IMG/VR virus record: IMGVR_UViG_3300046171_000252
Coordinates: 143,617 to 207,616 of that record
Reading direction: 5' to 3' (one strand)
Length of the DNA stretch: 64,000 nucleotides
Numbering within the stretch: position 1 is the stretch's first letter; each line of letters starts with the position of its first letter. Below the pieces are notes generated by a model, which was not told the origin of the DNA, ran no database searches, and worked only from the letters and a program-made list of their open reading frames with translations. The translations under genes and the position numbers were made by a program. Positions 1 through 64,000 of the stretch are shown here, in pieces.

Positions 1-19
1 GGATCACTACCCTTTATAT

Positions 20-286
20 GTGCCACCGCATATTTCGGGTACAGAAGAGGTGAAAATAACTATTATGAAACCGACTCCTACTCAGGAAATGGAACAGCGC
101 ATTAGAATGCGATTTGCATTCGCAATGTCTTCCTTTGGTAGAATGTTCATGCCAAATAAAATCACACATGAGATGAGAGCACTTTGTAATGAATGGTCTA
201 TGATTGAAGAGCAACCACCTCAAGGTGATTTATATAAAGTAGATAGATATTTTTTGGAATTGTGGAAAAGTCGTGGTGAAGACTAA
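20..286 (+). CDS. hypothetical protein
   Basis: 88-aa ORF co-oriented with neighbours; no recognisable motif. Confidence 0.6.
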   Translation: MPPHISGTEEVKITIMKPTPTQEMEQRIRMRFAFAMSSFGRMFMPNKITHEMRALCNEWSMIEEQPPQGDLYKVDRYFLELWKSRGED

Positions 287-299
287 ACTAATTATATTT

Positions 300-307
300 T
301 ATAAATA
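300..307 (+). promoter_or_regulatory. T4-type late promoter
   Basis: TATAAATA 34 nt upstream of the 342 ATG. Confidence 0.7.
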
Positions 308-341
308 TCTTTAGGAAAAGATTCTTGCGGGTACAAAAACA

Positions 342-1436
342 ATGTCTCTTTGGGGAAAAAATGACAATAAACTTTCAACAGGAACAGTTTCGGTAAATCA
401 TGCTAACCGAACTGTAGTTGGAAGCGGAACAACTTTTGGAGTAGCAGGTAATGGTGTAGTTGGTGATATTATCCGATTCGGTCAACCATTAAGTGGTGCT
501 GATGGATATTTTGGAGAAGCAGTTATCGTATCCGTTGCCAGTACTTTATCAATTAAAATTGATTCAGTAGAAGGATTGAGTGCGCGAGATATTACCGATA
601 AAGCTTATCAGGTGACACAATCTCCAAAATCTACTCCTACTGATGCTGCTTTTAATAAGTTTTCAAGAGCAGTTGAAGAGCGTGGTGATCTCAAAATAAC
701 AACGGCAGTCAGTGGTGATGTCGCGGTTGGTGGAACTTCTATCACTATTACGGGTGATGCATCGGCATCTAGTCTTTTAGATAGTGACGTTCTTATCATC
801 ACTCATGGTGAGAGAAGAAAGAGGAGACAATTTAGTGAAGTCTATGGTATTGTAAGTGGTGGAAGCACTATTCTTGTTAAGAATGGATTGAAAGGCGTAC
901 ATAATATTTACAAAACTGATGGTACGGAATATAACATTGGTGCTAGTTCTATCATCCTTAGAGAGGCACTTTTCCGTACTGCTTTTGATGGTGGCATCGA
1001 TGGAGCACATATAGACGAACTTTCTGTAGGTGATACATTTACTGCTGGAACCAACTCCATTGGAATTGGAACCATAAACGATAGAACTGAAACGAGTGCT
1101 ACGGTTGTATTAAATACTGGTCTTACACAAAAAATTGATGCAAGTATTTTTGGAGCAAAAGTCACTATAAAGAGGGGAGCACTTAGTGGTTCCTTAGTTG
1201 AAGTTCGTGGTAAAGAAACTGTATCAGGTGATGAGACACAAGTTCTTGGTGTTTCAACTGATGGTACTGCACATGCTAATGGCAGTGCTTGGGAAGTTCC
1301 TCATGCTGGATGGGTGGGTGTTACGACATACATGGACATGCATGGAAATCTAAGAGTTAAGAAAGAAACTCTTGTTGCCATGTCTGGCATTGCAACTGGT
1401 AATGCACCAATCTACGATTCGAACCCATTTGCATAA
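342..1436 (+). CDS. putative virion structural protein (T4-like cyanophage conserved)
   Basis: MSLWG N-terminus, C-terminal HAGWV...ETLVAMS motif, G/T/S-rich beta character, late promoter. Confidence 0.6.
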   Translation: MSLWGKNDNKLSTGTVSVNHANRTVVGSGTTFGVAGNGVVGDIIRFGQPLSGADGYFGEAVIVSVASTLSIKIDSVEGLSARDITDKAYQVTQSPKSTPTDAAFNKFSRAVEERGDLKITTAVSGDVAVGGTSITITGDASASSLLDSDVLIITHGERRKRRQFSEVYGIVSGGSTILVKNGLKGVHNIYKTDGTEYNIGASSIILREALFRTAFDGGIDGAHIDELSVGDTFTAGTNSIGIGTINDRTETSATVVLNTGLTQKIDASIFGAKVTIKRGALSGSLVEVRGKETVSGDETQVLGVSTDGTAHANGSAWEVPHAGWVGVTTYMDMHGNLRVKKETLVAMSGIATGNAPIYDSNPFA

Positions 1437-1452
1437 TTTGTAATAATATAAT

Positions 1453-1824
1453 ATGAGATTTGATGAATTGAACGAAAGTAATTATTTACTTTTTGCTATA
1501 AAATTTTATAACAACCCTCAATCTGTTACTAGAGAAGATTTTGAGGATGATTTGAAGCGAATAAAATATATTAAAAGACTTCTGAAACGGTATAAAAATA
1601 CTGGTGAATTAAAAATTCATCTAATTTTAAATCATTTGACTGTATTGTTTAATGTATTTGATGAGGCTGCCGTGCCTCTTTTATTTTATAACTTAGAAAG
1701 AGAACTTTGGCCTTTCATAAAAAGTTTCTTATTATATTTGAATAGATTACCAGAATACCCATACACTGAAATAAATAGTATACAAGAAGATCTAAATTGT
1801 TTATCATCTCTTAATTCGGTCTAA
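1453..1824 (+). CDS. conserved T4-like phage hypothetical protein
   Basis: MRFDELNESNYLLFAIKFYNNP...EDLKRIKYIKRLL motif typical of the gene upstream of primase. Confidence 0.75.
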   Translation: MRFDELNESNYLLFAIKFYNNPQSVTREDFEDDLKRIKYIKRLLKRYKNTGELKIHLILNHLTVLFNVFDEAAVPLLFYNLERELWPFIKSFLLYLNRLPEYPYTEINSIQEDLNCLSSLNSV

Positions 1825-2318
1825 TGGATAAAGTAGATACACTCATTACTAAAATTAGACAACTTAGAGAAGCAGCACCTACTAACTCTACTGGTGCTGG
1901 AATTGCTAGGTTTGATAAATTTCTATTTCCCATTGATGATGATACTTTAACTCAAGACTACCAAACTCCTGCTGAGGTTGGATTAGCAAAGGATGAGTTC
2001 ATGGGTGTATATCCTGTTATGAAGTTGCAACTCAATAAGAGTAGTGACGGACCTTCAATTGATTCTATGGTAGATGCGTCAAAGGAGTATATGAACGTGA
2101 TAGATGATAGAAGACTTAGTAATATTATGAATTTGTCCAGATCAATTAAAGAAGAGGTTGCAGCAGCACCTACGAATAATGTTGGTGGTGGTGCAATTGC
2201 CGGAACTGCACCTGCCGGTGATGATCCTCCGGTTAGGTTAAAGAAGAAAAGAAAACCAACACCAATTGGTCGCTATGGAACCCGTAGAACCTGGATGCAA
2301 AATCTCAGAAATGGATAA
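1824..2318 (+). CDS. hypothetical protein with duplicated E-x(0-3)-APTN motif
   Basis: 164-aa ORF coupled to upstream stop; EAAPTNSTGAGIA and EEVAAAPTNNVGGGAIA. Confidence 0.7.
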   Translation: MDKVDTLITKIRQLREAAPTNSTGAGIARFDKFLFPIDDDTLTQDYQTPAEVGLAKDEFMGVYPVMKLQLNKSSDGPSIDSMVDASKEYMNVIDDRRLSNIMNLSRSIKEEVAAAPTNNVGGGAIAGTAPAGDDPPVRLKKKRKPTPIGRYGTRRTWMQNLRNG

Positions 2319-2697
2319 AGATAGCGTTAATTCAGCAATACTAGAAAGAGTTGAGAGAGTTGTAGAAGCACTGCAAGATAACTCCATCAAGATGGGTGAG
2401 TTATTAGCAGTTCATAATGAGAAATTAGATAAGCAAGATCGTATTGATGCAGTTCTCTTTGAGAAAATAGAATCCTTGCATAAGGATATGGATCGTGCCA
2501 CGGATGAAATAAAGAAAGGATGTGAAAGGGATATAAGAAAGATTGATGATCGTCTTCGTCTTATGGAAAAGAAGATGTGGAGCATTGCTGGTTCTCTCAT
2601 TGTAATATCATTTTTGGTTAGCGTGCCGGGTCAAAGAATTATGGCAAACGTCTTGACACCAAACGCATCACCGACTATAATAAGAGAAGCAAAATAG
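2311..2697 (+). CDS. coiled-coil protein with C-terminal TM helix
   Basis: start moved to ATG 2311; heptad pattern then WSIAGSLIVISFLV. Confidence 0.7.
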   Translation: MDKDSVNSAILERVERVVEALQDNSIKMGELLAVHNEKLDKQDRIDAVLFEKIESLHKDMDRATDEIKKGCERDIRKIDDRLRLMEKKMWSIAGSLIVISFLVSVPGQRIMANVLTPNASPTIIREAK

Positions 2698-2710
2698 TAA
2701 ATTATTTGTA

Positions 2711-3682
2711 ATGGATTTGGTTGACGCCAAATATATTGGACTAGTTTCTTCACGACTTAAGAAATTTAAGAGAATCAAGGAAAACCTTTTTAATTTTCGT
2801 TGTCCTATTTGTGGAGACTCGCAGAAGCAAAAAAATAAAGCACGAGGATATTTCTATCGTGTAAAAAATAACGTCAACTTCAAGTGCCATAATTGTGGTG
2901 CCAGTTTATCGTTTAATAATTTTCTTAAGCAGATAGATGCGACTCTTCACAAACAATATACACTTGAGAAATTCAAAGAAGGTCATACAGGAAAAAACTT
3001 TGTAGTTCAAGAACCTAAGTTTGAATTTACCAAACCTGTATTCAAAAAATCTCTAGGGTTGCCAAAGGCATCTTCAAGTCCTATTTCGTCAGAATATCTC
3101 ACAAAACGTGGGATAGATCCTGACAAGTTTTATTTTGCCGACAAGTTCATGGAGTGGACAAATAGTCAGAAATCAACCTTTGATAATATCATTAGGGATG
3201 AGAATCGCATTGTAATCCCAATGTATGATGAGGATAAAAATCTTATTGGTTTTCAGGGTAGAGCACTGGGCAAATCATTCACTAAATACATCACCGTAAT
3301 GTTGAATGAGGATGCACCAAAAGTATATGGACTTGACACTATTGACAAAAAATCTACCGTTTACATTACAGAAGGACCATTCGACAGCACGTTCATTTGC
3401 AACTCAATTGCTATGTGCGGAGCTGATGTTGATGTCAGTGGTTGGGGTATTAGCAATCCTGTTTGGGTCTATGATAACGAACCACGCAATCGAGAAATCG
3501 TCAATCGAATCAGTAGAACAATCGATAATGGCAACTCCATAGTGATTTGGCCAAATAACATAATTGAGAAAGATATTAATGATATGGTTCTTTCTGGACA
3601 TGATGTCATGTCTATGGTAAAATCAAACACCTACTCGGGTTTAGAAGCAAAAATTAAATTTAACAATTGGAAAAAAATATGA
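2711..3682 (+). CDS. gp61: DNA primase (T4 gp61-like)
   Basis: Zn ribbon CPICGD...CHNC and TOPRIM motifs EGPFD, DNEPRN, KDIND. Confidence 0.95.
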   Translation: MDLVDAKYIGLVSSRLKKFKRIKENLFNFRCPICGDSQKQKNKARGYFYRVKNNVNFKCHNCGASLSFNNFLKQIDATLHKQYTLEKFKEGHTGKNFVVQEPKFEFTKPVFKKSLGLPKASSSPISSEYLTKRGIDPDKFYFADKFMEWTNSQKSTFDNIIRDENRIVIPMYDEDKNLIGFQGRALGKSFTKYITVMLNEDAPKVYGLDTIDKKSTVYITEGPFDSTFICNSIAMCGADVDVSGWGISNPVWVYDNEPRNREIVNRISRTIDNGNSIVIWPNNIIEKDINDMVLSGHDVMSMVKSNTYSGLEAKIKFNNWKKI

Positions 3683-5979
3683 CCAATGGAATCAATGTAA
3701 AAAAGCGCAACGGAAGAGGGAAGGAACCACTTCTTCTTGAGAAGATGCATAGAATGGTTGATGAGGCATGTACCGACCTTGCAGGAGTCTCTGCATCGCA
3801 GGTAGAGATGCAATCTGGTATTCAGTTCTATGATGGTATTACAACTGCAGAAATTCAAGAGATTTTGATTCGCTCTGCTTCAGACTTGATCGACTTAGAC
3901 CATCCTAATTATCAGTTTGTCGCTGCTCGTCTCTTATTGTTTTCTATCCGCAAGCAATTGTATGGACGTAGGCATGAAATTCCAAAGGTAAAGGACCATA
4001 TATCAAGTTGTGTAGAAAAGGGTGTATATGATCCAGAACTTTTAACTTTATATTCAGATGAGGAGTTTGATAAACTTCAGTCGTTTATCGACCATGATCG
4101 TGATTATTTGTTTACATTTGCCGGTCTTCGTCAGGTTGCGGATAAATACCTAGTGCAGGATAGAAGCAGCGGTGTTTTATATGAAACTCCACAGTTCATG
4201 TATATTTTGATTGCTGCTACAATTTTTTCAAAATATCCAAAAGAAACCCGTCTGGATTACGTTAAAAAATATTATGATGCAATCTCCAAACACAGACTCA
4301 ACATCCCCACGCCAATCATGGCAGGAGTTAGAACACCTCTTAGACAGTATGCCAGCTGTGTTCTTGTTGATGTTGATGACACCCTCGATAGTATCTTTAC
4401 TAGCGATATGGCTATTGGGAAATATGTTGCTCAACGTGCAGGCATCGGTATCAACGCAGGCAGAATCCGTGGCATCAACAGTAAGATCCGAGGTGGAGAA
4501 GTACAACACACAGGTGTTGTCCCGTTCCTTAAAAAGTTTGAATCAACTGTACGATGTTGCACTCAGAATGGGATTCGTGGTGGTTCCGCAACAGTCCACT
4601 TCCCAATCTGGCACATCGAAATCGAAGACATCCTAGTTCTTAAGAACAATAAGGGTACAGAAGACAACCGAGTGAGGAAACTTGACTACTCAATCCAAAT
4701 TTCAAAACTTTTCTACGAACGTTTCATTACGAATGGAGAGATTAGCTTATTCTCACCGAATGACGTACCAGGTCTCTATGATGCTTTTGGTACTGACGCA
4801 TTTGACGATTGCTATGTGGACTATGAATCAGATCAGTCTGTTCCAAGAAAGACTGTCAAGGCACAGGATCTCTTTCTAGACCTTTTAAAAGAAAGGGCAG
4901 AGACTGGTCGTCTTTACATTATGAATATTGACCACTGTAACTCTCATTCTTCTTTTATTGACAAAGTTGAGATGAGCAATCTATGTCAAGAAATTACTCT
5001 ACCTACGAAACCTTTACAACATATTGATGATGAAGATGGGGAAATTGCTTTGTGCATCCTTAGTGCTATTAACATTGGTAAAATTAGGGACCTTGAAGAT
5101 CTTGATGTTCTTTGTGATCTTGCTGTTAGGAGTCTTGATGAACTCATTGACTTTCAAGGATACCCCGTCAGAGCAGCAGAGATTGCCACTAAGGCACGTC
5201 GTTCGTTAGGAATCGGTTATATTGGTCTGGCACATTATCTTGCCAAACATGGAGTCAAATACGACCAACCAGATTCTTGGAAACTGGTTCATGATTTAAC
5301 TGAGGCATTCCAATACTATTTGATTCAGGCAACTGTCAACGTTGCAAAAGAAAAGGGTGCATGTGAATACAGTCATCGCACCAAGTACGGGAATGGAATT
5401 CTTCCGATTGATACATATAAACATGATGTAGATGAAATTGTGCCGAATGAGCTTCAGTACGATTGGGAGAGTCTTAGAACTCAGGTTTTGGAATACGGGG
5501 TACGGAACTCAACATTGTCCGCACAAATGCCTTCGGAGAGCAGTTCCGTTGTGTCAAACGCAACAAATGGAATTGAACCACCTAGAGGATACTTGTCCGT
5601 TAAGAAATCGAAGAAAGGTCCTTTGAAGCAAATAGTTCCACAATATGGAACCCTTAAAAATAATTATACGTTGCTTTGGGATATGCCTGGGAATACTGGG
5701 TATATTAATATTGTTGCAGTTATGCAGAAATTCTTCGATCAAGCAATTTCTGGAAACTGGTCCTATAATCCAGAGCATTATGAAAATTCTGAAGTTCCTG
5801 TTAGTGTAATGGCACAGGATCTTTTAACTACATATAAGTACGGTTGGAAGACCTCTTATTACCAAAATACATACGATAATAAAAACGATGAAGTAGAGGA
5901 ATCTACGGAGTCTCTTGATAGTTTAATTTCTCAATTAGAAAACGCGGAGGAGGAAGACTGTGAGTCTTGTACAATTTAA
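3679..5979 (+). CDS. nrdA: ribonucleotide reductase class Ia alpha subunit
   Basis: N-terminal ATP-cone, TPIMAG, SCVL, SNLCQEI, C-terminal CESC; no intein/intron seen. Confidence 0.98.
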   Translation: MTNGINVKKRNGRGKEPLLLEKMHRMVDEACTDLAGVSASQVEMQSGIQFYDGITTAEIQEILIRSASDLIDLDHPNYQFVAARLLLFSIRKQLYGRRHEIPKVKDHISSCVEKGVYDPELLTLYSDEEFDKLQSFIDHDRDYLFTFAGLRQVADKYLVQDRSSGVLYETPQFMYILIAATIFSKYPKETRLDYVKKYYDAISKHRLNIPTPIMAGVRTPLRQYASCVLVDVDDTLDSIFTSDMAIGKYVAQRAGIGINAGRIRGINSKIRGGEVQHTGVVPFLKKFESTVRCCTQNGIRGGSATVHFPIWHIEIEDILVLKNNKGTEDNRVRKLDYSIQISKLFYERFITNGEISLFSPNDVPGLYDAFGTDAFDDCYVDYESDQSVPRKTVKAQDLFLDLLKERAETGRLYIMNIDHCNSHSSFIDKVEMSNLCQEITLPTKPLQHIDDEDGEIALCILSAINIGKIRDLEDLDVLCDLAVRSLDELIDFQGYPVRAAEIATKARRSLGIGYIGLAHYLAKHGVKYDQPDSWKLVHDLTEAFQYYLIQATVNVAKEKGACEYSHRTKYGNGILPIDTYKHDVDEIVPNELQYDWESLRTQVLEYGVRNSTLSAQMPSESSSVVSNATNGIEPPRGYLSVKKSKKGPLKQIVPQYGTLKNNYTLLWDMPGNTGYINIVAVMQKFFDQAISGNWSYNPEHYENSEVPVSVMAQDLLTTYKYGWKTSYYQNTYDNKNDEVEESTESLDSLISQLENAEEEDCESCTI

Positions 5980-7144
5980 GATAAACAAAGAAAAAAAACC
6001 AGTGGTTGAATCCATGACTGTTTTTAACTCTGAGGAAGTTGACACTAAAAAGCAACCAATGTTTTTTGGTAAACCACTGGGTATTCAGAGATACGATTCT
6101 TATAAGTATCCAATTTTTGACAAACTCACAACGCAGCAGTTGGGATATTTCTGGAGACCAGAGGAAGTTTCTCTTCAGAAAGATCGTGCTGATTATCAAA
6201 CACTACGTCCAGAACAAAAGCATATTTTTACTTCTAACTTGAAGTATCAGATTATGCTTGATTCGGTTCAGGGTCGTGGTCCTGGTATGGCATTTATCCC
6301 ATATTGCTCTCTTCCTGAATTAGAGGCATGTATGGAGGTCTGGGGGTTCATGGAGATGATCCATAGTCGTTCATATACTCATATCATCAAGAACATTTAT
6401 CCTGACCCCTCTGATGTATTTGATCACATTCTGAATGATGATCGCATTGTTGAACGTGCCATGACGGTTACTCAGGCATATAATGAGTTTATTAATGCAG
6501 CACATCATTATGATAATTCTAATGATTGGCAACATGCATTGGAGCAAGTTCCTTATGCATTAGAATCCAGATATGAACTCAAGCGCAAACTCTTTAGAGC
6601 AGTTGCGAATGTTAATATCCTTGAAGGTATTCGCTTTTACGTATCATTTGCTTGTAGTTTTGCTTTTGGTGAACTCAAACTTATGGAAGGAAGTGCAAAG
6701 ATCATCTCACTGATTGCTAGAGATGAGAATCAGCATCTTGCTATTACTCAGAATATTCTGAAGAAGTGGAGAGAAGGTGATGATCCTGATATGAAAAAAA
6801 TCTTTAAAGAAGAAGAACAATGGTTGATTGGTGCATTTGAAAACTGTGTTAATCAAGAAAAACTTTGGGCAGAATATCTGTTCAAGAATGGTTCAATGAT
6901 TGGTTTGAATGATAAATTGCTTCAGCAATATGTAGAATGGATTGCCAATCGTAGAATGAAAGCAATTGGACTAAAACCAATCTATGACATACCCGCAAAG
7001 AATAACCCACTCCCCTGGACGGAACATTGGATTTCGTCGAAGGGTCTTCAAGTTGCTCCTCAAGAAACTGAGGTTGAGTCTTACATCGTCGGAGGAATCA
7101 AACAAGATGTCACCGAAAACACATTCGCAGGATTTAGTCTCTGA
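5960..7144 (+). CDS. nrdB: ribonucleotide reductase class Ia beta subunit
   Basis: FWRPEEV, EMIHSRSY, LEGIRFY, DENQH diiron motifs; C-terminal APQETEVESY; GTG start. Confidence 0.97.
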   Translation: MSLVQFKINKEKKPVVESMTVFNSEEVDTKKQPMFFGKPLGIQRYDSYKYPIFDKLTTQQLGYFWRPEEVSLQKDRADYQTLRPEQKHIFTSNLKYQIMLDSVQGRGPGMAFIPYCSLPELEACMEVWGFMEMIHSRSYTHIIKNIYPDPSDVFDHILNDDRIVERAMTVTQAYNEFINAAHHYDNSNDWQHALEQVPYALESRYELKRKLFRAVANVNILEGIRFYVSFACSFAFGELKLMEGSAKIISLIARDENQHLAITQNILKKWREGDDPDMKKIFKEEEQWLIGAFENCVNQEKLWAEYLFKNGSMIGLNDKLLQQYVEWIANRRMKAIGLKPIYDIPAKNNPLPWTEHWISSKGLQVAPQETEVESYIVGGIKQDVTENTFAGFSL

Positions 7145-7250
7145 TTCTGAAGAAGAAAAATCTTTAGAGGCATACAGAGAGGCAGCAAAATCGGATGCCT
7201 TTCTGTTTGGTGACTATGATGGATACTCTGCTTTTACTGAAGATAAATAA
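7107..7250 (+). CDS. small acidic hypothetical protein overlapping nrdB 3' end
   Basis: ATG 7107 with GGAGGA at 7091-7096; 47 aa MSPKTHSQDLV...FTEDK. Confidence 0.5.
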   Translation: MSPKTHSQDLVSDSEEEKSLEAYREAAKSDAFLFGDYDGYSAFTEDK

Positions 7251-7270
7251 ATTCCAGATGATGGAGTGAT

Positions 7271-7711
7271 TTGACAGATTATGAAAATCCCTGGAAGTTT
7301 AAGGGAACCGATTTTTTATCTGAGAATATTGACGATAACTTCGGTTTTGTCTATCTCATTACAAATCTCAAAAACGGTCGCCAGTATATTGGAAGAAAAT
7401 ACTTCTGGTCAAATAGAAAGCCTAGAGGTAAATCTAGGAGAGTTAAATCTGAAAGCGACTGGAAAAAATACTACGGCAGTTCTGATGAACTTAACAAAGA
7501 CCGTAAAGAGATTGGAAACGAATTTTTTACAAGAGAAATTTTAAGTCTACATAAGACCAAAGGAAAGGTCAATTATGAAGAGACGAAACAACTTTTCATC
7601 AATAACGTTCTAACCGAAGCCCTTGACGACGGAGGACCTCTCTACTATAATAGCAATATTCTAGGAAGGTACATGAAGAAAAATTATGGTAACTTTGGAA
7701 CAAACTCTTGA
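7271..7711 (+). CDS. GIY-YIG endonuclease (T4 endonuclease II/DenA-like)
   Basis: GFVYLITN...YIGRK motif, Y(Y)GSS, terminal YN; sits after nrdB like T4 denA. Confidence 0.8.
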   Translation: MTDYENPWKFKGTDFLSENIDDNFGFVYLITNLKNGRQYIGRKYFWSNRKPRGKSRRVKSESDWKKYYGSSDELNKDRKEIGNEFFTREILSLHKTKGKVNYEETKQLFINNVLTEALDDGGPLYYNSNILGRYMKKNYGNFGTNS

Positions 7712-7901
7712 ACGCAATTACCATTGGGTCATAGATCGTATTCATTATCTTTGTGAAATTGATAAGGAAAAAACATTAACTTTGGATGCTTTAGATGATG
7801 CTTATGCTATTCAAAAAGAATTCTCTGAATGGTTGGACCCAAACATAGATGATCATGATGTATTTTCTCTTGAATACATAGGAGATGACTCCTTGTCTTG
7901 A
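7686..7901 (+). CDS. hypothetical protein
   Basis: 71-aa acidic ORF overlapping upstream gene end. Confidence 0.6.
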   Translation: MVTLEQTLERNYHWVIDRIHYLCEIDKEKTLTLDALDDAYAIQKEFSEWLDPNIDDHDVFSLEYIGDDSLS

Positions 7902-7926
7902 CAACCTTGAAATGATGTCCTATAAT
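7898..7926 (+). promoter_or_regulatory. sigma70-type early promoter
   Basis: TTGACA-N17-TATAAT, perfect consensus. Confidence 0.85.
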
Positions 7927-7960
7927 ACGAAAGCACTGAAGAGGTTCCTTTTTTAATGGT

Positions 7961-8359
7961 ATGATTTTAGAAACACTCCTGGCACTAACGCCCATTGACT
8001 ACGACCATTTGGCAAGAGCAGTCAAGGTTGAAGCAGCCCCTAACACTATGGATGAATACTGTGTAGCAGTGTCTATCCTTAATCGTGTCAGATCTCCTCT
8101 TTACCCAAATACTGTTGCTGGCGTAGTTTATGCTCCCGGACAATATGAAGGATTTCGTTATTGGAGACCAGTTGCTTCTACAACTTTAGTGAATGAATTC
8201 AAATCTGATAAGGGAAGAGAAAACTTTCTCAAAGCATACAGTATCATTGGGGACCGAACAAGTTTCAAAGGACAGCGGATGCTACCGTATCGTGTTGTAT
8301 CAGAAGATCCAATGTGCGATTCAAAAGGCAATTTCTTCCATTATCACTGGCAGTCATGA
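7961..8359 (+). CDS. cell wall hydrolase (SleB/Hydrolase_2 family)
   Basis: VEA...AVSILNRVRSPLYPNTVAGVVYAPGQY pattern. Confidence 0.85.
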   Translation: MILETLLALTPIDYDHLARAVKVEAAPNTMDEYCVAVSILNRVRSPLYPNTVAGVVYAPGQYEGFRYWRPVASTTLVNEFKSDKGRENFLKAYSIIGDRTSFKGQRMLPYRVVSEDPMCDSKGNFFHYHWQS

Positions 8360-8643
8360 CCTATCCAGCACCAATTATTGCACCTTATGATGAGTGGTTC
8401 AGTGAACCAATTTTAACAGAAACTCAAATGGAGTATCAAAAACTAATGAAAGAATCTGGCGACGACATTATTGTAAATATGGATGGTGGAGTTGGTGGTT
8501 CTTGGAAAGTCGAAACTGAACCTGTCAATATTCATGAAGTGATGTATGATATGGCAACCAAAACTGGCAAGACTACAACTCAATTAGACCCTATTGGCGC
8601 ATCGGAAAATTTTCAAGGAGGTTCGGAAAATCTATATGGATAA
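8356..8643 (+). CDS. hypothetical protein
   Basis: start at ATG 8356 overlapping upstream TGA. Confidence 0.6.
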   Translation: MTYPAPIIAPYDEWFSEPILTETQMEYQKLMKESGDDIIVNMDGGVGGSWKVETEPVNIHEVMYDMATKTGKTTTQLDPIGASENFQGGSENLYG

Positions 8644-8857
8644 TGATTGGCGTTATAGTGAAGATAAATTAAAAATTCGTCAACAAGCACTTAGTATTCT
8701 TTTGAAAAAATATGGTTCTGAACTTAATTCAACAAGAGAATCTAAATACAAATCCCAATCTATATACGAATGTGCCCATGATTGGGTATCCCAAGGTAAT
8801 GTAAATTGTAATGGCATTGCCAAATACTACGAGGCTTATTATGCAAAAAGTAATTAA
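8636..8857 (+). CDS. hypothetical protein
   Basis: start at ATG 8636 with GGAGG upstream. Confidence 0.65.
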   Translation: MDNDWRYSEDKLKIRQQALSILLKKYGSELNSTRESKYKSQSIYECAHDWVSQGNVNCNGIAKYYEAYYAKSN

Positions 8858-9095
8858 TGTTTTAGCAGTCCTATCATTTGTAGGAACTGCAGGTATCGTC
8901 GGTGGCGGTACTGCACTATATCTCAATAAGGATTCTATTATTGAGAACGCAAAGAACCAAATTGCAGCAGCTGCCGGAGAAGCAATTGCTGGTGCTCTTC
9001 CTGGAATGATGGATTCTGCAATGCCAGAACTTCCTAGTGCCACTGGTGGTGCTCTACCACTTCCTACAACTACTGGACCCGCTCTACCTTTCTGA
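8841..9095 (+). CDS. membrane-anchored hypothetical protein
   Basis: N-terminal hydrophobic helix, P/T/A-rich tail. Confidence 0.65.
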   Translation: MQKVINVLAVLSFVGTAGIVGGGTALYLNKDSIIENAKNQIAAAAGEAIAGALPGMMDSAMPELPSATGGALPLPTTTGPALPF

Positions 9096-9096
9096 T

Positions 9097-9768
9097 ATGA
9101 AAAAGATTATTATGGCCTTGATGGCAGCATGTCTTGCTGTCCCTGCTGCAATTGCAGATCCTCTTAAAGATGAAGATTACTTCACCATGCATTCTATGGG
9201 ATGTATGATTCTTCAAGAGTGTACTGATGATGTAGATGAAGTGTCCTCTCTTCTGGATGTTTCTTCTCAGTATAATAACACTGAAGCATTTACTCCAGTA
9301 GCAAATGAGTTTAACAATATGCTTATGTCATTGAACCAAGTGGGAGTGAATGTATATCTTGCGGATGAGAAGTATTTTCCAGTAGGGCATCGTGGTGTCT
9401 ATCATACTGTTTCTAATAACTTCTTTTTAAATAGAAGGTTCATGAATCGTCCTGGTACACTGATGTCCGTGATGCGTCATGAAGGATGGCACGCTGCACA
9501 AGATTGTATGGCAGGGACTATTGATAATAGTTTGATTGCTATCATCAAACCTGAAGATCAAGTTCCACCACTATGGAAAGAGATTGTGGAACGTACATAT
9601 CCACCTTCAGCACAACCCTGGGAAGCAGAAGCAACCTGGGCAGGTAAGACTGAGGGTATGACTATGGCAGCACTGAGTGCATGTGCAACTGGTGAGATGT
9701 GGAATGTATATCCTCCTACACCACTGACTAGAGAGTATCTAGTCAAAGAAGGTTATATTTCTAAATAA
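9097..9768 (+). CDS. putative secreted zinc metallopeptidase
   Basis: signal peptide MKKIIMALMAACLAVPAAIA; HEGWH (HExxH) and downstream EAEA. Confidence 0.7.
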   Translation: MKKIIMALMAACLAVPAAIADPLKDEDYFTMHSMGCMILQECTDDVDEVSSLLDVSSQYNNTEAFTPVANEFNNMLMSLNQVGVNVYLADEKYFPVGHRGVYHTVSNNFFLNRRFMNRPGTLMSVMRHEGWHAAQDCMAGTIDNSLIAIIKPEDQVPPLWKEIVERTYPPSAQPWEAEATWAGKTEGMTMAALSACATGEMWNVYPPTPLTREYLVKEGYISK

Positions 9769-9789
9769 AGGTGCGTTGCTCCATACGGA

Positions 9790-10233
9790 ATGCCGGAAGA
9801 AGTTAAGAAGGAAGATACCAAGAAAAAAGGTATTCTTGGAAAGATGAAGGAGGCAGCAAGTGACAAAGAAGAGCAGCTTGATATTCTTTCTACTTTTGTT
9901 AGGCTTGGCATCCTTGTTTGGAGCGGCGGAATACTCACGCTGGCGTACATCCAGTTACCACCTGTACTCGGTATTCCCGAGCAAAAACTAGATCCAACTT
10001 TTATCGCGAGTGTCTTTACTGGGGTGCTCGCGACTTTTGGTGTTCAGGCAGCAAAGAAAGGTGGCAATGGAAATGGTAATGGATCTTCCACTGGTGGTAT
10101 CAGTAAAGCAGATATGGAAAGATTGATTGCTGCTGCAGCACAAACTGCACCTGCTCAAACCATTCGTGTAGAGCAAGCACCAATCAAGTTCATCACTAAG
10201 GATGATGAACCACCCGTAAAACCTACCGTATAA
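9790..10233 (+). CDS. two-TM membrane protein
   Basis: two hydrophobic segments flanked by charged termini. Confidence 0.7.
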   Translation: MPEEVKKEDTKKKGILGKMKEAASDKEEQLDILSTFVRLGILVWSGGILTLAYIQLPPVLGIPEQKLDPTFIASVFTGVLATFGVQAAKKGGNGNGNGSSTGGISKADMERLIAAAAQTAPAQTIRVEQAPIKFITKDDEPPVKPTV

Positions 10234-10237
10234 TCTT

Positions 10238-10806
10238 ATGACCTTCTTTAAATGGACTGCATTAGGAGTTGGTGGTGTTGTTGCCGTAGCACACATCGGT
10301 GTTTTGGGACACATCATTACATCAACCAAAGTGCCAGAAGCACCAGTTATTAATTTTCCTAGGGGAGATTATTCCTCATATAAAATTGAGGCAGATAAAG
10401 AAGGTTATAGTGTAGAGTATAAAGCAAACGACCCTGCTGTTCTTGAGTCCCAAAAATCTTATCTTTAGATAAAAATAAGAGCGGATTCTTCGGCGGAAAA
10501 ACTAATGAAGTTAGAAGAGAGTGGCGTAAAGATCAATTTACTATGGATGGCACTAGAAATATAGGAGGTGCCGTTGGAGACGGCGAGGGAAAGTCTGCAA
10601 AAGAAATAGAGTGTATCGTGGCGGACGCTGGAGCACGGTCACAAGGTGCGATGGCAGGAAGTAGTATTGCTGCTGGAGTCGGTGTTCCTGCTGTGATTGG
10701 AATCCCATATGTTGGATGGTTAGCAGCTGGTTGGGTAGCACTTTTGGGTGGTAGAGTAGGTTCTAATATTGGTTCTACTGTTGGTTCTGTGTTTAACGAT
10801 TGTTAG
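10238..10806 (+). CDS. glycine-zipper membrane protein (apparent 1-nt frameshift near 10460)
   Basis: ORFs 10238..10468 and 10543..10806 join if one T is restored in AAATCTTATCTTTAG; C-terminal GxxxG zipper. Confidence 0.6.
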
Positions 10807-10889
10807 TATTTTAAGGTCATGAAGTCATAACAAAAGGGGTAAAAATAAACGCTAATTGAATAGATAAGATATACTACGAAGTATATAAA

Positions 10890-11021
10890 ATGATCCCTCA
10901 ATTTGCACACTGGATCGGACAAAACCCTTTGTTAATTGAGTGTGGGAGCGTATTAATGCTTGCTCCCATAGCATACTACTGTAATGATTCTCTCAAGAAT
11001 CCTCAAAAATATAAAGAATAA
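10890..11021 (+). CDS. 43-aa hydrophobic microprotein
   Basis: manual translation MIPQFAHWIG...PQKYKE; below ORF track cut-off. Confidence 0.45.
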   Translation: MIPQFAHWIGQNPLLIECGSVLMLAPIAYYCNDSLKNPQKYKE

Positions 11022-11033
11022 TAATATAGAATT

Positions 11034-11129
11034 ATGAGCGCAATATTCGTGTTTTCCTTTGTTTCATTGCTGTGTTTTGCAATGCATATTACTTGGCCCC
11101 TACCACATAGGAGTGGGTTTAAAAAATGA
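11034..11129 (+). CDS. 31-aa TM microprotein
   Basis: MSAIFVFSFVSLLCFAMHITWPLPHRSGFKK; ATGA overlap with next gene. Confidence 0.5.
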   Translation: MSAIFVFSFVSLLCFAMHITWPLPHRSGFKK

Positions 11130-11323
11130 ATTTACTACTAAGTCCTCATGTCAACCCAAATGATCCTGTGTGGTCGGTGATTCTATGCGTAATCATTGGT
11201 GTCGGATTGACACTGGGTTATGTTATATACATATTAAAGATATCATACATGGAGTTAGAAGATGGGCGCTATGGTTCCACCCAGCAGAAAAAGCTGCTAC
11301 AACTTCCGAGTGACGGAGATTAA
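11126..11323 (+). CDS. single-TM hypothetical protein
   Basis: hydrophobic VWSVILCVIIGVGLTLGYVIYIL. Confidence 0.55.
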   Translation: MNLLLSPHVNPNDPVWSVILCVIIGVGLTLGYVIYILKISYMELEDGRYGSTQQKKLLQLPSDGD

Positions 11324-11723
11324 TCGTGTTCTTGACGGGGATACTATTGATGTCACCATTGATCTTGGGTTTGATCTATACAAGAAAGAAAGAGTTAGAG
11401 TTGCAGGAGTTGATACGCCGGAGAAGAGAACTAGAAACTTAGAGGAGAAGGCACTTGGAATCGACGCAACCAACTGGCTCGAAGCGAAACTGGAAAGTAC
11501 TTTGGCTGGTGATGATGAGTTGTCTGTTAGGACTGAACTTGTTGGTGGCACTGGGAAATACGGGCGTCTTCTGGGTTGGCTTTACATTGGGGACGCAGAT
11601 GTGTCCCTCAACGAACAAATGATTGAGCAAGGTTATGCTCATCCATATGATGGAGGAACAAAGGACATGAACTTAGAAGCACTTAGAGAAATTAGGAGGG
11701 CACATGGTACGCTTGTTGACTAA
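11262..11723 (+). CDS. thermonuclease (staphylococcal nuclease-like)
   Basis: VLDGDTID, RVAGVDTPE, GKYGRLLG, LNEQMIEQGYA. Confidence 0.92.
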   Translation: MGAMVPPSRKSCYNFRVTEINRVLDGDTIDVTIDLGFDLYKKERVRVAGVDTPEKRTRNLEEKALGIDATNWLEAKLESTLAGDDELSVRTELVGGTGKYGRLLGWLYIGDADVSLNEQMIEQGYAHPYDGGTKDMNLEALREIRRAHGTLVD

Positions 11724-11844
11724 AATTAAAGATTGGGATAAGGCAATGGCAAATAAAATTCAGGACAAGTTTAACTTGACTGATTATCAGATGCTTTGTC
11801 TTGCATTTGGAAAAGGATTTATTATTGGAGCAATTCTATTATGA
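11704..11844 (+). CDS. 46-aa microprotein
   Basis: MVRLLTKIKDWDK...GFIIGAILL; ATGA overlap with next gene. Confidence 0.55.
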   Translation: MVRLLTKIKDWDKAMANKIQDKFNLTDYQMLCLAFGKGFIIGAILL

Positions 11845-12044
11845 GAAGAGAAATGTTAGATGCTCTCAAGGCACTTGCTATTGGGAACATTAAAAAAGCA
11901 AAGATGAATATTGAAATTTATCTTGTCAATCCAGTTGGCATTGGTGAGCACCCAGATGTGCTTGGTGCAATCCAGGATCAAATTGATGCGATTGCAAAGG
12001 AAGAAGAACGTCTGGAAGTTATTAAAAAGTATTTGGAAGATTAA
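11841..12044 (+). CDS. conserved hypothetical protein
   Basis: NIEIYLVNPVGIGEHPD motif recognised from marine phages. Confidence 0.7.
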   Translation: MRREMLDALKALAIGNIKKAKMNIEIYLVNPVGIGEHPDVLGAIQDQIDAIAKEEERLEVIKKYLED

Positions 12045-12047
12045 CTA

Positions 12048-12272
12048 GTGGACACATCTGACCTGGATGATTATTCCCTTGGAGATGGTGAATGGTACAC
12101 AGAAATGACACTTGGCATAGATGAGGTTCGTGCATTATATGAACATTTTTCTTTTGCTTTAGAAACTTGGCCGGGGTCTCCTAGAAGACCCACACATGAA
12201 CAAGAACTGCTTATGGTAATGAAAATGAGATTTTTTGCAATGCTACAGGATTATAATTTTTATAATAACTAA
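12048..12272 (+). CDS. hypothetical protein
   Basis: 74-aa ORF, GTG start. Confidence 0.6.
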   Translation: MDTSDLDDYSLGDGEWYTEMTLGIDEVRALYEHFSFALETWPGSPRRPTHEQELLMVMKMRFFAMLQDYNFYNN

Positions 12273-12281
12273 GAACTTATA

Positions 12282-13082
12282 ATGATTCCAGAAATCCAGT
12301 TAGGTAATATTGATATTGGAGTTAATCAAGTTAGTAATTTGATTATTAATGATACACCTGACTGGTTAAAAACTCCGCCTGCAGCAATGCCAATATACCC
12401 ACCCGTGACTACACAGGTGGGTGTTCCTATTGTTAATATACCTGGATGTGTTGAGTCTCACAGAGATAGTAGTGAGAATCAAACACTCAAAGAAGAAGAT
12501 AGAGATGGCGTCCAAGTATTCTGTGATGCAGGAACACCTAGCTATAGTCCAATAGATTATGATCCACGCAGACTAGAGATAACAACAACATCTCCGCCAC
12601 CCCCACCATACAAAGCACCTGATACAAAACCACCAGAGACACCCAAATCTCCTACACCACCACCTCCACCTGCGAAGGCAGAGTGTCCGAGTAGAGCACA
12701 AGAATTAAAAAACCCTGTAGGAAAGATCCTAGAGGGTAATAAAAAGATTACTAGGTATGAGACAGTCGGAAAAGAATGTCTTCCTGTATTTGAAAATTTA
12801 AATATACCGGATCAGATTGTCCAGAACATACCATCAGCAGGTGCAGTAACTGTTACCGCATCTATCGCTGTGGTGGCAACGACCTCGGCACTGCTTGCAA
12901 AACCTCTTGCTGATCTTTTGTTAAAAGTGGTGAAACCTGTGACGAAGAAAGTGGTGAAGAAGATTGCTGCCTTACGGGGTAAGAAACCCCCGGTACTGTC
13001 TGAGTCTGAGAGGAAGGCGGAGCAACGTGATCGGAACCGTGCGATAAAGGTCCTACGTTCGGCACTGAAACCGAAGGGATAG
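12282..13082 (+). CDS. cyanophage conserved Pro-rich membrane protein
   Basis: Cys pairs (PGCVE, FCDAG, ECP, ECLP), Pro-rich linker, TM helix, basic tail. Confidence 0.75.
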   Translation: MIPEIQLGNIDIGVNQVSNLIINDTPDWLKTPPAAMPIYPPVTTQVGVPIVNIPGCVESHRDSSENQTLKEEDRDGVQVFCDAGTPSYSPIDYDPRRLEITTTSPPPPPYKAPDTKPPETPKSPTPPPPPAKAECPSRAQELKNPVGKILEGNKKITRYETVGKECLPVFENLNIPDQIVQNIPSAGAVTVTASIAVVATTSALLAKPLADLLLKVVKPVTKKVVKKIAALRGKKPPVLSESERKAEQRDRNRAIKVLRSALKPKG

Positions 13083-13875
13083 TATGACGATGTTGCTTGA
13101 CGGTATTAACATTTTGTACTACGACATCGGCACATATTTTAAAATAAGGACTTCTGGGATGGAAACTGATTCCTCTCTGCATTAATTCTCCACAATTCTT
13201 AAGTCTCGCAATCTCAAAATCTAATCTCTTATTGGCAACCAATTGTTGTTGCATTTGGATCTGAGTATCTGCTGCTTGTTTACAACGTTCTTGTAGTCCA
13301 CCATCAAGTGGGAAAGAAAGTGTTGCAGATAAACCAAGACTGGTACTGTAATTTCTACTATCACCAGTTCTCACTGGTTTTTGCCAGAGTTCACGGCCTG
13401 GATTATCGGGGACACCATCACCCTGCATTTCCATAACAATGATAGTCATGTCTGCACCATCTTCATAGGCACGAACAGTTTCTCCAGCAGTATTCGTATA
13501 TGTTCTATTATCATAGTGTGGTTCCCACGGCCAATTCTTTACTACCTTTTGAGTCTCTACTAACTGACCATTAAAATCTCTATTGTCATATTGAGGTTCC
13601 ATGTAGTGTGTTTCAAATGGATCCTTTTCATTACGAGCATGAGTAATGAATGGTGTGATGTTAGCAGTCGGACCTTGACAAGCAATACCCCCACCATATT
13701 GGTTAGTGATATATGGTCCTTGTAAGACCTGAATAGCTTGGTTCGTAACTGAGCCTGAACTATTAGCTATTGGGTTTGCTGTCGCACTTACACCCCCGAC
13801 ATCTGCCGCCAGTGTGGCAGGGACAGTCGCAAGTTGAGTTAGACATAGTACTATTGGGTAAAGATACTTGTTGTG
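12862..13875 (-). CDS. secreted beta-rich protein (start uncertain; full ORF extends to 14142)
   Basis: translation matches the reverse strand (stop TAG = cta at 12862); signal-like segment then GGVSATANPIANSSGSVTNQAIQV; C-terminal helical Cys region. Confidence 0.7.
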   Translation of the reverse strand, partial: HNKYLYPIVLCLTQLATVPATLAADVGGVSATANPIANSSGSVTNQAIQVLQGPYITNQYGGGIACQGPTANITPFITHARNEKDPFETHYMEPQYDNRDFNGQLVETQKVVKNWPWEPHYDNRTYTNTAGETVRAYEDGADMTIIVMEMQGDGVPDNPGRELWQKPVRTGDSRNYSTSLGLSATLSFPLDGGLQERCKQAADTQIQMQQQLVANKRLDFEIARLKNCGELMQRGISFHPRSPYFKICADVVVQNVNTVKQHRHTIPSVSVPNVGPLSHGSDHVAPPSSQTQTVPGVSYPVRQQSSSPLSSSQVSPLLTKDQQEVLQAVPRSLPPQR

Positions 13876-14321
13876 TCGGTTACGCTGGTAACTTCTGTTG
13901 TTCTTTGAATCACAGTTTGATTTGTCACTCCTGGTCCCATGTAGGTCTGAGTGAACTGAAATGCTGCTCCTGGTTCTGCGATTGTGAAATTCTGTCCATT
14001 TAAATCGAGACCAGAGTTGGCACTTGTTACTTGCCCCTCTGTTCCTCCTAATGGATTCACTATCACTGAATTTGTTGTTGGGTTCGGACTCAGGGATTGT
14101 CCCCCGTTGGTCACGTTTGTTCCCGATACTGAATATTGCCATCCTGTTGCATAATCTATAGAGTTAATCGTCTCAGTCACTTTACTTGTCGTTTCCGTGT
14201 GACTCGTCATACTTCCCTGTGTGAAATTTGGGACCACGGGGACCGCCAGGGCAGCGGCAGGAATAAGACTTACTCCCACCGCAGACATCACAATATATAT
14301 GATTGTCTTTCCAGAAGTCAT
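13851..14321 (-). CDS. secreted beta-rich protein
   Basis: signal peptide ending AAALA, then VPVVPNFTQGSMTS, T/S-rich. Confidence 0.8.
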   Translation of the reverse strand: MTSGKTIIYIVMSAVGVSLIPAAALAVPVVPNFTQGSMTSHTETTSKVTETINSIDYATGWQYSVSGTNVTNGGQSLSPNPTTNSVIVNPLGGTEGQVTSANSGLDLNGQNFTIAEPGAAFQFTQTYMGPGVTNQTVIQRTTEVTSVTDTTSIFTQ

Positions 14322-14341
14322 GTTTTCTGACCTCCATTTAT

Positions 14342-14833
14342 TTAGTGTAGAATTGAGAGCTCACTTACGAATTGGCCAGTAGCATTCGTACCAGCTCCAC
14401 CAGCTGTCAAAGTAATTGCACCAGCAGTAGAGAGAGTACCTGCAAGAGAACCAGCAGCTCCTGCAGTTGTAGATGTAACATTACCAAAGTTTGCTACATC
14501 ACCAACAGTGACTGCACTAGTTGGAATCGCATCAGCCTGTGTGTAAGACTGAGAGAAACTAAAAGCACTACCAGGATTATCTTGAGTGGCAGCAATTGTA
14601 CCAGGAGCATAAACTCCACTACTAATTGCACCAGTAGAAATTGTATTAACTGTTGTTCCGTCAGTAGTATCTACACCGCTGCCTGAAATTGAAAATGTAC
14701 TGCCAAGTCTTGTGACATTAGAAGCAGCAGCATCAACGGTTAACTGAACACTAGAAGATATTTTATGAGTAAGAGCACCTGCATTTGCTGCTGGTGCGGT
14801 CATCAATAACATTATGAAAGGTAGAAACCGTTT
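14342..14833 (-). CDS. secreted beta-rich protein
   Basis: MKRFLPFIMLLMTAPAANA signal peptide; A/G/T/S-rich body. Confidence 0.8.
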   Translation of the reverse strand, partial: KRFLPFIMLLMTAPAANAGALTHKISSSVQLTVDAAASNVTRLGSTFSISGSGVDTTDGTTVNTISTGAISSGVYAPGTIAATQDNPGSAFSFSQSYTQADAIPTSAVTVGDVANFGNVTSTTAGAAGSLAGTLSTAGAITLTAGGAGTNATGQFVSELSILH

Positions 14834-14876
14834 CATACTTTTTACCAAAAATGGTGTATAGGTATTTTTATTTAGC

Positions 14877-14905
14877 TTGACCTTTTTTTAATTTGGTGTT
14901 ATAGT
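14877..14905 (+). promoter_or_regulatory. sigma70-type promoter for tRNA-Arg
   Basis: TTGACC-N17-TATAGT. Confidence 0.6.
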
Positions 14906-14924
14906 ACCTAAAGATACAACAAAT

Positions 14925-14998
<74 letters not shown>

Positions 14999-15017
14999 TT
15001 GTCCTTTTCTATTTCTT

Positions 15018-15221
15018 ATGGGCAAATATGATTTTGGTGGGCAACCACCAATAGCAGTCAACATCCTCAGACTCATTAGTGAGTTAGAAGGTTCTTCCCA
15101 AATGCTTAAATATATGGGATTTGAAGAAGATATGAATGCGATCAATGAAATGAAGAAGAGATACTATAAACTCTACTTCAAGACCAATAAGGAAGAAAAG
15201 GCAAAAAACAATCCTCTGTAG
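15018..15221 (+). CDS. hypothetical protein between tRNAs
   Basis: 67-aa ORF whose stop lies 10 nt inside tRNA-Asn. Confidence 0.65.
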   Translation: MGKYDFGGQPPIAVNILRLISELEGSSQMLKYMGFEEDMNAINEMKKRYYKLYFKTNKEEKAKNNPL

Positions 15222-15283
15222 CTCAGCGGTAGAGCCGACGACTGTTAATCGTCTGGTCGCAGGTTCGAATCCTGCCGGGGGAG
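15212..15283 (+). tRNA. tRNA-Asn (GTT)
   Basis: cloverleaf, anticodon loop CTGTTAA, TTCGAAT. Confidence 0.95.
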
Positions 15284-15312
15284 TTGACAGGATATTCATC
15301 TTGTCGTATACT
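15284..15312 (+). promoter_or_regulatory. sigma70-type promoter
   Basis: TTGACA-N17-TATACT. Confidence 0.75.
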
Positions 15313-15363
15313 ATGCTTGTCCGTGTGAAGGAAGTGTTTGAGGGATTTTTCTCTCACCACTCT

Positions 15364-15434
15364 GCGGGTTTAGTTTAGAGGTAAAACTAAAGGTTTCCAA
15401 CCTTTCGTCAGGAGTTCGATTCTCCTAACCCGCT
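15364..15434 (+). tRNA. tRNA-Gly (TCC)
   Basis: GCGGGTT/AACCCGC acceptor stem, loop TTTCCAA. Confidence 0.95.
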
Positions 15435-15460
15435 TTCGGATTCCCGTAATCCGAGCATAG

Positions 15461-15468
15461 TATAAATA
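15461..15468 (+). promoter_or_regulatory. T4-type late promoter
   Basis: TATAAATA upstream of the beta-barrel gene. Confidence 0.6.
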
Positions 15469-15582
15469 CTTAACCATTTGTCTTTCAGTAATTAAAGTAA
15501 CAAATGGTGATATTAACACGGGACAGTCGAGTCCCTATTCATCTGCGGGTATCCATTCCGCAAGTAACTAAAGGTAAAACAA

Positions 15583-15952
15583 ATGTTTAAAACGACTATC
15601 GCTGCAGCTGCCGCTGCAATTGCTCTTGCTCCAGCTGCTGCCCTAGCCGGTCCCTACGTCAACGTAGAGACAAATGCAGGTTGGGTTGGCGACGATTATA
15701 CTGCTGCCACGACAGATCTTCACGTAGGATTTGAAGGCGAAGTAGGTGCTGCTTCTTACTACGTCCAGGCTGGTCCTGCAATCGTCGCTGTTGACGGTGA
15801 AGAGACTGACACCCAGTTCTCTGGTAAAGGCAGGAGTTGGCGTCCCCGTTTCCGATGCTATCGGAGTATACGGTGAGCTCTCCTTCTTGACCGCAGAAGA
15901 CGATGATGATTTCGGTGTTGGTGGTAAGTTGGGCGTCAAGTACAACTTCTGA
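15583..15952 (+). CDS. small outer-membrane beta-barrel protein (apparent +1 frameshift near 15827)
   Basis: Ala-rich signal peptide, amphipathic beta strands, C-terminal GVKYNF; halves join if one A is removed from GGTAAAGGCA. Confidence 0.75.
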
Positions 15953-15990
15953 TCTTCAATATAGACACATAAACATCTAGATGTTATACT

Positions 15991-16018
15991 GGGGGTGCGA
16001 CGGCATCCCCTTTTTTTT
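15991..16018 (+). terminator. intrinsic terminator
   Basis: GGGGGTGC-GACG-GCATCCCC followed by T8. Confidence 0.85.
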
Positions 16019-16227
16019 ATGAAAAAATATTTATAACTTTCATAACGAATCCAGGAACGCTGACCTCCCTTCTGTTACTGGGAATGATAGCACTGATAGG
16101 GACACTGCATAACCATGCTCACTATGCAATGACTATGGATGCAGATTCTTACGTTAGACAATGGTGTAGAGCATCAGCAGAAAACAAAAAGACCTGCATT
16201 CGTTATGGTGGAGACATGGACTATTGA
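16019..16227 (+). CDS. hypothetical membrane protein (apparent -1 error in A6 run at 16022)
   Basis: adding one A gives 69 aa MKKIFITFITNPGTLTSLLLLGMIALIG...GGDMDY. Confidence 0.5.
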
Positions 16228-16252
16228 CAAAACTTTATCTTTCCTATATAAT
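16224..16252 (+). promoter_or_regulatory. sigma70-type promoter of hli operon
   Basis: TTGACA-N17-TATAAT. Confidence 0.85.
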
Positions 16253-16279
16253 ATGTAAAGAAACATTACGGAGTGTATC

Positions 16280-16498
16280 GTGACTGTAACAACCAATGAT
16301 CGTGGACAACAGAATCTGTTTGCCAAAGAACCCCAGATGTACGTCTCTCAGACTGATGCAGAGCGTTACGGTTATGAGTCATATGCAGAACGTGCAGAGA
16401 AATTGAATGGACGCACTGCTATGCTTGGATTTGTTGCTGCTGTCATCTCTTATGCTACTTCCGGTAGTGTATTTTTCTTTGGTGTCTTCGGATTCTGA
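16280..16498 (+). CDS. hli: high-light inducible protein
   Basis: AEKLNGRTAMLGF chlorophyll-binding motif. Confidence 0.92.
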   Translation: MTVTTNDRGQQNLFAKEPQMYVSQTDAERYGYESYAERAEKLNGRTAMLGFVAAVISYATSGSVFFFGVFGF

Positions 16499-16584
16499 TG
16501 ACTGAAGTTATTTTCACCGTCACGACAGTTGCTTTTTTCTGTCTTCTCGGTTATACTGTGGAACAACTTTCAGAAACCTACTGA
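16498..16584 (+). CDS. 28-aa TM microprotein
   Basis: MTEVIFTVTTVAFFCLLGYTVEQLSETY; TGATG coupling at both ends. Confidence 0.6.
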   Translation: MTEVIFTVTTVAFFCLLGYTVEQLSETY

Positions 16585-16811
16585 TGGAAAACTCTCTACT
16601 TGAAATTCTGACTTATTATGTAATTGGAGGAGCACTGCTTGTCGGTGCGCCAGCAGTATTCTTTTTCGTAGTCTTCATGTCAGCTCTTCAAAATACGAAG
16701 GGTCGCATGGTAGGATACAAAGACCACAAACAGTATGGTGACATTTCATCTTATGAGAATGCACCAGTAGACCAAAGCAAATTTTATTTTACACTAGGAG
16801 AAAACACATGA
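16584..16811 (+). CDS. single-TM hypothetical protein
   Basis: 75 aa with hydrophobic N-half, coupled. Confidence 0.7.
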   Translation: MENSLLEILTYYVIGGALLVGAPAVFFFVVFMSALQNTKGRMVGYKDHKQYGDISSYENAPVDQSKFYFTLGENT

Positions 16812-16915
16812 ACGAAAACGCAGAACGCATCAATGGTTGGGCAGCAATGATCGGAGTCATTGCCGCAATGGGTAGTTATGCAACAACAGGACAAATCATT
16901 CCAGGTATTTGGTGA
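16808..16915 (+). CDS. hli: high-light inducible protein (35 aa)
   Basis: MNENAERINGWAAMIGVIAAMGSYATTGQIIPGIW; missed by ORF track. Confidence 0.92.
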   Translation: MNENAERINGWAAMIGVIAAMGSYATTGQIIPGIW

Positions 16916-16983
16916 TGGGATTTGTAGTAGCAGCACTGCTGTTTCTTATTCCAATTGGTGCAGCAGTTAGGAAATCATCATGA
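16915..16983 (+). CDS. 22-aa TM microprotein
   Basis: MGFVVAALLFLIPIGAAVRKSS; coupled at both ends. Confidence 0.5.
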   Translation: MGFVVAALLFLIPIGAAVRKSS

Positions 16984-17123
16984 GTATAGAATGGGCACAG
17001 GCAATTATTTTTTTCTTGGCACCCCTATTCTTTATGCTCCTCTTCATAGAAACTAATGAAGATGATGATGGACCACCAGATGGTGGAATGATGACGCCAG
17101 TATATGCACCAAACCCTGTGTAG
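16980..17123 (+). CDS. 47-aa TM protein with DDDGPPDGGMMTP tail
   Basis: TM helix plus acidic/GG motif resembling small marine picocyanobacterial proteins. Confidence 0.65.
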   Translation: MSIEWAQAIIFFLAPLFFMLLFIETNEDDDGPPDGGMMTPVYAPNPV

Positions 17124-17189
17124 TAACCAACACATTTAATTGACAGATAATAATCTTACTGCTTAAATAAAGGCAGTAGGATTATTTTT

Positions 17190-17345
17190 ATGCCTCGCAA
17201 TTCAATAACAAAAGAACAATTAAAATGTGATGTTCTTAAATTAAAAAATCAATTGAAAGATGAGTTTTGTTCTGAATCTAAAAAAGAAATTGCAGACATG
17301 TATTTAAATTTAGTTCTTGACAAAATTAATGAGTATAGATTATAA
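17190..17345 (+). CDS. 51-aa hypothetical protein
   Basis: MPRNSITKEQLKCDVLKLK...KINEYRL. Confidence 0.55.
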   Translation: MPRNSITKEQLKCDVLKLKNQLKDEFCSESKKEIADMYLNLVLDKINEYRL

Positions 17346-17356
17346 TATTGTCATGG

Positions 17357-17428
17357 GGGCGATTAGCGCAGCGGTAGCGCAGTTGCTTTACACGCAATTG
17401 GTCGGCGGTTCGAATCCGTCATCGCCCA
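17357..17428 (+). tRNA. tRNA-Val (TAC)
   Basis: GGGCGAT/ATCGCCC, loop TTTACAC; TTGACA-N18-TATAAT at 17317-17346 upstream. Confidence 0.95.
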
Positions 17429-17436
17429 TATAAATA
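17429..17436 (+). promoter_or_regulatory. T4-type late promoter
   Basis: TATAAATA immediately after tRNA-Val. Confidence 0.55.
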
Positions 17437-17474
17437 AATGAAATACTGAAGAAGTAAGATTTCATTATAAACCA

Positions 17475-17723
17475 ATGATTAAAATTAGGTGTCTCTCCTG
17501 CAACACGGAGTTAGTAAGCACTAGTAAAGTGCAATTTTGTGGATGTTCAAATCAAATGAGTATTGTAGATAATAAAATTGGTGCCAAAGATTTGGATAAA
17601 GTTGTAATGGTATCTAATAATATAGAAAGAAAAATTGATAGTCATTTTTCTAGAGATGAACTTTGCTATCAAGAAGAAAGGCGCAAACGTAAAATTCGTA
17701 AATTAGATTTTGAAATAAGATAA
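17475..17723 (+). CDS. putative Zn-binding hypothetical protein
   Basis: CLSC...CGC motif. Confidence 0.7.
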   Translation: MIKIRCLSCNTELVSTSKVQFCGCSNQMSIVDNKIGAKDLDKVVMVSNNIERKIDSHFSRDELCYQEERRKRKIRKLDFEIR

Positions 17724-17798
17724 ATAATAATACTTAAATCCACAACTTACCGTGTAGCTTTTGGTGAGGAGGTTTAAGAGAAGCATTTTAAAATCAAA

Positions 17799-17939
17799 AT
17801 GACAGATAGATCTATTGGGTCTGAACTAAATGAGGTTCGCAAAAAACTCAATGATATAGAAAAGAAACAAGAGTTTCTTGAGAAAGTTATTCAATTAGAA
17901 AGAGAGAGGCAACAACGAAGAGGTGAAATACCTTCATAA
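17799..17939 (+). CDS. 46-aa coiled-coil microprotein
   Basis: MTDRSIGSELNEVRKKL...GEIPS. Confidence 0.45.
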   Translation: MTDRSIGSELNEVRKKLNDIEKKQEFLEKVIQLERERQQRRGEIPS

Positions 17940-17994
17940 AATATAGTCGTTGCCGAAAAGTAAATAACATGCTATACTCAACAAGTTGAGAAAT

Positions 17995-18046
17995 CAACTG
18001 CGGTAATCCCCTTGGCAGTTTAGGATTAGCGGCGATAGGAACTGCC
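17995..18046 (+). ncRNA. unidentified H-type pseudoknot RNA
   Basis: TAATCC/GGATTA stem whose loop GGCAGTT pairs with downstream AACTGCC; promoter TTGCCG-N17-TATACT at 17950-17978. Confidence 0.55.
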
Positions 18047-18072
18047 GAGTGCCAGAATTAAAACTGGCACTC

Positions 18073-18101
18073 TTGACTACATAATTACTATACCGTATAA
18101 T
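18073..18101 (+). promoter_or_regulatory. sigma70-type promoter preceded by 9-bp hairpin
   Basis: TTGACT-N17-TATAAT; GAGTGCCAG/CTGGCACTC at 18047-18072. Confidence 0.8.
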
Positions 18102-18123
18102 ACACAGGTAAACAAACAGGACA

Positions 18124-18342
18124 ATGGTACTGACTGAAAAATTCAAGAAAGACATTCAAACTCTTTGGGGAGCAGTGAATGGCGATTTTTATCTTGATGT
18201 AAAGAATCCAAAACTTTTCAAAAAAGTTCGTCGTTTTTATGAATCTCAGGGAGTCATCTTTTCTGATGATGCTCTTGATAATTATGAAATTTTGATTGAT
18301 TGTATTATTCAGGATCTAGAAACTAGTGAGGTTTCACGATGA
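18124..18342 (+). CDS. conserved cyanophage hypothetical protein
   Basis: 72 aa, LDVKNPKLFKKVRRFY. Confidence 0.7.
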   Translation: MVLTEKFKKDIQTLWGAVNGDFYLDVKNPKLFKKVRRFYESQGVIFSDDALDNYEILIDCIIQDLETSEVSR

Positions 18343-18620
18343 ACGATCTAGATCCCAAGTCTGTTGTTTCAACAAAGACTACTGTCATTCACGAGAGGTT
18401 TCCCTATCGTTTTGTACAGAGAGGTTACATTCAATTGAATGGTAAACCTGACTTCCGTTTGCAAAAAGCAAATGAGTATACTAAGAAGTATTCTGACATT
18501 TATCTGTTTGACAATGGAGATCAGATGCTCCTTGCTATTGAAGACCCTGAGTACCCTAAATGGTTAGATCCAGATGGTGTTCCTTGTTATGTTAAAGACT
18601 CTGTGTCATTTGAAAACTAA
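18339..18620 (+). CDS. conserved cyanophage hypothetical protein
   Basis: 93 aa, ERFPYRFV...GKPDFRLQK. Confidence 0.7.
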   Translation: MNDLDPKSVVSTKTTVIHERFPYRFVQRGYIQLNGKPDFRLQKANEYTKKYSDIYLFDNGDQMLLAIEDPEYPKWLDPDGVPCYVKDSVSFEN

Positions 18621-18670
18621 GTCAACCCCCTGAGAGTTTCTTGCTTCTCTCAAGAGCAAGTGGCGTGCAT
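18612..18670 (+). ncRNA. manA/wcaG-type cyanophage cis-regulatory RNA-like pseudoknot module
   Basis: TGAGAG/CTCTCA and CTTGCT/AGCAAG interlocking stems then TGGCG, upstream of sugar-nucleotide genes; family assignment from memory. Confidence 0.5.
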
Positions 18671-18684
18671 GTAAAGACCTTCAG

Positions 18685-18711
18685 GGAGAGTTGCATAAAC
18701 TCTCCTTTTTT
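18685..18711 (+). terminator. intrinsic terminator overlapping next promoter
   Basis: GGAGAGTT-GCATA-AACTCTCC + T6; TTGCAT-N17-TATAAT at 18691-18719. Confidence 0.75.
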
Positions 18712-18748
18712 GGTATAATCTAAATATACGGACTAACAATATTTAAAT

Positions 18749-19770
18749 ATGAAAAGAGCATTGATTACTGGTGGTGCGGGGTTCATCGCACACCATTTGA
18801 TTTCCCAAATTTTAAAGAATACTGACTGGGAAGTTGTGACTCTTGATCGTCTTGATTTTAGTGGCAATCTGAACCGCCTTCAGGATGTTCTCCAAGAGTT
18901 TTCTCCAGAAGATCGCTCTCGTGTGAGAGTTGTATTTCATGATTTGAAAGCAGCAGTCAATCCACTTATTGCTGCCGATATTGGTAGAGTGGATTATATT
19001 CTGCATCTTGCTGCTGGTTCTCATGTCGATCGTAGTATTGATTATCCCATGGAATTTGTCATGGATAATGTTGTGGAACTTGCAACATCCTTGACTATGC
19101 TCGTGGTCTTGACCACATTGAGAGGTTTGTATACTTCAGCACTGATGAAGTATTTGGTCCTGCTCCTAATGGAATCAACTATGGTGAGTATGATAGGTAC
19201 AATTCTACCAACCCATATAGTGCAGCTAAGGCAGGTGGAGAAGAACTGGCAGTAGCATTTGAGAATACTTACGGACTTCCTGTATACATTACTCACACGA
19301 TGAATGTATTCGGTCAGCGTCAGCATCCAGAAAAGTTCATTCCGATGTGTATCAAGCGTGTTCGTGATGGTGAAGCAATCACCATTCATAGTGATGAGAC
19401 CAAAACAATTCCTGGTTCTCGTCATTATATTCATGCGGAGGATGTTTCTGATGCTCTGCTCTTCCTTCTGGCACAAGACACTGTGGTTGAAAATGGAAAC
19501 TATGGTGGTGCCAAGTGTCCTAAATTCAACATTGTTGGTGCCGAGGAACTAAACAACCTGCAACTGGCACAGATCATTGCAGATGTTCAGGGTAAAGAAC
19601 TCAAGTATGATATGGTTGATTTCCATTCCACACGTCCGGGACATGATCTTCGCTATGCACTTTCGGGTGAAAAAATGCGTAAGATGGGATGGGAACCAGA
19701 AAACATTCGTGATCGTATTCGTGAAGTTGTTGAGTGGACACTTGCCAATGAGCGTTGGATCAAACTATAA
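18749..19770 (+). CDS. rfbB: dTDP-glucose 4,6-dehydratase-like SDR (apparent -1 frameshift near 19074)
   Basis: GGAGFIA, AAGSHVDRS; shifted frame gives STDEVFG, YSAAK, RPGHDLRY. Confidence 0.85.
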
Positions 19771-19795
19771 TAGATAAAGGAGGTTTATTACTAAC

Positions 19796-20839
19796 ATGTC
19801 TGAATATACAAAGACGGCACTAGTTCTTGGTGCTGGTGGTTTTATCGGAAGTCACATGGTTAAGCAACTTCGTTCCGAAGGATACTGGGTTCGTGGTGTT
19901 GATTTAAAGCGTCCTGAGTTCTCTGACACGGAAGCAAATGAATTCATTCAAGGTGACTTGCGTGATAGAAGTTTTGTTCGCCGTTGCATTCGTACCACTG
20001 GCGTTAATGGTGGGTTCTATGCACAGATCGTAGATAAGTTTCTTTCACCTTTTGATGAGATTTATCAGTTTGCTGCTGATATGGGTGGTGCAGGTTTCGT
20101 ATTCACTGGTGAGAATGATGCAGACATCATGCACAATTCTGTGTCTATCAATCTGAATGTTCTTGAGGAACAACATCTACTTAATTTGGATAAGGATGTA
20201 AATAAAACTAAAATTTTCTATTCTGGTTCAGCATGTATGTATCCAGAACACAATCAACTAGACCCCGATAACCCCGACTGCCGTGAAGAATCAGCATATC
20301 CAGCAAACCCTGATTCGGAATATGGGTGGGAGAAATTATTTTCTGAGAGATTATACTTTGCTTATAATCGCAATCATGGTATTCCTGTCAGGGTGGCACG
20401 TTACCACAATATTTTTGGTCCCGAAGGAACCTGGGACGGTGGAAGGGAGAAGGCACCAGCTGCAATCTGCCGTAAAGTTGCTTACCTCCCGGAGTCAGGT
20501 GGAGCAATCGAGGTGTGGGGAGATGGCCTACAAACTCGTTCCTTCCTGTTCGTTGACGAATGCGTTGAAGCAACTAGAAGACTGATGGACAGTGACTTTA
20601 TGGGTCCTGTGAATATTGGTTCCGAAGAGATGGTTACTATTAACCAACTTGTAGATACTGCTGCTAAGGTTGCTGACAAGGAAGTCACCAAGATTCATAT
20701 TGATGGACCTCTGGGAGTTCGTGGACGCAACTCTAATAATGATGTGATCCGTAAGGAACTTGGGTGGGACTATTCTCAAACTCTTGAGGAGGGTATTCGT
20801 AAGACTTATAATTGGATTCAGGAACAAATTCAAAAATGA
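19796..20839 (+). CDS. GDP-mannose 3,5-epimerase-like SDR
   Basis: GAGGFIG, AADMGGAGF, YGWEK, GREKAPAAICRKV. Confidence 0.85.
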   Translation: MSEYTKTALVLGAGGFIGSHMVKQLRSEGYWVRGVDLKRPEFSDTEANEFIQGDLRDRSFVRRCIRTTGVNGGFYAQIVDKFLSPFDEIYQFAADMGGAGFVFTGENDADIMHNSVSINLNVLEEQHLLNLDKDVNKTKIFYSGSACMYPEHNQLDPDNPDCREESAYPANPDSEYGWEKLFSERLYFAYNRNHGIPVRVARYHNIFGPEGTWDGGREKAPAAICRKVAYLPESGGAIEVWGDGLQTRSFLFVDECVEATRRLMDSDFMGPVNIGSEEMVTINQLVDTAAKVADKEVTKIHIDGPLGVRGRNSNNDVIRKELGWDYSQTLEEGIRKTYNWIQEQIQK

Positions 20840-21903
20840 TTAAAATTTATACTTATTCTCACAATAGACCCGACCTAATCAAACCTCAATACGAAAGTCT
20901 TAAAAGACATATTAAAGATGACTTTGAATTTATCGTATTCAATAATGAACGGGCAGGATCTAATCCATTTAGTGGATACTCACCTGATAGAGTTCAGGAG
21001 ATTTTTGATGTTTGTAATGAGATTGGTATAGAATGTATCAGAGTTGACCTAGACCCTCAGTATCAGTTCATTAATGGATACAAACAATTTGAAGGTGATT
21101 CATTTACTGGTGATGGAAGTCAAGTTTGTGGGTATGCATTCACATGGGGATGGCAACATTACATCTCCAAGAATGATTGTATCTCTTTGATAATTGATTC
21201 TGATATGTTCTTCATCAAAGACATATCAATTGCAGAAATGATTGAAGGATACAACCTGTCTATCATTCCATCCTATAGATATAGTAGAAAATATAGTGAT
21301 GGTGATCCTGGAGAGATTGCTTTGAAGTATCCTTGGAATGGTATTGTCATTGCTGATATTCCTAATCTTCCCAATCCTTCTGAACTTAAATGGGATCTTG
21401 GAATATTCAACGGACAACCATGTGATGTTGGTGGAGGAGGACATAAGTATCTTTCTGATTATGAGAATGAATTAAAAATTAAATACATGGATCAGGTAAG
21501 CGTTCAAAGGGATGCTGACTCTGGGGATAAGCATAGTCCTCCTCCTGGATATATTGAAATGGGATTTAATGGATGCTCTCCAATGCATGTCAATCTTGTA
21601 GAGAAAGAGTTTCACATTCTTGATTACCAACATTCCGATACTCAAACTTTTCCTCATCAAAAGGAAAGAGAGAACTACTGGCAGTATGTTTATGATTGCT
21701 TTACTTACATGGTTGACTATGGAAGTTATTATCAGTTTCCCAAACCAACATTTATTGACTTGATAAAATTTGAGGAAGATGATAGTATGGAGGATGCATT
21801 CGTTCTACATTATAAAAATGCAAGCAATGGAAATGCTTGGCAATCTGATGATTATAATGCATTGAAAACAAGATCACTCAATAGAGTTTTAGGTGTAAAT
21901 TAA
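20836..21903 (+). CDS. putative glycosyltransferase (GT-A fold)
   Basis: IIDSDMFF DxD motif; island context. Confidence 0.5.
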   Translation: MIKIYTYSHNRPDLIKPQYESLKRHIKDDFEFIVFNNERAGSNPFSGYSPDRVQEIFDVCNEIGIECIRVDLDPQYQFINGYKQFEGDSFTGDGSQVCGYAFTWGWQHYISKNDCISLIIDSDMFFIKDISIAEMIEGYNLSIIPSYRYSRKYSDGDPGEIALKYPWNGIVIADIPNLPNPSELKWDLGIFNGQPCDVGGGGHKYLSDYENELKIKYMDQVSVQRDADSGDKHSPPPGYIEMGFNGCSPMHVNLVEKEFHILDYQHSDTQTFPHQKERENYWQYVYDCFTYMVDYGSYYQFPKPTFIDLIKFEEDDSMEDAFVLHYKNASNGNAWQSDDYNALKTRSLNRVLGVN

Positions 21904-22761
21904 ATGAATATTGCTATTTTAGGATCTGCTGGACAGATCGGTGCTTATCTAGAAGAGTATCTAAAAGAGAAAGGGCACGATGTTATTGGTGTTGATATAG
22001 TTGAAGGTCCACAGAATGATCTTCGTGTAACACCAAACACTTATGTTGAAAGTATTATTAAGAATGCAGACTTTGTATTCTTTCTATCTTTTGATGTGGG
22101 TGGTTCTCGCTATTTGAAAAAGTATCAACATACTTTTCAGTTCATTAATAACAATACTCGTATGATGGCAAATACTTTTGCCTTACTTGAGAAGTATCGG
22201 AAGAGGTTTGTGTTCGCATCATCTCAGATGAGTAACATGACTTATTCACCTTATGGTGTCATGAAGCGTGTTGGTGAACTTCATACCACAGCATTGAACG
22301 GATTGATTGTTAAGTTCTGGAATGTGTATGGTATTGAAAAAGATATGGAGAAGGCTCATGTGATTACTGACTTCATCCGTAAGGGATTCGAAGAAGGAGA
22401 ATTTGAAATGATGACTGACGGCACAGAAGAGCGTCAGTTCCTGTATGCCGAGGACTGCTGTGAGGCACTGGAAACTGTAATGGAAAACTTTACAGATTTC
22501 AAACCAGAAGACCCACTTCACATTACATCATTCCACTCTAATACTGTTAGAGAGATTGCTAATATTATCCAGGGTTGTTTTGGATTAATTGATAAGTATG
22601 ATGTAAAGATCAACTCTGGACTTGCTAAAGACAGTGTTCAGATGGATAAAAGAAATGAGGCAGACAATTATATTTTAAACTGGTGGGTTCCCAAGACTAC
22701 TATTGATGTGGGCATCAGAAAAGTATTCAACGAAATGAAGAAGGACTATGAGAATATTTGA
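21904..22761 (+). CDS. NAD-dependent epimerase/dehydratase
   Basis: GSAGQIG, FASS, YGVMK, RQFLYAEDC. Confidence 0.85.
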   Translation: MNIAILGSAGQIGAYLEEYLKEKGHDVIGVDIVEGPQNDLRVTPNTYVESIIKNADFVFFLSFDVGGSRYLKKYQHTFQFINNNTRMMANTFALLEKYRKRFVFASSQMSNMTYSPYGVMKRVGELHTTALNGLIVKFWNVYGIEKDMEKAHVITDFIRKGFEEGEFEMMTDGTEERQFLYAEDCCEALETVMENFTDFKPEDPLHITSFHSNTVREIANIIQGCFGLIDKYDVKINSGLAKDSVQMDKRNEADNYILNWWVPKTTIDVGIRKVFNEMKKDYENI

Positions 22762-23524
22762 TTGTTTTATTTTCAATCATGAGGTAGAACTCTTAGAAAT
22801 AAGAATGAATATCTTAAATGATTATGTTGATAAGTTTGTTATTACTGAAGGTAATATGACTTTCTCTGGACTACCCAAAGAGAGTCATTTTTTGAATAAC
22901 AAAGATAGATTTGCCAAGTGGGAAGATAAGATTATCTTAAATCAGATTGAATTACCAGATCTTGAAGGTCCATGGCACAGAGAAATCTATTCACGAAATG
23001 CTATGGTAAGACCTGACATTTTTAATGATGATGATCTGATTTTGATGAGTGATGGTGATGAGATTCCTAATCCCGAAATCTTAGAACATGCATCCGAGTG
23101 GGTCTCTGATGATACTCACTTCACATTTGAACAGTCTTGCTATGCATATTGGATAAACAATCTATACTCCAATAAGTGGTTTGGTAGTAGAGCAGCTACT
23201 TATAAACACATCAAAAATACTACAGTTGATGATATACGAGAAGGAACAGAGGATGAAAATAAGATATCTGGATCTATTATAACTAATGGTGGATGGCACT
23301 TTACGTATTTGGGTAATGAGGAACACATCCGACAGAAGATAAATTCATTCTGTGATAGACAATTTGATATTCCGGAAGTAACAGAGAACATCTCTAAGAA
23401 TCTGGAAAGCGGTCAGGATGTTCTTAACAGGTCTCATATCTCTTATCAAAGAGTAGAACTTGATGAGTCATTCCCGCAACATATTATTGACAACCAAGAA
23501 AAATATTCGCACTTAATTAAATGA
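22748..23524 (+). CDS. glycosyltransferase family 17-like
   Basis: FDCFIFNHEVELLEIR, SDGDEIP, GWHFTY. Confidence 0.85.
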   Translation: MRIFDCFIFNHEVELLEIRMNILNDYVDKFVITEGNMTFSGLPKESHFLNNKDRFAKWEDKIILNQIELPDLEGPWHREIYSRNAMVRPDIFNDDDLILMSDGDEIPNPEILEHASEWVSDDTHFTFEQSCYAYWINNLYSNKWFGSRAATYKHIKNTTVDDIREGTEDENKISGSIITNGGWHFTYLGNEEHIRQKINSFCDRQFDIPEVTENISKNLESGQDVLNRSHISYQRVELDESFPQHIIDNQEKYSHLIK

Positions 23525-24564
23525 TTGTTTCTGAAATTTATAATGGTTCTGGTCTTGGAAACCAGTTGTGGAATATCGTAGCACCACGATGTATTGCCGA
23601 GCATCGTGGATTTAGATGGGGTGTGCGAAGAGACACTAATAATAGTGCTCAGGGTAGTAGTAAAGTTCCTTCGGTTGGATTGAAAACATTTAAAGGATGT
23701 CAGTTCCTACCAGACATTGATTTTGGTGATGAAGTAATCGGTGGTGTCACCACTGTTGAAGGTCAAGAACCAGATGTTCTTCCTGATGGTATTGAATATT
23801 ATGCCAGAGAAAGAGTTGATGAATATCCTTTAGGTCTTCATGCTCTGTCTGGCGAAGATGCTATGATTTATGATGAACTTCTTTATAATACGATTCCTGA
23901 TAATACTAAGGTTGATGGAACATTTCAGAGACTGAGATATATTAATGATCGTCGTGATGACATTATTCAGTGGTTGAAACCTAGTATTACAGTCACAGAA
24001 TATAGTAGTGATGATTTTTGTGTAATTCAGTTCAGGGGTGGTGAGTATCTTATCACCTCTGCCTGGTGCCCTCCTGAGTATTACAGAATGGCAGCAGATA
24101 GAATGTTGGAGATTAATCCTAACATGAAGTTTGGCGTGATTACAGACGACCCAGAGAATGCACGAAAGTTTATTCCTTGGGCTCCGATTATCGGTTCCTC
24201 TGCAACCAGTGAAGTTGATCCACTTGCTCATCTACAGGGTTCGGGATTCTATGAATACAAGGGTGGTCCAATCGGTATTGATTATTCCATTCTTAATAAT
24301 GCAGTCAACTCTATTATTACTTCATCCACCTTTGCTTTTTGGCCAGCATGGACTAATACTAAAGCAGAGATTATCATTGCTCCTAAGTATTGGAATGATT
24401 ACAAACGTTCTGATGGATACTGGAGAGGCGATGATAACATTGTAGATGACTGGGATTATATTGATATGAAAGGTGCTATGATGAGTGGTGTGGATTGTAA
24501 GGAAGAGTATAGGAAGTATAGAAAAAAACATGCTTTCTATTTTAATAAACCCGAAGTTGTGTAA
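23521..24564 (+). CDS. GT11-like (alpha-1,2-fucosyltransferase-like)
   Basis: GLGNQL, IQFRGGEY, STFAFWPAW. Confidence 0.75.
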   Translation: MIVSEIYNGSGLGNQLWNIVAPRCIAEHRGFRWGVRRDTNNSAQGSSKVPSVGLKTFKGCQFLPDIDFGDEVIGGVTTVEGQEPDVLPDGIEYYARERVDEYPLGLHALSGEDAMIYDELLYNTIPDNTKVDGTFQRLRYINDRRDDIIQWLKPSITVTEYSSDDFCVIQFRGGEYLITSAWCPPEYYRMAADRMLEINPNMKFGVITDDPENARKFIPWAPIIGSSATSEVDPLAHLQGSGFYEYKGGPIGIDYSILNNAVNSIITSSTFAFWPAWTNTKAEIIIAPKYWNDYKRSDGYWRGDDNIVDDWDYIDMKGAMMSGVDCKEEYRKYRKKHAFYFNKPEVV

Positions 24565-25244
24565 TGTTTAATACTGATAATATTCAGTCTGGTAATGACC
24601 CTTTTGACTATTGGATTCTTGATAACTTTTTAGATATTGAGGATGCAAAACAACTTAGTAAAGAATTCATTGACTATGATAGTCCTGCAGAGGACATCGT
24701 TCATTATCAAGGATGGATTGCCGAGAAGAAGACATGTAATAAGTGGGATAGATTTCCACCTTTAACTTACAAGGTCTTTACTAATTTACTGGCATCTAAT
24801 TTTATTTCTACACTTTCTGACATCACCGGAGTTAATCCTTTGTATCCTGACATTGGATTGCACGGTGGGGGTTGGCATATGCATGGAAAGGGTGGTAGAC
24901 TATCAGTTCACTTAGACTATTCTATTCATCCAAAATTGAACTTGCAGAGAAAACTAAATCTTATTCTATATCTTGAAGAAGATTATGATCCTGCATGGGG
25001 TGGCAGTCTTCAGTTCTGGTCTCATGACGAGAAGACGAAAAAACCAAAGGATAAGATAAGAGAAGTAGAACCAATCTTTAATAGAGCAGTTCTATTTGAC
25101 ACAACTCAAAACTCATGGCATGGATTTCCAGAACCAATCCATCCACCTGCAGGTAAGATGAGAAAAAGTTTCGCAGTATATTACATGACTGACATCACAC
25201 AAACTGCAGAAGAAAGATACAGAGCACATTATGTTGGAGTATAA
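24564..25244 (+). CDS. 2OG-Fe(II) oxygenase
   Basis: HLD, LNLILYL, FNRAVLF, WHG, R-x-S. Confidence 0.88.
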   Translation: MFNTDNIQSGNDPFDYWILDNFLDIEDAKQLSKEFIDYDSPAEDIVHYQGWIAEKKTCNKWDRFPPLTYKVFTNLLASNFISTLSDITGVNPLYPDIGLHGGGWHMHGKGGRLSVHLDYSIHPKLNLQRKLNLILYLEEDYDPAWGGSLQFWSHDEKTKKPKDKIREVEPIFNRAVLFDTTQNSWHGFPEPIHPPAGKMRKSFAVYYMTDITQTAEERYRAHYVGV

Positions 25245-26012
25245 ATGCTAGACCTAAGAAAAGTTACTTTATTTGCAATCTATGTTCCTTGGGACAAATC
25301 AAATATTTCTGCTGAAGATTTTCAGGATGGTGAACAAGAAAAATCAATTGACAACGGACTTCGGGATACAATCAAAGCAATCTATACATGCATGGAGAGC
25401 GCAAAGTTTGGTGCTGTTCGGTTAATAACATCAAAAGAAGTTATTAATGAATATGCTGGCAAACTCTCCTCAGATGGAATCAGCGTTGAACTACCGAATA
25501 TTCCCATATGTAATATGAAAGATTATGCCAGATACATGATCTATCATCTAACAGAACATGTGGATACTAAATTTGTTTTAACAATTCAACATGATGGGTT
25601 TATTCTAAATCCAAGTGCATGGAGAGATGACTTCTTTGATTATGATTACGTTGGTGCTCCATGGCCATGGCGAGAGCAAGGATTTGTGACTCCTTTCGGG
25701 GAGCACATTGCTGTTGGTAATGGTGGTTTCTCACTGAGAAGTAAGAAACTTTTAGATGTTCCTGGTAAGGTTGATGTTCCTTTTGATGTTGTTGCCATGA
25801 ATGACTTCTATAAGATGTTTGGTGGGGTCAATTGGAATGAGGATGGAAACATCTGTGTGCATAATAGGCACATTTTTGAAGAGCAGGGATGTAAGTTTGC
25901 ACCTGTGGAGGTTGCAAAAGACTTCTCCCATGAAAGTCCATTAGATGTTAATCGCGGTATTATACCCTTTGGATATCATGGCAATTTGCCTGCAGGCGTA
26001 GTAATTAATTAA
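25245..26012 (+). CDS. DUF5672-like putative glycosyltransferase
   Basis: IQHDGFI, YDYVGAPW, VGNGGFSLRS, NED. Confidence 0.8.
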   Translation: MLDLRKVTLFAIYVPWDKSNISAEDFQDGEQEKSIDNGLRDTIKAIYTCMESAKFGAVRLITSKEVINEYAGKLSSDGISVELPNIPICNMKDYARYMIYHLTEHVDTKFVLTIQHDGFILNPSAWRDDFFDYDYVGAPWPWREQGFVTPFGEHIAVGNGGFSLRSKKLLDVPGKVDVPFDVVAMNDFYKMFGGVNWNEDGNICVHNRHIFEEQGCKFAPVEVAKDFSHESPLDVNRGIIPFGYHGNLPAGVVIN

Positions 26013-26021
26013 GGAGTTCAA

Positions 26022-26810
26022 ATGAAATTTGACATAGATCATTCCACACCATACTTCATGGAAATCTTCCAGAATGTATCTGATGATGATATGACTGGTG
26101 GTTCTGAGGCAATCAAAGTCATCTCTGAGTATCATAAGAAGAATCATTATCTTTTGAATACTGGTGCTGTGGGGTATGACCCACCTTCCTGGTCTGAGGA
26201 GGATAATGTATTCCCATCTGATGCCCCCGTGCATCCTATGACTCACATTGAGTGGGCTGCAATTCTGAAGAGCATGAATCTTGAAGGTGATGTTCTTGAA
26301 TTTGGTGTTGCATGTGGAGGAACGATTAGAGACATTGCCTTTATCAATCCCGACAAGAGGATTCATGGATTTGATCACTTTCAAGGACTAGAGCAAACTT
26401 CACAATTCATTCCGGATTATGCTGGTTGGCACGAAGGTGCATTCTGTCTTAATGGTCCTGAATATCCTCAGACCTATGAGCGTGTGATTGAAGACCTTTC
26501 TCAGTGGGATAATATTGGTATTGTGGTTGAGGATGTTCATAAACTTACCGAACCCGAAGAGTTTGAAATTGGTAAGATTTGTGCAGTGCATATTGATGTT
26601 GACATCTATGAACCAACAGTTTCATCACTGAAGTTTGTTGATAAGTGTGAGTGGGATAAAATCTATATGAGGTTTGATGACTGGCACGGACACGAACCTG
26701 ATTATGATTCACATGAAAGACTTGCATGTAAGGAGTGGATTGAGAAGAACAACTATACATTTGAACTTCTACGAAACGGATTGCATGGTGAGATGATTGT
26801 TTCACGATGA
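26022..26810 (+). CDS. TylF/MycF-like SAM methyltransferase
   Basis: LEFGVACG, GFDHFQGL, HIDVDIYE, FDDW. Confidence 0.8.
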   Translation: MKFDIDHSTPYFMEIFQNVSDDDMTGGSEAIKVISEYHKKNHYLLNTGAVGYDPPSWSEEDNVFPSDAPVHPMTHIEWAAILKSMNLEGDVLEFGVACGGTIRDIAFINPDKRIHGFDHFQGLEQTSQFIPDYAGWHEGAFCLNGPEYPQTYERVIEDLSQWDNIGIVVEDVHKLTEPEEFEIGKICAVHIDVDIYEPTVSSLKFVDKCEWDKIYMRFDDWHGHEPDYDSHERLACKEWIEKNNYTFELLRNGLHGEMIVSR

Positions 26811-27607
26811 CTGTAGCATTTAATCATCTAGGTAAACTGGGGCAACTGGGAAACCAGATGTTTCAGTATGCTGCTACCAAGGGTATTGCATCTAAAGTAG
26901 GTGCTTCATTCATGATTCCCAATCATCAAGAAATTTTTGATGATGGCATAGGAAATCGATATACGATTCTATTGTTTGATGCATTCAAACTTACGAGTGC
27001 CACGAATCTTGGGACTCTGCAAACTGAAAAGTATGTCCAAGAACCAAAATTTGAATTTACCCCTGAATTTTTTGATCTTAACGGGTCAGAAGATTTTTCT
27101 TTGTGGGGATTCTTTCAGACTGAAAAATACTTCAAGCACATTGAAGATGAGATAAGAAATGACTTTGCTTTCCGTGATGAGATTGTGGAAGAGTGTAGTG
27201 CAATCATGGAGGGATTTGATAATCCAATAGCACTTCATGTTCGCAGAGGTGATTTTCTTCATAACTCTGGCAATCATCCCCCATTAGGACTTGAATATTA
27301 TGCCGAAGCATTAAAAAACTTTAATGATGATAGAGAGGTTATAATATTTTCTAATGACCCAGAGTGGTGTAAAGAGCAAGAGTTGTTTGAGAGTGATAGA
27401 TTTGCCGTGTCAGAAGGTGGCAATCAGTTCTATGATTTGTGCCTGATGTCTATGTGTAATGATTTTATTATTGCCAACTCATCATTCTCTTGGTGGGGTG
27501 CATGGTTAGCAAACAGGGGTAAGGTGATTGCTCCTAAGAAGTGGTTTGGACCTAATCTAAATCATGATACAAAAGATTTGTATTGTAACGACTGGAAAGT
27601 ATTATGA
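26807..27607 (+). CDS. GT11 alpha-1,2-fucosyltransferase-like
   Basis: GQLGNQMFQYA, HVRRGDF, NSSFSWWGAWL. Confidence 0.9.
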   Translation: MTVAFNHLGKLGQLGNQMFQYAATKGIASKVGASFMIPNHQEIFDDGIGNRYTILLFDAFKLTSATNLGTLQTEKYVQEPKFEFTPEFFDLNGSEDFSLWGFFQTEKYFKHIEDEIRNDFAFRDEIVEECSAIMEGFDNPIALHVRRGDFLHNSGNHPPLGLEYYAEALKNFNDDREVIIFSNDPEWCKEQELFESDRFAVSEGGNQFYDLCLMSMCNDFIIANSSFSWWGAWLANRGKVIAPKKWFGPNLNHDTKDLYCNDWKVL

Positions 27608-28311
27608 AAGTATCAATAGCATGTCCGACATTTGAATACTATGGTAGAGGTGTAGAAGTTCTGGATGATATGTTCAGGACTATTGCTGCTCAGACATTTA
27701 AGGATATTGAGGTTGTCATTTCAGATCACAGTAAAACCGATGTGATTGAAGATTACTGCAAAGAGAATGAGCACAACCTGAATATCAAATACATTCGCAA
27801 TGAGAATGGCAGAGGTAATCCTTCCATCAATACTAACAATGCGATTGATAATTGTAGTGGTGAGATTATTAAAATCTTTCAACAGGATGACTTCTTCTAT
27901 GATACAGAGGCAGTAGAGAAGATGTATGATGCCATGACAAACTCAGATGCTAAATGGTTTGTATGTGGTGCGGTCCATACTCGTGATGACGGACATACAT
28001 TCTTTAATCCCATGTATCCGAGATGGGATGATAAGATAATGCTAGAACCAGGTTATAACTTTATTGGTGGTGTATCTGTCACGGCAATCAAAAAAGAGGT
28101 GACTGTAAGGTATGACCCTGAACTCAGAATGTTACTGGATGTAGATTTTTACTATCAGAATGTGTTAAACTATGGTATGCCAATCTTCTATCGTGATACT
28201 TTGATTGTTAATAGAGTCCGAGATAATGATACTCTGATGGCAGAAGTGAGTGAAGAAGAGATTGAAGAAGAATTTCAGTATTGTTTCAAGAAGCATGGTA
28301 TTAGTAGATGA
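27604..28311 (+). CDS. glycosyltransferase family 2
   Basis: VVISDHS, QQDD, DVDFY. Confidence 0.85.
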   Translation: MKVSIACPTFEYYGRGVEVLDDMFRTIAAQTFKDIEVVISDHSKTDVIEDYCKENEHNLNIKYIRNENGRGNPSINTNNAIDNCSGEIIKIFQQDDFFYDTEAVEKMYDAMTNSDAKWFVCGAVHTRDDGHTFFNPMYPRWDDKIMLEPGYNFIGGVSVTAIKKEVTVRYDPELRMLLDVDFYYQNVLNYGMPIFYRDTLIVNRVRDNDTLMAEVSEEEIEEEFQYCFKKHGISR

Positions 28312-29141
28312 ATCATAAGTATTATTTTTCAGTTGCCGCAATGTTCAAGAATGAAAGTTGGACATTGAAGGAATGGGTTGAACACTATAAGTTGCATGGA
28401 GCAGATCATATCTATCTGGTAGATGACTTCAGTGATGATGATTATCTGCCTATCCTGCAACCTTATATTGATTCTGGATATGTGACTCTGTTTAAGAGTG
28501 ATGTAGATGAGAGATTTACGGGGCGACAAGTTCATGTCACGAATAAGTATTTCCTTCCTATTGCAAAAGAATCTAAGTGGATTGCACAGGTTGATGTAGA
28601 TGAGTTTCTGTATAGTCCAAAGGTTGTTGATATTAAAAAAATTCTAAAACAATATGAAGACTATGGTAGAGTAATTACTAACTGGGTATGGTTCAACTCT
28701 AATGATTTTATTGAACATCCTGAAGGTGGCATTGTCAATAACTTCAATAAGAGAGCAGAGTATAATGTAAGAGTCTGGGCTACATTGTATAGTCATGCCA
28801 ATCCAAAAGGACAGGATGAACCAGAGTGGCAGAACCTAGATGCTCCGAAGTGCATTGTGAATACTGACTTTGGTATTGAACATTTTGCAGTTCATGATGC
28901 ATTTAATAATGGAGAGACAATCAATCTATCATACAAGACAAATGAAAATGACCCAGAATTGCTTTTGAATCATTATCAATTACAATCTAGAGAGTATTGG
29001 GAAACTGTTAAGATGAATAGAGGTGATTGCAATCACTGGTATACTGGAAACAAAAGAGGATGGCACGCTTTCTATTCATTAGACGTTGGTAATATAATTG
29101 ATGACAGACTTAAAGAACAAAATATGGAGATAGTTCTATGA
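28308..29141 (+). CDS. GT92/GT2-like glycosyltransferase
   Basis: AMFKNE..LKEWVEH, LVDDFSDD, DVDEFL, LNHY. Confidence 0.8.
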   Translation: MNHKYYFSVAAMFKNESWTLKEWVEHYKLHGADHIYLVDDFSDDDYLPILQPYIDSGYVTLFKSDVDERFTGRQVHVTNKYFLPIAKESKWIAQVDVDEFLYSPKVVDIKKILKQYEDYGRVITNWVWFNSNDFIEHPEGGIVNNFNKRAEYNVRVWATLYSHANPKGQDEPEWQNLDAPKCIVNTDFGIEHFAVHDAFNNGETINLSYKTNENDPELLLNHYQLQSREYWETVKMNRGDCNHWYTGNKRGWHAFYSLDVGNIIDDRLKEQNMEIVL

Positions 29142-30004
29142 CAATTGGAATGAATAATCTAGGCACGAATGGGAGACTGGGAAACCAGATGTTTCAATAT
29201 GCCGCACTAGTAGGTATTGCCAAACAAGGTGGATTTGATTTTAGAATCCCCGACCATTCAAAGGCAACATACTTTGACCGCAAATCTGGTCCAAATATTA
29301 TTACGGAGTATCATCAATTGCAGCACTGCTTTGAGATGCTCCATTGTGGTGATAGGTATGGACTGGTGGATGGTGATGAGATTGAATTGCATGAATCTCA
29401 TGAGTTCTGTGAGGAGTTATTCAATGAGTGTCCAAATCATGTATCCCTGAACGGATACTTTCAAACAGAAAAGTATTTTAAGAATGCAGAGAAACTTATC
29501 CGACTGGACTTTAGATTCAAGAAGCATATCATTGAAGAGGTTCAATCGCACTTCAAGGAATATCTAGATCAAAAACCTGTATGTATTTTGGTAAGAGATT
29601 TCAACCCAGAATTTGATTATCCAAATTGTGAGAACAATCATATCAATGTCTCACTAGAGTTTTATGAGAAGGCAATTGAATCCTTAGGTAAGGACAGAAC
29701 TTATATTGTATGCTCTAATAGTATTGACCTTTGTAAGAAGCAAAAGTTATTTCAAGGAGACAATTTTATCTTCAATGAGGTTGTTCCCGAAGAGATATAT
29801 AAAGGACACTTTGACTTATGTTTAATGTCAATGTGTCAGGACTTCATCGTTTCCAATAGCACATTTGGATGGTGGGGTGCCTGGTTAGGAAATGGAGAAG
29901 GGAAGAGAGTTATACTACCGTCCCCTTGGTATGGACCCGGACTTTCTCATATTAGTGTTGATGATTTGTATCCAGATGGATGGGAGAAAATTGAATGGAA
30001 GTAA
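29138..30004 (+). CDS. GT11 alpha-1,2-fucosyltransferase-like
   Basis: GRLGNQMFQYA, NSTFGWWGAWL. Confidence 0.88.
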   Translation: MTIGMNNLGTNGRLGNQMFQYAALVGIAKQGGFDFRIPDHSKATYFDRKSGPNIITEYHQLQHCFEMLHCGDRYGLVDGDEIELHESHEFCEELFNECPNHVSLNGYFQTEKYFKNAEKLIRLDFRFKKHIIEEVQSHFKEYLDQKPVCILVRDFNPEFDYPNCENNHINVSLEFYEKAIESLGKDRTYIVCSNSIDLCKKQKLFQGDNFIFNEVVPEEIYKGHFDLCLMSMCQDFIVSNSTFGWWGAWLGNGEGKRVILPSPWYGPGLSHISVDDLYPDGWEKIEWK

Positions 30005-30768
30005 CAGTTGTAAGTCATGCCGGTATTGCCAATAGAATTAAGAATCTATTGAGTGCCATGGCACAACATGATAAAGTTTATACTCCACATGATACAATCT
30101 CATTTCTCTTTCCATCTATTTCTAAGGTAGATGAAGTTGTGAATCCTTATCCAGAGGATTGGAGATTGTATGTTGATCCTGAAGAAGAAAAATACATAGA
30201 CAACTACAAAACAATTGACCTGATGTATGAGAAGACTCCGCAGTATTTTGTGGATAAGTATCTCAATCTACTTGGAACTCTAGAAATCAATCAGGATATT
30301 CTTGATTATGTAAATGAGTTTACCGAATCTTGGGATGATATGGTTGGTGTTCATATTAGGTCATGGTATTGTGCCAAGAAAGTTTTTCATGATAATAGCA
30401 TCTTTGAAAGAGAGATAGATAGGTTAGCAGAAGACAAGAAATTCTTTTTCTGTTCTGACAACTCTGATGTCTATAAACATTTTGCAGACAGATATCCCGA
30501 CAGAGTAATTTTATACGATAGACAAATATTCAATGACCCCAAATTGGCTGAGTCCGGACATCATGATGATATTCAATTAACTACTGATGCCTTTATTGAG
30601 TTGTTGATACTATCCAAGTGTGCTACAATTGTTGGTACATATGCCAGTTCTTTTGATGAACTCGCATGGTGGATGAGTGGGTGTAAATCAAAAGTGATTA
30701 TACCAGAACCAATTAATTGTGAGCAAGAACTGAACAACTTTAACGATCTGATTTACGTAAAAAAATGA
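29995..30768 (+). CDS. fucosyltransferase-like (NodZ/O-FucT clan)
   Basis: GIANRIK, GVHIR, FFCSD, SSF..LAW. Confidence 0.65.
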   Translation: MEVTVVSHAGIANRIKNLLSAMAQHDKVYTPHDTISFLFPSISKVDEVVNPYPEDWRLYVDPEEEKYIDNYKTIDLMYEKTPQYFVDKYLNLLGTLEINQDILDYVNEFTESWDDMVGVHIRSWYCAKKVFHDNSIFEREIDRLAEDKKFFFCSDNSDVYKHFADRYPDRVILYDRQIFNDPKLAESGHHDDIQLTTDAFIELLILSKCATIVGTYASSFDELAWWMSGCKSKVIIPEPINCEQELNNFNDLIYVKK

Positions 30769-31523
30769 TTACATTAGAAGCAACGAAACAAGTGGCAGAT
30801 GATTCTCCGGATCATATCTGTCCGGTTGGTGCGATTAGAGATAACTTCACATCAGAGGGATTGATTGAAGAAGTCAAAGATGGATTTGAGAACGAACAAA
30901 TTTCCATGCTAGATCTTGGATGTGCCGGTGCTCAGTTTGTTGTTGATTTTATTAATAGAGGTGATATTGGTATAGGATTGGAGGGTAGTAGTAATTCTCT
31001 TGGTGGTATTGGTAAGGACAACTGGGATAAGTATCACAATAAAAATTTGTTCCTATGTGATATCACAAAAGATTATCAACTCTATGATGATGGAGAACCC
31101 ATGGAGTTTGATTTCATTCACTCGGAAGAAGTGTTTGAACACATTGCACCCGAAGATATTGACAACATGCTTATTAATATCTTTAAGCATCTGAAGGAGG
31201 GTGGTCTTTGTGTATTTGGAGTTTCTCTTGTTCCTGATGTAAGGAATGAGAAAGGTGAGGACATGGTGCCACCTTTTGCTCCAGAAGATAGAACTATCGG
31301 ATATGAAGGAGAACTCTTTACTCTTCATCAATCTGTGTTCCCTGCAACCTGGTGGAAAGAAAAAATTGAGTCAGCAGGGTTTAAAATTTTCGAGGAAGGA
31401 CTTCATGATGAGAACCACTTTGGATATCTTTTTAATCACATTGTTCGTGGTGCCGGATACTCTGGCAATGTTCCTGGTTATAAAGGATGGGATGAGTCCG
31501 CGTATTTCTGTTGCACAAAATGA
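30765..31523 (+). CDS. class I SAM-dependent methyltransferase
   Basis: LDLGCAGA, FDFIHSEEVFEHI. Confidence 0.85.
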   Translation: MITLEATKQVADDSPDHICPVGAIRDNFTSEGLIEEVKDGFENEQISMLDLGCAGAQFVVDFINRGDIGIGLEGSSNSLGGIGKDNWDKYHNKNLFLCDITKDYQLYDDGEPMEFDFIHSEEVFEHIAPEDIDNMLINIFKHLKEGGLCVFGVSLVPDVRNEKGEDMVPPFAPEDRTIGYEGELFTLHQSVFPATWWKEKIESAGFKIFEEGLHDENHFGYLFNHIVRGAGYSGNVPGYKGWDESAYFCCTK

Positions 31524-32347
31524 TTGATCTTAAGAATTGTACTTTTATCATTCCCGTAAGGATTGAGAGTGAAGATAGAATGCGTAATGTTATTACAGTT
31601 CTGTGTTATCTTCTTGAAAACTTTGATACTAAAGTTATTCTCAAAGAAGTGGATGTAGAGTCTGTATTTCAGGAAGCAGTTCTACCACAAATTAAAGAAT
31701 ATCTTGGTGATGCACTTAACAATCTAACGCATGTCTTTGAGAAATCTGATGACCCTGTGTTCTATAGGATGAAGATTCTTAATGAAATGATTGATATGGC
31801 AGACACTCCAGTCATTGCCAACTATGACTGTGATGTTCTGTTCAGACCAGAAACATATACAGAATCGGTTGAGATGGTCATGAATGGATGTGATATTGTA
31901 TATCCATATGGATTTGGTGAGTATCAGAGACAAGTCTTTGCCGATGATGAAGATGTGAGTGAGTTTCTTTCTAATGATTTTAACTTTGACATCCTTGATA
32001 ATAAGTCAAAGATGTATGATGCTCAGTATGGGCACGTTCAATTTGTAGATAGAAAATCCTATATTGATGCAGGTATGGAGAATGAAAACTTCCGAGGTTC
32101 TTCTCCTGAAGATAAGGAGAGATTCTATAGATTTGAAAAAATGGGTTATAATGTTGGTAGAATAGATCATCAGGTTTATCACCTAGAACATAGTAGAGGT
32201 AGAAACTCTTGGCCAAATTCAGTTCAAGGCAATCCATACATGAGAGAAAACTTTGAGGTATGGGAATCAATTCAGAACATGTCTGGTGAAGAGTTGAGAG
32301 AATACTATTCCAATCAAGAGTATCTGAAAAAGTATGTTAATTGCTAG
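31520..32347 (+). CDS. galactosyltransferase-like (GT2/GT7C)
   Basis: NYDCD, GMENENFRGSSPED, YHLEH. Confidence 0.8.
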   Translation: MIDLKNCTFIIPVRIESEDRMRNVITVLCYLLENFDTKVILKEVDVESVFQEAVLPQIKEYLGDALNNLTHVFEKSDDPVFYRMKILNEMIDMADTPVIANYDCDVLFRPETYTESVEMVMNGCDIVYPYGFGEYQRQVFADDEDVSEFLSNDFNFDILDNKSKMYDAQYGHVQFVDRKSYIDAGMENENFRGSSPEDKERFYRFEKMGYNVGRIDHQVYHLEHSRGRNSWPNSVQGNPYMRENFEVWESIQNMSGEELREYYSNQEYLKKYVNC

Positions 32348-33281
32348 TTGTCCATTAAGAATTTCCCTGTTCGGAGGTTCTACTGATAATCCATATTTCG
32401 TAGAGAAGTATGGGTATGGTTCTGTAATTAGTTTCACATGTGATCTTAAGACATATGTAACTATCAGTCAGGACAAAATTGGTTTCAATAAAGAACAACA
32501 CAAATATATCATCAACTATTCAAAGAGAGAGGAAGTCTCCAAGGTTGAGGATATACAGAATGAAGTTGTAAGAACTGTATTGGAGCATTTTAATATGCCA
32601 CCAGTACAGGTTACTCTTACCAGTGATGCTTATTCACAAGGAAGTGGATTGGCATCTTCGTCTTCTTATACAATAAGTCTTATCAAGGCATGTTCTTTGT
32701 TCTTGAAGATTACAATGACAGAAAGTGAGATATGTAAATTGGCATATCAACTTGAAAGAGTATATAATCCTTATTGTGGATATCAAGATCCGTATGGATG
32801 TGGTGTCGGTGGATTTAAAAGAATTGAATTCATGAATAATGATTGTATCAAGTATGAGTTTCTTCCAACAGAACTATTTGATAAGTATGATACTCATCTT
32901 ATCTTCACAGGTGTCACGAGAAACTCTAAGAAGATTCTTAAAAATGTAACTGATAATTTGGAGAAAGTAAAACCACTTCTTGACACAGTAGTCTGTGCAT
33001 ATCAAAGTCTTTCTCAAAATGACTATGAGTTGTTTTTCAAGTATCTAAATCATGGATGGCAACAAAAGAAAGAAACGAGTAGTTCAATATGTGAGAATGA
33101 ACTCATTAAAGAGATTGATTCTTCTTTGGAAAATAGTCCATCGGTCTTGTCGCATAAATTATGTGGGGCAGGTAATGGAGGATTTTTCTTAGTATTCTCT
33201 AATAAGGACAGCTTGAATATTCCTTATGAATCTGTTAGAATAAATGTATCGCCAAATGGGGTAACGGGTAGATGTCTTTGA
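32334..33281 (+). CDS. hddA: GHMP sugar kinase, HddA-like heptose-7-phosphate kinase
   Basis: PLRISLFGGSTD, GSGLASSS, GYQD, KLCGAGNGGF. Confidence 0.8.
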   Translation: MLIASCPLRISLFGGSTDNPYFVEKYGYGSVISFTCDLKTYVTISQDKIGFNKEQHKYIINYSKREEVSKVEDIQNEVVRTVLEHFNMPPVQVTLTSDAYSQGSGLASSSSYTISLIKACSLFLKITMTESEICKLAYQLERVYNPYCGYQDPYGCGVGGFKRIEFMNNDCIKYEFLPTELFDKYDTHLIFTGVTRNSKKILKNVTDNLEKVKPLLDTVVCAYQSLSQNDYELFFKYLNHGWQQKKETSSSICENELIKEIDSSLENSPSVLSHKLCGAGNGGFFLVFSNKDSLNIPYESVRINVSPNGVTGRCL

Positions 33282-34078
33282 TTACGTTAGAAACTGAAAA
33301 TCCTGTTGCGATTGATTCTCCCGATCATATTGCACCAGCAGGAACGATTGTAGATAATCGCACGAATGTTGATTATGTAAATGCAGTAAAGAATTACTTT
33401 GATAGACCATTCAAAGTATTGGATATGGGATGTGCTGGAGCACAGATGATTGCAGATTATATTGATGCTGGATATGTTGCCGTAGGACTTGAGGGTTCTA
33501 CGCATGTTCTTACGGGTGCAGGGTCTCACAACTGGGACAAGTATCATAATAAGAATCTATTCAATGTAGATTTGTCAAAACCATTTCAACTGAAAGAAGA
33601 TGGTGGGGACATGAAGTTTGACTTTATCCATAGTTGGGATGTTGTTGAGCATATTCATCCTGATGATCTGGGTGTCTGGTTTGATAATGTTAAGAATCAC
33701 CTGACAGATGATGGTGTGTTCTGTTGTGTTCTTGCAACTACTCCTGATTATGAAATGAAAGATGGTGAACTTGTAATTCGTCATCGGTCAATGTTCAACT
33801 CTGCGGAGTGGGTCAACATCTTCTTTGATAATGGATTTGAACTCTGCGTTGAGAATAATTGGCACTCTTATCCTGTGGGTAGAAACTATCCCGACAGTGT
33901 AAAACCACAATGCTATCATGAAGCAGCAGGTGTAGTCGGAACAGAAAATGGATTATACTTTGGTTATCTCTTTGGTGATGCTCAGTTCAGCAACCATGAC
34001 AACAAAGGTGCAAACATTTATTTCTGTGTAAGAAAAAAACAAAACCACGAACAGCGTATTCCATCTAACTGGGACTGA
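33272..34078 (+). CDS. class I SAM-dependent methyltransferase (paralog of 30765)
   Basis: LDMGCAGA, FDFIHSWDVVEHI; shared DSPDHI and NWDKYHNKNLF. Confidence 0.85.
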   Translation: MSLITLETENPVAIDSPDHIAPAGTIVDNRTNVDYVNAVKNYFDRPFKVLDMGCAGAQMIADYIDAGYVAVGLEGSTHVLTGAGSHNWDKYHNKNLFNVDLSKPFQLKEDGGDMKFDFIHSWDVVEHIHPDDLGVWFDNVKNHLTDDGVFCCVLATTPDYEMKDGELVIRHRSMFNSAEWVNIFFDNGFELCVENNWHSYPVGRNYPDSVKPQCYHEAAGVVGTENGLYFGYLFGDAQFSNHDNKGANIYFCVRKKQNHEQRIPSNWD

Positions 34079-34081
34079 ATT

Positions 34082-34585
34082 ATGAATCCATTTAAAGAGT
34101 ATATTGAAGTTCTTGAATGTGCCCACATGGGCAATGAGTTTGAGAAGTTTCAAGAAGCATTCAAAAATCACAGCAGAATTATCATCCTTGGCAACGGAGG
34201 TAGCAGTTCAGTTGCATCTCATATCTCTCAGGACTATATGAAGTTCAGGGGTAAGAAAGTTTCGATTCTTTCTGACCCATCCATGTTGACCATGCTTACA
34301 AATGATTTTGGGTATGAAAATGCATATCAAAAGTTTCTAGAGTATTATGTGGAGGATGAAACTCTTGTTGTTCTGATGAGTTCTGGTGGAGAATCAAAGA
34401 ATATTTTGAATTGTTTAACCTGGTGTGAAGAAAACAAGGTCAACTATGGTATTCTGACGGGGTTCTCTCCTGAAAATACTATTAGAACTAGGGCAACCAA
34501 TGCCCTTTGGAATTACTATATCTCTAGTCAAGACTATGGTGTGGTAGAATGTGTTCATCAGATTTTCCTGCACGGAGTCGTATGA
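34082..34585 (+). CDS. gmhA: phosphoheptose isomerase (SIS domain)
   Basis: GNGGSSS.ASH, TMLTNDFGY, SSGGESKNI, VECVH. Confidence 0.85.
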   Translation: MNPFKEYIEVLECAHMGNEFEKFQEAFKNHSRIIILGNGGSSSVASHISQDYMKFRGKKVSILSDPSMLTMLTNDFGYENAYQKFLEYYVEDETLVVLMSSGGESKNILNCLTWCEENKVNYGILTGFSPENTIRTRATNALWNYYISSQDYGVVECVHQIFLHGVV

Positions 34586-35334
34586 GATATTGCTTTGATA
34601 TTGATGGCACACTTTGCCATACTCCTTGCAATCCAGATGGACATGGTATGAGGTATGAAGAAGCAACTTCATTTCCATGGATGGTTGGTCATGTTAATCG
34701 TCTTTATGATGAAGGACATTACATTATTATGATGACTGCTCGTGGAAGAGGGTCTGGAATTGATCATGGTGATTTGACTCGCAATCAACTTGCAATGTGG
34801 GGATACAAGTATCATGAACTTGAACCTATGTTTCATAAACCAACTGCGGACCTTTTTATTGATGATAAGGGTATTGATGTAAATGAGTGGTTAAAACAAC
34901 AACCACAAACTAAAGGTGTTATTGCCGGTGCATTTGATGTTATTCATCCTGGATACATTAGAATGTTTTCTGAAGCAAAACAATACTGTAATCATTTAAC
35001 TGTTGCTCTTCATGTTGACCCATCCACCGAAAGGTCTCATAAACTTTCACCGGTCCAATCTGCCGATGAGCGTAAAGAGATTCTTCTGGGAATGAAGAAC
35101 ATTGATGATGTTGTTCTTTATAATAATGAGGAAGAATATCTGTCCTATCTCAAGAGTGGTGATTATGAGATTCGTTTTCTTGGCACAGACTATAAGGATG
35201 GAACATATTCAGGTAAAGAAATAGACATTGATATTGTTTGGTTGGATAGAGAAAATCATAATTACTCTACTACAAAACTAAAAACAGATATTTTTAAATC
35301 AATTTTACCAAGGGCATCTGAGAACTATGATTAA
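34582..35334 (+). CDS. HAD phosphatase fused to cytidylyltransferase-like nucleotidyltransferase
   Basis: N-terminal FDIDGT...KP..D..IDD; C-terminal GAFDVIHPGY (HIGH-type) and STT. Confidence 0.85.
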   Translation: MRYCFDIDGTLCHTPCNPDGHGMRYEEATSFPWMVGHVNRLYDEGHYIIMMTARGRGSGIDHGDLTRNQLAMWGYKYHELEPMFHKPTADLFIDDKGIDVNEWLKQQPQTKGVIAGAFDVIHPGYIRMFSEAKQYCNHLTVALHVDPSTERSHKLSPVQSADERKEILLGMKNIDDVVLYNNEEEYLSYLKSGDYEIRFLGTDYKDGTYSGKEIDIDIVWLDRENHNYSTTKLKTDIFKSILPRASENYD

Positions 35335-36223
35335 AAGTTTAGTAACTGGAGGAGCAGGATTCATCGGATCTAATCTGGTGGATGCATTACTTGAACAAGG
35401 ACACATGGTCGTATGTGTTGATAATGAAAGTGCAAGTAATGAAGAGTTCTATTGGAATAGAGATGCTATTAACATTAAGGCAGATGTAACTGATTATAAA
35501 ATAATGAGAAACTGCATGACAGACATTGATTATGTTTTTCATCTAGCAGCAGAGTCGCGTCTTCAACCTGCAATTGAGAATCCAATTGAAGCTATTGTAA
35601 AGAACTGCGTTGGAACTACAACTATTCTGCAGTGTGCCAGAGAAGCAGGTGTAAAGAAAGTTATGTATTCTTCCACTTCTTCTGGATATGGAATGAACTC
35701 ATATCCGAATGTTGAAACACAACCAGATGATTGTTTGAATCCTTACTCTGCATCTAAGGTTGCAGCAGAAAAATTCTGTAAGATGTATACAGATCTATAT
35801 GGACTTAAGACTGTTGTATTCAGATACTTTAATGTATATGGAGAAAGGTCTCCTGTCTTTGGTCAGTATGCTCCTGTCATTGGAATCTTCCTGAAGCAAA
35901 AGAACGAAGGTCAACCTCTTACTATTGTGGGTGATGGGTCTCAAAGGAGAGACTTTATTCATGTGAAAGATGTTGCTGCCGCAAATATTCTTGCCGCAAC
36001 TGCTGATATTCCTGAGGAGTATTATGGTCAGGTGTTTAATATTGGTAGTAGTGACAGCATTTCTATTCAGGAGATTGCAAATCTAATTTCAGATGATCAG
36101 GTTTATATTCCGAAGAGAGAAGGTGAAATGGAGACTACTTTTGCTAATATAGATAAGGCAAAAGAAATTCTTGGTTGGACTCCCAAGATTAATGTTTCGG
36201 ATTGGATTCGTGAAAACCTATGA
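35327..36223 (+). CDS. NAD-dependent epimerase/dehydratase
   Basis: TGGAGFIGS, YSASK, RYFNVYG, RDFIHV. Confidence 0.92.
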   Translation: MIKSLVTGGAGFIGSNLVDALLEQGHMVVCVDNESASNEEFYWNRDAINIKADVTDYKIMRNCMTDIDYVFHLAAESRLQPAIENPIEAIVKNCVGTTTILQCAREAGVKKVMYSSTSSGYGMNSYPNVETQPDDCLNPYSASKVAAEKFCKMYTDLYGLKTVVFRYFNVYGERSPVFGQYAPVIGIFLKQKNEGQPLTIVGDGSQRRDFIHVKDVAAANILAATADIPEEYYGQVFNIGSSDSISIQEIANLISDDQVYIPKREGEMETTFANIDKAKEILGWTPKINVSDWIRENL

Positions 36224-37131
36224 GCAAGTTTGTAGTATTGAAGTCTGCGGGACTGGGTAATAGAATTAAGTTATATGTGTCTTACCTGCAGAGGTATGAC
36301 GAACTTTTGATTGAAAAGGAACCTGACTTATATCTCTTTGAGAATTTCAAGTTATGTAATAAGGAAGAGGATATCAAAATCTATCCTTGGACTCATTCTG
36401 GATGGAGACTTCTAGTTAATGAAGATGAGGTTCAATACTGCGACAAATACAAAACTATAGATCAACTCTATAATGATACTCCACAATACTTTATTGATAA
36501 GTATCTTCCTGTATGGCAGAAGTTAAGAATTCAACCAGACATTCAAAAGATTATTGACGACTTTACGCAGGACTGGGACAAGGAAGATATGGTTGGAATC
36601 CATGTTAGAACTAATCTGCCACCAGTTGATGACGGAAGTCGTAGTGTCTGGATGGACTATGAAGGATTTGAGAAAGAGATTGAGAAGTATCCATCTACTC
36701 AGAAGTTTTTCCTTGCCACAGACCATGAACCAATAGTCGGATATTACAAGTCTAGATATCCTGGACAGATTATTACATTCCCTAGGAACGATATTGTTAG
36801 GCACGACAATCATACTGATAATGTGAGTCAGACAATCGGTGCATTTCTTGATATGTATTTGTTGTCTCAATGCTATAAGAAGTTGATTCTTACATGGGGA
36901 ACTTCTTTCTCGGAATGTTCCTGGTGGTTTGGTGGATGTAGAGCTGAAGTGGTGATGCCAACACTTTGGGACAAAATTCCAACAGACTTTTACGATATCA
37001 TTTACAATAAGAAGAATGTGTCCTATAATCTAGGAGGAGAATCAGTCTTTGCTGAGGGTTGTCGCACGTATGCTCCTCTCAGTTTCGGAAATAACTACAC
37101 TATCAAAAATTGGATGGTCCATCATGAATAG
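36220..37131 (+). CDS. fucosyltransferase-like (paralog of 29995)
   Basis: GLGNRIK, GIHVR, FLATD; shared WRL.V...YKTID..Y..TPQYF.DKYL. Confidence 0.65.
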   Translation: MSKFVVLKSAGLGNRIKLYVSYLQRYDELLIEKEPDLYLFENFKLCNKEEDIKIYPWTHSGWRLLVNEDEVQYCDKYKTIDQLYNDTPQYFIDKYLPVWQKLRIQPDIQKIIDDFTQDWDKEDMVGIHVRTNLPPVDDGSRSVWMDYEGFEKEIEKYPSTQKFFLATDHEPIVGYYKSRYPGQIITFPRNDIVRHDNHTDNVSQTIGAFLDMYLLSQCYKKLILTWGTSFSECSWWFGGCRAEVVMPTLWDKIPTDFYDIIYNKKNVSYNLGGESVFAEGCRTYAPLSFGNNYTIKNWMVHHE

Positions 37132-37879
37132 GATAGAAGACTACAACAAATTAAAAATAGGTATTGTAACCTGGATTAAAGATTATGTTGAAAAGAATGA
37201 GATTAAATCCCTTGTTATAGGAGTATCTGGAGGAATTGATTCTGCAGTAGTCTCTACCTTATGTGCAGAAACAGGACTACCAACCTATGTGGTTGCCATG
37301 CCTCTGCATTCTAAAATTGAAAATAGTACATTATCAAGTGATCATTGTAAATTTTTGCAAGAGAGATACGCCAACATCAGGCATAACCGAGTAGAACTGT
37401 CGGGTGTTTATGATCAGTTCATGCACAGTTTAACTTGGTGGACTGGTGATAAATTTAATGGCAATGAACTCTCCAATGCAAATACAAAGTCTCGTCTTCG
37501 TATGGTGACTCTGTATCAAATTGCCGGATCTGTTGGTGGCATCGTTGTCGGCACCGGTAATAAGGTTGAAGATTATGGTGTAGGATTCTACACTAAATAT
37601 GGTGATGGCGGTGTTGATATAGCACCCATCGCAGACTTATACAAAACTGAAGTATGGGAACTTGGAAAGCATCTTAATATAGATAAACGAATTATAGATG
37701 CAAAACCAACGGATGGTCTGTGGAATGATGGACGAACTGATGAAGATCAAATTGGTGCATCCTATGAGGACTTAGAACATGCCATGGAATATGGTAATGG
37801 TCCTGCCGTAAGAATCTTGCATGATTATAACTGCAAGAACAAGCATAAGATGAACCCTATTCCGACTTTTAAATTATGA
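37124..37879 (+). CDS. nadE: NH3-dependent NAD+ synthetase
   Basis: SGGIDS, N.KSRLRM, GTGNKVE, GFYTKYGDG, PTDGL, DEDQIG; no glutaminase domain. Confidence 0.93.
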   Translation: MNRIEDYNKLKIGIVTWIKDYVEKNEIKSLVIGVSGGIDSAVVSTLCAETGLPTYVVAMPLHSKIENSTLSSDHCKFLQERYANIRHNRVELSGVYDQFMHSLTWWTGDKFNGNELSNANTKSRLRMVTLYQIAGSVGGIVVGTGNKVEDYGVGFYTKYGDGGVDIAPIADLYKTEVWELGKHLNIDKRIIDAKPTDGLWNDGRTDEDQIGASYEDLEHAMEYGNGPAVRILHDYNCKNKHKMNPIPTFKL

Positions 37880-38988
37880 AAATTGGACTTATTGGTGCAG
37901 GAAGACTTGGTATCTGTCTTGCTCTCTTGATTGAAAGAGCAGGATATGATGTCTTAGTGTCTGATATCAGAGAAGACTACGTTTCTAATCTGAATAAAAA
38001 GAGAATTAATACCAATGAACCGGGGGTCGGATGGTATCTCAAACAAACTGAAAGATTTGAAGCAACCACCGACAATCAACGTGTCATCAATGAGTGTGAT
38101 ATTATAATTTGTCTTGTTGCAACTCCTTCTCTTGATGATGGTTCTTATGATGTAAGTTCTGTCTGGAAAGTTGTTGAAGACTTCAAGAGTTCATCTGCAA
38201 AACTAAGTGGTAAAACTTTTATAGTTGGTTGCACGACAAATCCAGGTGACTGCGAACAATTTGCAGAACAATTAGATTCCTTTGGTATTGATGTTTTCTA
38301 TAATCCAGAGTTTATTGCTCAGGGTTCTGTCATCAAAGATTTGCAGAATGCAGACATGGTTCTGATTGGTGGTGAAGGTAAGTATCTTGAAGAGATTAAA
38401 CAGATCTACTTTAAGATTCAAGTCAGTGCACCAAAAATTTATACGATGAGCACTACTGCTGCCGAACTTGTAAAGTTGGCAGTCAATTGTTATTTGACTA
38501 CTAAGATTTCATATGCCAATATGGTGGGCGAGGTCATGTCTCTGTCCGGAATGGGAGATGAAATAGAAGATGTTTTATCTGCTATTGGTGCTGATAGTCG
38601 TGTCGGGTCTAAGTATCTTAAGTTTGGATATGGGTATGGTGGTCCTTGTCTTCCTAGGGACAATCGTGCCTTTGCTGCTCATGCTAAAAAACTTGGATTG
38701 GAATATAATCTTGGGTCAACCACAGATAAATTTAATACCGAACACAATAAGTTTTTGGTTGACTGGGTAGTTCGCAATAATGAAAAAGAACTTCCTTTTG
38801 CTTTTTCATATGTTTCATACAAAGAAGGAACCGATATTGTAGAAGAAAGTCAACAATATCGTCTATGTCTTGAATTATTAAATCTTGGTTATAAAGTTTA
38901 TGTTGTGGATGATCTTGTAGAATCCCAATGTGATGATAGAATTATTTGGGGAATCCCTTCTGAAGAAGTATTTTGGATTGAATTATGA
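37876..38988 (+). CDS. ugd: UDP-glucose/GDP-mannose dehydrogenase family
   Basis: GAGRLG, YNPEF, AELVKLAVN, GYGGPCLPRD. Confidence 0.88.
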   Translation: MKIGLIGAGRLGICLALLIERAGYDVLVSDIREDYVSNLNKKRINTNEPGVGWYLKQTERFEATTDNQRVINECDIIICLVATPSLDDGSYDVSSVWKVVEDFKSSSAKLSGKTFIVGCTTNPGDCEQFAEQLDSFGIDVFYNPEFIAQGSVIKDLQNADMVLIGGEGKYLEEIKQIYFKIQVSAPKIYTMSTTAAELVKLAVNCYLTTKISYANMVGEVMSLSGMGDEIEDVLSAIGADSRVGSKYLKFGYGYGGPCLPRDNRAFAAHAKKLGLEYNLGSTTDKFNTEHNKFLVDWVVRNNEKELPFAFSYVSYKEGTDIVEESQQYRLCLELLNLGYKVYVVDDLVESQCDDRIIWGIPSEEVFWIEL

Positions 38989-39787
38989 ATGATATCGGAG
39001 ACAAAAATAAAGCAATACATAAACTCAAAGGACTTCCTCACATCTACTGCATCAATCTAGATGACAAGGTAGATAGATGGGAATCAATGGAGTCTCAGTT
39101 TAAGTATTGGGAGATTGAAAATTATACTCGTGTGTCTGCTTATGATGGTCGTGAGGATGATCTTGGTTCAATGTTGAAGGGACGTTATCCTGATAATATG
39201 TCTTCTGGCGAGGTGGGGTGTGTTACATCTCATCTCAAAGCACTCAAAGAATTTTTGGATTCTGATGAAAAATGTGCTCTTATTATGGAAGATGATTGTG
39301 ATATCAATACTGTTAGTTACTGGCCTTTTTCTTGGAAGAACTTCTTTTGCAAAGTTCCTTATGATTATGATGTAGTTCAACTTGCAATCATTAATCCTGC
39401 ACAGGTTAATGTAAAAATGCATAGAAGGTTTGTCAATGATTTTTCTACAGGCATGTTATTTAATTAATCGTCGGTATGCTCAGAAGTTGCTTGATCTTCA
39501 TACCAGAGGCGATAAATACAAACTTGACAATGGAGTTAAACCTCGTGCTGTTGCCGATGATTTGATTTACAATTCTGGTAATACTTTTGCCATTCCACTC
39601 TTTCTTTATAAGATAGAGTTGGGTTCAGACATTCATGATGCTCATGTTGATGTATTTCATAAAAGCAGTTATGAAGGGTCTATGGAACTTCTGGAAAAAT
39701 GATGCATCATCTATTGAGGACTGGGATGGTCTGTTTGACTATGACCCATACTTTGGAACACTTCCTCCTGGATGGGAGGGCAAATGA
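38985..39787 (+). CDS. glycosyltransferase family 25 (apparent +1 errors near 39451 and 39677)
   Basis: INLDDKVDR, GEVGCVTSH, MEDD; STACYLI continues in shifted frame. Confidence 0.8.
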
Positions 39788-39960
39788 TGAATGATGATAG
39801 TGTAAATGATCTATGGGAAGATATGGCACGACTCAATATGCTTTATGAAGAGTTGTGCTGGGATCACGATGATGTCCTTGAATTTGTTCCTGACTATAAT
39901 GAGGACGTAATTGTCATCCGGAACAAAAGCAGGAAAAAATCATCCAGGCACAGGGGTTGA
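39784..39960 (+). CDS. hypothetical protein
   Basis: MMNDDSVNDLWEDMARLNMLYEELCW; ATGA overlap. Confidence 0.6.
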   Translation: MMNDDSVNDLWEDMARLNMLYEELCWDHDDVLEFVPDYNEDVIVIRNKSRKKSSRHRG

Positions 39961-39990
39961 CAGAGACCCAAAACAGTGGTATTATAAATA
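39957..39990 (+). promoter_or_regulatory. composite sigma70 + T4 late promoter of psbA
   Basis: TTGACA-N17-TATTAT overlapping TATAAATA at 39983. Confidence 0.8.
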
Positions 39991-40045
39991 AGTCAGCAGG
40001 TTAAGGAACCAACACATTTCTTAACAAGTCTTCACACCCCTCAAA

Positions 40046-40139
40046 CCAAGACCTATAGGGTGTATAAAAACGTCTTTCATACCTGTATCTAAGGGTGATA
40101 CAGGAATAGTAAAACCATCATTTCCCTGATGATCTTACT
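40046..40139 (+). ncRNA. PhotoRC-II RNA motif
   Basis: psbA leader with CCTGTATC/GATACAGG and ATCA-TTTCCC-TGAT hairpins; resembles recalled PhotoRC-II consensus. Confidence 0.75.
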
Positions 40140-40153
40140 TTTTTTTCAGTACA

Positions 40154-41239
40154 ATGGCTAACGCTACACTTCAACAAAATCAATCCCAATCGTCATGGAA
40201 TAACTTCTGTGATTGGGTCACAAGCACTGACAACCGTCTGTATGTCGGTTGGTTCGGAGTCCTCATGATTCCAACTCTGCTTGCTGCTACAAAATTTGCT
40301 TCATCGTTGCATTCGTTGCTGCTCCTCCTGTGGACATTGACGGCATTCGCGAACCAGTTGCTGGTTCACTCATGTATGGAAACAACATCATTTCTGGTGC
40401 TGTCGTCCCCTCTAGCAACGCAATCGGTCTCCACTTCTACCCCATCTGGGAAGCTGCATCTTTGGATGAATGGCTTTACAATGGCGGTCCTTTCCAACTG
40501 GTTATCTTCCACTTCCTTATCGGCATCTATGCATATATGGGACGTGAGTGGGAACTCTCTTACCGTTTAGGTATGCGTCCATGGATCTGTGTTGCATACT
40601 CTGCACCAGTCGCTGCTGCGAGTGCAGTATTCCTCGTCTATCCTTTCGGTCAAGGTTCTTTCTCTGATGCTATGCCTCTTGGTATCTCTGGTACTTTTAA
40701 CTACATGCTTGTATTCCAAGCAGAACACAATATCCTTATGCACCCGTTCCACATGCTCGGTGTTGCTGGGGTATTCGGTGGATCTTTGTTCTCTGCTATG
40801 CACGGAAGTCTCGTTACTTCCTCGCTTGTTCGTGAAACGACTGAAACTGAGTCACAGAACTATGGTTATAAGTTCGGTCAAGAGGAAGAGACCGTACAAC
40901 ATCGTTGCTGCCCACGGGTACTTCGGTCGCTTGATCTTCCAATACGCATCATTCAACAACTCCCGTTCCTTGCACTTCTTCCTTGCTGCATGGCCTGTTG
41001 TCGGCATCTGGTTCACCGCACTTGGCGTCTCCACGATGGCATTCAACCTGAACGGTTTCAACTTCAACCAGTCCATCCTTGATGGTCAGGGTCGTGTGTT
41101 GAACACCTGGGCAGACGTTCTGAATCGTGCTGGTCTTGGTATGGAAGTTATGCATGAGCGTAACGCACACAACTTCCCACTCGACCTTGCTGCTGCTGAG
41201 TCAACTCCTGTTGCACTCACCGCACCCACAGTCGGTTGA
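40154..41239 (+). CDS. psbA: photosystem II D1 (apparent indels near 40292 and 40894)
   Basis: [36 protein letters not shown]; 1086 nt = 360 codons + stop + 3 extra bases; no intron. Confidence 0.97.
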
Positions 41240-41266
41240 TATATCTGCTATAATTAATAGGAAGCA

Positions 41267-41295
41267 AGGGGGGTCTTCGGATCCCCTCTTTTTTT
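41267..41295 (+). terminator. intrinsic terminator after psbA
   Basis: GGGGGGTC-TTCG-GATCCCCT + T-run. Confidence 0.85.
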
Positions 41296-41328
41296 ACTTA
41301 CAAATGTTAAGTTTAATTACTTATTCTC

Positions 41329-41592
41329 ATGAACGGAAAATTAGATCCAGAAGAAAGAATCTTGGATGATGTCTTACCAGAACCACCGAAATGGTTTTCT
41401 CAAACTTCTGACGAACCATATGATAGACATCACTATCGATTTGTGTATTCAGACGGTCAAAGTAAAATCTTTGAGAGTTATGAACGAGCACAACAAGAAT
41501 GGTTCAATCTTCCAACAGTATTCAAATCTCATATAGAAGTTTTGGATATTAAAAACAAAAAACAAAAAAATTTAAAAGGAGGTTTTAAATAG
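41329..41592 (+). CDS. hypothetical protein between psbA and psbD
   Basis: 87 aa, [11 protein letters not shown]; no nuclease motif. Confidence 0.65.
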
Positions 41593-42658
41593 TGACAACA
41601 TCAACATTAGTACAACAACAGGGGAGGGGATGGTTTGATGTACTCGACGACTGGCTTAAGCGGGATCGTTTCGTTTTTATTGGCTGGTCTGGACTTCTTC
41701 TTCTACCCACTGCTTATCTTGCTATTGGCGGTTGGCTTACTGGCACGACTTTCGTTACGAGCTGGTATACCCATGGTCTCGCTAGTTCCTATCTTGAGGG
41801 TGCAAACTTTCTTACAGCGTCAGTTAGCACTCCAGCTGACGCTATGGGTCATTCTCTTCTTCTTCTCTGGGGTCCTGAGGCTCAGGGGGATTTCGTCCGC
41901 TGGATCCAACTTGGGGGACTCTGGAATTTTGTGGCACTACACGGAGCATTTCGCCCTCATTGGTTTCATGCTTCGTCAATTCGAGTTGGCTAGGTTAATT
42001 GGAATCCGTCCCGTACAATGCTATTGCTTTCTCTGGGCCTATCGCTGTATTCGTGTCAGTGTGTTTCCTCATCTATCCTCTCGGACAGTCCAGCTTGGTT
42101 CTTTGCGCCGACGTTTCGGTGTCGCGGCGATATTCAGGTTCCTTCTCTTCCTACAGGGCTTTCCATAACTGGACGCTCAACCCATTCCATATGATGGGAG
42201 TTGCTGGTATACTGGGAGGAGCACTACTCAGTGCTATTCATGGCGTAACTGTAGAGAATACATTGTATGAAGATGGAGAGCAAGCAAATACCTTTAAGGC
42301 GTTTGATTCAACTCAGGAAGAGGAAACTTATTCTATGGTCACTGCAAACCGCTTCTGGTCGCAGATCTTCGGCATTGCGTTTTCTAACAAGCGTTGGCTT
42401 CATTTCTTCATGTTGTTTGTGCCTGTTATGGGTCTATGGACATCCAGTATTGGCATTATTGGTCTTGCTCTCAATCTTCGTGCTTACGATTTCGTGAGTC
42501 AAGAGATCAGAGCAGCAGAAGATCCTGAGTTTGAGACATTCTATACAAAGAATATCCTACTCAATGAAGGACTTCGTGCATGGTTGGCACCAGTTGATCA
42601 ACCACATGAGTCATTCGTTTTTCCAGAGGAAGTTCTTCCTCGTGGTAATGCTTTATAA
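41592..42658 (+). CDS. psbD: photosystem II D2 (about 8 inserted bases in 41948-42165)
   Basis: [41 protein letters not shown]. Confidence 0.97.
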
Positions 42659-42670
42659 TATTTTTATATC

Positions 42671-42702
42671 GTGAAGCGATTAGAATTTTTTAATCGCTTC
42701 AT
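42671..42702. terminator. hairpin after psbD
   Basis: TGAAGCGATTA/TAATCGCTTCA 11-bp inverted repeat. Confidence 0.6.
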
Positions 42703-42759
42703 TTATCCTTTAATAGGGATTCTTCTCATTAAAACTTCAACCTTAAACTTAAATAAGAT

Positions 42760-43014
42760 ATGATTAAATCACTCTTTAGTTTCATGTTTGCTGCTCTAAT
42801 GTGGGTGCAAGTTCCGCAGTGGAGTGACGACTGGTCTAAGTGTTCAGTTGATGTGCCAGACACAGCATGTCATTGGTATATCACTGCCCCTGATAGCACG
42901 ATGGGTGAAGGGTTCAGTTGGGCAAATGCTCCCTGGTTTAGTGTTGAAGGTCTCAGAGATATTGGAGAACTTCATGACACTATGGCATCAATTCAAAAAA
43001 GTTCCGAACTATGA
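42760..43014 (+). CDS. Trp-rich hypothetical protein
   Basis: WVQVPQWSDDWSKCSVDVPD. Confidence 0.7.
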   Translation: MIKSLFSFMFAALMWVQVPQWSDDWSKCSVDVPDTACHWYITAPDSTMGEGFSWANAPWFSVEGLRDIGELHDTMASIQKSSEL

Positions 43015-43226
43015 ATCACTATCTAGTATTTGTTTATGGTGTTTGCTTCGCACTTATTGGTGGTGCTGCATTCGCAATGATGTGGGCAAATATCATGTCA
43101 ATTGATATGAAACCCAGACCAATCAGACCAATCAAATCTAAACATCCTGAAGCACCTGAACCAGGTGAAGAGTTGATGTATGTAGATTTGACCAGAGAAA
43201 AACTTGAGGATTTGTATAATGATTAA
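43011..43226 (+). CDS. single-TM hypothetical protein
   Basis: TM helix then HPEAPEPGEELMYVDL. Confidence 0.65.
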   Translation: MNHYLVFVYGVCFALIGGAAFAMMWANIMSIDMKPRPIRPIKSKHPEAPEPGEELMYVDLTREKLEDLYND

Positions 43227-43617
43227 GTCATTGGGATTTTTACTTCTTCGTTTATCAATAGGCATCATGCTTATTCATCATGGATACGAGAAACTAGAGA
43301 ACATTGAAAACTTTGCGGATGCATTTGTAAGACCATTACATCTTCCATTCCCAGTTTTCTTCTCATATATCGCAGCATTCTCTGAGATTGTGGGAAGTTG
43401 GTTTGTTATCTTTGGACTTGCTACTCGGTTCGGTGCCTTGGCAATCTTGGGCACTGTATCATTTGGAATCTATCATGCCTTAGTTACAGCAGGATTCAAT
43501 ATCTATTTGTTAGAACTTCTGGTTCTTTATTGGGGAGGTGCAGCATGTATCGTTCTCAATGGTGGTGGTAAGTTCTCAATAGATCATCTAATAGTAAGAC
43601 AATTTAATTCATTGTAG
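43219..43617 (+). CDS. DoxX family membrane protein
   Basis: LLLRLSIGIMLIHHGYEKL, EIVG...G..TR, GGGKFSID. Confidence 0.88.
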   Translation: MIKSLGFLLLRLSIGIMLIHHGYEKLENIENFADAFVRPLHLPFPVFFSYIAAFSEIVGSWFVIFGLATRFGALAILGTVSFGIYHALVTAGFNIYLLELLVLYWGGAACIVLNGGGKFSIDHLIVRQFNSL

Positions 43618-43626
43618 AAAAACTGT

Positions 43627-43704
43627 ATGAAGAAAAATAGAGGATGTTGCGGAGCAGGATGTTATGACTGTCCATTCAAACCACCTCCTAGACCATCCTC
43701 TTGA
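43627..43704 (+). CDS. 25-aa Cys-rich peptide
   Basis: MKKNRGCCGAGCYDCPFKPPPRPSS. Confidence 0.4.
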   Translation: MKKNRGCCGAGCYDCPFKPPPRPSS

Positions 43705-43729
43705 CGGGGGTGGTTTCTTATTGTATAAT
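43701..43729 (+). promoter_or_regulatory. sigma70-type promoter of purC
   Basis: TTGACG-N17-TATAAT, then hairpin GAGGGT/ACCCTC + T5. Confidence 0.8.
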
Positions 43730-43754
43730 ATGAGGGTTAAACACCCTCTTTTTA

Positions 43755-44453
43755 ATGGAAGTAATTACAGAAGGCAAGGTTAAAACTGTTTATCGGGGTG
43801 ATGATGCACAGCAAGTCATTATTGAGTATCATGATAAAGTGACTGCTGGTAATGGAGAGAAGGAAGATCATCCTTTAGGAAAAGGATCTCTCTGTTGCAG
43901 CATCTCATCAATTATCTTTGAGAAACTTGCCAAAGAAAATATTCCAACACATTATATTAATATGGTTGGTGCTAATAAGATGGTATGTAAGAAGGTAGAA
44001 ATTGTCCCATTAGAAGTTATCTGTAGAAATCGTGCTGCCGGATCTATTGTTCGTGAGACAACTCTGGTAGAAGGTGCTCCACTACCACAACCGATTGTTG
44101 AGTTCTTTCTGAAAGATGATAGCAAACACGATCCTCTCCTAACACCAGACCGAGTGCGTCTGATGGGATATGATCCCGAACCTTTCATTGAGATGACCCT
44201 ACGGATTAACGATTATCTCAGGCAGATGTTCTACATCATGGGTATTGATCTGGTTGATTTTAAAGTTGAGTATGGTTATGATGCTCATGGTGATTTGTAT
44301 CTTGCCGATGAGATTAGTCCTGATAGTATGAGACTGTGGAAGATTGGTAGTGATGAGAGATTTGATAAAGACTTATTCAGGAATGACGAAGGTGATATTG
44401 TTCCTGCTTATCGTGAGATCCTTGACCGACTGCAACCACTTGCTATTCAATGA
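43755..44453 (+). CDS. purC: SAICAR synthetase
   Basis: EGKVKTVY, PLEVICRNRAAGS, LVDFKVEYG, LADEISPDSMRLW, FDKD. Confidence 0.96.
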   Translation: MEVITEGKVKTVYRGDDAQQVIIEYHDKVTAGNGEKEDHPLGKGSLCCSISSIIFEKLAKENIPTHYINMVGANKMVCKKVEIVPLEVICRNRAAGSIVRETTLVEGAPLPQPIVEFFLKDDSKHDPLLTPDRVRLMGYDPEPFIEMTLRINDYLRQMFYIMGIDLVDFKVEYGYDAHGDLYLADEISPDSMRLWKIGSDERFDKDLFRNDEGDIVPAYREILDRLQPLAIQ

Positions 44454-44902
44454 AACCTATTGTATGGATGGGCAAAGAACTTACCAACTATCTTATTAAA
44501 GAAGATGGTTCTGTCTTCAATGTAAAATTAAATCGTTGGTTGAAATCAAAAGTTCCAGATACTTATGGATATATGAGATATGGACTTCATGTTCCTTTGG
44601 ATTTCTATGAAGATTATAATTATAAAATCAATAATCCTAACGGAAGGACTAGGTGTGTGACAATTAGAACTCATAAAGCATTGATGAATACATTTCGTCC
44701 AGTAGATGAGTATCCTCCAATTCCAAAGGAGGATTGGGATAAATGTCCAGAATGTGCGAAACAATGGATTAGAGATACTGTTTATGTTGATCACATTAAC
44801 GGTGTGAGAACAGACAATCGTTTAGAAAATCTTTGTTATGTAACTCCTAGACAAAATTCAAATCATTATAAAAACAAACTAAATGAAACACAAAATCCCT
44901 GA
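44450..44902 (+). mobile_element. free-standing HNH homing endonuclease
   Basis: NUMOD4-like N-terminus; VDHINGVRTDNRLENL..VT..QN. Confidence 0.82.
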
Positions 44903-45152
44903 TGAGATTAGAAAGAATGCTTTTGATTGCTTCAAGAGTTTGAATGCTGCTGAAAGAGCAGTTGTTATGTATGGTGAGGATGAGTATCGTAAATCATTGG
45001 ATCTTGAGAATGATGATGCTCCCTGTTGGAAGATTCCAAGTAAGGAATCCACAACATTTGTAGGTTGGAATCCTATGTGTATTCCCACAATGGATTACAT
45101 AGTATGGAAATTAAAACGTCGTGAACAAATTGCAAAAGGAGAAATTCACTAA
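44883..45152 (+). CDS. hypothetical protein
   Basis: 89-aa ORF coupled to purM. Confidence 0.65.
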   Translation: MKHKIPDEIRKNAFDCFKSLNAAERAVVMYGEDEYRKSLDLENDDAPCWKIPSKESTTFVGWNPMCIPTMDYIVWKLKRREQIAKGEIH

Positions 45153-46084
45153 TGGATTATAAAACTTCTGGTGTTGATATTATTAAAGGTAGATCTTTTG
45201 TAGAGTATATTAAAGCACTATCACCTAACATTGGTGGGTTCAGTGGAATGATGGAGATCTCACCAGGATATGAGAAACCTGTTCTAGTATCTGGTGCTGA
45301 TGGTGTTGGAACCAAAATTAATATTTGTAGGATTGCTGATGATTACACTACTATTGGTCAGGACCTTGTTGCTATGTGCGTTAATGACGTTATATGTTCT
45401 GGCGCTAAACCATTATATTTTCTAGACTATATCTCTACCAAATCACTTGATGATAATGTTCGTGATATTGTTGATGGAGTTGCCACTGGTTGTGTGATGG
45501 CTGGAATGGAATTGTTAGGTGGAGAAACGGCAGAGCATTTTAGGCAAACTGATTATGACCTTGCCGGTTTCTGTACTGGTATTGTAGAGAAGAATGAGAT
45601 TATTGATGGTAGTAATATCCGGGCAGGTGATGTAGTTATTGGTATTGAGAGTAGTGGTCTTCATAGTAATGGATATACACTCATCAATGATATGCTATGG
45701 AGAAATAAAATCTTTTACAAAGAGATGCCTGAGTTGTTGGTGCCAACCACCATCTATGCTCGTCTCATTCAGCGCCTGTTGGACGAAGTTCCTATTCTAG
45801 GCATGGCACACATCACAGGTGGAGGACTGCCTGAGAATCTTCCTAGATGTATTCCTAAGGGTTTAGGTGTAGATTTTGACTATGATGCTTGGGAACGACC
45901 AGAACTGTTTAACAAGATTCAGGAGGCAGGAGACATTGCCGAGGAAGAGATGCGTAATGTATTCAATCTTGGTATTGGATTCTGTTTGGTAGTGCCACAA
46001 GAGGTGGCAGAATTAACTCAGGGTTTGATTGCTGATACTCCATTTGGTATGCGATCATGGATAATTGGGAGCATAAAAGATTGA
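45152..46084 (+). CDS. purM: AIR synthetase
   Basis: YKTSGVDI, DGVGTK, GQDLVAMCVND, GGETAEH, SSGLHSNGY, HITGGG. Confidence 0.96.
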   Translation: MDYKTSGVDIIKGRSFVEYIKALSPNIGGFSGMMEISPGYEKPVLVSGADGVGTKINICRIADDYTTIGQDLVAMCVNDVICSGAKPLYFLDYISTKSLDDNVRDIVDGVATGCVMAGMELLGGETAEHFRQTDYDLAGFCTGIVEKNEIIDGSNIRAGDVVIGIESSGLHSNGYTLINDMLWRNKIFYKEMPELLVPTTIYARLIQRLLDEVPILGMAHITGGGLPENLPRCIPKGLGVDFDYDAWERPELFNKIQEAGDIAEEEMRNVFNLGIGFCLVVPQEVAELTQGLIADTPFGMRSWIIGSIKD

Positions 46085-46109
46085 CAAATATTACTGTGTG
46101 ATATATAAT
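46081..46109 (+). promoter_or_regulatory. sigma70-type promoter of petF
   Basis: TTGACA-N17-TATAAT. Confidence 0.85.
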
Positions 46110-46132
46110 ATTCACAACAAACAAAACGATAC

Positions 46133-46426
46133 ATGAACTATTCCATTACACTTAAAGCACCTGACGGCACCGAAAGTGTTATTGATTGTCCTGATGATTC
46201 TTACATCCTAGATGCTGCCGAAGAAGCAGGTATTGACCTCCCCTATTCCTGTCGTGCAGGTGCATGTTCTTCTTGTGCAGGTAAAATTCTAAGTGGTACT
46301 GTAGATCAAAGCGACCAATCGTTCTTGGATGATGATCAGATTGAGGCAGGATTTGCATTGCTGTGTGTATCGTATCCTACTAGTGATTGTGTGGTAGAGG
46401 CAGAAAAAGAAGAGGAACTTTACTGA
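46133..46426 (+). CDS. petF: plant-type [2Fe-2S] ferredoxin
   Basis: [13 protein letters not shown]...LLCV. Confidence 0.97.
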
Positions 46427-46433
46427 TAGGTTC

Positions 46434-46462
46434 TTGACAAATATTCTAATACCTTATATAAT
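46434..46462 (+). promoter_or_regulatory. sigma70-type promoter
   Basis: TTGACA-N17-TATAAT; shares TTGACAAATATT with the petF promoter. Confidence 0.85.
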
Positions 46463-46486
46463 TAATCATATGAGAGACCAACAAGA

Positions 46487-46735
46487 ATGAATGATCAATT
46501 TGAAGATGGACTGGAAAGATACAAAAAAAGAATGAACAATATCAAGGAAGAAAAACTTGATTTTGAAGATATGGAACTTCTTCAACTGGAGTTCTATGTA
46601 AGTGAAATGGAGAAAAATTGTTCGATGGGCGGAGAGATTCGTCGTCATGAATCCATCTACAATAAAATCAAAAAAGAACAATCACGACGAATTCTTGTTA
46701 AACTTGAAGAAGAAGCACTCGGTAAATTTAAATGA
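46487..46735 (+). CDS. hypothetical protein
   Basis: 82-aa charged helical ORF. Confidence 0.6.
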   Translation: MNDQFEDGLERYKKRMNNIKEEKLDFEDMELLQLEFYVSEMEKNCSMGGEIRRHESIYNKIKKEQSRRILVKLEEEALGKFK

Positions 46736-46956
46736 AAGATCAACCAATCACAGTTGAAGACTACAAAGAGCACAGTCAAGAGTTCTTTGATAAGTATTTC
46801 TATGTTGCCAAAGAACTTGGTGAAGGTGCTAAGGCAGAAGACATCCTTAAAATTATGGAGTCTCTTGCTGGTGTTATTATGAAGAAAAGGTCTGAAACTA
46901 AAGTAGGACCTTTTGGATTTAATAAAAAAACTTCCGAGGAATCTGAGGAGGAGTGA
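46732..46956 (+). CDS. conserved hypothetical protein
   Basis: 74 aa, ATGA-coupled, GPFGF. Confidence 0.65.
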   Translation: MKDQPITVEDYKEHSQEFFDKYFYVAKELGEGAKAEDILKIMESLAGVIMKKRSETKVGPFGFNKKTSEESEEE

Positions 46957-47129
46957 TGGAAATATTCAGTATTGAAGAATGGGAAAAGAATTTTGATGAA
47001 CTCTTCAAGAGAGTAGAAGACGGAGAGACAATAGGTATAGTTAAAGAAGATGGTAAGGCAGCAGTGATGATGCCTGCCGATGATGAACTAGTGCGAATAC
47101 ACACTGAGAACAATAACGACGCTCAGTAG
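46956..47129 (+). CDS. Phd/YefM-like antitoxin-domain protein (57 aa)
   Basis: NFDELFKRVEDGETIGIVKEDGKAAVMMP matches Phd N-terminal pattern; TGATG-coupled. Confidence 0.6.
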   Translation: MEIFSIEEWEKNFDELFKRVEDGETIGIVKEDGKAAVMMPADDELVRIHTENNNDAQ

Positions 47130-47139
47130 TTCATCATCT

Positions 47140-47227
47140 GCTCGTGAGACTTGGTAGTCAGAGAGGTTTTATAAACCTTTTCCTCCAGATTAGAGGCTTT
47201 GAGATGGTTCAAATCCATCCACGAGTA
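47140..47227 (+). tRNA. atypical long-variable-arm tRNA, anticodon TAT (Ile AUA?)
   Basis: GCTCGTG/CACGAGT acceptor, GATGG-TTCAAAT-CCATC T-arm, GAGGT-TTTATAA-ACCTT anticodon arm; non-canonical D region. Confidence 0.6.
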
Positions 47228-47230
47228 TTT

Positions 47231-47303
47231 GCTTCCTTAGCAATCTGGTGAATGCAGCAAACTCATAATTTGCCTAAGGAGAGTTCGATCCTCTCAGGAA
47301 GCA
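47231..47303 (+). tRNA. tRNA-Met (elongator) or tRNA-Ile2 (CAT)
   Basis: GCTTCCT/AGGAAGC, loop CTCATAA; G1-C72 so not initiator. Confidence 0.9.
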
Positions 47304-47306
47304 TCC

Positions 47307-47391
47307 GCGAGTATGGCGGAATCGGTAGACGCACCAGACTTAAAATCTGTTGAGCATTGTGCTCGTGGGAGTTCAAGTCTCCCTACTCGCA
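47307..47391 (+). tRNA. tRNA-Leu (TAA)
   Basis: class II cloverleaf, loop CTTAAAA. Confidence 0.95.
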
Positions 47392-47423
47392 TTTCTATAT
47401 AAATTTACAAACATTTTTTTAAG

Positions 47424-48077
47424 ATGAAAATTTTTCTGGACACAGCAGACACAGAACTGATTCAAAAATATAATAATACTGGTTTGATTGATGGCATCAC
47501 CACCAATCCCACTTTGATTATGAAGAGTGGTAGAGATCCTGAGGATGTTTATCAAGAAATCAAGGACATGGGAATCAGAGACATTAGCATGGAAGTTGTT
47601 GGTAGTGCTGATGAAATGATTACCGAAGGAGTTCGTCTATTTGAGAAGTTTGGTTTCTGCACCACAGTTAAAGTTCCCATGACTCGTGATGGACTTGTGG
47701 CATGTAGTAAATTAACTGAAAAAGGTATTCGTGTTAATGTAACTCTTATCTTCTCTGCTGCACAGGCAGTTCTTGCTGCTCGTGCTGGTGCATATTATGT
47801 CTCACCTTTTGTTGGAAGACTTGATGACCAATCTATTGCCGGACTGGAAGTTGTAAGGTCTATCTCAGAACTCTATCGCATTCAAGGTGCTCCTACTCAG
47901 GTTCTTTCTGCATCTATTCGGAGTGTTCAGCGTGCAGTGAGGTCATGGTATAATGGTGCAAATGTTGTAACGATGCCACCAAGTATATTTGATCAGATGT
48001 ATGACCATATTCTAACCGATAAAGGTCTTGAAATTTTTGACCGTGATTGTGAAACAATCAAATCTAATATTGGGTAA
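47424..48077 (+). CDS. talC: transaldolase (TalC/MipB type)
   Basis: FLDTAD, TTNPTL, VKVP, VNVTLIFS, YVSPFVGRLDD, LSASIR. Confidence 0.96.
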   Translation: MKIFLDTADTELIQKYNNTGLIDGITTNPTLIMKSGRDPEDVYQEIKDMGIRDISMEVVGSADEMITEGVRLFEKFGFCTTVKVPMTRDGLVACSKLTEKGIRVNVTLIFSAAQAVLAARAGAYYVSPFVGRLDDQSIAGLEVVRSISELYRIQGAPTQVLSASIRSVQRAVRSWYNGANVVTMPPSIFDQMYDHILTDKGLEIFDRDCETIKSNIG

Positions 48078-48103
48078 TAAATAAATGTAAGACGCAATCT
48101 TTT

Positions 48104-48475
48104 ATGCCTCTCTACAATACCTTTCAAGCCTATGTTTTCAATCTCCATACAGCAAAATCATCAGAGGCAAAAAGGTTATGGAGGCAACAGATAAAGGAAG
48201 AATGGGGTTATGAGTGTGCTTATTGTGGGTCTACACATCATCTTACAATAGATCACATCGTTCCAAGAGCCAAAGGTGGCACAGACTTTACTAAAAATTG
48301 TTTGTGTGCCTGTCACAAATGCAATCAAGATAAATCATATTCTCCTATGGAAGATTGGTATCTTTCACAGGAGTTTTTTGATGTTGATAGATATGAAAGG
48401 ATTAAAAACTGGATGAAACCAGAGGACCCTATGAATCTTTATCGTTATGGTTCTAGAACAAATAAGGTCTCTTGA
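48104..48475 (+). CDS. HNH endonuclease (McrA-like)
   Basis: CAYCG...TIDHIVPRAKGG...NCLCACHKCNQDK. Confidence 0.88.
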   Translation: MPLYNTFQAYVFNLHTAKSSEAKRLWRQQIKEEWGYECAYCGSTHHLTIDHIVPRAKGGTDFTKNCLCACHKCNQDKSYSPMEDWYLSQEFFDVDRYERIKNWMKPEDPMNLYRYGSRTNKVS

Positions 48476-48481
48476 ATTTTT

Positions 48482-48489
48482 TATAAATA
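48482..48489 (+). promoter_or_regulatory. T4-type late promoter of the fibre module
   Basis: TATAAATA 46 nt before 48536. Confidence 0.75.
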
Positions 48490-48535
48490 AATCAGCAGTA
48501 TATACTGCTGTCCATGGTAAATACCGAATATTCGA

Positions 48536-50762
48536 ATGGCAACACCTATTAGAATTAAAAGGTCAGCTGTTGCTGGCAAGAAACCTACTACCTCAGACTT
48601 ACAGTTAGGCGAATTAGCTGTAAACTTTAATGATGGTAAAGTATTTCTCAAACAGGATACTAGCGGTGTCGGTGTTGGCACAAGAATTGTAGAAGTTGGA
48701 GCAGGAACTACAACTTTTGCCGGTAAGACTTTATTCGTTACTGAGAATGGTAATGATGATAATGATGGACTGAATGAAGGCAATGCAAAAGCAACGATTA
48801 AATCTGCTGTTGCCGCTGCTTCTGAGGGAGATACGGTTAAAGTATTTCCAGGAACATATGTAGAAAATAACCCAATTAATTTACCGGATAATGTTTCCGT
48901 AGAGGGAACTGAACTTCGTCGTTGTGTTGTCACACCACAAAATGGCGGACAAGATTTATTTTATGTTAGTCAAGGATGCCATCTAACAGACCTGAGTTTT
49001 GTTGGTGCTGCCGCAACTAATAATTCTGCTGCTGTTTCTTTCAGACCACTTGCTGGAGTATCATCTGATAGATTCTTTGATGCTGCCAGACTCATCCGTG
49101 AGAATATTGAATTTATTGCAGATGAAACTATTGGATATCTTGAGAGCACTGACTATCAGAATCCTGCAATCAGTGTAGATAATGCTTCTTTCAGAACAAA
49201 CATCAACCACGCAATGCGTTCCACTTGCCACGACATTACAAGAGGTGGCAACTCTAAATCTATTGGTGCTGGTCAATCATACTTCACTGGTGATAGTTTA
49301 ACCTCTGGAATTGGTGCAACACATATTGCTGCTCTGGAGTATTCGGTTGGTATTGCCAGATCATGTATCAACAATATTGGATTCTCAAAAACAAGTGGCG
49401 GAAACTATCAGACAAACTATACTCAGGTCAAGGACTTAAGTATTCAGAGTGATGGTGCATCCTATGATATTGGTAATTGTGCCAATGTTCTTTCGGCAGT
49501 CACTGTCTGTGTCGGTATTGTAACTGGTATTATTCAGAATGGTATTAATGGAGTTGCAGCAGCCACAGGATTCACCACAAACTTCCCTGGCAATAGTGGA
49601 ACAATCAACTCTGGCATTCTGACCGCATCACTGAGTCCTTTACAGGGAACTGGTATTATTACCAAAGGTCCTTACGTTAGAAACTGCACTAACTTTATTC
49701 CTGATAGTATCGGAGCAAGAATAGATGGATTCAATGCTGATGAAGGAGACCAAATAAACAGAATTGGTGTTCAAGGTTCATTCAACGTTGATTCTTATAC
49801 TCAATATAATCAAGGTGGTATCGGAGTTTCGGTAAGTAACGGAGCATATTGTCAGTTAGTTTCGCTCTTCACCATCTGTAATGACATTGCAGTTTCTGCC
49901 AGTGGCGGTGGTCAGTTAGATTTAACTAACTCAAACTCATCTTTCGGATCTCGGGGTCTTATTGCATTTGGTAGATCTGATGAAACATCCAAGGGCATTG
50001 ATCGTTATACAGGAATCGTCACTTCAACTGCCGCAGTAAGTCAGAGTCAGATTGTTGTTAGTGGTGTTGGAAGTAATAGACCCTATGATGGTCAGGCAAT
50101 TTTCTTTGATAGAAAATATAATGTAGTCAGAAAGATTGATATTACGAATGGTGGGTCTGGATATACTTCGGCACCAACTGTGACGGTTGCTGCACCTACT
50201 GGACCCGGAGTTGCCGTTCGTGCAACTGCGAGCGCAACAGTTGAGAATGGTGTTGTTACTGCAGTCAGAATATTAAGTAATGGTTCACAATATGAAGTTG
50301 TTCCTGCCGTCACTTTCTCTGGGGGGTGGTGCAGATGCTGCTGCCACGGCAGTGCTTGATCCAATTTATTATGAAGTTTCCTCGTCAACTGAACCATCTG
50401 CCGGTATCTCAACACTTACTTTGGTTCAGAATCTAAATAATGAAGTTGGAGTTGGATCAACAGCATTCTTTGCCAGACAGAGTTTACAAATTGTAAGTTC
50501 GCATTCATTCCAATACATCGGTGCAGGAAACACTATTGAACTAGCATATCCATCTCAAGGCGGAGTTGTTATTCAAGATAATGAAGTAATTGAAACTGAT
50601 GGTGCAAGAGTTGTATACACGAGCACCGACCAATCTGGTAATTTCAGAATTGGTGATGGTGTTGAAATCAATCAATCAACCGGAACAATATCCGGAAGCA
50701 TTTATGTCAAGAGTTTATTCACACAAGTAACACCATTCATTCTTGCATTAGGAGGAGATTAA
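48536..50762 (+). CDS. tailspike/fibre with beta-helix (pectin-lyase-like) region (apparent +1 error in G6 at 50321)
   Basis: IRIKRS...GELAVN fibre N-terminus; FVTENGND...TIKSA...VFPGTY; second ORF continues GGGADAAAT in shifted frame. Confidence 0.75.
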
Positions 50763-50766
50763 TCAA

Positions 50767-51108
50767 ATGGCAGTCGCAGCAGCAGCAGTAAACCAGTTCC
50801 AGACAATCACACACGTTGTTGGTATTAATACTGTTGGAATATACACAGCACCAACTGGATATACTGGTGTTGTTCTTTTAGCACAGGTGACAAACACCGA
50901 CTCAGTAACTAAGACTGTAAGTTTTGGTCATCGCAGAAGTGGAACTGATACAGAAATTGTTAAGAACTTGGCAATTCCTGCAAGTGATACTGCCAATCTT
51001 CTTCCGGGAAAGTTGGTTGTAGAAACTGGTGACACATTGACTATGGTTGGTAGCACTACCTCAACTTTGAAAGTTATTACTAGTGTTTTAGAAACATCAA
51101 ATCTCTAA
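50767..51108 (+). CDS. small beta-sandwich structural protein
   Basis: YTAP...VTN...IVKNLAIP...KLVVETGD; in late operon. Confidence 0.7.
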   Translation: MAVAAAAVNQFQTITHVVGINTVGIYTAPTGYTGVVLLAQVTNTDSVTKTVSFGHRRSGTDTEIVKNLAIPASDTANLLPGKLVVETGDTLTMVGSTTSTLKVITSVLETSNL

Positions 51109-51128
51109 TATTTTAATAAGTAGGTAAA

Positions 51129-54100
51129 ATGGCAGCACCAATTAGATTCCTTAGTGGAAGACAACAACAACAAAAAATTGGTATAGAAGGAAGTACTGAT
51201 AACCAAAAGGTATTAGAGGTTGTTGGTCAGGTTGGTATTGGCACAACAGTTTTTGAACCTTCCGTACAACTAGAAGTTCGCGGTGATGCATCAGTAAGTG
51301 GTGTTCTCACAGCAGGTAGTTTAAATATTACTGGAGATGGTGGTGTTCCTGCCAGTCTGACTGTTGAAACTTTAAATGCTACTGGTGTTTCTACATTTGG
51401 TGGTGCTGTTGATGTAAATGCCGGACTAGATGTAGATGGACAGTCTGATTTAGACGAATTGGTTGTTGCCGGTGTTGCAACCTTTAGTAATGCTGTAGAT
51501 ATTAATAGCACACTAGATGTAGATGGAGATACTCAATTAGATGATCTGAATGTTGCCGGTGTTTCCACATTCAGTTCTGTTGTCAATGCGACAGCTGCCG
51601 TCAATGCGACAGATATAATTAAAGGATACAAATATACTGCTGTTCCTTATGGAAGCACGGTTACACTTGCTGTCACTGTTGCAAGTAAGGATTCCACTCA
51701 CAGATATAATGGAACGGGAAGTGGAAATGGTTATGTAATTGATGGCATTCAGGCTCCATTTCTAACCCTAACACCTGGAAGAACATATAGATTCACGAAC
51801 AATAATACTGGGAGTCATCCTCTTAAGTTTTATCTTGAAGCAGATAAGACGACACTATATGAAACGAATGTTAATTTTCAGGATACATATACTGAAATAA
51901 CAGTAACTGATGAGACTCCAATAGTTCTCCATTATCAATGCACTGCTCATGGATACATGGGTAATGCGGTTCAGACAAATGCAAATGTTGTCAATACAAA
52001 CTATCCGGCAACAATTAGAAGCACCTTAGATGTTTCTGGTGTTTCAACCTTTACACAATTAGATGTCAGCACTGGTGGATTAGATGTTGATGGACTCACT
52101 AATTTAGATGAAGTCGTCGTTGCTGGTGTATCTACCTTTACTGGAAATATCGTTGCTGTTTCGGCAGAATTCAGTGGTAATGTAACGATTGCAGGAACCT
52201 TAACTGCGGAAGATAAGACCAATATAGATTCACTTGGAATTGTAACTGCAAGAACAGGAGTTAGAGTCGATGCTGGTGGTTTAATTGTAACTGCCGGTGT
52301 ATCTACATTCACTGATTCTGTAGACATTAATAATGGTGTTGGTGTAGTTGGTGGATTAACCGCAGATTCTTTAACTATCTCTGGAGTCACCACAGGAATT
52401 AATGCTGCCGGCATTTCATCATTCGTCAGAATAGATGTAGATGGTCAGGCTGATTTAGATGAACTGGTTGTTGCCGGTGTTGCTACATTCCAAGGTGCCG
52501 TTAATTTTGATGTTAATAGTGAAATTAATATTGGAACTGGCGTCACTATACTTGCTAATAACTTACATGTAACTGGTATTGTTTCTGCGGCACAGTTCAT
52601 CGGTGATGGTTCTGGTATTACGAATCTCCCTGGTATTAGTACCGTTGGTTCTTCATCTCTTACTGATGTTAATGTTTCTGGAACAACCACGACTGTTCAG
52701 TTAAGAGTCAGTGGTGTTGGAACTGCAGAAAAATTCTCTGTTAGTACAGGTGGATTTGACGTTGATGGTCAATCAGATCTTGATGAACTGGTTGTTGCCG
52801 GTGTATCAACCTTTAGTGCAAATACTTTTATCAATGCAGACCTTTCTGTCACCGGAGACATTGGTGCATCAGGAATCATTACTGCCACAGGAATTCAGTT
52901 AGTTGCCGGTAGTGGACTTGATGTTGGTGCCGTTGGTGTTCTGACTGCACTTTCAGTAGATGTCAGCACTGGTGGTATTGATGTAGATGGACAAGCAACC
53001 TTAGATGAAGTTGTAGTTGCTGGTGTTGCTACATTCAGTGCTCTTGCAGATGTTAATAATAGATTAGATGTTGCTGGTGGTGCTAATATTGATCAGTTAA
53101 ATGTTGCTGGTATTGCATCCTTCACTCAGTTAGATGTAAGCACTGGTGGTATTGATGTAGATGGACAGGCAACCTTAGATGAAGTTGTAGTTTCCGGTGC
53201 TTCAACATTTACTGGCACAGTTAAGATTGATGGAGCATTAGACATTGGTGTTGCCGGTGTTGATGTAGAGGGACTTACCAACTTAGATGAACTGATTGTT
53301 GCTGGTGTATCCACCTTTAGTAGCACTATTAATGGTAATGTAACTGGTAATCTAACTGGAACTGCATCAAATGCATCAGGTGCAACTGGAGACTTCTCAA
53401 TTGCAGATAAGATTGTTCATACTGGTGACACTAATACTGCTATCAGATTCCCTGCTGCCGATACATTCACTGTAGAGACTGGTGGTAGTGAAAGAGTTCG
53501 TGTAACTTCTGCCGGTAATGTTAATTTCTTAGGAAGTCTTGTTAATGTTAATGCGACTGGAGTTTCATCATTCGTCCAATTAGATGTTAGTACCGGTGGT
53601 TTAGATGTTGATGGACAAACTGATTTAGATGAACTTCAGGTTGCTGGTGTCTCCACATTCTCTGCCAAGGCAGTATTTAATACCGCATACCCATCCATAG
53701 ATGCCGACAATGAAATTCAAGTCGGCACTGCGATTCAACTGGGTAAAGCAGGTGTTATAACTGCAACATCATTCTCTGGTTCTGGTGCTAACCTGACTGG
53801 TATTGCCGCAACGGATCATGTATCCACATTTGACCTGGTTGTTGCCGGTGTCTCTACATTCGTTGGTTTTGCAACCTTTAGAGATGGATTACATGTTACT
53901 GGTGTATCTACCTTCGCTAATGCTGAATTCAATAATGTAACCACAGACTTCAATCTCACTGTTACAGGTTCAGCAGCTCTTAATGGACCTGTTACCCTAG
54001 GTTCGGATACATCAAATAGTATTCACTTCGGGGGTCGCGTTGACACTGGTATTACCCCTAAAGAAGATGATAAATACGATTTAGGTTCTTCCTCCTTGAA

Positions 54101-56594
54101 ATGGAAAGATCTTTATCTTGATGGGACTGCAAATATTGATGGACTAAATGTAACTGGTGTCTCTACATTCAATGATGATGTAAGAATACTTGCTGGTGGA
54201 TTAGATGTTACTGGTGTTGTTACTGCCACATCATTCTCTGGTTCTGGTGCAAACTTAACTGGTATTGGAACTCAAGCTACTAATGTTCAGGCACAATCAT
54301 TAACTGTTGCCGGTATTTCTACATTCAATAATGATGTAATCTTCAATAGTAGTGCAAACATTGTATTTGACAAGTCTGCTGATGCACTTGAGTTTGCGGA
54401 TACTGCAAAGGCAGTCTTTGGTGATAGTGATGACCTACAGATTTATCATAATAGTCATAGTTACATAGACCATGTAGGTGCAAATAACCTTCATATTAGA
54501 AATCAGACTGCTGACCAAGATATAACCATTCAGACTGATGATGGTTCTGGTAATCTTGCCACTTACTTCCAAGCTGAAGGTGCTAGTGGTAAAGCTTCAC
54601 TTCATTTCTACGGTGCTAAAAAACTTGCTACCAATACTGGTGGAATAGATGTTACTGGTGGCGTTAATGCAACTGGTGTCATAACTGCCACATCATTTGC
54701 TGGTGATGGTTCTGCACTGACCGGTATTGCCGCAACGGCCCATGTATCCACATTTGACCTAGTTGTTGCCGGTATATCCACATTCAATGATGATGTAAGA
54801 ATTACTGCTGGTGGCATTAATGCTGCAGGTGTTGTAACTGCCACCTCATTCTCTGGTTCTGGTGCAAACTTAACTAGTGTTGATGCCGCCACTCTGGATG
54901 GTGTTGACTCTACTTCCTTCCTTCGCAGTGATGCTGCTGACATTAAGACCTCTGGTAATCTAACATTTAATGATAATATTAAAGCTAGATTTGGTACTAG
55001 TAGTGACCTTGAGATTTACCATAATGGTACTGACTCTCACATCTCGAACACTAACGGTACTTTATACATCGATCAGGGCGTTGATGACACTGAGCTCGTT
55101 CTGAGATGCGACAATGGTTCTGGTGGATTAACGCAGTATATCCAATTGAATGGCGGTAATGGTGAAGTAAGACTTTATCATAACACTGGAGGTTTTGATG
55201 CAAAATTATCAACCAAATCTAGTGGAATAGATGTTAATGGTGGCGTTAATGCAACTGGTGTTATAACTGCCACATCATTCTCTGGTTCTGGTGCTAACCT
55301 GACTGGTATTGGAACGCAAGCTACTAATGTTCAGGCACAATCATTAACTGTTGCCGGTGTATCTACATTCAATGATGATGTAAGAATTACTGCTGGTGGT
55401 ATTAATGTTAGTGGTGTTTCAACATTCTCTGGAATTGCGACTCACATTGATACTTTACATGGACAAACATTAAAGATTGCCGGTGTTTCTACATTCCATG
55501 ATGCGGTTACAATAACAAAAGCATTAAATGCTTTAAATGTTAATGTTTTAACCACAAATCCCGCTATTAACATACAAAGAGATGGAACTACAAAAGGAAG
55601 TATTACGCCAGCATATGGTGAGTTTAGAGTACAAACAAGCAGTTCTGAAGATTTAGCACTTCAAGTAAATTCTTCTGGTGGAACTACTGGTGAAATATTT
55701 TTGAAGAGCAGTTCTCGCGAAATTCTTAAGGCGAGTCATAATGGTGGAGTTGCAGTTTCTGGAATTATTACCGCAACGGCAATTAATGTAGTTGCAGGTA
55801 GTGGACTAGATGCTGGTAATACTGGTGTTATTACTGCCACATCATTTGTTGGTGATGGTTCTGCACTGACCGGTATTGCTGCTGGTGGATCAGGAGAGTT
55901 TAATACTGGAATTACAAGTTCTAGGCAAATTGTTCCACTATCTTTTGAGTCAACGGTATTTACTTTCCCATCAACAGCAGGTAAACAATATGTAATTGAG
56001 TCTATTAATGTTGCGAATGTTGATGAGTCTGTTGGTGTCGGAACAACAGTTAATATTATCGCATCAATTCAGGATGCAACAGCAGGAGAACAAACTTATA
56101 TTGCTTATAATGTTCCTATCGTAACTGGTGGTTTGATTGAATTACTTAAGAATCCAATTGTTGCCGGTCCATCGGATGTAATTAGGATGTGGTCTACAAA
56201 TGATGCATATGTCGGAGTCAATAATGCCGCAGATGTTTATATGAATTTCACCGAACATAGTGATAGTACTGACTTTATTAGTAAGTTTGCCTCTACCGCA
56301 TCCGTTACTAGTACTGATACAACCACCCTATATACATCAACTTCTAATCCAACTGTAATTGAAAAAATTGGACTTGCAAATAGAACCGATATTGGTGATT
56401 TCCCAATTTCTATTAAAATTACAAACGGAACATCAACATCTTATCTTGCCAAAGATTTAATCATACCAAGATACTCTACTGTGGATATATTGGATAGACA
56501 AAAGAGAATTGAGACTGGTGCTAAAATTGAAGTTGAGGTTGGATCAACATCAACAATTGATATTATTATTGCCGGTAAGAAAATAACATCCTGA
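51129..56594 (+). CDS. long tail fibre-like protein (1821 aa)
   Basis: dozens of LxVAGVSTF / GVITATSFSGSG shaft repeats with inserted globular domains. Confidence 0.85.
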   Translation: MAAPIRFLSGRQQQQKIGIEGSTDNQKVLEVVGQVGIGTTVFEPSVQLEVRGDASVSGVLTAGSLNITGDGGVPASLTVETLNATGVSTFGGAVDVNAGLDVDGQSDLDELVVAGVATFSNAVDINSTLDVDGDTQLDDLNVAGVSTFSSVVNATAAVNATDIIKGYKYTAVPYGSTVTLAVTVASKDSTHRYNGTGSGNGYVIDGIQAPFLTLTPGRTYRFTNNNTGSHPLKFYLEADKTTLYETNVNFQDTYTEITVTDETPIVLHYQCTAHGYMGNAVQTNANVVNTNYPATIRSTLDVSGVSTFTQLDVSTGGLDVDGLTNLDEVVVAGVSTFTGNIVAVSAEFSGNVTIAGTLTAEDKTNIDSLGIVTARTGVRVDAGGLIVTAGVSTFTDSVDINNGVGVVGGLTADSLTISGVTTGINAAGISSFVRIDVDGQADLDELVVAGVATFQGAVNFDVNSEINIGTGVTILANNLHVTGIVSAAQFIGDGSGITNLPGISTVGSSSLTDVNVSGTTTTVQLRVSGVGTAEKFSVSTGGFDVDGQSDLDELVVAGVSTFSANTFINADLSVTGDIGASGIITATGIQLVAGSGLDVGAVGVLTALSVDVSTGGIDVDGQATLDEVVVAGVATFSALADVNNRLDVAGGANIDQLNVAGIASFTQLDVSTGGIDVDGQATLDEVVVSGASTFTGTVKIDGALDIGVAGVDVEGLTNLDELIVAGVSTFSSTINGNVTGNLTGTASNASGATGDFSIADKIVHTGDTNTAIRFPAADTFTVETGGSERVRVTSAGNVNFLGSLVNVNATGVSSFVQLDVSTGGLDVDGQTDLDELQVAGVSTFSAKAVFNTAYPSIDADNEIQVGTAIQLGKAGVITATSFSGSGANLTGIAATDHVSTFDLVVAGVSTFVGFATFRDGLHVTGVSTFANAEFNNVTTDFNLTVTGSAALNGPVTLGSDTSNSIHFGGRVDTGITPKEDDKYDLGSSSLKWKDLYLDGTANIDGLNVTGVSTFNDDVRILAGGLDVTGVVTATSFSGSGANLTGIGTQATNVQAQSLTVAGISTFNNDVIFNSSANIVFDKSADALEFADTAKAVFGDSDDLQIYHNSHSYIDHVGANNLHIRNQTADQDITIQTDDGSGNLATYFQAEGASGKASLHFYGAKKLATNTGGIDVTGGVNATGVITATSFAGDGSALTGIAATAHVSTFDLVVAGISTFNDDVRITAGGINAAGVVTATSFSGSGANLTSVDAATLDGVDSTSFLRSDAADIKTSGNLTFNDNIKARFGTSSDLEIYHNGTDSHISNTNGTLYIDQGVDDTELVLRCDNGSGGLTQYIQLNGGNGEVRLYHNTGGFDAKLSTKSSGIDVNGGVNATGVITATSFSGSGANLTGIGTQATNVQAQSLTVAGVSTFNDDVRITAGGINVSGVSTFSGIATHIDTLHGQTLKIAGVSTFHDAVTITKALNALNVNVLTTNPAINIQRDGTTKGSITPAYGEFRVQTSSSEDLALQVNSSGGTTGEIFLKSSSREILKASHNGGVAVSGIITATAINVVAGSGLDAGNTGVITATSFVGDGSALTGIAAGGSGEFNTGITSSRQIVPLSFESTVFTFPSTAGKQYVIESINVANVDESVGVGTTVNIIASIQDATAGEQTYIAYNVPIVTGGLIELLKNPIVAGPSDVIRMWSTNDAYVGVNNAADVYMNFTEHSDSTDFISKFASTASVTSTDTTTLYTSTSNPTVIEKIGLANRTDIGDFPISIKITNGTSTSYLAKDLIIPRYSTVDILDRQKRIETGAKIEVEVGSTSTIDIIIAGKKITS

Positions 56595-56606
56595 GGGTAG
56601 AGTAAA

Positions 56607-59600
56607 ATGGGAATAAGAAATGATGTATTTGGTTTAGAGCAGATTTACCAACTGCAGATAGAAGGGCAATGGTCCACGAAAGGAGATGTCTGGTTAACTC
56701 CGAGTCCTTTTGGTGCTCAGGCTCCTTTTGGTTACTTTAGTGGTGGTTCTAGTAATAGATCAGTAGTACAACGTATTGATTATTCTAATGATACAGCAAC
56801 GGCATCGGTAAGAGGGCCATTAAGTGCTGGTAGATATAATCATGCAGCAACAGGTAATGCTAATTTTGGATACCATAGTGGTGGTAGTCCTGCAAAATCA
56901 ACAGTAGAACGTATTGATTATGGTAATGATACTGCCACGTCATCACCAAAAGGGCCATTAAGTGCTGGTAGAAGAAACTTATCGGCAACAGGTAATGCTT
57001 CTTTTGGTTACTTTGGTGGTGGTAGTCCTGCTCCAAAAACAACAATAGATCGTATTGATTATTCTAATGACACCGCAACGGCAGCAGTCAAAGGACCATT
57101 AAGTTCTGCTAGATATTGGTCAGCGGCAGCAGGTAATGCTTCATTTGGTTACTTTGGTGGTGGATATATTGATAATACTCCTACAAAATCAACAGTAGAC
57201 CGTATTGATTATTCTAATGACACCGCAACAGCAGCAGTAAAAGGACCATTAAGTGTTGCTAGATATCGACTGGCAGCAACAGGCAATTCTTCTTTTGGAT
57301 ACTTTGGTGGTGGCAATGGTCCATTATCATCAGTAGACCGTATTGATTATAGTAATGACACCGCAACGGCAGCAGCAAAAGGACCATTGAGTGCTGCTAG
57401 ATATTCTATAGCAGCAACAGGTAATGCTTCCTTTGGATACTTTAGTGGTGGTTATGATAAAACATTAGTAGACCGTATTGATTATTCTAATGATACTGCA
57501 ACAGCAGCAGTCAAAGGACCGTTAAATTATGACTATATTAAAACTGCGGCATCAAGTCCTAAGGCAAATGCAGTCACAGGTTTAACAGTACTCTCAGCAT
57601 CATCACCAGCAAGAGAAAATGTAGTCCCACAAGGAACTGACTTTGGTTACTTTGGTGGTGGACGTAATCCAGCTGGATCTGGTACTGTATCAACAGTAAA
57701 CCGTATTGATTACTCAAATGATACAGCAACTGCATCAACAAAAGGACCATTAAGTAGTGCTAGATATAATGTTGCAGCAATAGGTAATGCTCCATTTGGA
57801 TACTTTGCTGGTGGTAATCCTTCAAGTGCAGTATCCACAGTAGACCGTATTGATTACTCTAATGACACCGCAACAGCAGCAGTCAAAGGACCATTAAGTG
57901 CTACTAGTGATGGTGCTGCTACTGTAGGCAATTCTGATTTTGGTTATTTTGCTGCTGCTGGTAATAAATCAACAGTAGACCGTATTGATTATACTAATGA
58001 CTCTGCAACGGCATTAGTCAGAGGACCATTAAGTTATTCAAGTTATGGTAGGGCAGGAACAGGTAATGCTGATTTTGGATATATTGGTGGAGGTGGTCCT
58101 ACATTATCAACAGTAAATCGTATTGATTATTCTAATGATACGGCAACGGCATCACCTAAAGGACCATTAAGTCTTGCTAGACGTACTATGGGAGCAACAG
58201 GTAATAGTTCTTTCGGATACTTTGGTGGTGCTTTCCCCGGTCCATATTCAACAGTAGACCGTATTGATTACTCCAATGATACTGCCACGGCATCAGTAAA
58301 AGGACCACTAAGTTCTGCTAGAGGTCAATTTGTAGCAACAGGTAATGCTTCCTTTGGTTACTTTGGTGGTGGATATGATGATAATCCCAATCAAACATCA
58401 ACAGTAGACCGTGTTGATTATTCTAATGACACCGCAACGGCAGTAGTCAAAGGACCATTAAGTGAAAAGATTCAGAACCATGCAGCATCAAGTTCCAGAG
58501 CAAATGCAATACCACTCAAAGGACCTGGTAGCTTAGAAGTTCCAATATCATTGGGTGCTTTTAGTCGTAATTTTGGACCACAAGGAACTGACTTTGGATA
58601 CTTTGGTGGTGGTGGTCCTGCTCCAAAATCAACAATAAACCGTATTGATTATTCTAATGACATGGCAACGACAGCAGTCAAAGGACCATTAGATGTTGCT
58701 AGAGCTTACTTAGCAGCAACCGGTAATCAAAACTTTGGTTACTTTGGTGGTAGTGTTGGTCCAAAATCATCAGTAGAACGTATTGATTATACTAATGATA
58801 CTGTAGAAGCATCACCAAAAGGACCATTGAGTGTTGCTAGATATTCTTTGGCAGCAACAAGTAATTCTTCCTTTGGTTACTTTGGTGGTGGAGGTCCTGG
58901 CCCATTCTCAACAGTAGATCGTATTGATTATTCTAATGATACTGCAACGGCATCAGTCAAAGGACCATTGAGTGTTGCTAGACATGGTTTGGCAGCAACA
59001 AGTAATTCTTCCTTTGGTTACTTTGGTGGAGGTATGCCTGGTAGTATTTCAACAGTAGATCGTATTGATTATTCAAATGATACCGGAACAACACCAACAA
59101 AAGGACCATTGAGTGCTGCTAGAAGATACTTGGGAGCAACGGGTAATGCCGACTTCGGTTACTTTGGTGGTGGAGGTCCTGGTAGTATTTCAACAGTAGA
59201 TCGTATTGATTATACTAATGATACTGCAACGGCATCAGTCAAAGGACCATTGAGTTATGGTAGAGATAACATAGCAGCAACGGGTAATGCTAATTTTGGT
59301 TATTTTGCTGCTGGTCCTAGTCCCAGTGCTGCATTATCAACAGTAGACCGTGTTGATTACTCTAATGACACCGCAACAGCATCAGTAAGAGGACCATTAA
59401 GTGTTAATAACTATGCTATGGGAGCAACAAGTTCCAGAGCCAATGGAATTCCGACTGAAAATATTGTAAATTATGCGGCAGGAACTCTAGGGACTCCTAA
59501 CACCGGTTACTTTGGTGGTGGTGAACCCGGATACATATCATTTGTAGAACGTATTGATTACTCTAATGACTCCGCATCGCCAGTAACAAAAGGACCATTA

Positions 59601-61376
59601 AGTGCTGGTAAATCTTTTATGGGAGCAACAAGTAGTGGTTCCTTTGGTTACTTTGGTGGTGGTTATGCAACATCAATTGGTAATCAATCAACAGTAGACC
59701 GTATTAGTTACCTAAACGATACTACAACGGCAGTAGTAAAAGGTCCATTGACTGGTGTTAAAGATGAATTAACAGCAACAGGCAATGCTTCCTTTGGATA
59801 CTTTGGTGGTGGACAATTGAATGGTTCTACTACACAAACAACAATAGACCGTGTTGATTTTTCTAATGATAGTGCCAATGCCGTAGCAAAAGGACCATTA
59901 AGTGTTGCTAGATATGGTTTGGCAGCAACCGGTAATCAAAACTTTGGTTACTTTGGTGGTGGTGGTCCTGGTTTTAAAAGCACAGTAGATCGTATTGATT
60001 ATTCCAATGATACGGCAAATGCATCACCAAAAGGGCCATTAAGTGCTGGTAGATATCGACTTGCAGCAACAGGTAATGCTTCCTTTGGTTATTTTGGTGG
60101 TGGTCGTAAATCACCTGGTGCGACAGTAGTATCAACAGTAGACCGTATTGATTATTCGAGTGATACTGAAACGGCAGTAGTAAAATCACCATTGCTTGTT
60201 GTTAAATTTGCTCATGCAGCAACTGGTAGTGCTGACTTTGGTTACTTCGGTGGTGGTGCTCCTGGACCATTATCAACAATAGACCGTATTGATTATTCTA
60301 ATGACACCGCAGCATTATCGGCAAAAGCGCCATTTACTTCTGGAAATGGTTATAGGAAGGAATTAACAGCAACAAGTGCCAGAGCAAACGGATTCGGTCA
60401 AATATCGGGTCAAATATTAGGTCCAGCACTGGTTTCTAATGCCGATGCAGTCGCAGGGTCATTTAATCCAACAACGTTTGGTTACTTTGGTGGTGGTCGC
60501 ACTACTCCTTCTGATATGTCAACAGTAGACCGTATTGATTACTCCAATGATACTGCCACGGCATCAGTCAAAGGACCATTAAGTCTTGCTAGAAAGCAAC
60601 TAGGTGCAGTAGGAAATTCATTTTTTGGATATTTTACGGGTGGTGAAACTCCTTCTGTAGTATCAAATGTAGACCGTATTGATTACTCCAATGACACCGC
60701 AACGGCAGTAGAAAAAGGACCATTAAGTGCTCCTAGAAGATATGGTGCCAATGCCGGTAATTCTGATCATGGATATTGGGTTGGTGGACTTACTCCTGGT
60801 ACTACATTAGCATCATTAGTAGATCGTATTGATTACTCTAATGACACTCCAACGACATTAGAAAGAGGACCATTGAGTCTTGCTAGAGCTATTCTAAGTG
60901 GAACTGGCAATGCTGACTTTGGTTACTTTGGTGGTGGTAATGTTCCTTCTCCTAGTGTCACATACTCTACAGTAGACCGTATTGATTATGCTAATGACAC
61001 TGCAACGGCAGTAGCAAAAGGACCATTAAGTGTTGGTAAATATGGTTCAGCAGCAACAGGTAATGCTTCATTTGGTTACTTTGCTGGTGGTTATACTCCT
61101 AGTGATCTTTCATCAGTAGATCGTATTGATTATTCTAACGACACCGCAACAGCATCACCAAAAGGACCATTGAGTCTTGCCAGAGATCAATTGGGAGCAA
61201 CAGGTAATGCTTCATTTGGTTACTTTGCTGCTGGTGCTACTTCTAGTGCAGTAACAACAGTAGACCGCATTGATTACTCTAATGACACTGCAACAGCACC
61301 GGCAAAAGGACCACTAAGTGTTGGTAGATGGACTCTAGCAGGAACCTCAGCAGCAGCAAATGCACTTCCACAATAG
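56607..61376 (+). CDS. Kelch-like multi-beta-propeller protein (1589 aa, 30 repeats)
   Basis: ~46-aa repeat GYFGGG-x-STVDRIDYSNDTATAxxKGPLSxxRxxxAATGN in five blocks of six. Confidence 0.85.
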   Translation: MGIRNDVFGLEQIYQLQIEGQWSTKGDVWLTPSPFGAQAPFGYFSGGSSNRSVVQRIDYSNDTATASVRGPLSAGRYNHAATGNANFGYHSGGSPAKSTVERIDYGNDTATSSPKGPLSAGRRNLSATGNASFGYFGGGSPAPKTTIDRIDYSNDTATAAVKGPLSSARYWSAAAGNASFGYFGGGYIDNTPTKSTVDRIDYSNDTATAAVKGPLSVARYRLAATGNSSFGYFGGGNGPLSSVDRIDYSNDTATAAAKGPLSAARYSIAATGNASFGYFSGGYDKTLVDRIDYSNDTATAAVKGPLNYDYIKTAASSPKANAVTGLTVLSASSPARENVVPQGTDFGYFGGGRNPAGSGTVSTVNRIDYSNDTATASTKGPLSSARYNVAAIGNAPFGYFAGGNPSSAVSTVDRIDYSNDTATAAVKGPLSATSDGAATVGNSDFGYFAAAGNKSTVDRIDYTNDSATALVRGPLSYSSYGRAGTGNADFGYIGGGGPTLSTVNRIDYSNDTATASPKGPLSLARRTMGATGNSSFGYFGGAFPGPYSTVDRIDYSNDTATASVKGPLSSARGQFVATGNASFGYFGGGYDDNPNQTSTVDRVDYSNDTATAVVKGPLSEKIQNHAASSSRANAIPLKGPGSLEVPISLGAFSRNFGPQGTDFGYFGGGGPAPKSTINRIDYSNDMATTAVKGPLDVARAYLAATGNQNFGYFGGSVGPKSSVERIDYTNDTVEASPKGPLSVARYSLAATSNSSFGYFGGGGPGPFSTVDRIDYSNDTATASVKGPLSVARHGLAATSNSSFGYFGGGMPGSISTVDRIDYSNDTGTTPTKGPLSAARRYLGATGNADFGYFGGGGPGSISTVDRIDYTNDTATASVKGPLSYGRDNIAATGNANFGYFAAGPSPSAALSTVDRVDYSNDTATASVRGPLSVNNYAMGATSSRANGIPTENIVNYAAGTLGTPNTGYFGGGEPGYISFVERIDYSNDSASPVTKGPLSAGKSFMGATSSGSFGYFGGGYATSIGNQSTVDRISYLNDTTTAVVKGPLTGVKDELTATGNASFGYFGGGQLNGSTTQTTIDRVDFSNDSANAVAKGPLSVARYGLAATGNQNFGYFGGGGPGFKSTVDRIDYSNDTANASPKGPLSAGRYRLAATGNASFGYFGGGRKSPGATVVSTVDRIDYSSDTETAVVKSPLLVVKFAHAATGSADFGYFGGGAPGPLSTIDRIDYSNDTAALSAKAPFTSGNGYRKELTATSARANGFGQISGQILGPALVSNADAVAGSFNPTTFGYFGGGRTTPSDMSTVDRIDYSNDTATASVKGPLSLARKQLGAVGNSFFGYFTGGETPSVVSNVDRIDYSNDTATAVEKGPLSAPRRYGANAGNSDHGYWVGGLTPGTTLASLVDRIDYSNDTPTTLERGPLSLARAILSGTGNADFGYFGGGNVPSPSVTYSTVDRIDYANDTATAVAKGPLSVGKYGSAATGNASFGYFAGGYTPSDLSSVDRIDYSNDTATASPKGPLSLARDQLGATGNASFGYFAAGATSSAVTTVDRIDYSNDTATAPAKGPLSVGRWTLAGTSAAANALPQ

Positions 61377-61410
61377 TATGCTATAATAAACAAAAGATTG
61401 ATTATATGAT

Positions 61411-62064
61411 ATGGGTATAATGATCGCACTCCCCTGTCACGGGGGAATTGTGAATGAAAAGACAACTATGAGTTTGTTTAATCTAGGCAAACTCTTAGTA
61501 AGAAATAATATTCCGCACGGTCTTCTCACTCAGGCAAACTCTTCCTTGATTACTCATGGAAGGTCTAAGTGTGCTAACTTTTTTATCAACAATACAGATC
61601 ATGAATATTTGTTTTTCCTTGATAGTGATATTGGATTTAATCCAGAAGATGTGCTAAGATTACTGAGTCATAATGAAAACATTGTTTCTGGCACATATCC
61701 AATGAAGACAATACCCATTCGGTATTGTGCTGATGTTCTTCAACCAGAAGAACGCAAGGGTGATTTACTCAAGGTTGGTGGAAATGGTATGGGATTTGTG
61801 ATGATTCATCGCAATGTCTTTGCCAATATCGCACAGAAGTTTCCATATCTTAAATACATACCATCAACTAAAGATAGTAATTATCCACCAACAGAAGCAG
61901 AGATGAATAACTCATATCATTACTTTGCAGAAGAAAAGATTGATGACAGTTTTGCATCAGAGGATAAAAGTTTCTTTTATCGTGCTAGAATGTCGGGGTA
62001 TACTCATTGGCTAGATACTACAATCAAATTACAACACGTCGGTTCACACGTCTTTACTGAATAA
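61411..62064 (+). CDS. GT-A fold glycosyltransferase-like
   Basis: IALPCHGG, FFLDSDIGF, GMGFVMIHR, SEDKSFF, LQHVG. Confidence 0.75.
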   Translation: MGIMIALPCHGGIVNEKTTMSLFNLGKLLVRNNIPHGLLTQANSSLITHGRSKCANFFINNTDHEYLFFLDSDIGFNPEDVLRLLSHNENIVSGTYPMKTIPIRYCADVLQPEERKGDLLKVGGNGMGFVMIHRNVFANIAQKFPYLKYIPSTKDSNYPPTEAEMNNSYHYFAEEKIDDSFASEDKSFFYRARMSGYTHWLDTTIKLQHVGSHVFTE

Positions 62065-62066
62065 TT

Positions 62067-63821
62067 ATGAAATCTGGTTCAACCGAAACTGCATATCATT
62101 TCCTTGCAGAACATTATCAATTTCCTGAAGATATTGAAGTAACTCATTTTCCAGAGGAACTGAAAAAATCTGACAAAAAATATAAAATTCTCTGGGCACA
62201 TCATGCATATGATCAACCAGTGTTTATTAATTTTGACCATAAAACAGTAGATCATATTGTTACGCCATCACACTGGGCAAAAGAAAATATTGTTAAATAT
62301 CACAATGTTCCGAAGGATAAAGTTACAGTAATTCCAACAGGTGTTTCTGACAAATTTACTTTCTCAGAAAATAAAACAAAAACTTTTATTCATACTTCTG
62401 TTCCTTATAAAGGTTTAGAATTAATGCCTGAAATTATTAGGAGAATTCATCAGAAACATCCAGATGCAAAGTTTAAAATCTTTTCATCAATGTCATTATA
62501 TGGTCAACAGAATGATCCTTATATTGAATTATATGAGGAGTTGAAGAAACTTCCTAATGTAGAATACTCTGCGGCAGTCGATCAAGAAGAATTGATTGAG
62601 TGCTATCAAGAATCTGCATTTTTTATTCATCCAAATATTTGGGAGGAAGTTTTCTGTGTTTCTATGGCAGAGGCAATGAAATGTGGTACATATCCAATTA
62701 TCACAAATATAGGAGCACTCTCCGAAGTTGCCGGTGATAACTTTGCTTCGGTTGTTCCTATTGATGGAACCCGAACACCCGCAAAATATGAAGTTACTGA
62801 AACCTTTCTAAATACATTTGCAGAGATTTGCTGTACTGCTTTAGATTATTTTGAGGGAGACAGAACATATTATAACCAAATCTCAAAATCTCTTTCTAAT
62901 CATATTTCACAGAAGTGTGACTGGAAAAAAATTGCACACCAGTGGAAAAAACTGATTACTAAAATTACAAGTGGAGAACCCATGACTACAGAAAACACTG
63001 AACTGTCTTATAATCCCGTCACTTCTGAGCAGGCAGTGATGGATGATGAATATCTTCAGCAAGCATTTGCCAATGTTCTGAGATGGGAAGATAGTGATAA
63101 GGAACTTGCACAGGGCAGAACTAATTTCCAGTTAGAAAAGTTTGCACTTCTTGATACTCATACCCTTCCTGTTGCCTTTGAGAACACTCTGAAGTCTCGT
63201 CGTCAGATGGCAGAGGGTTATATGTACAAACTCATTGAGATGAAAGAAAAGGTCCGTGAGTTTGACTTTAAGTGGGCAGATAAGGATAAAGCACAACCAA
63301 TTTTTTGGGAAGAAGGTGGACCCGGTGGTGGTTCCAAGAAACTGTGTTGGTTTGATTTAGATGAACTTACACTGTCTCATTATCTGAAGTCTTCTGAACT
63401 TGAGATTCGTGATCGTCTTCACCAGATGCAACATCTAGATAAGATTCTTGATAAATTGATGGAAAAGAATGATGGCAAACCAGTCACCCGAGAACAATTC
63501 CTTGATGCTGATGGGCAGTATTGGGAAAGAAGATTTGCCGATCAGGCTATGGATGAAATGATCGCGGCACAAACTGGCATCTCTATTGGTAACCTACACA
63601 GTATGCGTCGTGCTTCTGCACCTGCAATTGTTGATAAGAGAAATGAACTGCCAGAAGGTTATATGCCTCTGAATAAGATTCTTGAAAGTCCTCAAGGTAA
63701 GATGGACTTCCTGAATGATCTGCAGAAGAAAGTTCTCACAGGTATCCAAGAAGTTACTGGTGAAAATCTTGGTATGATTTCCGGTTCTCCAGAAGAGGAG
63801 CAAAAGAAACTCCAAGGTTGA
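62067..63821 (+). CDS. GT4-like glycosyltransferase fused to helical C-terminal domain
   Basis: HPNIWEEVFCVSMAEAMKCG...IGALSEV GT-B motif; helical second half from M at 62982. Confidence 0.8.
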   Translation: MKSGSTETAYHFLAEHYQFPEDIEVTHFPEELKKSDKKYKILWAHHAYDQPVFINFDHKTVDHIVTPSHWAKENIVKYHNVPKDKVTVIPTGVSDKFTFSENKTKTFIHTSVPYKGLELMPEIIRRIHQKHPDAKFKIFSSMSLYGQQNDPYIELYEELKKLPNVEYSAAVDQEELIECYQESAFFIHPNIWEEVFCVSMAEAMKCGTYPIITNIGALSEVAGDNFASVVPIDGTRTPAKYEVTETFLNTFAEICCTALDYFEGDRTYYNQISKSLSNHISQKCDWKKIAHQWKKLITKITSGEPMTTENTELSYNPVTSEQAVMDDEYLQQAFANVLRWEDSDKELAQGRTNFQLEKFALLDTHTLPVAFENTLKSRRQMAEGYMYKLIEMKEKVREFDFKWADKDKAQPIFWEEGGPGGGSKKLCWFDLDELTLSHYLKSSELEIRDRLHQMQHLDKILDKLMEKNDGKPVTREQFLDADGQYWERRFADQAMDEMIAAQTGISIGNLHSMRRASAPAIVDKRNELPEGYMPLNKILESPQGKMDFLNDLQKKVLTGIQEVTGENLGMISGSPEEEQKKLQG

Positions 63822-63822
63822 T

Positions 63823-64000
63823 ATGAACCAGAAGATTATTGTTGCTGATGACTTTTATGATATGGCACATCCATATTATAAAGGCATCGTAGAAGGTGAA
63901 CCAATTTTTACTGATGAAGCACCCCAGAAAATTTCACATCTTCTGGGTCGTGAGATAAAAGTAGAGAACTTATTTAATGAAGTTGCTTCATCCAATACTC
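63823..64000 (+). CDS. partial ORF, possible DUF6445/2OG-Fe(II)-like protein
   Basis: MNQKIIVADDFYD N-terminus; runs off window. Confidence 0.45.
   Translation, partial: MNQKIIVADDFYDMAHPYYKGIVEGEPIFTDEAPQKISHLLGREIKVENLFNEVASSNT

What the first reader, a model, noticed from the sequence alone, without database searches (positions are those of the whole stretch)
18749..39787. 21-kb, ~23-gene self-contained glycan synthesis island
Tightly coupled genes cover donor synthesis (RfbB-like, GME-like, two more SDRs, Ugd, heptose enzymes), about 12 transferases (GT2, GT7-like, GT11 x3, GT17, GT25, GT92-like, NodZ-like x2, DUF5672) and tailoring (3 methyltransferases, 2OG oxygenase). No flippase, polymerase or lipid-carrier initiator is visible, which argues for a cytoplasmic acceptor (virion proteins, DNA) or remodelling of host LPS precursors. 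LPS-type islands are known in cyanomyoviruses, but their product is not established.
Basis: partly seen in the sequence, partly recalled or inferred. Interest (0 to 1): 0.75.

Follow-up and report, generated by a model that had tools for sequence, protein, structure and literature searches.

The report
Cyanophage glycan-synthesis gene island
A virus of marine cyanobacteria carries a 21-kb block of about 25 working genes that make activated sugars and join them into a complex sugar chain; such "LPS islands" are already known in these viruses, and what the chain is attached to is still unknown.

Summary
Window 18749-39787 holds 27 same-strand ORFs (25 genes), with no gap over 25 nt. It lies in a 207.6-kb T4-like cyanomyovirus genome from a metagenome, between the tRNA/small-ORF flank and psbA. 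Three corrections apply. A NadE gene was overlooked. The first gene (RmlB-like) and the last (GT25) are frame-broken here, probably by assembly error. The island is not self-contained, because only heptose has a full activation pathway.

The island belongs to a large, globally distributed family (61 IMG/VR contigs, TARA contigs, several isolates). This family shares a backbone of heptose cassette, SDR and GT25. Twenty genes tested have dN/dS of 0.007-0.27, so it is not stuffer DNA.

No initiator, flippase, polymerase or polytopic membrane protein occurs in this genome or in 1 Mb of related islands. The homologous Prochlorococcus cassette, by contrast, sits beside a phosphoglycosyltransferase and multi-TM proteins. 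A conserved sigma-70-type promoter and the absence of late-promoter motifs suggest early transcription.

My best reading (0.45) is remodelling of a host lipid-anchored envelope glycan at the cytoplasmic face. Virion glycosylation (0.3) is not excluded. DNA modification is unlikely. This is a new member of a known kind.

The parts
18683..18707 (+). Terminator-like hairpin ending the upstream unit. Its loop carries the -35 element of the island promoter.
   Evidence: 10-bp stem followed by a T run. The same hairpin, with compensatory stem changes, precedes the islands of S-SM2, a TARA contig and RN05-S.
18691..18719 (+). Sigma-70-type promoter-like site: TTGCAT, 17 nt, TGgTATAAT (extended -10), 30 nt before the first ATG.
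   Evidence: Read from the sequence. Conserved as TTGTCA-17-TATAAT in S-SM2, TTGACA-17-TATAAT in TARA L106 and TTGACA-17-TACAAT in RN05-S. Function is inferred.
18749..19770 (+). RmlB/RfbB-like NDP-hexose 4,6-dehydratase. It is split into two ORFs by a 1-nt deletion after 19073; the downstream frame is open to 19770.
19796..20839 (+). GDP-mannose 3,5-epimerase-like SDR. The predicted product is GDP-L-galactose or GDP-L-gulose.
   Evidence: E 3.8e-85 to 2c59.
20836..21903 (+). Protein of unknown family, probably a GT-A fold glycosyltransferase.
   Evidence: No Pfam, NCBIfam or PHROG hit. The nearest atlas clusters are giant-virus proteins whose models resemble GT2, GT8 and GT92. Eleven related loci carry a homologue of about 50% identity.
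21904..22761 (+). Short SDR (285 aa), a candidate 4-keto reductase or epimerase.
22748..23524 (+). GT17-family glycosyltransferase.
   Evidence: E 5e-30.
23521..24564 (+). Distant GT11-like transferase (347 aa).
   Evidence: paralogy to the GT11 genes.
24564..25244 (+). 2OG-Fe(II) oxygenase with a prolyl-hydroxylase-like fold. The HxD...H triad is present. Its substrate is unknown.
   Evidence: It sits at the same position in TARA contigs.
25245..26012 (+). DUF5672 protein. In other phage proteins this domain is fused to GT9, GT2 or methyltransferase domains.
26022..26810 (+). Probable methyltransferase.
   Evidence: phrog_6608, E 9e-16.
26807..27607 (+). GT11 (alpha-1,2-fucosyltransferase family).
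   Evidence: E 2.7e-30.
27604..28311 (+). GT2 glycosyltransferase.
28308..29141 (+). GT92 / GT2_4-like glycosyltransferase.
29138..30004 (+). GT11, a paralogue (39.5% identity) of the gene at 26807.
29995..30768 (+). Fucosyltransferase-superfamily enzyme (GT23/NodZ-like), a paralogue of the gene at 36220.
30765..31523 (+). SAM-dependent methyltransferase.
31511..32347 (+). GT-A transferase, Glyco_transf_7C-like (phrog_15655). It is part of the conserved backbone.
32334..33281 (+). GHMP kinase, HddA-like heptose-7-phosphate kinase.
   Evidence: E 2.9e-30. There are 61 IMG/VR loci with homologues.
33272..34078 (+). SAM-dependent methyltransferase, a paralogue (41% identity) of the gene at 30765.
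34082..34585 (+). GmhA-like sedoheptulose-7-phosphate isomerase.
34549..35334 (+). Fusion of a HAD phosphatase (DxDGT motif) and a cytidylyltransferase-like nucleotidyltransferase (GAFDxIHPGY, YSTT motifs). This is the candidate GmhB plus NDP-heptose synthase.
   Evidence: The motifs are conserved in 64 homologues.
35327..36223 (+). GalE/WbpP-like SDR that always follows the heptose cassette.
36220..37131 (+). Fucosyltransferase-superfamily enzyme (GT23/NodZ-like). Its low-confidence C-terminal tail overlaps the NadE start.
37049..37879 (+). NadE-type NAD+ synthase, the only copy in the genome. It travels with Ugd in related islands.
   Evidence: (TIGR00552 178.6 bits against a cut-off of 63.65).
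37876..38988 (+). Nucleotide-sugar 6-dehydrogenase (Ugd-like).
   Evidence: TIGR03026 225.6 bits against a cut-off of 189.8.
38985..39787 (+). GT25 glycosyltransferase, the conserved right-hand end of the island. It is broken here by two 1-nt insertions at about 39449 and 39674.
   Evidence: Homologues occur in 99 cyanophage records.

Best explanation
Proposed role. The island is an early-expressed auxiliary module that makes unusual sugar donors and uses about 14 soluble transferases and 3 methyltransferases. These build a complex, partly methylated oligosaccharide on a host lipid-anchored envelope acceptor at the cytoplasmic face of the inner membrane. The acceptor would be either lipid A-core (LOS-type extension) or a host-initiated polyprenyl-linked glycan.

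Donors. The predicted donors are an NDP-heptose made from sedoheptulose-7-phosphate, GDP-L-galactose or GDP-L-gulose made from GDP-mannose, a 6-deoxyhexose, and UDP-glucuronic acid.

Export and benefit. The host's own housekeeping export machinery would carry the product to the surface. This would change the infected cell's coat, for example to stop further phage adsorption.

Shown. Gene content and family assignments, purifying selection, the conserved backbone, the family-wide lack of membrane components, the host orthologues beside a phosphoglycosyltransferase, and the conserved promoter-like site.

Inferred. The identity of the donors, early timing, the acceptor, and the benefit to the phage.
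For: Host orthologues. The four-gene heptose cassette (kinase, GmhA, HAD/NT, SDR) has about 60% identical orthologues, in the same order, in Prochlorococcus chromosomes. There it lies beside a Bac_transf phosphoglycosyltransferase, GT2 and GT4. In one genome 8-TM proteins also lie nearby. These are lipid-linked surface-polysaccharide loci.

Location and promoter. The island lies in the auxiliary-gene region between the tRNAs and psbA, not in the virion module. A sigma-70-type promoter embedded in a terminator hairpin is conserved upstream of four divergent islands. The island has only one NATAAATA late-promoter motif, inside a gene (motif from PMC2984593), and no strong internal terminator.

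LOS-like content. Loci that extend LOS/LPS core likewise consist only of soluble transferases, GT25 among them (my own knowledge). That matches the absence of initiator, flippase and polymerase.

Functional genes. All 20 genes tested are under purifying selection.

Present in RNA libraries. The island is found in RNA libraries about as well as the nrd/primase genes.

Receptor context. Host surface glycans are thought to govern cyanophage adsorption, and the field's standing hypothesis is surface alteration.
Against: - No experiment ties any cyanophage island to a host envelope change.
- The LPS of the two marine Synechococcus strains studied contains no heptose (PMC4515613). The genome also has no GT9 core heptosyltransferase. 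A canonical LPS inner-core role is therefore excluded.
- Known phage serotype-conversion modules use membrane proteins; this island has none.
- Phages of this kind do encode polytopic membrane proteins (psbA and psbD lie next door). The consistent lack of any export gene in 1 Mb of islands is therefore also what a cytoplasmic acceptor would predict.
- The close host version of the cassette is rare (5 of 401 genomes). Most hosts would have no matched exporter.
- The promoter is a sequence inference only.
Confidence: 0.45

Rival explanations
1. Virion glycosylation. The soluble enzymes would build the glycan directly on phage structural proteins in the cytoplasm, as giant viruses and some mycobacteriophages do. 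Released particles would then carry a phage-specified sugar coat.
For: - All island proteins are predicted to be soluble.
- No membrane step occurs in this genome or in 1 Mb of related islands, whereas the host loci have them.
- About 14 different transferases plus methyltransferases suggest a complex non-repeating glycan.
- The unknown transferase is nearest to giant-virus protein clusters.
- The 2OG oxygenase has a prolyl-hydroxylase fold nearest OGFOD1/Tpa1. Dictyostelium PhyA, whose hydroxyproline is then glycosylated in the cytoplasm, is also among the matches.
- Virion glycosylation has a precedent in phages (Freeman 2023, cited).
Against: - The island is not in or next to the structural module and has no late-promoter motif upstream.
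- The conserved promoter is of the early, host-sigma type.
- No collagen-like or other obvious acceptor repeats occur in the genome.
- The oxygenase fold equally matches PolD/PasI, which act on high-carbon sugar nucleosides.
- The library search found no report of glycosylated cyanophage virions.
- The heptose cassette's host orthologues serve lipid-linked loci.
Confidence: 0.3
2. DNA hypermodification. The transferases would decorate modified bases in phage DNA to evade restriction, as in T-even phages.
For: T4-like ancestry. All enzymes are soluble. This idea has been suggested for another cyanophage (PMC12801897).
Against: - No thymidylate-synthase/dCMP-hydroxymethylase family was found in the genome, and the controls rang.
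- No TET/JBP or T4 alpha/beta-glucosyltransferase family was found, though those searches had no positive control.
- The island proteins themselves match glycan-building families and small-molecule methyltransferases, not DNA-modifying ones.
- About 14 transferases, and heptose and uronic-acid donors, have no precedent on DNA.
Confidence: 0.03
3. Inert cargo. The island would be 'stuffer DNA' or decaying host DNA with no function for the phage.
For: This was raised as a possibility in PMC3037559. Two island genes are frame-broken in this assembly.
Against: - dN/dS is 0.007-0.27 for 20 genes against two collinear relatives.
- Catalytic motifs are conserved.
- Synteny is kept in contigs from many oceans and years.
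- GC content is phage-like.
- The frameshifts fall in the most conserved genes. Nine further indels (eight of 1 nt, one of 2 nt) sit in the adjacent psbA/psbD, which are intact in the near relative. This pattern points to assembly error.
Confidence: 0.01

Closest known systems
'LPS' gene clusters of cyanomyoviruses P-SSM2, S-SSM7 and S-SM2 (Sullivan et al. 2005, 2010), and the cell-wall gene sets of S-SCSM1 and S-SCSM2R
   Same: The genome type is the same. The position is the same, in the variable region near the tRNAs, hli and psbA. The mix is the same: sugar-nucleotide enzymes, many soluble transferases and methyltransferases. The RmlB-like first gene is orthologous (75% nt identity to S-SM2, T4-GC 265). 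Heptose isomerase, nucleotidyltransferase and epimerase genes and a terminal GT25 are shared.
   Different: Most of the cargo differs; only about 10% of the island matches any isolate at the DNA level. The heptose kinase here is of the GHMP type. Among cyanophage isolates that type is found only in SynMITS9220M01. NadE sits inside this island.
LOS / LPS outer-core extension loci of Neisseria and Haemophilus (lgt, lpsA; GT25)
   Same: These loci hold only soluble or peripheral transferases, GT25 among them. They have no initiator, flippase or polymerase in the locus. The product is a non-repeating oligosaccharide exported by housekeeping MsbA/Lpt (my own knowledge).
   Different: The acceptor is not known here. 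There is no GT9 heptosyltransferase. The marine Synechococcus LPS studied lacks heptose and Kdo. The families GT17, GT92, GT23-like and DUF5672 are not typical of LOS loci.
Prochlorococcus surface-polysaccharide loci carrying the same heptose cassette
   Same: The kinase, GmhA, HAD/NT and SDR genes are about 60% identical and in the same order.
   Different: The host loci include a phosphoglycosyltransferase, GT4 and multi-TM proteins. The phage islands never do.
Virus-encoded virion glycosylation (chlorovirus and mimivirus machinery; mycobacteriophage glycosylation operons)
   Same: These are autonomous sets of soluble transferases, donor-synthesis enzymes and methyltransferases with no membrane steps. 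One island protein is nearest to giant-virus clusters.
   Different: No glycosylated virion protein is known for cyanophages. The island is not linked to the structural genes. The promoter is of the early type.
Serotype-converting phage modules (GtrABC, Oac, Wzy or its inhibitors)
   Same: The proposed benefit is the same: altering the host surface to block further adsorption.
   Different: Those modules are small and made of membrane proteins that act in the periplasm, and they belong to temperate phages. This is a 21-kb set of soluble enzymes in a lytic-type phage.
NDP-heptose biosynthetic enzymes found across kingdoms, viruses included (Tang et al. 2024, as summarised in PMC11461863)
   Same: The same steps are present: isomerase, kinase, nucleotidyltransferase and (here) a phosphatase, starting from sedoheptulose-7-phosphate.
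   Different: The kinase is GHMP/HddA-like, not PfkB. A HAD phosphatase is fused to the nucleotidyltransferase, whereas the phosphatase was reported absent from viruses. The HxGH motif reads HPGY. The nucleotide and the anomer are unknown.

Membership tests
Cyanomyovirus 'LPS' gene cluster | Lies in the variable region of a T4-like cyanophage genome near the tRNAs and psbA/hli. | tested here: met
   The flanks match primase, nrdA and nrdB of S-SKS1, S-SM2 and Bellamy. tRNAs lie at 14924-17428 and psbA at 40154.
Cyanomyovirus 'LPS' gene cluster | Carries the co-occurring genes named in 2010: RmlB-like epimerase, heptose isomerase, kinase, nucleotidyltransferase and epimerase. | tested here: met
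   The functions are all present. The RmlB-like gene is orthologous to SSM2_191. The kinase is of a different (GHMP) type from that of most isolates.
Wzx/Wzy- or ABC-transporter-dependent O-antigen/capsule locus | Initiating phosphoglycosyltransferase (Bac_transf or WecA type). | tested here: not met
   PF02397 and PF00953 are absent from the genome, and the controls rang. No homologue of the host PGT occurs in 63 phage loci.
Wzx/Wzy- or ABC-transporter-dependent O-antigen/capsule locus | Flippase, polymerase/ligase or another polytopic export protein. | tested here: not met
   PF01943 and PF04932 are absent. No ORF in the genome has 9 or more predicted TM segments. No island protein has a credible TM helix.
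LOS / LPS-core extension locus | Soluble transferases only, GT25 among them, with no dedicated export genes. | tested here: met
LOS / LPS-core extension locus | GT9 heptosyltransferase and a lipid A-core acceptor that contains heptose. | tested here: not met
   PF01075 is absent. The marine Synechococcus LPS studied lacks heptose and Kdo. The acceptor itself cannot be tested here.
Serotype-conversion module (GtrABC / Oac / Wzy) | Membrane-embedded modifying enzymes. | tested here: not met
T-even type DNA glucosylation | Hydroxymethyl-pyrimidine synthesis (thymidylate-synthase-like hydroxymethylase). | tested here: not met
   PF00303 is absent, and the controls rang.
T-even type DNA glucosylation | T4 alpha- or beta-glucosyltransferase family. 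| tested here: inconclusive
   PF09198 and PF11440 were not found, but nothing rang in the controls. The island proteins scanned directly against Pfam gave no such hit.
Phage virion-glycosylation operon (mycobacteriophage type) | Transferase genes embedded in or next to the virion structural operon. | tested here: not met
   The island lies between the tRNA region and psbA. The tail-fibre-size genes start about 9 kb downstream.
Phage virion-glycosylation operon (mycobacteriophage type) | Glycan covalently bound to capsid or tail proteins. | not testable with these tools
   Needs mass spectrometry of virions.
NDP-heptose biosynthesis pathway | GmhA isomerase, heptose-phosphate kinase, phosphatase and nucleotidyltransferase. 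| tested here: met
   GmhA E 9e-14, HddA E 2.9e-30, RfaE domain II E 1.2e-14. The HAD DxDGT motif is present. All scores lie below the equivalog cut-offs, so the exact product is open.
NDP-heptose biosynthesis pathway | Canonical HxGH nucleotidyltransferase motif. | tested here: inconclusive
   The motif reads HPGY. It is invariant in 64 phage and host homologues.
GDP-mannose 3,5-epimerase | Full-length similarity to characterised GME. | tested here: met
   E 3.8e-85, residues 9-347 against 2c59. Activity was not tested.
Fucosyltransferase superfamily (GT11/23/37/65/68) | Conserved motifs and a GT-B-like fold nearest alpha-1,6-fucosyltransferases. | tested here: met
   Invariant GxxNRIK, HIR(S/T), SD and LLSxC...TFxExxWW motifs. 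Foldseek finds FUT8/NodZ at E 5e-9 and probability 1.0, but TM is only 0.44-0.56.
NadE NAD+ synthase | Score above the curated family threshold. | tested here: met
   TIGR00552 scores 178.6 bits against a cut-off of 63.65. The stricter NF010587 model scores 189.6 bits, below its cut-off of 255.

The most novel reading that the evidence does not exclude
Cyanomyoviruses of this widespread group would glycosylate their own virions in the cytoplasm with a phage-specified glycan containing heptose, L-galactose, uronic acid and methylated sugars, possibly on hydroxylated residues made by the island's prolyl-hydroxylase-like oxygenase. That would be a giant-virus-style autonomous glycosylation system in an abundant marine phage. 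A smaller side reading is that the NadE-like enzyme, which travels with Ugd in 9 of 10 islands, amidates the uronic acid rather than making NAD.
Probability: 0.3. Interest if true: 0.8.

Novelty: new member of a known kind. Interest (0 to 1): 0.45.

Why it matters
These islands take up about a tenth of the genome in an abundant group of ocean viruses, and their purpose has been an open question since 2005. This case adds several things.
- The genes are under strong purifying selection, so they are not filler.
- The family has a fixed backbone of a heptose-activation cassette, an SDR and GT25.
- The cassette is shared with rare Prochlorococcus surface-polysaccharide loci, which keep the membrane steps that the phages always lack.
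- A host-type promoter is conserved in front of the island.

Together these turn a vague 'LPS genes' label into two sharp, testable alternatives, cell coat versus virion coat. A cultured system with the same cassette (SynMITS9220M01) is available to test them. Either answer bears on how marine phages compete for hosts and on what sugars infected cells release.

Tried and rejected
1. Collagen-like (Gly-X-Y) acceptor proteins, to go with the prolyl-hydroxylase-like oxygenase and GT25. The genome has none; the only hit is a Gly/Ser/Asn-rich stretch.
2. T4-type DNA glucosylation. No hydroxymethylase family was found. No TET/JBP or T4 glucosyltransferase family was found either, though those searches had no positive control.
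3. Read mapping, to decide whether the frameshifts are real.
4. Pattern scans across the RmlB frameshift. IMG/VR gave nothing. The metagenome scan gave one divergent intact gene carrying the extra T, which confirms the motif but is not a near relative.
5. A second NadE copy near nrdB, as in S-SKS1 and Bellamy. There is none; the island copy is the only one.
6. GT25 in the Prochlorococcus genomes that hold the cassette. It was not found with this query, and those genomes are incomplete.
7. Sequence search of the NodZ-like protein against solved structures. Nothing was found, so a structure prediction was needed.
8. Using the oxygenase fold to decide between a protein and a sugar substrate. It is ambiguous, because both kinds of enzyme are among the best matches.
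9. RNA-library word shares as a test of expression. The island and the nrd region score alike, which fits transcription but cannot exclude DNA carry-over.
It was re-run without that row.

Full report
WHAT IS THERE

The window is the last 64 kb of a 207,616-bp single-contig virus record, rated complete by CheckV. Its flanks match primase, nrdA, nrdB and tRNA regions of T4-like cyanomyoviruses; S-SKS1 is the nearest at about 82%.

From 18749 to 39787, 27 plus-strand ORFs resolve into 25 genes. Nineteen of the 24 junctions overlap, two abut, and the largest gap is 25 nt. GC is 36-39% with a strong positive GC skew, like the rest of the phage.

ARE THE LABELS RIGHT?

- The first gene is an RmlB-like 4,6-dehydratase.
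- The second is a close relative of GDP-mannose 3,5-epimerase (E 3.8e-85).
- The two 'NodZ-like' genes share the conserved fucosyltransferase motifs. Their predicted fold is nearest FUT8 and NodZ.
- The 'GT7-like' gene has neighbours that carry Glyco_transf_7C.
- The only unlabelled gene looks like another GT-A enzyme with giant-virus relatives.

It is the only copy in the genome. In related islands it travels with Ugd in 9 of 10 cases.

BROKEN GENES

The RmlB-like gene has one missing base after 19073, judged against S-SM2. The rest of its frame is open and keeps the YxxxK motif. GT25 has two extra bases.

Immediately downstream, psbA has a +2 and a +1 indel, and psbD has five +1 insertions. 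The near relative L003 has all three genes intact. The 19 kb in between has no breaks.

The breaks sit in the genes most conserved among co-occurring phages. I therefore read them as assembly errors of a metagenome contig.

NOT SELF-CONTAINED

Only heptose has a full route from a central metabolite: GmhA, an HddA-like GHMP kinase, and a HAD phosphatase fused to a cytidylyltransferase-like enzyme. The genome has no hexose-1-phosphate nucleotidyltransferase. GDP-mannose, UDP-glucose and dTDP-glucose must come from the host.

THE FAMILY

Searching IMG/VR with the kinase gave 61 loci. A tblastn matrix shows a constant backbone: the GT7C-like transferase, the kinase, GmhA, the HAD/NT fusion, the GalE-like SDR and, at the right end, GT25. 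Variable cargo surrounds this backbone.
- L003 (about 90-97% amino-acid identity) and L004 (about 80%) are collinear with the window from 22748 to the end.
- A further lineage keeps most of the same gene set at about 50% identity.
- TARA Oceans and other contigs show the same order around the oxygenase.
- Near-identical DNA is present in marine metagenomes from 2014 to 2025.

All 20 genes tested have dN/dS between 0.007 and 0.27 against both L003 and L004. This answers the 2010 question of whether such clusters are 'stuffer DNA': they are maintained as working genes.

Among isolates, GT25 occurs in 99 cyanophage records. The GHMP kinase occurs only in SynMITS9220M01 among cyanophage isolates.

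THE MISSING MEMBRANE STEPS

- The genome has no Bac_transf, WecA-type, Wzx or Wzy/WaaL family. The controls rang in all four searches.
- No ORF has 9 or more hydrophobic segments.
- No island protein has a credible TM helix.
- In 1.0 Mb of 63 related phage loci there is no homologue of the host phosphoglycosyltransferase. No ORF with 4 or more TM segments occurs either, apart from psbD and three short ORFs that look spurious.

THE HOST COUNTERPART

The same four-gene cassette, about 60% identical and in the same order, lies in Prochlorococcus chromosomes among ilvC, clpP and cobD. There it sits beside GT2, GT4 and a Bac_transf phosphoglycosyltransferase. In one genome it lies within a larger locus with 8-TM proteins and a large PGT.

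Only 5 of 401 sampled genomes of that family have the close copy. In cells, then, the cassette feeds a lipid-linked surface polysaccharide. The phages have kept the soluble chemistry and dropped the membrane parts.

TRANSCRIPTION SIGNALS

A terminator hairpin (18683-18707) is followed by a T run and TGgTATAAT, with TTGCAT in the hairpin loop 17 nt upstream. The same arrangement precedes the first island gene in S-SM2 (TTGTCA), a TARA contig (TTGACA) and RN05-S (TTGACA). The stem shows compensatory changes.

The cyanophage late motif NATAAATA occurs once in 21 kb, and inside a gene. No strong terminator occurs until after psbA. I infer one long early or middle transcript made by host polymerase.

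RNA libraries hold the island about as well as they hold the nrd/primase region. The shares are 0.37, 0.29 and 0.19 against 0.43, 0.22 and 0.18. This fits transcription but does not exclude DNA carry-over.

WHAT IT MOST LIKELY DOES

I rank first (0.45) the remodelling of a host lipid-anchored envelope glycan at the cytoplasmic face, exported by host housekeeping machinery. The reasons are:
- the host context of the cassette;
- the position among auxiliary genes;
- the early-type promoter;
- the fact that LOS-type core extension needs exactly this kind of gene set, soluble transferases including GT25 and nothing else.

Several things count against it. The two marine Synechococcus LPS structures studied lack heptose and Kdo. 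There is no GT9 heptosyltransferase. Known serotype-converting phage modules are membrane proteins. These phages do encode polytopic proteins next door, yet never an exporter.

Virion glycosylation (0.3) explains that last point well, and it has precedents in giant viruses and mycobacteriophages. But the island is not linked to the structural genes, no acceptor repeats were found, and no report of glycosylated cyanophage particles turned up.

The oxygenase does not decide the matter. Its fold matches protein prolyl hydroxylases (OGFOD1, Tpa1, PHD2, PhyA) and also PolD/PasI, which act on high-carbon sugar nucleosides.

DNA modification is unlikely.

COMPARISON WITH WHAT IS KNOWN

This is a member of the 'LPS gene cluster' class described for P-SSM2, S-SSM7 and S-SM2. 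Related gene sets were discussed recently for S-SCSM2R, where 13 transferases were called possibly the highest number in a marine phage. This island has about 14.

It is not an O-antigen/capsule locus, not a serotype-conversion module and not a T4-type DNA-glucosylation system by their defining features. It works most like either a LOS extension locus or a viral glycosylation machinery.

VERDICT

The island is a new member of a known kind. Interest is moderate: the product remains an open and now sharply testable question.

Noticed in passing
window 40154-41239 (psbA) and 41592-42658 (psbD): Both photosystem genes are frame-disrupted. psbA has a +2 indel at about 40291 and a +1 at about 40894, which creates an in-frame stop at 40568-70. 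psbD has five single-base insertions between 41949 and 42159. The near relative L003 has both genes intact. This is probably assembly error in a region shared by many co-occurring phages.
   Followed up: partly
window 40022-40117: A PhotoRC-II RNA motif (Rfam RF01717, 77.5 bits) lies just upstream of psbA. It is preceded by a TTGACA-17-TATTAT promoter-like site and a TATAAATA late motif at 39957-39990.
   Followed up: no
window 18634-18668; L001 13842-13925; L106 3203-3285: A conserved small hairpin element (GTTTCTTGCTT...AAGAGCAAGTGGCG) occurs in one or two copies just upstream of the island's terminator/promoter in three divergent phages. Its function is unknown.
   Followed up: no
window 37049-38988 and loci L003, L004, L012, L015, L017, L020, L021, L026, L053: NadE and Ugd occur together, usually adjacent, in 9 of the 10 related islands that carry NadE. 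They could form a functional pair, either for NAD supply to the dehydrogenase or for amidation of the uronic acid.
   Followed up: partly
window 34549-35334 and 63 homologues: The nucleotidyltransferase half of the HAD fusion has HPGY in place of the usual HxGH motif. This is invariant in all phage and host homologues.
   Followed up: partly
window 25245-26012: In other, mostly phage, proteins the DUF5672 domain is fused to GT9 heptosyltransferase, GT2 or methyltransferase domains. That fits a role in heptose-containing glycans.
   Followed up: no
window 36220-37131 / 37049-37879: The last 37 residues or so of the NodZ-like protein are absent from its paralogue and from the ~50%-identity lineage. 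They are modelled with very low confidence and overlap the NadE start by 83 nt. The true ends of the two genes are uncertain.
   Followed up: no
L066, L067, L070; G038:C1:663869-670413; G247:C2:101020-139564: A few Prochlorococcus genomes (5 of 401 sampled in the family) carry the phage-like heptose cassette inside chromosomal surface-polysaccharide loci. This shows gene sharing between host islands and phage islands; the direction of transfer is unknown.
   Followed up: partly
window 14924-17428 and 47139-47391: There are two tRNA clusters, with seven tRNAs in all. The Arg-Asn-Gly-Val cluster lies left of the island, as in S-SM2 and RN05-S.
   Followed up: no

Follow-up and report, generated by a model that had tools for sequence, protein, structure and literature searches.

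A strongly conserved, long-armed phage tRNA with a UAU anticodon that most likely reads AUA

A cyanophage genome encodes an 88-nt transfer RNA with an extra arm, a shrunken D-arm and a UAU anticodon, which most likely reads the rare isoleucine codon AUA and belongs to a large, essentially viral family. No description of a long-armed tRNA(UAU) in phages was found in full-text searches of an open-access library, and the gene is unannotated in the two cultured phages that carry it. The RNA lies in a 64,000-nt stretch of DNA (hereafter the window) that forms the last 64 kb of a 207,616-bp phage genome with 37.5% GC content. A talC gene lies just downstream of the locus and many cyanomyovirus matches surround it, identifying the virus as a T4-like cyanophage.

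A preliminary description, made from the sequence alone, had pointed out an A at position 8, a 3-bp D-stem with odd spacing, a variable region with a CCTC/GAGG hairpin and a tRNA(CAU) 3 nt downstream, and each of these details is confirmed here. Its interpretation, which offered a TilS-independent AUA decoder, a mis-acylated recoding tRNA or a decoy against anticodon nucleases, is partly supported, the first option being the best supported. It did not foresee that the RNA belongs to a large viral family, that its nearest relatives are tRNA-Leu(UAA), that a neighbouring Phd-like gene is tightly linked to it, or that host isoleucyl-tRNA synthetase (IleRS) is of the Trp-905 type, which was reported to charge UAU poorly.

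In bacteria-type translation, class II (long-armed) tRNAs are by textbook account restricted to Leu, Ser, Tyr and Sec, and AUA is read by a lysidine-modified CAU tRNA. A widespread, strongly constrained long-armed tRNA with a fixed UAU anticodon challenges both habits. The family appears to record a tRNA-Leu(UAA) body becoming an AUA reader, which makes identity switching directly testable with one phage-host pair, such as S-SKS1 on Synechococcus WH7803, and it raises the question of how an IleRS with the Trp-905 anticodon-binding site handles U34. Since standard annotation misses the gene, phage tRNA censuses and codon-adaptation studies undercount AUA readers.

Architecture and conservation of the RNA

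ARAGORN calls a 90-nt tRNA-Ile(tat) at 47139-47228, one of seven tRNAs that it finds in the genome. The Rfam tRNA model (RF00005) matches 47140-47227 at 29.6 bits, just above the gathering score of 29, and leaves the D-arm unaligned. The minimum free energy fold of the 88 nt gives the same five-helix cloverleaf (−29.8 kcal/mol, z = −3.86), and 0 of 200 shuffles fold as well. The features of the RNA and of its surroundings are listed in Table 1.

Table 1. Features of the long-armed tRNA and its neighbourhood (window coordinates).
Position	Strand	Feature	Details
46434-46462	+	Candidate promoter of the precursor	Perfect sigma-70-type consensus (TTGACA-17-TATAAT), 12 of 12 match, a consensus match only; upstream of two small ORFs, the phd-like ORF and the three tRNAs
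46956-47129	+	Phd-like antitoxin ORF	57 aa; ends 10 nt before the tRNA; PHROG 375, E = 8e-13; Pfam PF02604 at 29.1 bits, just under its cut-off of 29.8
47140-47227	+	Class II-shaped tRNA with UAU anticodon	88 nt, CCA not encoded; 109.7 bits with the family model
47140-47146 / 47220-47226		Acceptor stem	7 bp, with G1·U72
47147		A8	The only connector nucleotide
47148-47159	+	Reduced D-arm	Stem GAC/GUC (47148-47150 / 47157-47159), 6-nt loop UUGGUA
47163-47167 / 47175-47179		Anticodon stem	5 bp, extendable by two pairs
47168-47174		Anticodon loop	UUUAUAA; A37 at 47173
47170-47172	+	Anticodon	UAU
47180-47202		Variable region	23 nt
47182-47196	+	Extra arm	Stem CCUC (47182-47185) / GAGG (47193-47196), 7-nt loop CAGAUUA
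47197-47202		Linker	CUUUGA
47203-47207 / 47215-47219		T-arm	5 bp, loop UUCAAAU
47227		Discriminator	A73
47231-47303	+	tRNA(CAU)	Begins 3 nt after A73; not an initiator type (G1-C72); near-identical copies annotated tRNA-Ile2, tRNA-Ile, tRNA-OTHER or tRNA-Met in other cyanophages
47307-47391	+	tRNA-Leu(UAA)	Canonical class II tRNA, third member of the cluster; 33.1 bits with the family model, among the tRNA-Leu(UAA) genes that score highest of the non-members

The RNA has the 7-bp acceptor stem stacked on a 5-bp T-stem, the T-loop of the UUCRAAU type, the GG in the D-loop and the 7-nt anticodon loop with U33 that characterise the tRNA cloverleaf. In contrast, it lacks the canonical D-arm and core, namely U8 and N9 as connectors, a D-stem of 3-4 bp at positions 10-13/22-25, A14 and A21, since A8 is the only connector and the D-stem is shifted.

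The cyanophage S-SKS1 carries the same gene in the same place, with compensatory changes in the anticodon stem, the extra-arm stem and the T-stem. A DNA pattern taken from the D-arm and anticodon loop hit at least 119 IMG/VR contigs, and a second pattern, taken only from the extra-arm loop and T-loop and therefore constraining neither the D-arm nor the anticodon, hit at least 120 and added 47 members with variant D-loops or a variant position 38, all of which carry UAU and A37. Together the two scans yielded at least 164 instances, comprising 87 distinct sequences. A covariance model built from the family alignment (model R1) scores members at 99-114 bits and all other tRNAs at 39 bits or less, a gap of about 60 bits, and the family is therefore discrete.

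Unconstrained drift, which had been named beforehand as an outcome that would mark the gene as a pseudogene, is not what the homologues show. On an alignment of 50 sequences (49 distinct), 99.6% of pair cells are paired and 16 of 27 pairs change on both sides, values that 0 of 500 shuffles reach, whereas controls with the partner slid by 1-3 columns give only 38-46% paired. Compensatory changes occur in four of the five helices, including six of seven acceptor pairs, four of five T-stem pairs and two of the 4-5 extra-arm pairs (CG/GC/GU and GC/AU/CG/UA). The D-stem is invariant, and its loop retains GG in the variants UUGGAA, UGGGUA, UAGGUA and UUGGGA.

UAU with A37, and A73, are present in 87 of 87 sequences, A8 in 86, G1·U72 in 81 and A38 in 69, and CCA is encoded in 49. 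The extra-arm loop CAGAUUA is nearly invariant, even in the scan that did not constrain it, as is the linker (C/U)UUGA. Three dedicated IMG/VR scans for members with any other letter at anticodon position 34, 35 or 36 returned only two hits, both chance matches without tRNA structure.

Several alternative pairings were considered. Pairing of UCAG (47158-47161) with UUGA (47199-47202) in place of the D-stem was not adopted, as all eight positions are invariant and offer no covariation test, and two variants with A21 changed to C would break one pair. A kissing interaction between the D-loop and the extra-arm loop (UUGG with CCAG) was rejected because D-loop variants (U13 to G or A) are not compensated in the extra-arm loop and the GG is needed for the T-loop. 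An 8-bp acceptor stem with a U−1:A73 pair, as in the 8/5 branch of tRNA-Sec, was rejected because position −1 is not conserved and may be U, A, G or C.

Distribution and exchange with an ordinary tRNA(UAU)

Among 50,697 phage records, which did not include that of the window itself, only S-SKS1 and S-SRM01 carry the gene. The pattern occurs in 3 of 185,579 prokaryote genomes; one hit is a contig in an Aquiluna metagenome-assembled genome that carries a 16-tRNA array and phage ligase and exonuclease genes, and the other two are Nostoc contigs of 31 and 41 kb. Model R1 run on 151 cyanobacterial genomes found only one of those Nostoc contigs and a tRNA-Leu(UAA). The family is thus essentially viral.

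The family occurs in two settings. In T4-like cyanophages CCA is not encoded and the gene usually sits next to a tRNA(CAU), which is the next tRNA downstream in 70 of 145 family loci. In uncultured phages with very large tRNA arrays CCA is encoded. Of 23 arrays with 24-36 tRNAs, 21 show Ile(GAU) alongside the long-armed UAU and 16 show two CAU genes, typically one with a mismatched 1:72 pair as in initiators. In such near-complete arrays the RNA is usually the only obvious AUA reader, although a few also have an Ile2-like CAU.

In S-SM2, S-B05 and S-H68 the homologue of the Phd-like ORF is followed by an ordinary 74-nt class I tRNA(UAU) and then tRNA(CAU), while S-SKS1 and S-SRM01 carry the class II-shaped form. 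Of 80 IMG/VR loci with close homologues of the ORF, 75 had enough downstream DNA, and every one of these has a tRNA(UAU) or its relic at the same offset behind the same leader: 38 carry the class I form, 34 the class II-shaped form and 3 a truncated relic fused to the next tRNA. On a tree of the upstream flanking DNA the two forms require at least 8-11 switches, and well-supported sister pairs carry different forms. The two architectures are therefore swapped like cassettes, as expected if they do the same job.

All seven tRNAs of the genome serve A- or U-ending codons (AGA, AAY, GGA, GUA, AUA, UUA), and AUA occurs at 12.6 per 1000 codons, making up 18% of Ile codons. In a Codetta-style test on 123 ortholog pairs with S-SM2 (mean identity 59%), the partner residues at 373 aligned AUA sites fit Ile best, with a delta lnL of −53 for Val, −214 for Leu and −325 for Met. 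With symmetric exclusion of same-codon sites, the AUA profile (I 31%, V 22%, L 11.5%) matches those of AUU and AUC; the Leu fraction equals that at AUU (10.9-15.2%), against 54-67% at Leu codons, and Ser is not among the top residues. There is thus no trace of AUA being read as Leu or Ser over evolutionary time.

Inferred decoding role, origin and alternative readings

What the analysis establishes is a cloverleaf with an extra arm maintained by compensatory evolution, the fixed anticodon, A37 and A73 with nearly fixed G1·U72, A8 and extra-arm loop, the location of the gene inside phage tRNA clusters and, in cyanomyoviruses, its occupation of exactly the slot that holds an ordinary tRNA(UAU) in sister genomes. 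That this is a real, constrained RNA of the tRNA family is virtually certain, whereas its transcription, processing, charging, decoding and origin are inferred. A TilS-independent AUA/Ile decoder built on a remodelled class II body is the favoured reading and is judged more likely than not; it rests on the locked anticodon, the interchangeability with a normal tRNA(UAU) in the same slot, the position as usually the only obvious AUA reader in near-complete phage tRNA sets, and an AT-rich phage genome that uses AUA often. In this view the RNA is transcribed with the phd-like ORF and the downstream tRNA(CAU) and tRNA-Leu(UAA), probably from the consensus promoter, with no intrinsic terminator-like site found in 46300-47600. 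Host RNase P and a 3' nuclease would release it across the 3-nt spacers, the host CCA enzyme would complete it, and host IleRS would charge it using A35, U36, A37, A38 and A73. It would then read AUA without lysidine formation by TilS, supplying a codon that is rare in GC-rich Synechococcus hosts. Contigs from RNA libraries cover the locus, and one spans 46731-47303; one contig from an oligo-dT library runs from 46138 to 47303, with a 245-nt indel, across phd, the long-armed tRNA and tRNA(CAU). However, such contigs cannot show ends, strand or processing and may derive from DNA.

Several observations sit uneasily with isoleucylation. Of the bacterial tRNA-Ile identity elements (PMC9976931), A73, A35, U36, A37 and A38 are present in the window, but the wobble position is U34 in every member rather than G34 or lysidine. 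C4-G69 is present in the window but in only 12 of 49 family sequences, position 29:41 is G-C in the window, variable in the family and C-G in only 4 of 49, and U12-A23, G16, U20 and U21 cannot be mapped. All 30 IleRS sampled, drawn from cyanobacteria at large rather than an identified host strain, keep Trp (RCW motif) at the site of E. coli W905. In a study of the Mycoplasma mobile system, E. coli IleRS with Trp there did not charge tRNA-Ile(UAU) efficiently, Arg at that position was needed for efficient charging of a UAU tRNA, and unmodified UAU also read AUG on E. coli ribosomes (PMC3575796). This tension applies equally to the class I phage tRNA(UAU); the extra arm may be part of the answer, although no present evidence supports this. 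Class I and class II-shaped UAU tRNAs co-reside at three of the loci collected (L040, L057 and L073) and a probable tRNA-Ile2(CAU) lies 3 nt downstream here, making simple redundancy odd, and the truncated relics show that the gene can be lost.

Three lines of evidence point to descent from a phage tRNA-Leu(UAA), whose anticodon differs by one letter. A sequence HMM (nhmmer) ranks tRNA-Leu(UAA) first among 1,312 co-resident tRNAs, the 12 best non-member hits of model R1 are all tRNA-Leu, 10 of them UAA, and the only non-member hit in the 151 cyanobacterial genomes is a tRNA-Leu(UAA). Class I tRNA(UAU) and tRNA-Ile(GAU) are not detectably related to the family. The descent remains an inference, as shared class II shape and a nearly identical anticodon loop contribute to these scores. 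In this scenario an A36-to-U change was followed by remodelling of the D-arm; alignment shows a deletion of about 4 nt on its 5' side and U8 replaced by A8, a loss of the U8:A14 element that, together with A73, specifies Leu identity (PMC9976931), and this would have prevented leucylation.

A structured tRNA-like RNA not used for decoding is not excluded but is considered unlikely. It could be a decoy, a sponge or a regulator working with the adjacent Phd-like antitoxin, for example protecting or replacing AUA decoding when a host toxin attacks, or binding a host or phage protein through the extra-arm loop. The aberrant core, the nearly invariant extra-arm loop and linker (as expected for a protein-binding or tertiary site), the Phd linkage, the co-residence with class I tRNA(UAU) and the W905-type host IleRS speak for it, as does the inactivity in E. 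coli translation assays of structurally odd long-armed allo-tRNA(UAU) species, which in soil bacteria are associated with toxin-antitoxin genes (PMC5389517). However, the Phd link holds equally for the class I form and so says nothing specific about the long-armed one, about half of the family lies in large tRNA arrays far from any Phd gene, and no toxin gene is seen next to the ORF. The invariant anticodon with A37, A73, the CCA encoded in many members, the canonical T-loop and the D-loop GG are features of a working tRNA, and hosts are not known to have a tRNA with a UAU anticodon for it to mimic. There is no positive evidence for the proposed decoy against anticodon nucleases.

More doubtful still is a recoding tRNA charged by LeuRS or SerRS, which do not read the anticodon, that would insert Leu or Ser at AUA. 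The class II shape, A73, the relationship to tRNA-Leu(UAA), the major acceptor 5' strand GCGAGUG, identical to that of a phage tRNA-Leu(UAA), and a bacterial LeuRS identity based on A73 and core elements rather than the anticodon (PMC9976931) speak for it. It is disfavoured by the AUA substitution profile, by the loss of A14 and U8:A14, the main core determinants for LeuRS, by A73 in place of the G73 of tRNA-Ser and by the interchangeability with a class I tRNA(UAU), while A35 excludes TyrRS. A decaying pseudogene or chance fold might be suggested by the borderline Rfam score, the absence of annotation in S-SKS1 and S-SRM01, the several members missed by ARAGORN and the relics, but is refuted by the covariation data, the fixed anticodon and discriminator, and the gap in model scores. 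Beyond the favoured reading, it remains possible, though tentative, that phages have evolved a virus-only, fifth kind of class II tRNA, an isoleucine (AUA) acceptor derived from tRNA-Leu(UAA), in which the extra arm and reduced D-arm are functional determinants that might let a Trp-905-type IleRS accept U34, block LeuRS, limit AUG misreading or evade a host tRNA-directed defence. The result would be a TilS-independent AUA decoding system with a new tRNA architecture, exchanged as a cassette with the class I version among cyanophages.

Comparison with known tRNAs

The class I phage tRNA-Ile(UAU) of cyanomyoviruses (for example SSM2_186 of S-SM2) has the same anticodon loop (YUUAUAA) and A73, often G1·U72, and the identical genomic slot. 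It differs in its length of 72-74 nt, normal D-arm and 4-5 nt variable loop, does not match model R1 at E of 0.05 or better, and is annotated in GenBank. Bacterial tRNA-Ile2 with a UAU anticodon, found in Mycoplasma mobile and in Lactobacillus plantarum, likewise reads AUA with U34 and without TilS, and UAU and CAU species coexist in L. plantarum as they do here (PMC9976931; PMC3575796). Those tRNAs are class I, and M. mobile has an adapted IleRS (Arg865) and an adapted ribosome, whereas the cyanobacterial IleRS sampled keep Trp. The lysidine-dependent tRNA-Ile2(CAU) has the same presumed task, but has a class I body and requires conversion of C34 to lysidine by TilS.

Class II tRNA-Leu(UAA) of phages and cyanobacteria shares the long variable arm, A73, a GGUAG motif in the D-loop and a purine-rich anticodon stem. 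The long-armed RNA differs from it in the D-arm deletion, A8 without an A14 equivalent, the conserved 7-nt extra-arm loop with a 5-6 nt 3' linker, G1·U72 in place of G1-C72, and the anticodon. The RNA also lacks the G73 of tRNA-Ser and tRNA-Sec, the 8/5 branch and UCA anticodon of tRNA-Sec, and the GUA anticodon (G34, U35) that accompanies A73 in tRNA-Tyr.

The allo-tRNA(UAU) species (Mukai et al. 2017, PMC5389517) share a long variable arm, a UAU anticodon, non-canonical junctions and a neighbourhood of toxin-antitoxin genes. allo-tRNAs have 8/4 or 9/3 acceptor/T branches, a long D-stem with a tetraloop, G73 or U73, many different anticodons and a soil-bacterial origin, whereas the present family is viral and has a 7/5 branch supported by covariation, a 3-bp D-stem with a 6-nt loop, A73 and only UAU. 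What is described here is thus a phage tRNA for AUA in a new architecture, which works, on the favoured reading, like a TilS-independent tRNA-Ile(UAU) without being a member of that class I family, and which resembles tRNA-Leu(UAA) most closely but lacks its core determinant.

Copies, relics and other long-armed tRNAs

Some contigs carry both a class I and a class II-shaped tRNA(UAU), as seen in the IMG/VR contigs L040, L057 and L073, and in L057 each of the two tRNAs has its own TTGAC(A/T)...TATAAT-like promoter, which argues against simple redundancy. Relics of the long-armed tRNA were also identified, in which the 5' half, up to the end of the anticodon arm, is fused directly to the next tRNA(CAU), whilst the extra arm and T-arm are deleted. 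On the tree of the flanking DNA, the three relics sit next to intact copies. In S-SRM01 (L178), an HNH endonuclease gene lies between the long-armed tRNA(UAU) and the tRNA(CAU), which are otherwise adjacent.

Other class II-length tRNAs with class I anticodons occur in phage arrays, namely Cys(GCA) of 91 nt with a U73-CCA end, Gln(UUG) of 87 nt with a Leu-like D-arm, and Asn(GUU) and Pro(UGG), each of 84 nt. Long-armed versions of class I tRNAs may be a wider phage theme.

Positions of the features described in this section (L numbers denote phage contigs and loci collected during the analysis; approximate positions are marked ~)
Feature	Sequence	Position	Strand
Phd-like antitoxin ORF	window	46956-47129	+
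Phd-like antitoxin ORF	L177	348-518	
Phd-like antitoxin ORF	L178 (S-SRM01)	1266-1448	
Phd-like antitoxin ORF	L184-L263		
Relic of the long-armed tRNA	L048	~4410-4530	
Relic of the long-armed tRNA	L065		
Relic of the long-armed tRNA	L122		
Relic of the long-armed tRNA	L207, L218, L220	885-1003	
Class I and class II-shaped tRNA(UAU) in one contig	L040	5551-5623 and 11410-11497	
Class I and class II-shaped tRNA(UAU) in one contig	L057	6373-6460 and 6580-6653	
Class I and class II-shaped tRNA(UAU) in one contig	L073		
Class II-length Cys(GCA)	L145	4532-4622	
Class II-length Gln(UUG)	L159	4426-4512	
Class II-length Asn(GUU)	L128	1175-1258	
Class II-length Pro(UGG)	L105	8108-8191	
Extra-arm loop CAGAUUA	window and family-wide	47186-47192 (window)	
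G1·U72 of the long-armed tRNA	window	47140/47226	
Class I tRNA(UAU) with G1·U72	L177	519-592	
Class I tRNA(UAU) with G1·U72	L194	~886-958	
Class I tRNA(UAU) with G1·U72	L040	5551-5623	
Indel variant in RNA-library contigs	window	46485-46731	
Small ORF absent from the indel variant	window	46487-46735	
HNH endonuclease gene	L178 (S-SRM01)	1632-2051	
tRNA(CAU)	window	47231-47303	

Conserved elements and annotation of the tRNAs

The G1·U72 pair is kept in 81 of 87 long-armed members and also occurs in several unrelated class I phage tRNA(UAU) genes, suggesting a shared functional constraint on the first acceptor pair. The nearly invariant extra-arm loop CAGAUUA has at its centre GAU, the anticodon of the major tRNA-Ile, although the flanks are non-canonical (A instead of U33 and U instead of A37) and this may be coincidence (1 in 64).

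The long-armed tRNA is systematically under-annotated. ARAGORN fails to call clear family members in L005, L022, L026, L042, L051, L219, L223, L228, L232, L235 and L238, although the covariance model scores the six of these on which it was run (L219, L223, L228, L232, L235 and L238) above 100 bits, and the gene is also unannotated in S-SKS1 and S-SRM01. Annotation of the adjacent tRNA(CAU) is inconsistent, with near-identical copies labelled tRNA-Met, tRNA-Ile, tRNA-Ile2 or tRNA-OTHER across cyanophage records. This tRNA lacks initiator features and, if it is Ile2, two of the seven phage tRNAs would serve AUA.

The upstream region and the Phd-like ORF

RNA-library contigs of related strains join window position 46485 to 46731, representing a 245-nt indel variant that lacks a small ORF. 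The Phd-like antitoxin ORF is an orphan of 57 aa, to which only the N-terminal part of PF02604 matches, and no toxin gene lies beside it. A tRNA(UAU) of either architecture, or its relic, follows this ORF in 75 of 75 informative loci and in five cultured cyanophages, which parallels the toxin-antitoxin neighbourhood reported for allo-tRNA(UAU).

What the first reader, a model, noticed from the sequence alone, without database searches (positions are those of the whole stretch)
51650..51970. Amicyanin-like type-1 copper motif inserted in a tail fibre
A globular insert carries GSHPLKF and, 40 aa later, YQCTAHGYMGN. The C-x2-H-x2-M loop matches amicyanin (CTPHPFM) with an upstream His, giving a full His/Cys/His/Met blue-copper ligand set. 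A Cu-binding or redox domain on a virion fibre would be a copper analogue of the iron 'Ferrojan horse' idea.
Basis: partly seen in the sequence, partly recalled or inferred. Interest (0 to 1): 0.65.

Follow-up and report, generated by a model that had tools for sequence, protein, structure and literature searches.

The report
Blue-copper-type domain on phage tail fibre
A marine cyanophage tail-fibre protein carries a small side domain with the fold and the fully conserved His/Cys/His/Met metal site of blue copper proteins. The domain belongs to a very large, apparently undescribed family in marine phage fibres, so these virions probably carry a metal (likely copper) centre of unknown purpose.

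Summary
Residues about 176-286 of an 1821-aa tail-fibre protein (window 51129-56594, +) form a globular insert between shaft repeats. It carries H230 (GSHPLKF) and C271-x2-H274-x2-M277.

The bare motif is not rare by chance. Its meaning comes from four results:
- All four residues are invariant in 174/174 distinct homologous domains. They are also intact in 9 cultured marine phages (Prochlorococcus, Synechococcus, SAR11 and OM43 hosts; myo- and podoviruses).
- A family profile finds only copper cupredoxins in the PDB (nitrite reductase E 4e-4).
- Cys sits at the end of the penultimate strand, and His and Met in the last loop, as in type-1 copper sites.

The family has about 9,700 cluster representatives and is almost wholly viral. 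Copies occur 1 to 25 per protein, usually not at the distal tip. A trimer model puts three domains on the side of the shaft, with the ligands off the interface.

Best reading: a type-1-copper-type, metal-stabilised decoration or adhesion module. Copper occupancy and any redox role are untested. A "copper Trojan horse" is unsupported. Known fold, new context; no paper found.

The parts
51129..56594 (+). Tail-fibre gene, 1821 aa (P0001). It is a Thr/Gly/Val/Ala/Ser-rich repetitive shaft protein of a T4-like cyanomyovirus.
   Evidence: ORF. phrog_30742 'tail fiber protein' E 1e-61, plus other tail-fibre and baseplate PHROGs. Shaft repeats. The genome is a complete 207.6-kb virus record with petE, talC and purM.
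51654..51986 (+). Cupredoxin-fold domain, aa about 176-286, inserted between shaft repeats.
51816..51818 (+). H230, the candidate N-terminal His ligand (in GSHPLKF).
   Evidence: Invariant in 174/174 copies. Aligns with the type-1 Cu His of nitrite reductase 6hbe and with the ligand His of the phage's own plastocyanin. Lies just before strand 73-76 of the model.
51939..51959 (+). Ligand loop C271-T-A-H274-G-Y-M277 (C-x2-H-x2-M).
   Evidence: C, H and M are each invariant in 174/174 copies and in 14/14 named loci. Cys is the last residue of strand 107-112, and His and Met lie in the loop before the last strand 120-124. The loop aligns to CSIHPYM and CTLHPWM of fused cupredoxin domains in 6hbe and 9cck, and to the pseudoazurin loop.
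51687..51734 (+). Conserved loop K187...H191-R192-Y193-x-G-x-G-S198...Y202, the probable docking surface of the domain on the shaft or a neighbouring chain.
   Evidence: Conservation of 94% or more at K187, H191, R192, Y193, G195, G197, S198 and Y202. Residues 190-192 and 204-220 are among the few domain residues at the inter-chain interface of the trimer model.
51441..51653 (+). Shaft repeats upstream of the domain (aa about 105-175), which form the intertwined trimer interface.
   Evidence: Repeat motifs at aa 114-148. Continuous inter-chain contacts over 105-175 in the homotrimer model: ipSAE 0.91 against a best control of 0.00.
51987..52205 (+). Shaft repeats downstream of the domain (aa about 287-359), where the trimer interface resumes.
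   Evidence: Repeat motifs at aa 303-337. Continuous inter-chain contacts over 287-359.

Best explanation
The region encodes a true cupredoxin-fold domain with an intact type-1 ('blue') copper-type metal site: H230, C271, H274 and an axial M277 on an amicyanin-length C-x2-H-x2-M loop. It is built as a side module into the trimeric shaft of a cyanomyovirus tail fibre.

Each fibre would carry three such knobs. They dock on the shaft through the conserved HRY loop and the 204-220 segment, and the metal-site loops lie off the interface.

The domain belongs to a very large, essentially phage-restricted family of cassette-like modules. These occur in fibre, baseplate-connector and podovirus tail-fibre proteins of marine phages.

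Most likely mechanism (inferred): the site binds a metal, copper being favoured by the ligand chemistry. The metal locks the ligand loops and stabilises a rigid, exposed beta-sandwich. That sandwich then acts as a general shaft decoration or accessory adhesion module, not as the host-specific receptor-binding tip.

Shown here: the fold, the ligand set, its invariance, the family's size and distribution, and the domain's position in the protein. Inferred: metal occupancy, metal identity and function.
For: - Ligands: H/C/H/M are invariant in 174/174 distinct domain copies and in the 49-sequence alignment A1. They are intact in P-TIM68, P-SSM2, Bellamy, S-B68, S-TIM5, P-GSP1, Melnitz, Mosig and Baldr, and in 5 marine SAG/MAG loci. 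C271 is the only Cys in the domain, and one of two in 1821 aa.
- Sequence homology: the A1 profile against the PDB gives copper proteins as its top three hits: Cu nitrite reductase 6hbe E 4e-4, multicopper oxidase 4kns E 1e-3 and pseudoazurin E 0.067. Ligand residues align with ligand residues.
- A family member, P0124, passes Pfam's own cut-off for PF00127 Copper-bind (23.5 against 21.2 bits). JGI named two members 'plastocyanin'.
- Fold: the AF2 model has pLDDT 87.7 and pTM 0.82. Foldseek's top hits are rusticyanin, two-domain laccases, plastocyanin, amicyanin and pseudoazurin carrying an amicyanin loop, with probabilities up to 1.0.
- The fold does not need the ligands. Degenerate copies without them exist in giant multi-repeat proteins (P0122: 25 copies, none with the full ligand set). 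Their strict retention in the fibre module therefore points to selection on the site itself.
- Module behaviour: there are 1 to 25 copies per protein at variable positions, with only 17 of 361 in the last fifth. The domain stays 90-98% identical in fibres whose flanks are 30-60% identical.
- Geometry: the homotrimer model of aa 100-360 scores ipSAE 0.91 against a best control of 0.00, with 93% or more contact agreement between runs and partner pLDDT of 94 or more. That mark was reached by 21 of 30 proteins solved as pairs and 0 of 23 solved as single chains; the calibration used two copies, so the counts hold only roughly. The interface is the shaft plus residues 190-192 and 204-220, and does not include 230, 271, 274 or 277.
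Against: - P0001's own domain has no Pfam or NCBIfam hit.
- Profile-profile comparison with the phage's own plastocyanin family is not significant (E 0.15-0.17).
- I could not read model coordinates, so the ligand geometry was not measured.
- Cupredoxins normally acquire copper outside the cytoplasm. This domain has no export route and must fold in the host cytoplasm, where free copper is scarce (general knowledge). It may therefore hold zinc, be loaded only after lysis, or be partly empty.
- No binding partner or ligand for an adhesion role was identified. The functional assignment rests on position and analogy.
Confidence: 0.8

Rival explanations
1. Same fold and site, but the metal in the virion is not copper. 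The site is filled with Zn(II) or another abundant cytoplasmic ion, or is loaded only after release. It serves purely as a structural clamp with no blue-copper spectroscopy or redox chemistry.
For: The protein is assembled in the cytoplasm and has no signal peptide. The phage's real plastocyanin does have one, which shows where this phage expects copper loading to happen. From general knowledge, type-1 sites such as azurin's readily take up Zn when expressed in E. coli, and T4 fibre proteins use cytoplasmic Fe and Zn as structural ions. The domain lies on the conserved shaft part, not the tip.
Against: A soft Cys-thiolate plus Met-thioether set kept invariant in 174/174 copies is the hallmark of copper. 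Purely structural zinc sites usually use Cys4, Cys2His2 or His3. The axial Met is dispensable for Zn, yet it never varies.
Confidence: 0.3
2. A redox-active virion copper centre used in infection. The fibre cupredoxin would exchange electrons with, or sense the redox or light state of, the host surface, gating fibre deployment or adsorption.
For: The intact type-1 site with axial Met is the classic electron-transfer design. In the trimer model the ligands are not buried in the interface. The module is spread across marine phages of unrelated hosts, which suggests a role tied to environment or physiology and not to one receptor.
Against: No redox partner is known on the outer surface of Prochlorococcus, SAR11 or OM43. 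There is no second metal site: residue 270 next to the Cys is Gln, not His, so there is no nitrite-reductase- or laccase-type link to a catalytic copper. Some repeats lose the ligands without losing the domain. Nothing here tests electron transfer.
Confidence: 0.1
3. A 'copper Trojan horse'. The fibre would display copper as bait for a host copper-uptake receptor, or would deliver or sequester copper at a biogeochemically relevant scale.
For: It is only an analogy with the Ferrojan-horse hypothesis for iron in T4-type fibres. The family is very abundant in marine viromes (9,701 cluster representatives).
Against: The domain is rarely at the distal tip (17 of 361) and sits in the conserved proximal 600 aa. 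A type-1 copper is buried under a protein loop and is not presented like a chelate. From general knowledge, the hosts include Prochlorococcus and SAR11, which largely lack TonB-dependent metal-chelate receptors. About 18 atoms per virion at about 1e6 phages per mL is roughly 0.03 pM, against about 1 nM dissolved copper (my estimate).
Confidence: 0.04
4. The conserved Cys, His and Met have a non-metal role (catalytic Cys/His, thioester or other covalent adhesion chemistry), or the motif is a chance match on an ordinary Ig-like fibre domain.
For: The bare C..H..M motif is expected about 1.9 times per window by chance. There is no direct Pfam hit for this copy. Beta-sandwich decoration domains are common on phage fibres.
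Against: Four residues invariant together, at exactly the positions and topology of type-1 sites, on a fold whose structural neighbours are almost all cupredoxins. Cys and His three residues apart cannot form a protease dyad geometry typical of known families. Thioester adhesin domains have a different fold and a distant Gln partner (general knowledge).
Confidence: 0.04

Closest known systems
Amicyanin (methylotroph blue copper protein)
   Same: Cupredoxin fold, His + Cys-x2-His-x2-Met ligand set, and the shortest natural ligand-loop length. A pseudoazurin carrying the amicyanin loop (2ux6) is among the Foldseek matches.
   Different: Amicyanin is a soluble periplasmic electron carrier of about 105 aa. 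There is no closer sequence kinship than to other cupredoxins (amicyanin is rank 22). The phage loop lacks amicyanin's two prolines (CTAHGYM against CTPHPFM). His230 is followed by Pro, not Asn.
N-terminal type-1 Cu cupredoxin domain of three-domain nitrite reductase (H. denitrificans, 2dv6/6tfd), and domain 1 of nitrite reductases and two-domain laccases
   Different: The phage domain has no His next to the Cys and no second (type-2 or type-3) copper ligand set, so there is no catalytic site. It is a single domain inserted in a fibrous protein.
Cyanophage plastocyanin PetE (this phage has its own copy just upstream of the window)
   Same: A phage-encoded type-1 copper protein of the same superfamily. 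The ligand His, Cys and His align.
   Different: PetE is a 107-aa secreted protein with a signal peptide and the longer C-x2-H-x4-M loop. It is a photosynthetic auxiliary gene, not a virion part. The profile comparison is not significant (E about 0.15), so the fibre domain is not a recent petE copy.
Metal ions in T4-type fibres (gp37 His-x-His iron sites, the basis of the 'Ferrojan horse' hypothesis)
   Same: A metal bound within a phage tail fibre that is assembled in the cytoplasm.
   Different: The T4 sites lie on the three-fold axis, are built from His of all three chains, and are part of the shaft itself. Here the site is inside one globular side domain and uses Cys and Met chemistry typical of copper.
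Ig-like and other beta-sandwich decoration domains on phage structural proteins (for example T4 Hoc, and Big/FN3 inserts in tail fibres)
   Same: A cassette-like beta-sandwich module inserted at variable positions and copy numbers in virion surface proteins and spread among unrelated phages. This is the behaviour the proposed accessory-adhesion role rests on.
   Different: Those domains carry no conserved metal site.
Copper-free cupredoxin-fold binding domains (ephrins, plant early-nodulin-like phytocyanins)
   Same: They show that the fold can serve as a surface binding module. Ligand-less copies of the phage family (P0122) resemble this state.
   Different: The copy in this window and nearly all single-copy fibre domains keep all four ligands.

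Membership tests
Cupredoxin superfamily (fold) | Greek-key beta-sandwich of 7-9 strands that is structurally superposable on known cupredoxins | tested here: met
Type-1 (blue) copper site | One upstream His, plus Cys, His and Met (or another axial residue) clustered on the loop between the last two strands | tested here: met
   H230 precedes strand 73-76. C271 ends strand 107-112, and H274 and M277 lie in the loop before strand 120-124. All four are invariant in 174/174 copies and 14/14 named loci. They align to the ligands of solved copper proteins.
Type-1 (blue) copper site | The four ligand side chains converge within bonding distance of one metal position | not testable with these tools
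Only ranges and secondary structure are returned.
Type-1 (blue) copper site | Copper occupancy, the absorbance band near 600 nm, and small parallel hyperfine splitting in EPR | not testable with these tools
   This needs protein or virions.
Pfam PF00127 Copper-bind (plastocyanin/azurin family) | Score above the family's gathering cut-off | tested here: inconclusive
   P0001's domain has no hit. Three of 49 A1 members hit weakly (best E 0.014). The multi-copy relative P0124 passes (23.5 against 21.2 bits). hhalign against the phage petE family gives E 0.15 with the ligands aligned.
Soluble electron-carrier cupredoxins (amicyanin, plastocyanin, pseudoazurin) | A small free-standing protein exported to the periplasm or thylakoid lumen | tested here: not met
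   The domain is internal (aa 176-286 of 1821) to a virion fibre protein with no signal peptide. The phage's real PetE has one.
Copper nitrite reductase / multicopper oxidase | His adjacent to the type-1 Cys (H-C or H-C-H), plus further His ligands for a catalytic type-2 or type-3 copper | tested here: not met
   Residue 270 is Gln in 166/174 copies, and the residues after the Cys are Thr/Ser. No further invariant His exists: H191 is 94% and H268 85% conserved, and both are replaced by Tyr.
Phage tail fibre | Homology to fibre families, repetitive trimer-forming shaft, and location in a structural gene cluster | tested here: met
   phrog_30742 E 1e-61, and the neighbours match phrog_17885 tail fibre. 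Shaft repeats are shown. The homotrimer model scores ipSAE 0.91 against controls at 0.00. Homologues in cultured phages are annotated as tail fibre or virion structural protein. Presence in this phage's virion was not tested.

The most novel reading that the evidence does not exclude
Marine phage virions routinely carry redox-active blue copper centres on their fibres, and these take part in infection. They might sense the redox or light state of the host surface, or trigger fibre deployment. That would be the first electron-transfer cofactor known to work as part of a virus particle, present across about 10,000 protein clusters of ocean phages.
Probability: 0.12. Interest if true: 0.9.

Novelty: new variant of a known kind. 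Interest (0 to 1): 0.66.

Why it matters
Cupredoxins are textbook soluble or enzyme-bound electron carriers. A version with a fully conserved type-1 site, built into virion fibres and spread over thousands of marine phage lineages, would add a new structural context for the fold. These phages infect the ocean's dominant bacteria: Prochlorococcus, Synechococcus, SAR11 and OM43.

It also raises a directly testable question: do virus particles carry copper, and what for? Several carrier phages are in culture (P-SSM2, P-TIM68, Bellamy, Melnitz, Mosig), so metal analysis, spectroscopy and ligand mutants are feasible now.

The full-text searches run here found no paper that describes it. Automatic pipelines have occasionally labelled members 'plastocyanin'. 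Even the sober reading, a metal-stabilised decoration module, defines a large unannotated domain family for phage fibre annotation.

Tried and rejected
- Pfam and NCBIfam on the single domain gave no meaningful hit.
- phmmer of the single domain against the PDB gave only chance antibody hits. The profile was needed.
- hhalign of the family against the phage's own plastocyanin, alone and as a 47-sequence low-diversity cyanophage alignment, was not significant (E 0.15-0.17), although the ligands align. I therefore dropped the idea that the fibre domain is a recent petE derivative.
- Motif statistics: the bare motif is not rare, so I dropped 'the motif alone proves it'.
- Second copies in the same genome: none. 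There is only a weak ligand-less relic in a 2641-aa ORF.
- Cellular homologues: the scan of 185,579 species genomes found 5 loci, all marine SAG/MAG contigs that look phage-derived. Only one peptide pattern was used, so distant cellular relatives are not excluded.
- A nitrite-reductase- or laccase-like catalytic site at the trimer interface was rejected: there is no His beside the Cys and no invariant extra His, and the ligands are off the interface.
- Thioester or protease chemistry for the lone Cys was rejected on fold and spacing.
- Model coordinates are not exposed, so ligand distances could not be measured.
- Literature: seven full-text searches and two papers read found nothing on cupredoxin or plastocyanin-like domains in phage fibres.
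Full report
**What is there**

The finding lies inside one long ORF, window 51129-56594 (+), which encodes 1821 aa (P0001). The window is the last 64 kb of a complete 207.6-kb virus record. That genome encodes plastocyanin, transaldolase and PurM, and its nearest nucleotide matches are cyanomyoviruses. It is therefore a T4-like cyanophage.

P0001 matches the PHROG 'tail fiber protein' family phrog_30742 (E 1e-61). It sits in a cluster with other fibre-like genes. Most of the protein is a Thr/Gly/Val/Ala/Ser-rich shaft built from repeats of the type LDVDG...LDElvVAGVSTF.

- H230 in GSHPLKF.
- C271, H274 and M277 in YQCTAHGYMGN, with 41 residues from His to Cys.

**Is it more than chance?**

The bare C-x2-H-x2-M pattern is not rare. 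It occurs twice in the six frames of the window, against 1.9 in shuffles. With an upstream His in the same open frame the count is 1, against 0.1 expected. The weight comes from elsewhere.

The protein has only two Cys and four Met in 1821 residues. I collected 174 distinct copies of the domain from 120 database proteins and 60 viral contigs. H230, C271, H274 and M277 are invariant in all 174, down to about 25-30% identity. The only other fully invariant positions are F222, P264 and Y269.

The same four residues, at the same spacing, are intact in every cultured phage carrying the domain that I checked:
- Prochlorococcus phages P-TIM68, P-SSM2 and P-GSP1.
- Synechococcus phages Bellamy, S-B68 and S-TIM5.
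- OM43 phage Melnitz.
- SAR11 phages Mosig and Baldr.

They are also intact in five marine single-cell or metagenome-assembled contigs.

**Fold and homology**

The single sequence has no Pfam, NCBIfam or PDB match. A profile of 49 diverse copies (A1) gives copper proteins as its top three PDB hits:
- Cu nitrite reductase 6hbe, E 4e-4.
- Multicopper oxidase type 1 (4kns), E 1e-3.
- Pseudoazurin, E 0.067.

In these alignments H230 lies on the type-1 His. The Cys-His-Met loop lies on the ligand loops, including CSIHPYM and CTLHPWM of fused cupredoxin domains that have the same short spacing. A multi-copy relative, P0124, passes Pfam's own cut-off for PF00127 Copper-bind. JGI's pipeline named two members 'plastocyanin'.

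The AlphaFold2 model built on A1 is confident (pLDDT 87.7, pTM 0.82). It is an all-beta sandwich of nine strands. Cys is the last residue of the penultimate long strand, and His and Met sit in the loop before the final strand. The upstream His sits just before the fourth main strand. This is the canonical type-1 layout.

The structure searches agree:
- Foldseek against the PDB returns rusticyanin, two-domain laccases, plastocyanin, amicyanin, pseudoazurin and nitrite reductases. E-values are modest (from 1.6e-3) but probabilities reach 1.0.

Each Z taken singly is 'middling'. The uniformity of the lists, the sequence-profile hits and the ligand pattern together make the cupredoxin assignment firm.

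Comparison with the phage's own PetE is not significant (E about 0.15), although the ligand His, Cys and His align. The fibre domain is therefore an old, separate branch and not a recent petE copy.

**The family**

A full HMMER scan of 1.84 billion cluster representatives finds 9,701 proteins at E of 1e-3 or better, and 6,217 at 1e-10 or better. Copies occur one to 25 times per protein.

Among the domain hits in the best 150 proteins, 184 carry His/Cys/His/Met. Some giant multi-repeat proteins hold degenerate copies without the ligands; P0122 has 25 copies and none with the full ligand set. The fold therefore survives without the site. This makes the strict retention of the site in fibre modules a sign of selection on the site itself.

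Structure-based searches of viral and metagenomic models find the domain in several contexts:
- Cyanophage tail fibres and baseplate-wedge/tail-fibre connectors.
- Proteins with T7-type tail-fibre N-termini and with Mtd_N.
- Small 'beta-sandwich proteins' of metagenomic giant viruses.

A scan of 185,579 prokaryotic species genomes found only five loci, all in marine SAGs or MAGs. That scan used a single peptide pattern, so distant cellular relatives are not excluded.

The module lies anywhere along its host proteins but seldom in the last fifth (17 of 361). In relatives of P0001 the N-terminal 600 residues, including the domain, are conserved, while the C-terminal half is mosaic. In some fibres the domain stays 90-98% identical although both flanks are only 30-60% identical. 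It behaves as a cassette in the proximal or shaft part, not as the variable receptor-binding tip.

**Placement on the fibre**

A homotrimer prediction for residues 100-360 gives these figures:
- ipSAE 0.91, against a best control of 0.00.
- Runs agree in at least 93% of contacts, and partner pLDDT is at least 94.
- The mark was reached by 21 of 30 proteins solved as pairs and by 0 of 23 solved as single chains. The calibration used two copies, so these counts hold only roughly here.

The continuous inter-chain interface covers residues 105-175 and 287-359, which are the shaft repeats. Within the domain, only residues 178, 180, 190-192, 204-220, 238, 261, 266 and 279-285 touch other chains.

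This explains the second conserved feature, the K187...H191-R192-Y193-x-G-x-G-S loop, as a docking surface. It also leaves the four ligands off the interface. The model supports three side knobs per fibre but does not prove them.

**How it most likely works**

Shown: a cupredoxin domain with a complete type-1-type ligand set under strong purifying selection, displayed on the shaft of a phage fibre.

Inferred: the site is metal-occupied. The thiolate plus thioether plus two imidazoles point to copper. The metal ties the two ligand loops together and stabilises a rigid exposed module. That module serves as a general decoration or accessory adhesion element, as Ig-like inserts do on other phages.

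The main caveat comes from general knowledge. Cupredoxins normally receive copper after export, whereas fibres fold in the cytoplasm. Zinc occupancy, or loading after lysis, is a serious alternative.

A redox or sensing role cannot be excluded, but it has no partner and no second metal site: Gln, not His, precedes the Cys.

The 'copper Trojan horse' idea is the least supported:
- The domain is not at the tip.
- A type-1 copper is not presented like a chelate.
- From general knowledge, key hosts largely lack TonB-type metal-chelate receptors.
- By my rough estimate, about 18 atoms per virion amounts to about 0.03 pM, against about 1 nM dissolved copper.

**Comparison with known systems, and novelty**

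The domain works like, and by fold and ligands belongs to, the cupredoxin superfamily with a type-1 site. It shares loop length with amicyanin, but no special kinship. It fails the defining features of soluble carriers (free-standing, exported) and of nitrite reductases and multicopper oxidases (extra copper ligands).

It differs from the T4 fibre iron sites, which are axial His-x-His sites shared by three chains.

Seven full-text searches and two papers read found no description of a cupredoxin or plastocyanin-like module in phage fibres. The Melnitz paper does not mention it.

I rate it a new variant of a known kind: a known fold and site in a new structural context, and a large domain family without its own Pfam, NCBIfam or PHROG domain model among the libraries searched here.

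**Limits**

Model coordinates could not be read, so the ligand geometry is unmeasured. Metal content, colour and function need experiments.

Noticed in passing
window 21904-38988 (+): A run of about 20 co-oriented ORFs of about 230-370 aa. The nine I sampled include NAD-dependent epimerase/dehydratases, GT17 and GT92/GT2 glycosyltransferases, SAM methyltransferases, a 2OG-Fe(II) oxygenase and a UDP-glucose/GDP-mannose dehydrogenase (one had no hit). This is a large sugar or glycan modification cluster inside a cyanophage. Two more glycosyltransferase-like genes lie at 61411-63821.
   Followed up: partly
window 48536-50359 and 50280-50762 (+): Two ORFs overlap by 80 nt in different frames. They match the N-terminal (4-356) and C-terminal (855-1001) parts of the same tail-fibre family, phrog_17885. 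This may be a frameshifted, split or recoded fibre gene directly upstream of the cupredoxin-bearing fibre.
   Followed up: no
window 48104-48475 (+): A small HNH endonuclease gene lies between transaldolase and the fibre cluster. The surrounding about 410 nt are 83% identical to Synechococcus phage S-SKS1, the only sizeable nucleotide match of this 10-kb stretch to any deposited phage. It is probably a mobile homing element.
   Followed up: no
outside the window: G000:C1:72295-80217 (+), aa 535-625 of a 2641-aa ORF: A weak match (E 0.03) of the family profile to a segment that keeps the framework residues but has none of the four ligands. It may be a degenerate, metal-free copy in another giant structural protein of the same phage.
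   Followed up: partly
outside the window: G000:C1:142789-143112 (L061:1429-1752): The phage's own plastocyanin gene (petE, 107 aa, with a signal peptide and a C-x2-H-x4-M loop) lies about 500 bp upstream of the window start. The genome therefore encodes two unrelated-looking type-1-copper-type proteins.
   Followed up: yes
P0122 (3815 aa), P0131, P0228 (database proteins): Giant proteins with 13-25 tandem copies of the domain, most lacking the ligands. Their origin (phage, giant virus or cell) was not determined.
   Followed up: partly
L145 (Pelagibacterales SAG-MED28, 275-kb contig, match at 4001-4402 of the locus): A SAR11 single-cell genome contig carries a gene with an intact His/Cys/His/Met domain about 7-15 kb from one contig end. 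It could be a prophage, an infecting phage or a chimeric assembly.
   Followed up: no
BFVD hits to model m46f4a734506d: Stand-alone 'Beta-sandwich proteins' of 124-133 aa from metagenomic Pithovirus, and longer ones (169-425 aa) from Marseillevirus, match the model at E about 1e-8 to 2e-6 (TM up to 0.75 by target). The fold family may therefore extend to giant viruses. The ligand status of these proteins is unknown.
   Followed up: no
Pfam PF25489 (At5g54830-like domain): Seven of 49 family members hit this plant-named family weakly, and P0124 passes its cut-off (29.5 against 27 bits). This hints at a link between the phage module and a domain of eukaryotic cytochrome b561/DOMON proteins.
   Followed up: no
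window 56607-61376 (+): The 1589-aa ORF directly downstream of the fibre matches phrog_19111 (unknown function) in five repeated stretches (E 7e-263). It is another large repetitive, probably structural, protein with no assigned role.
   Followed up: no
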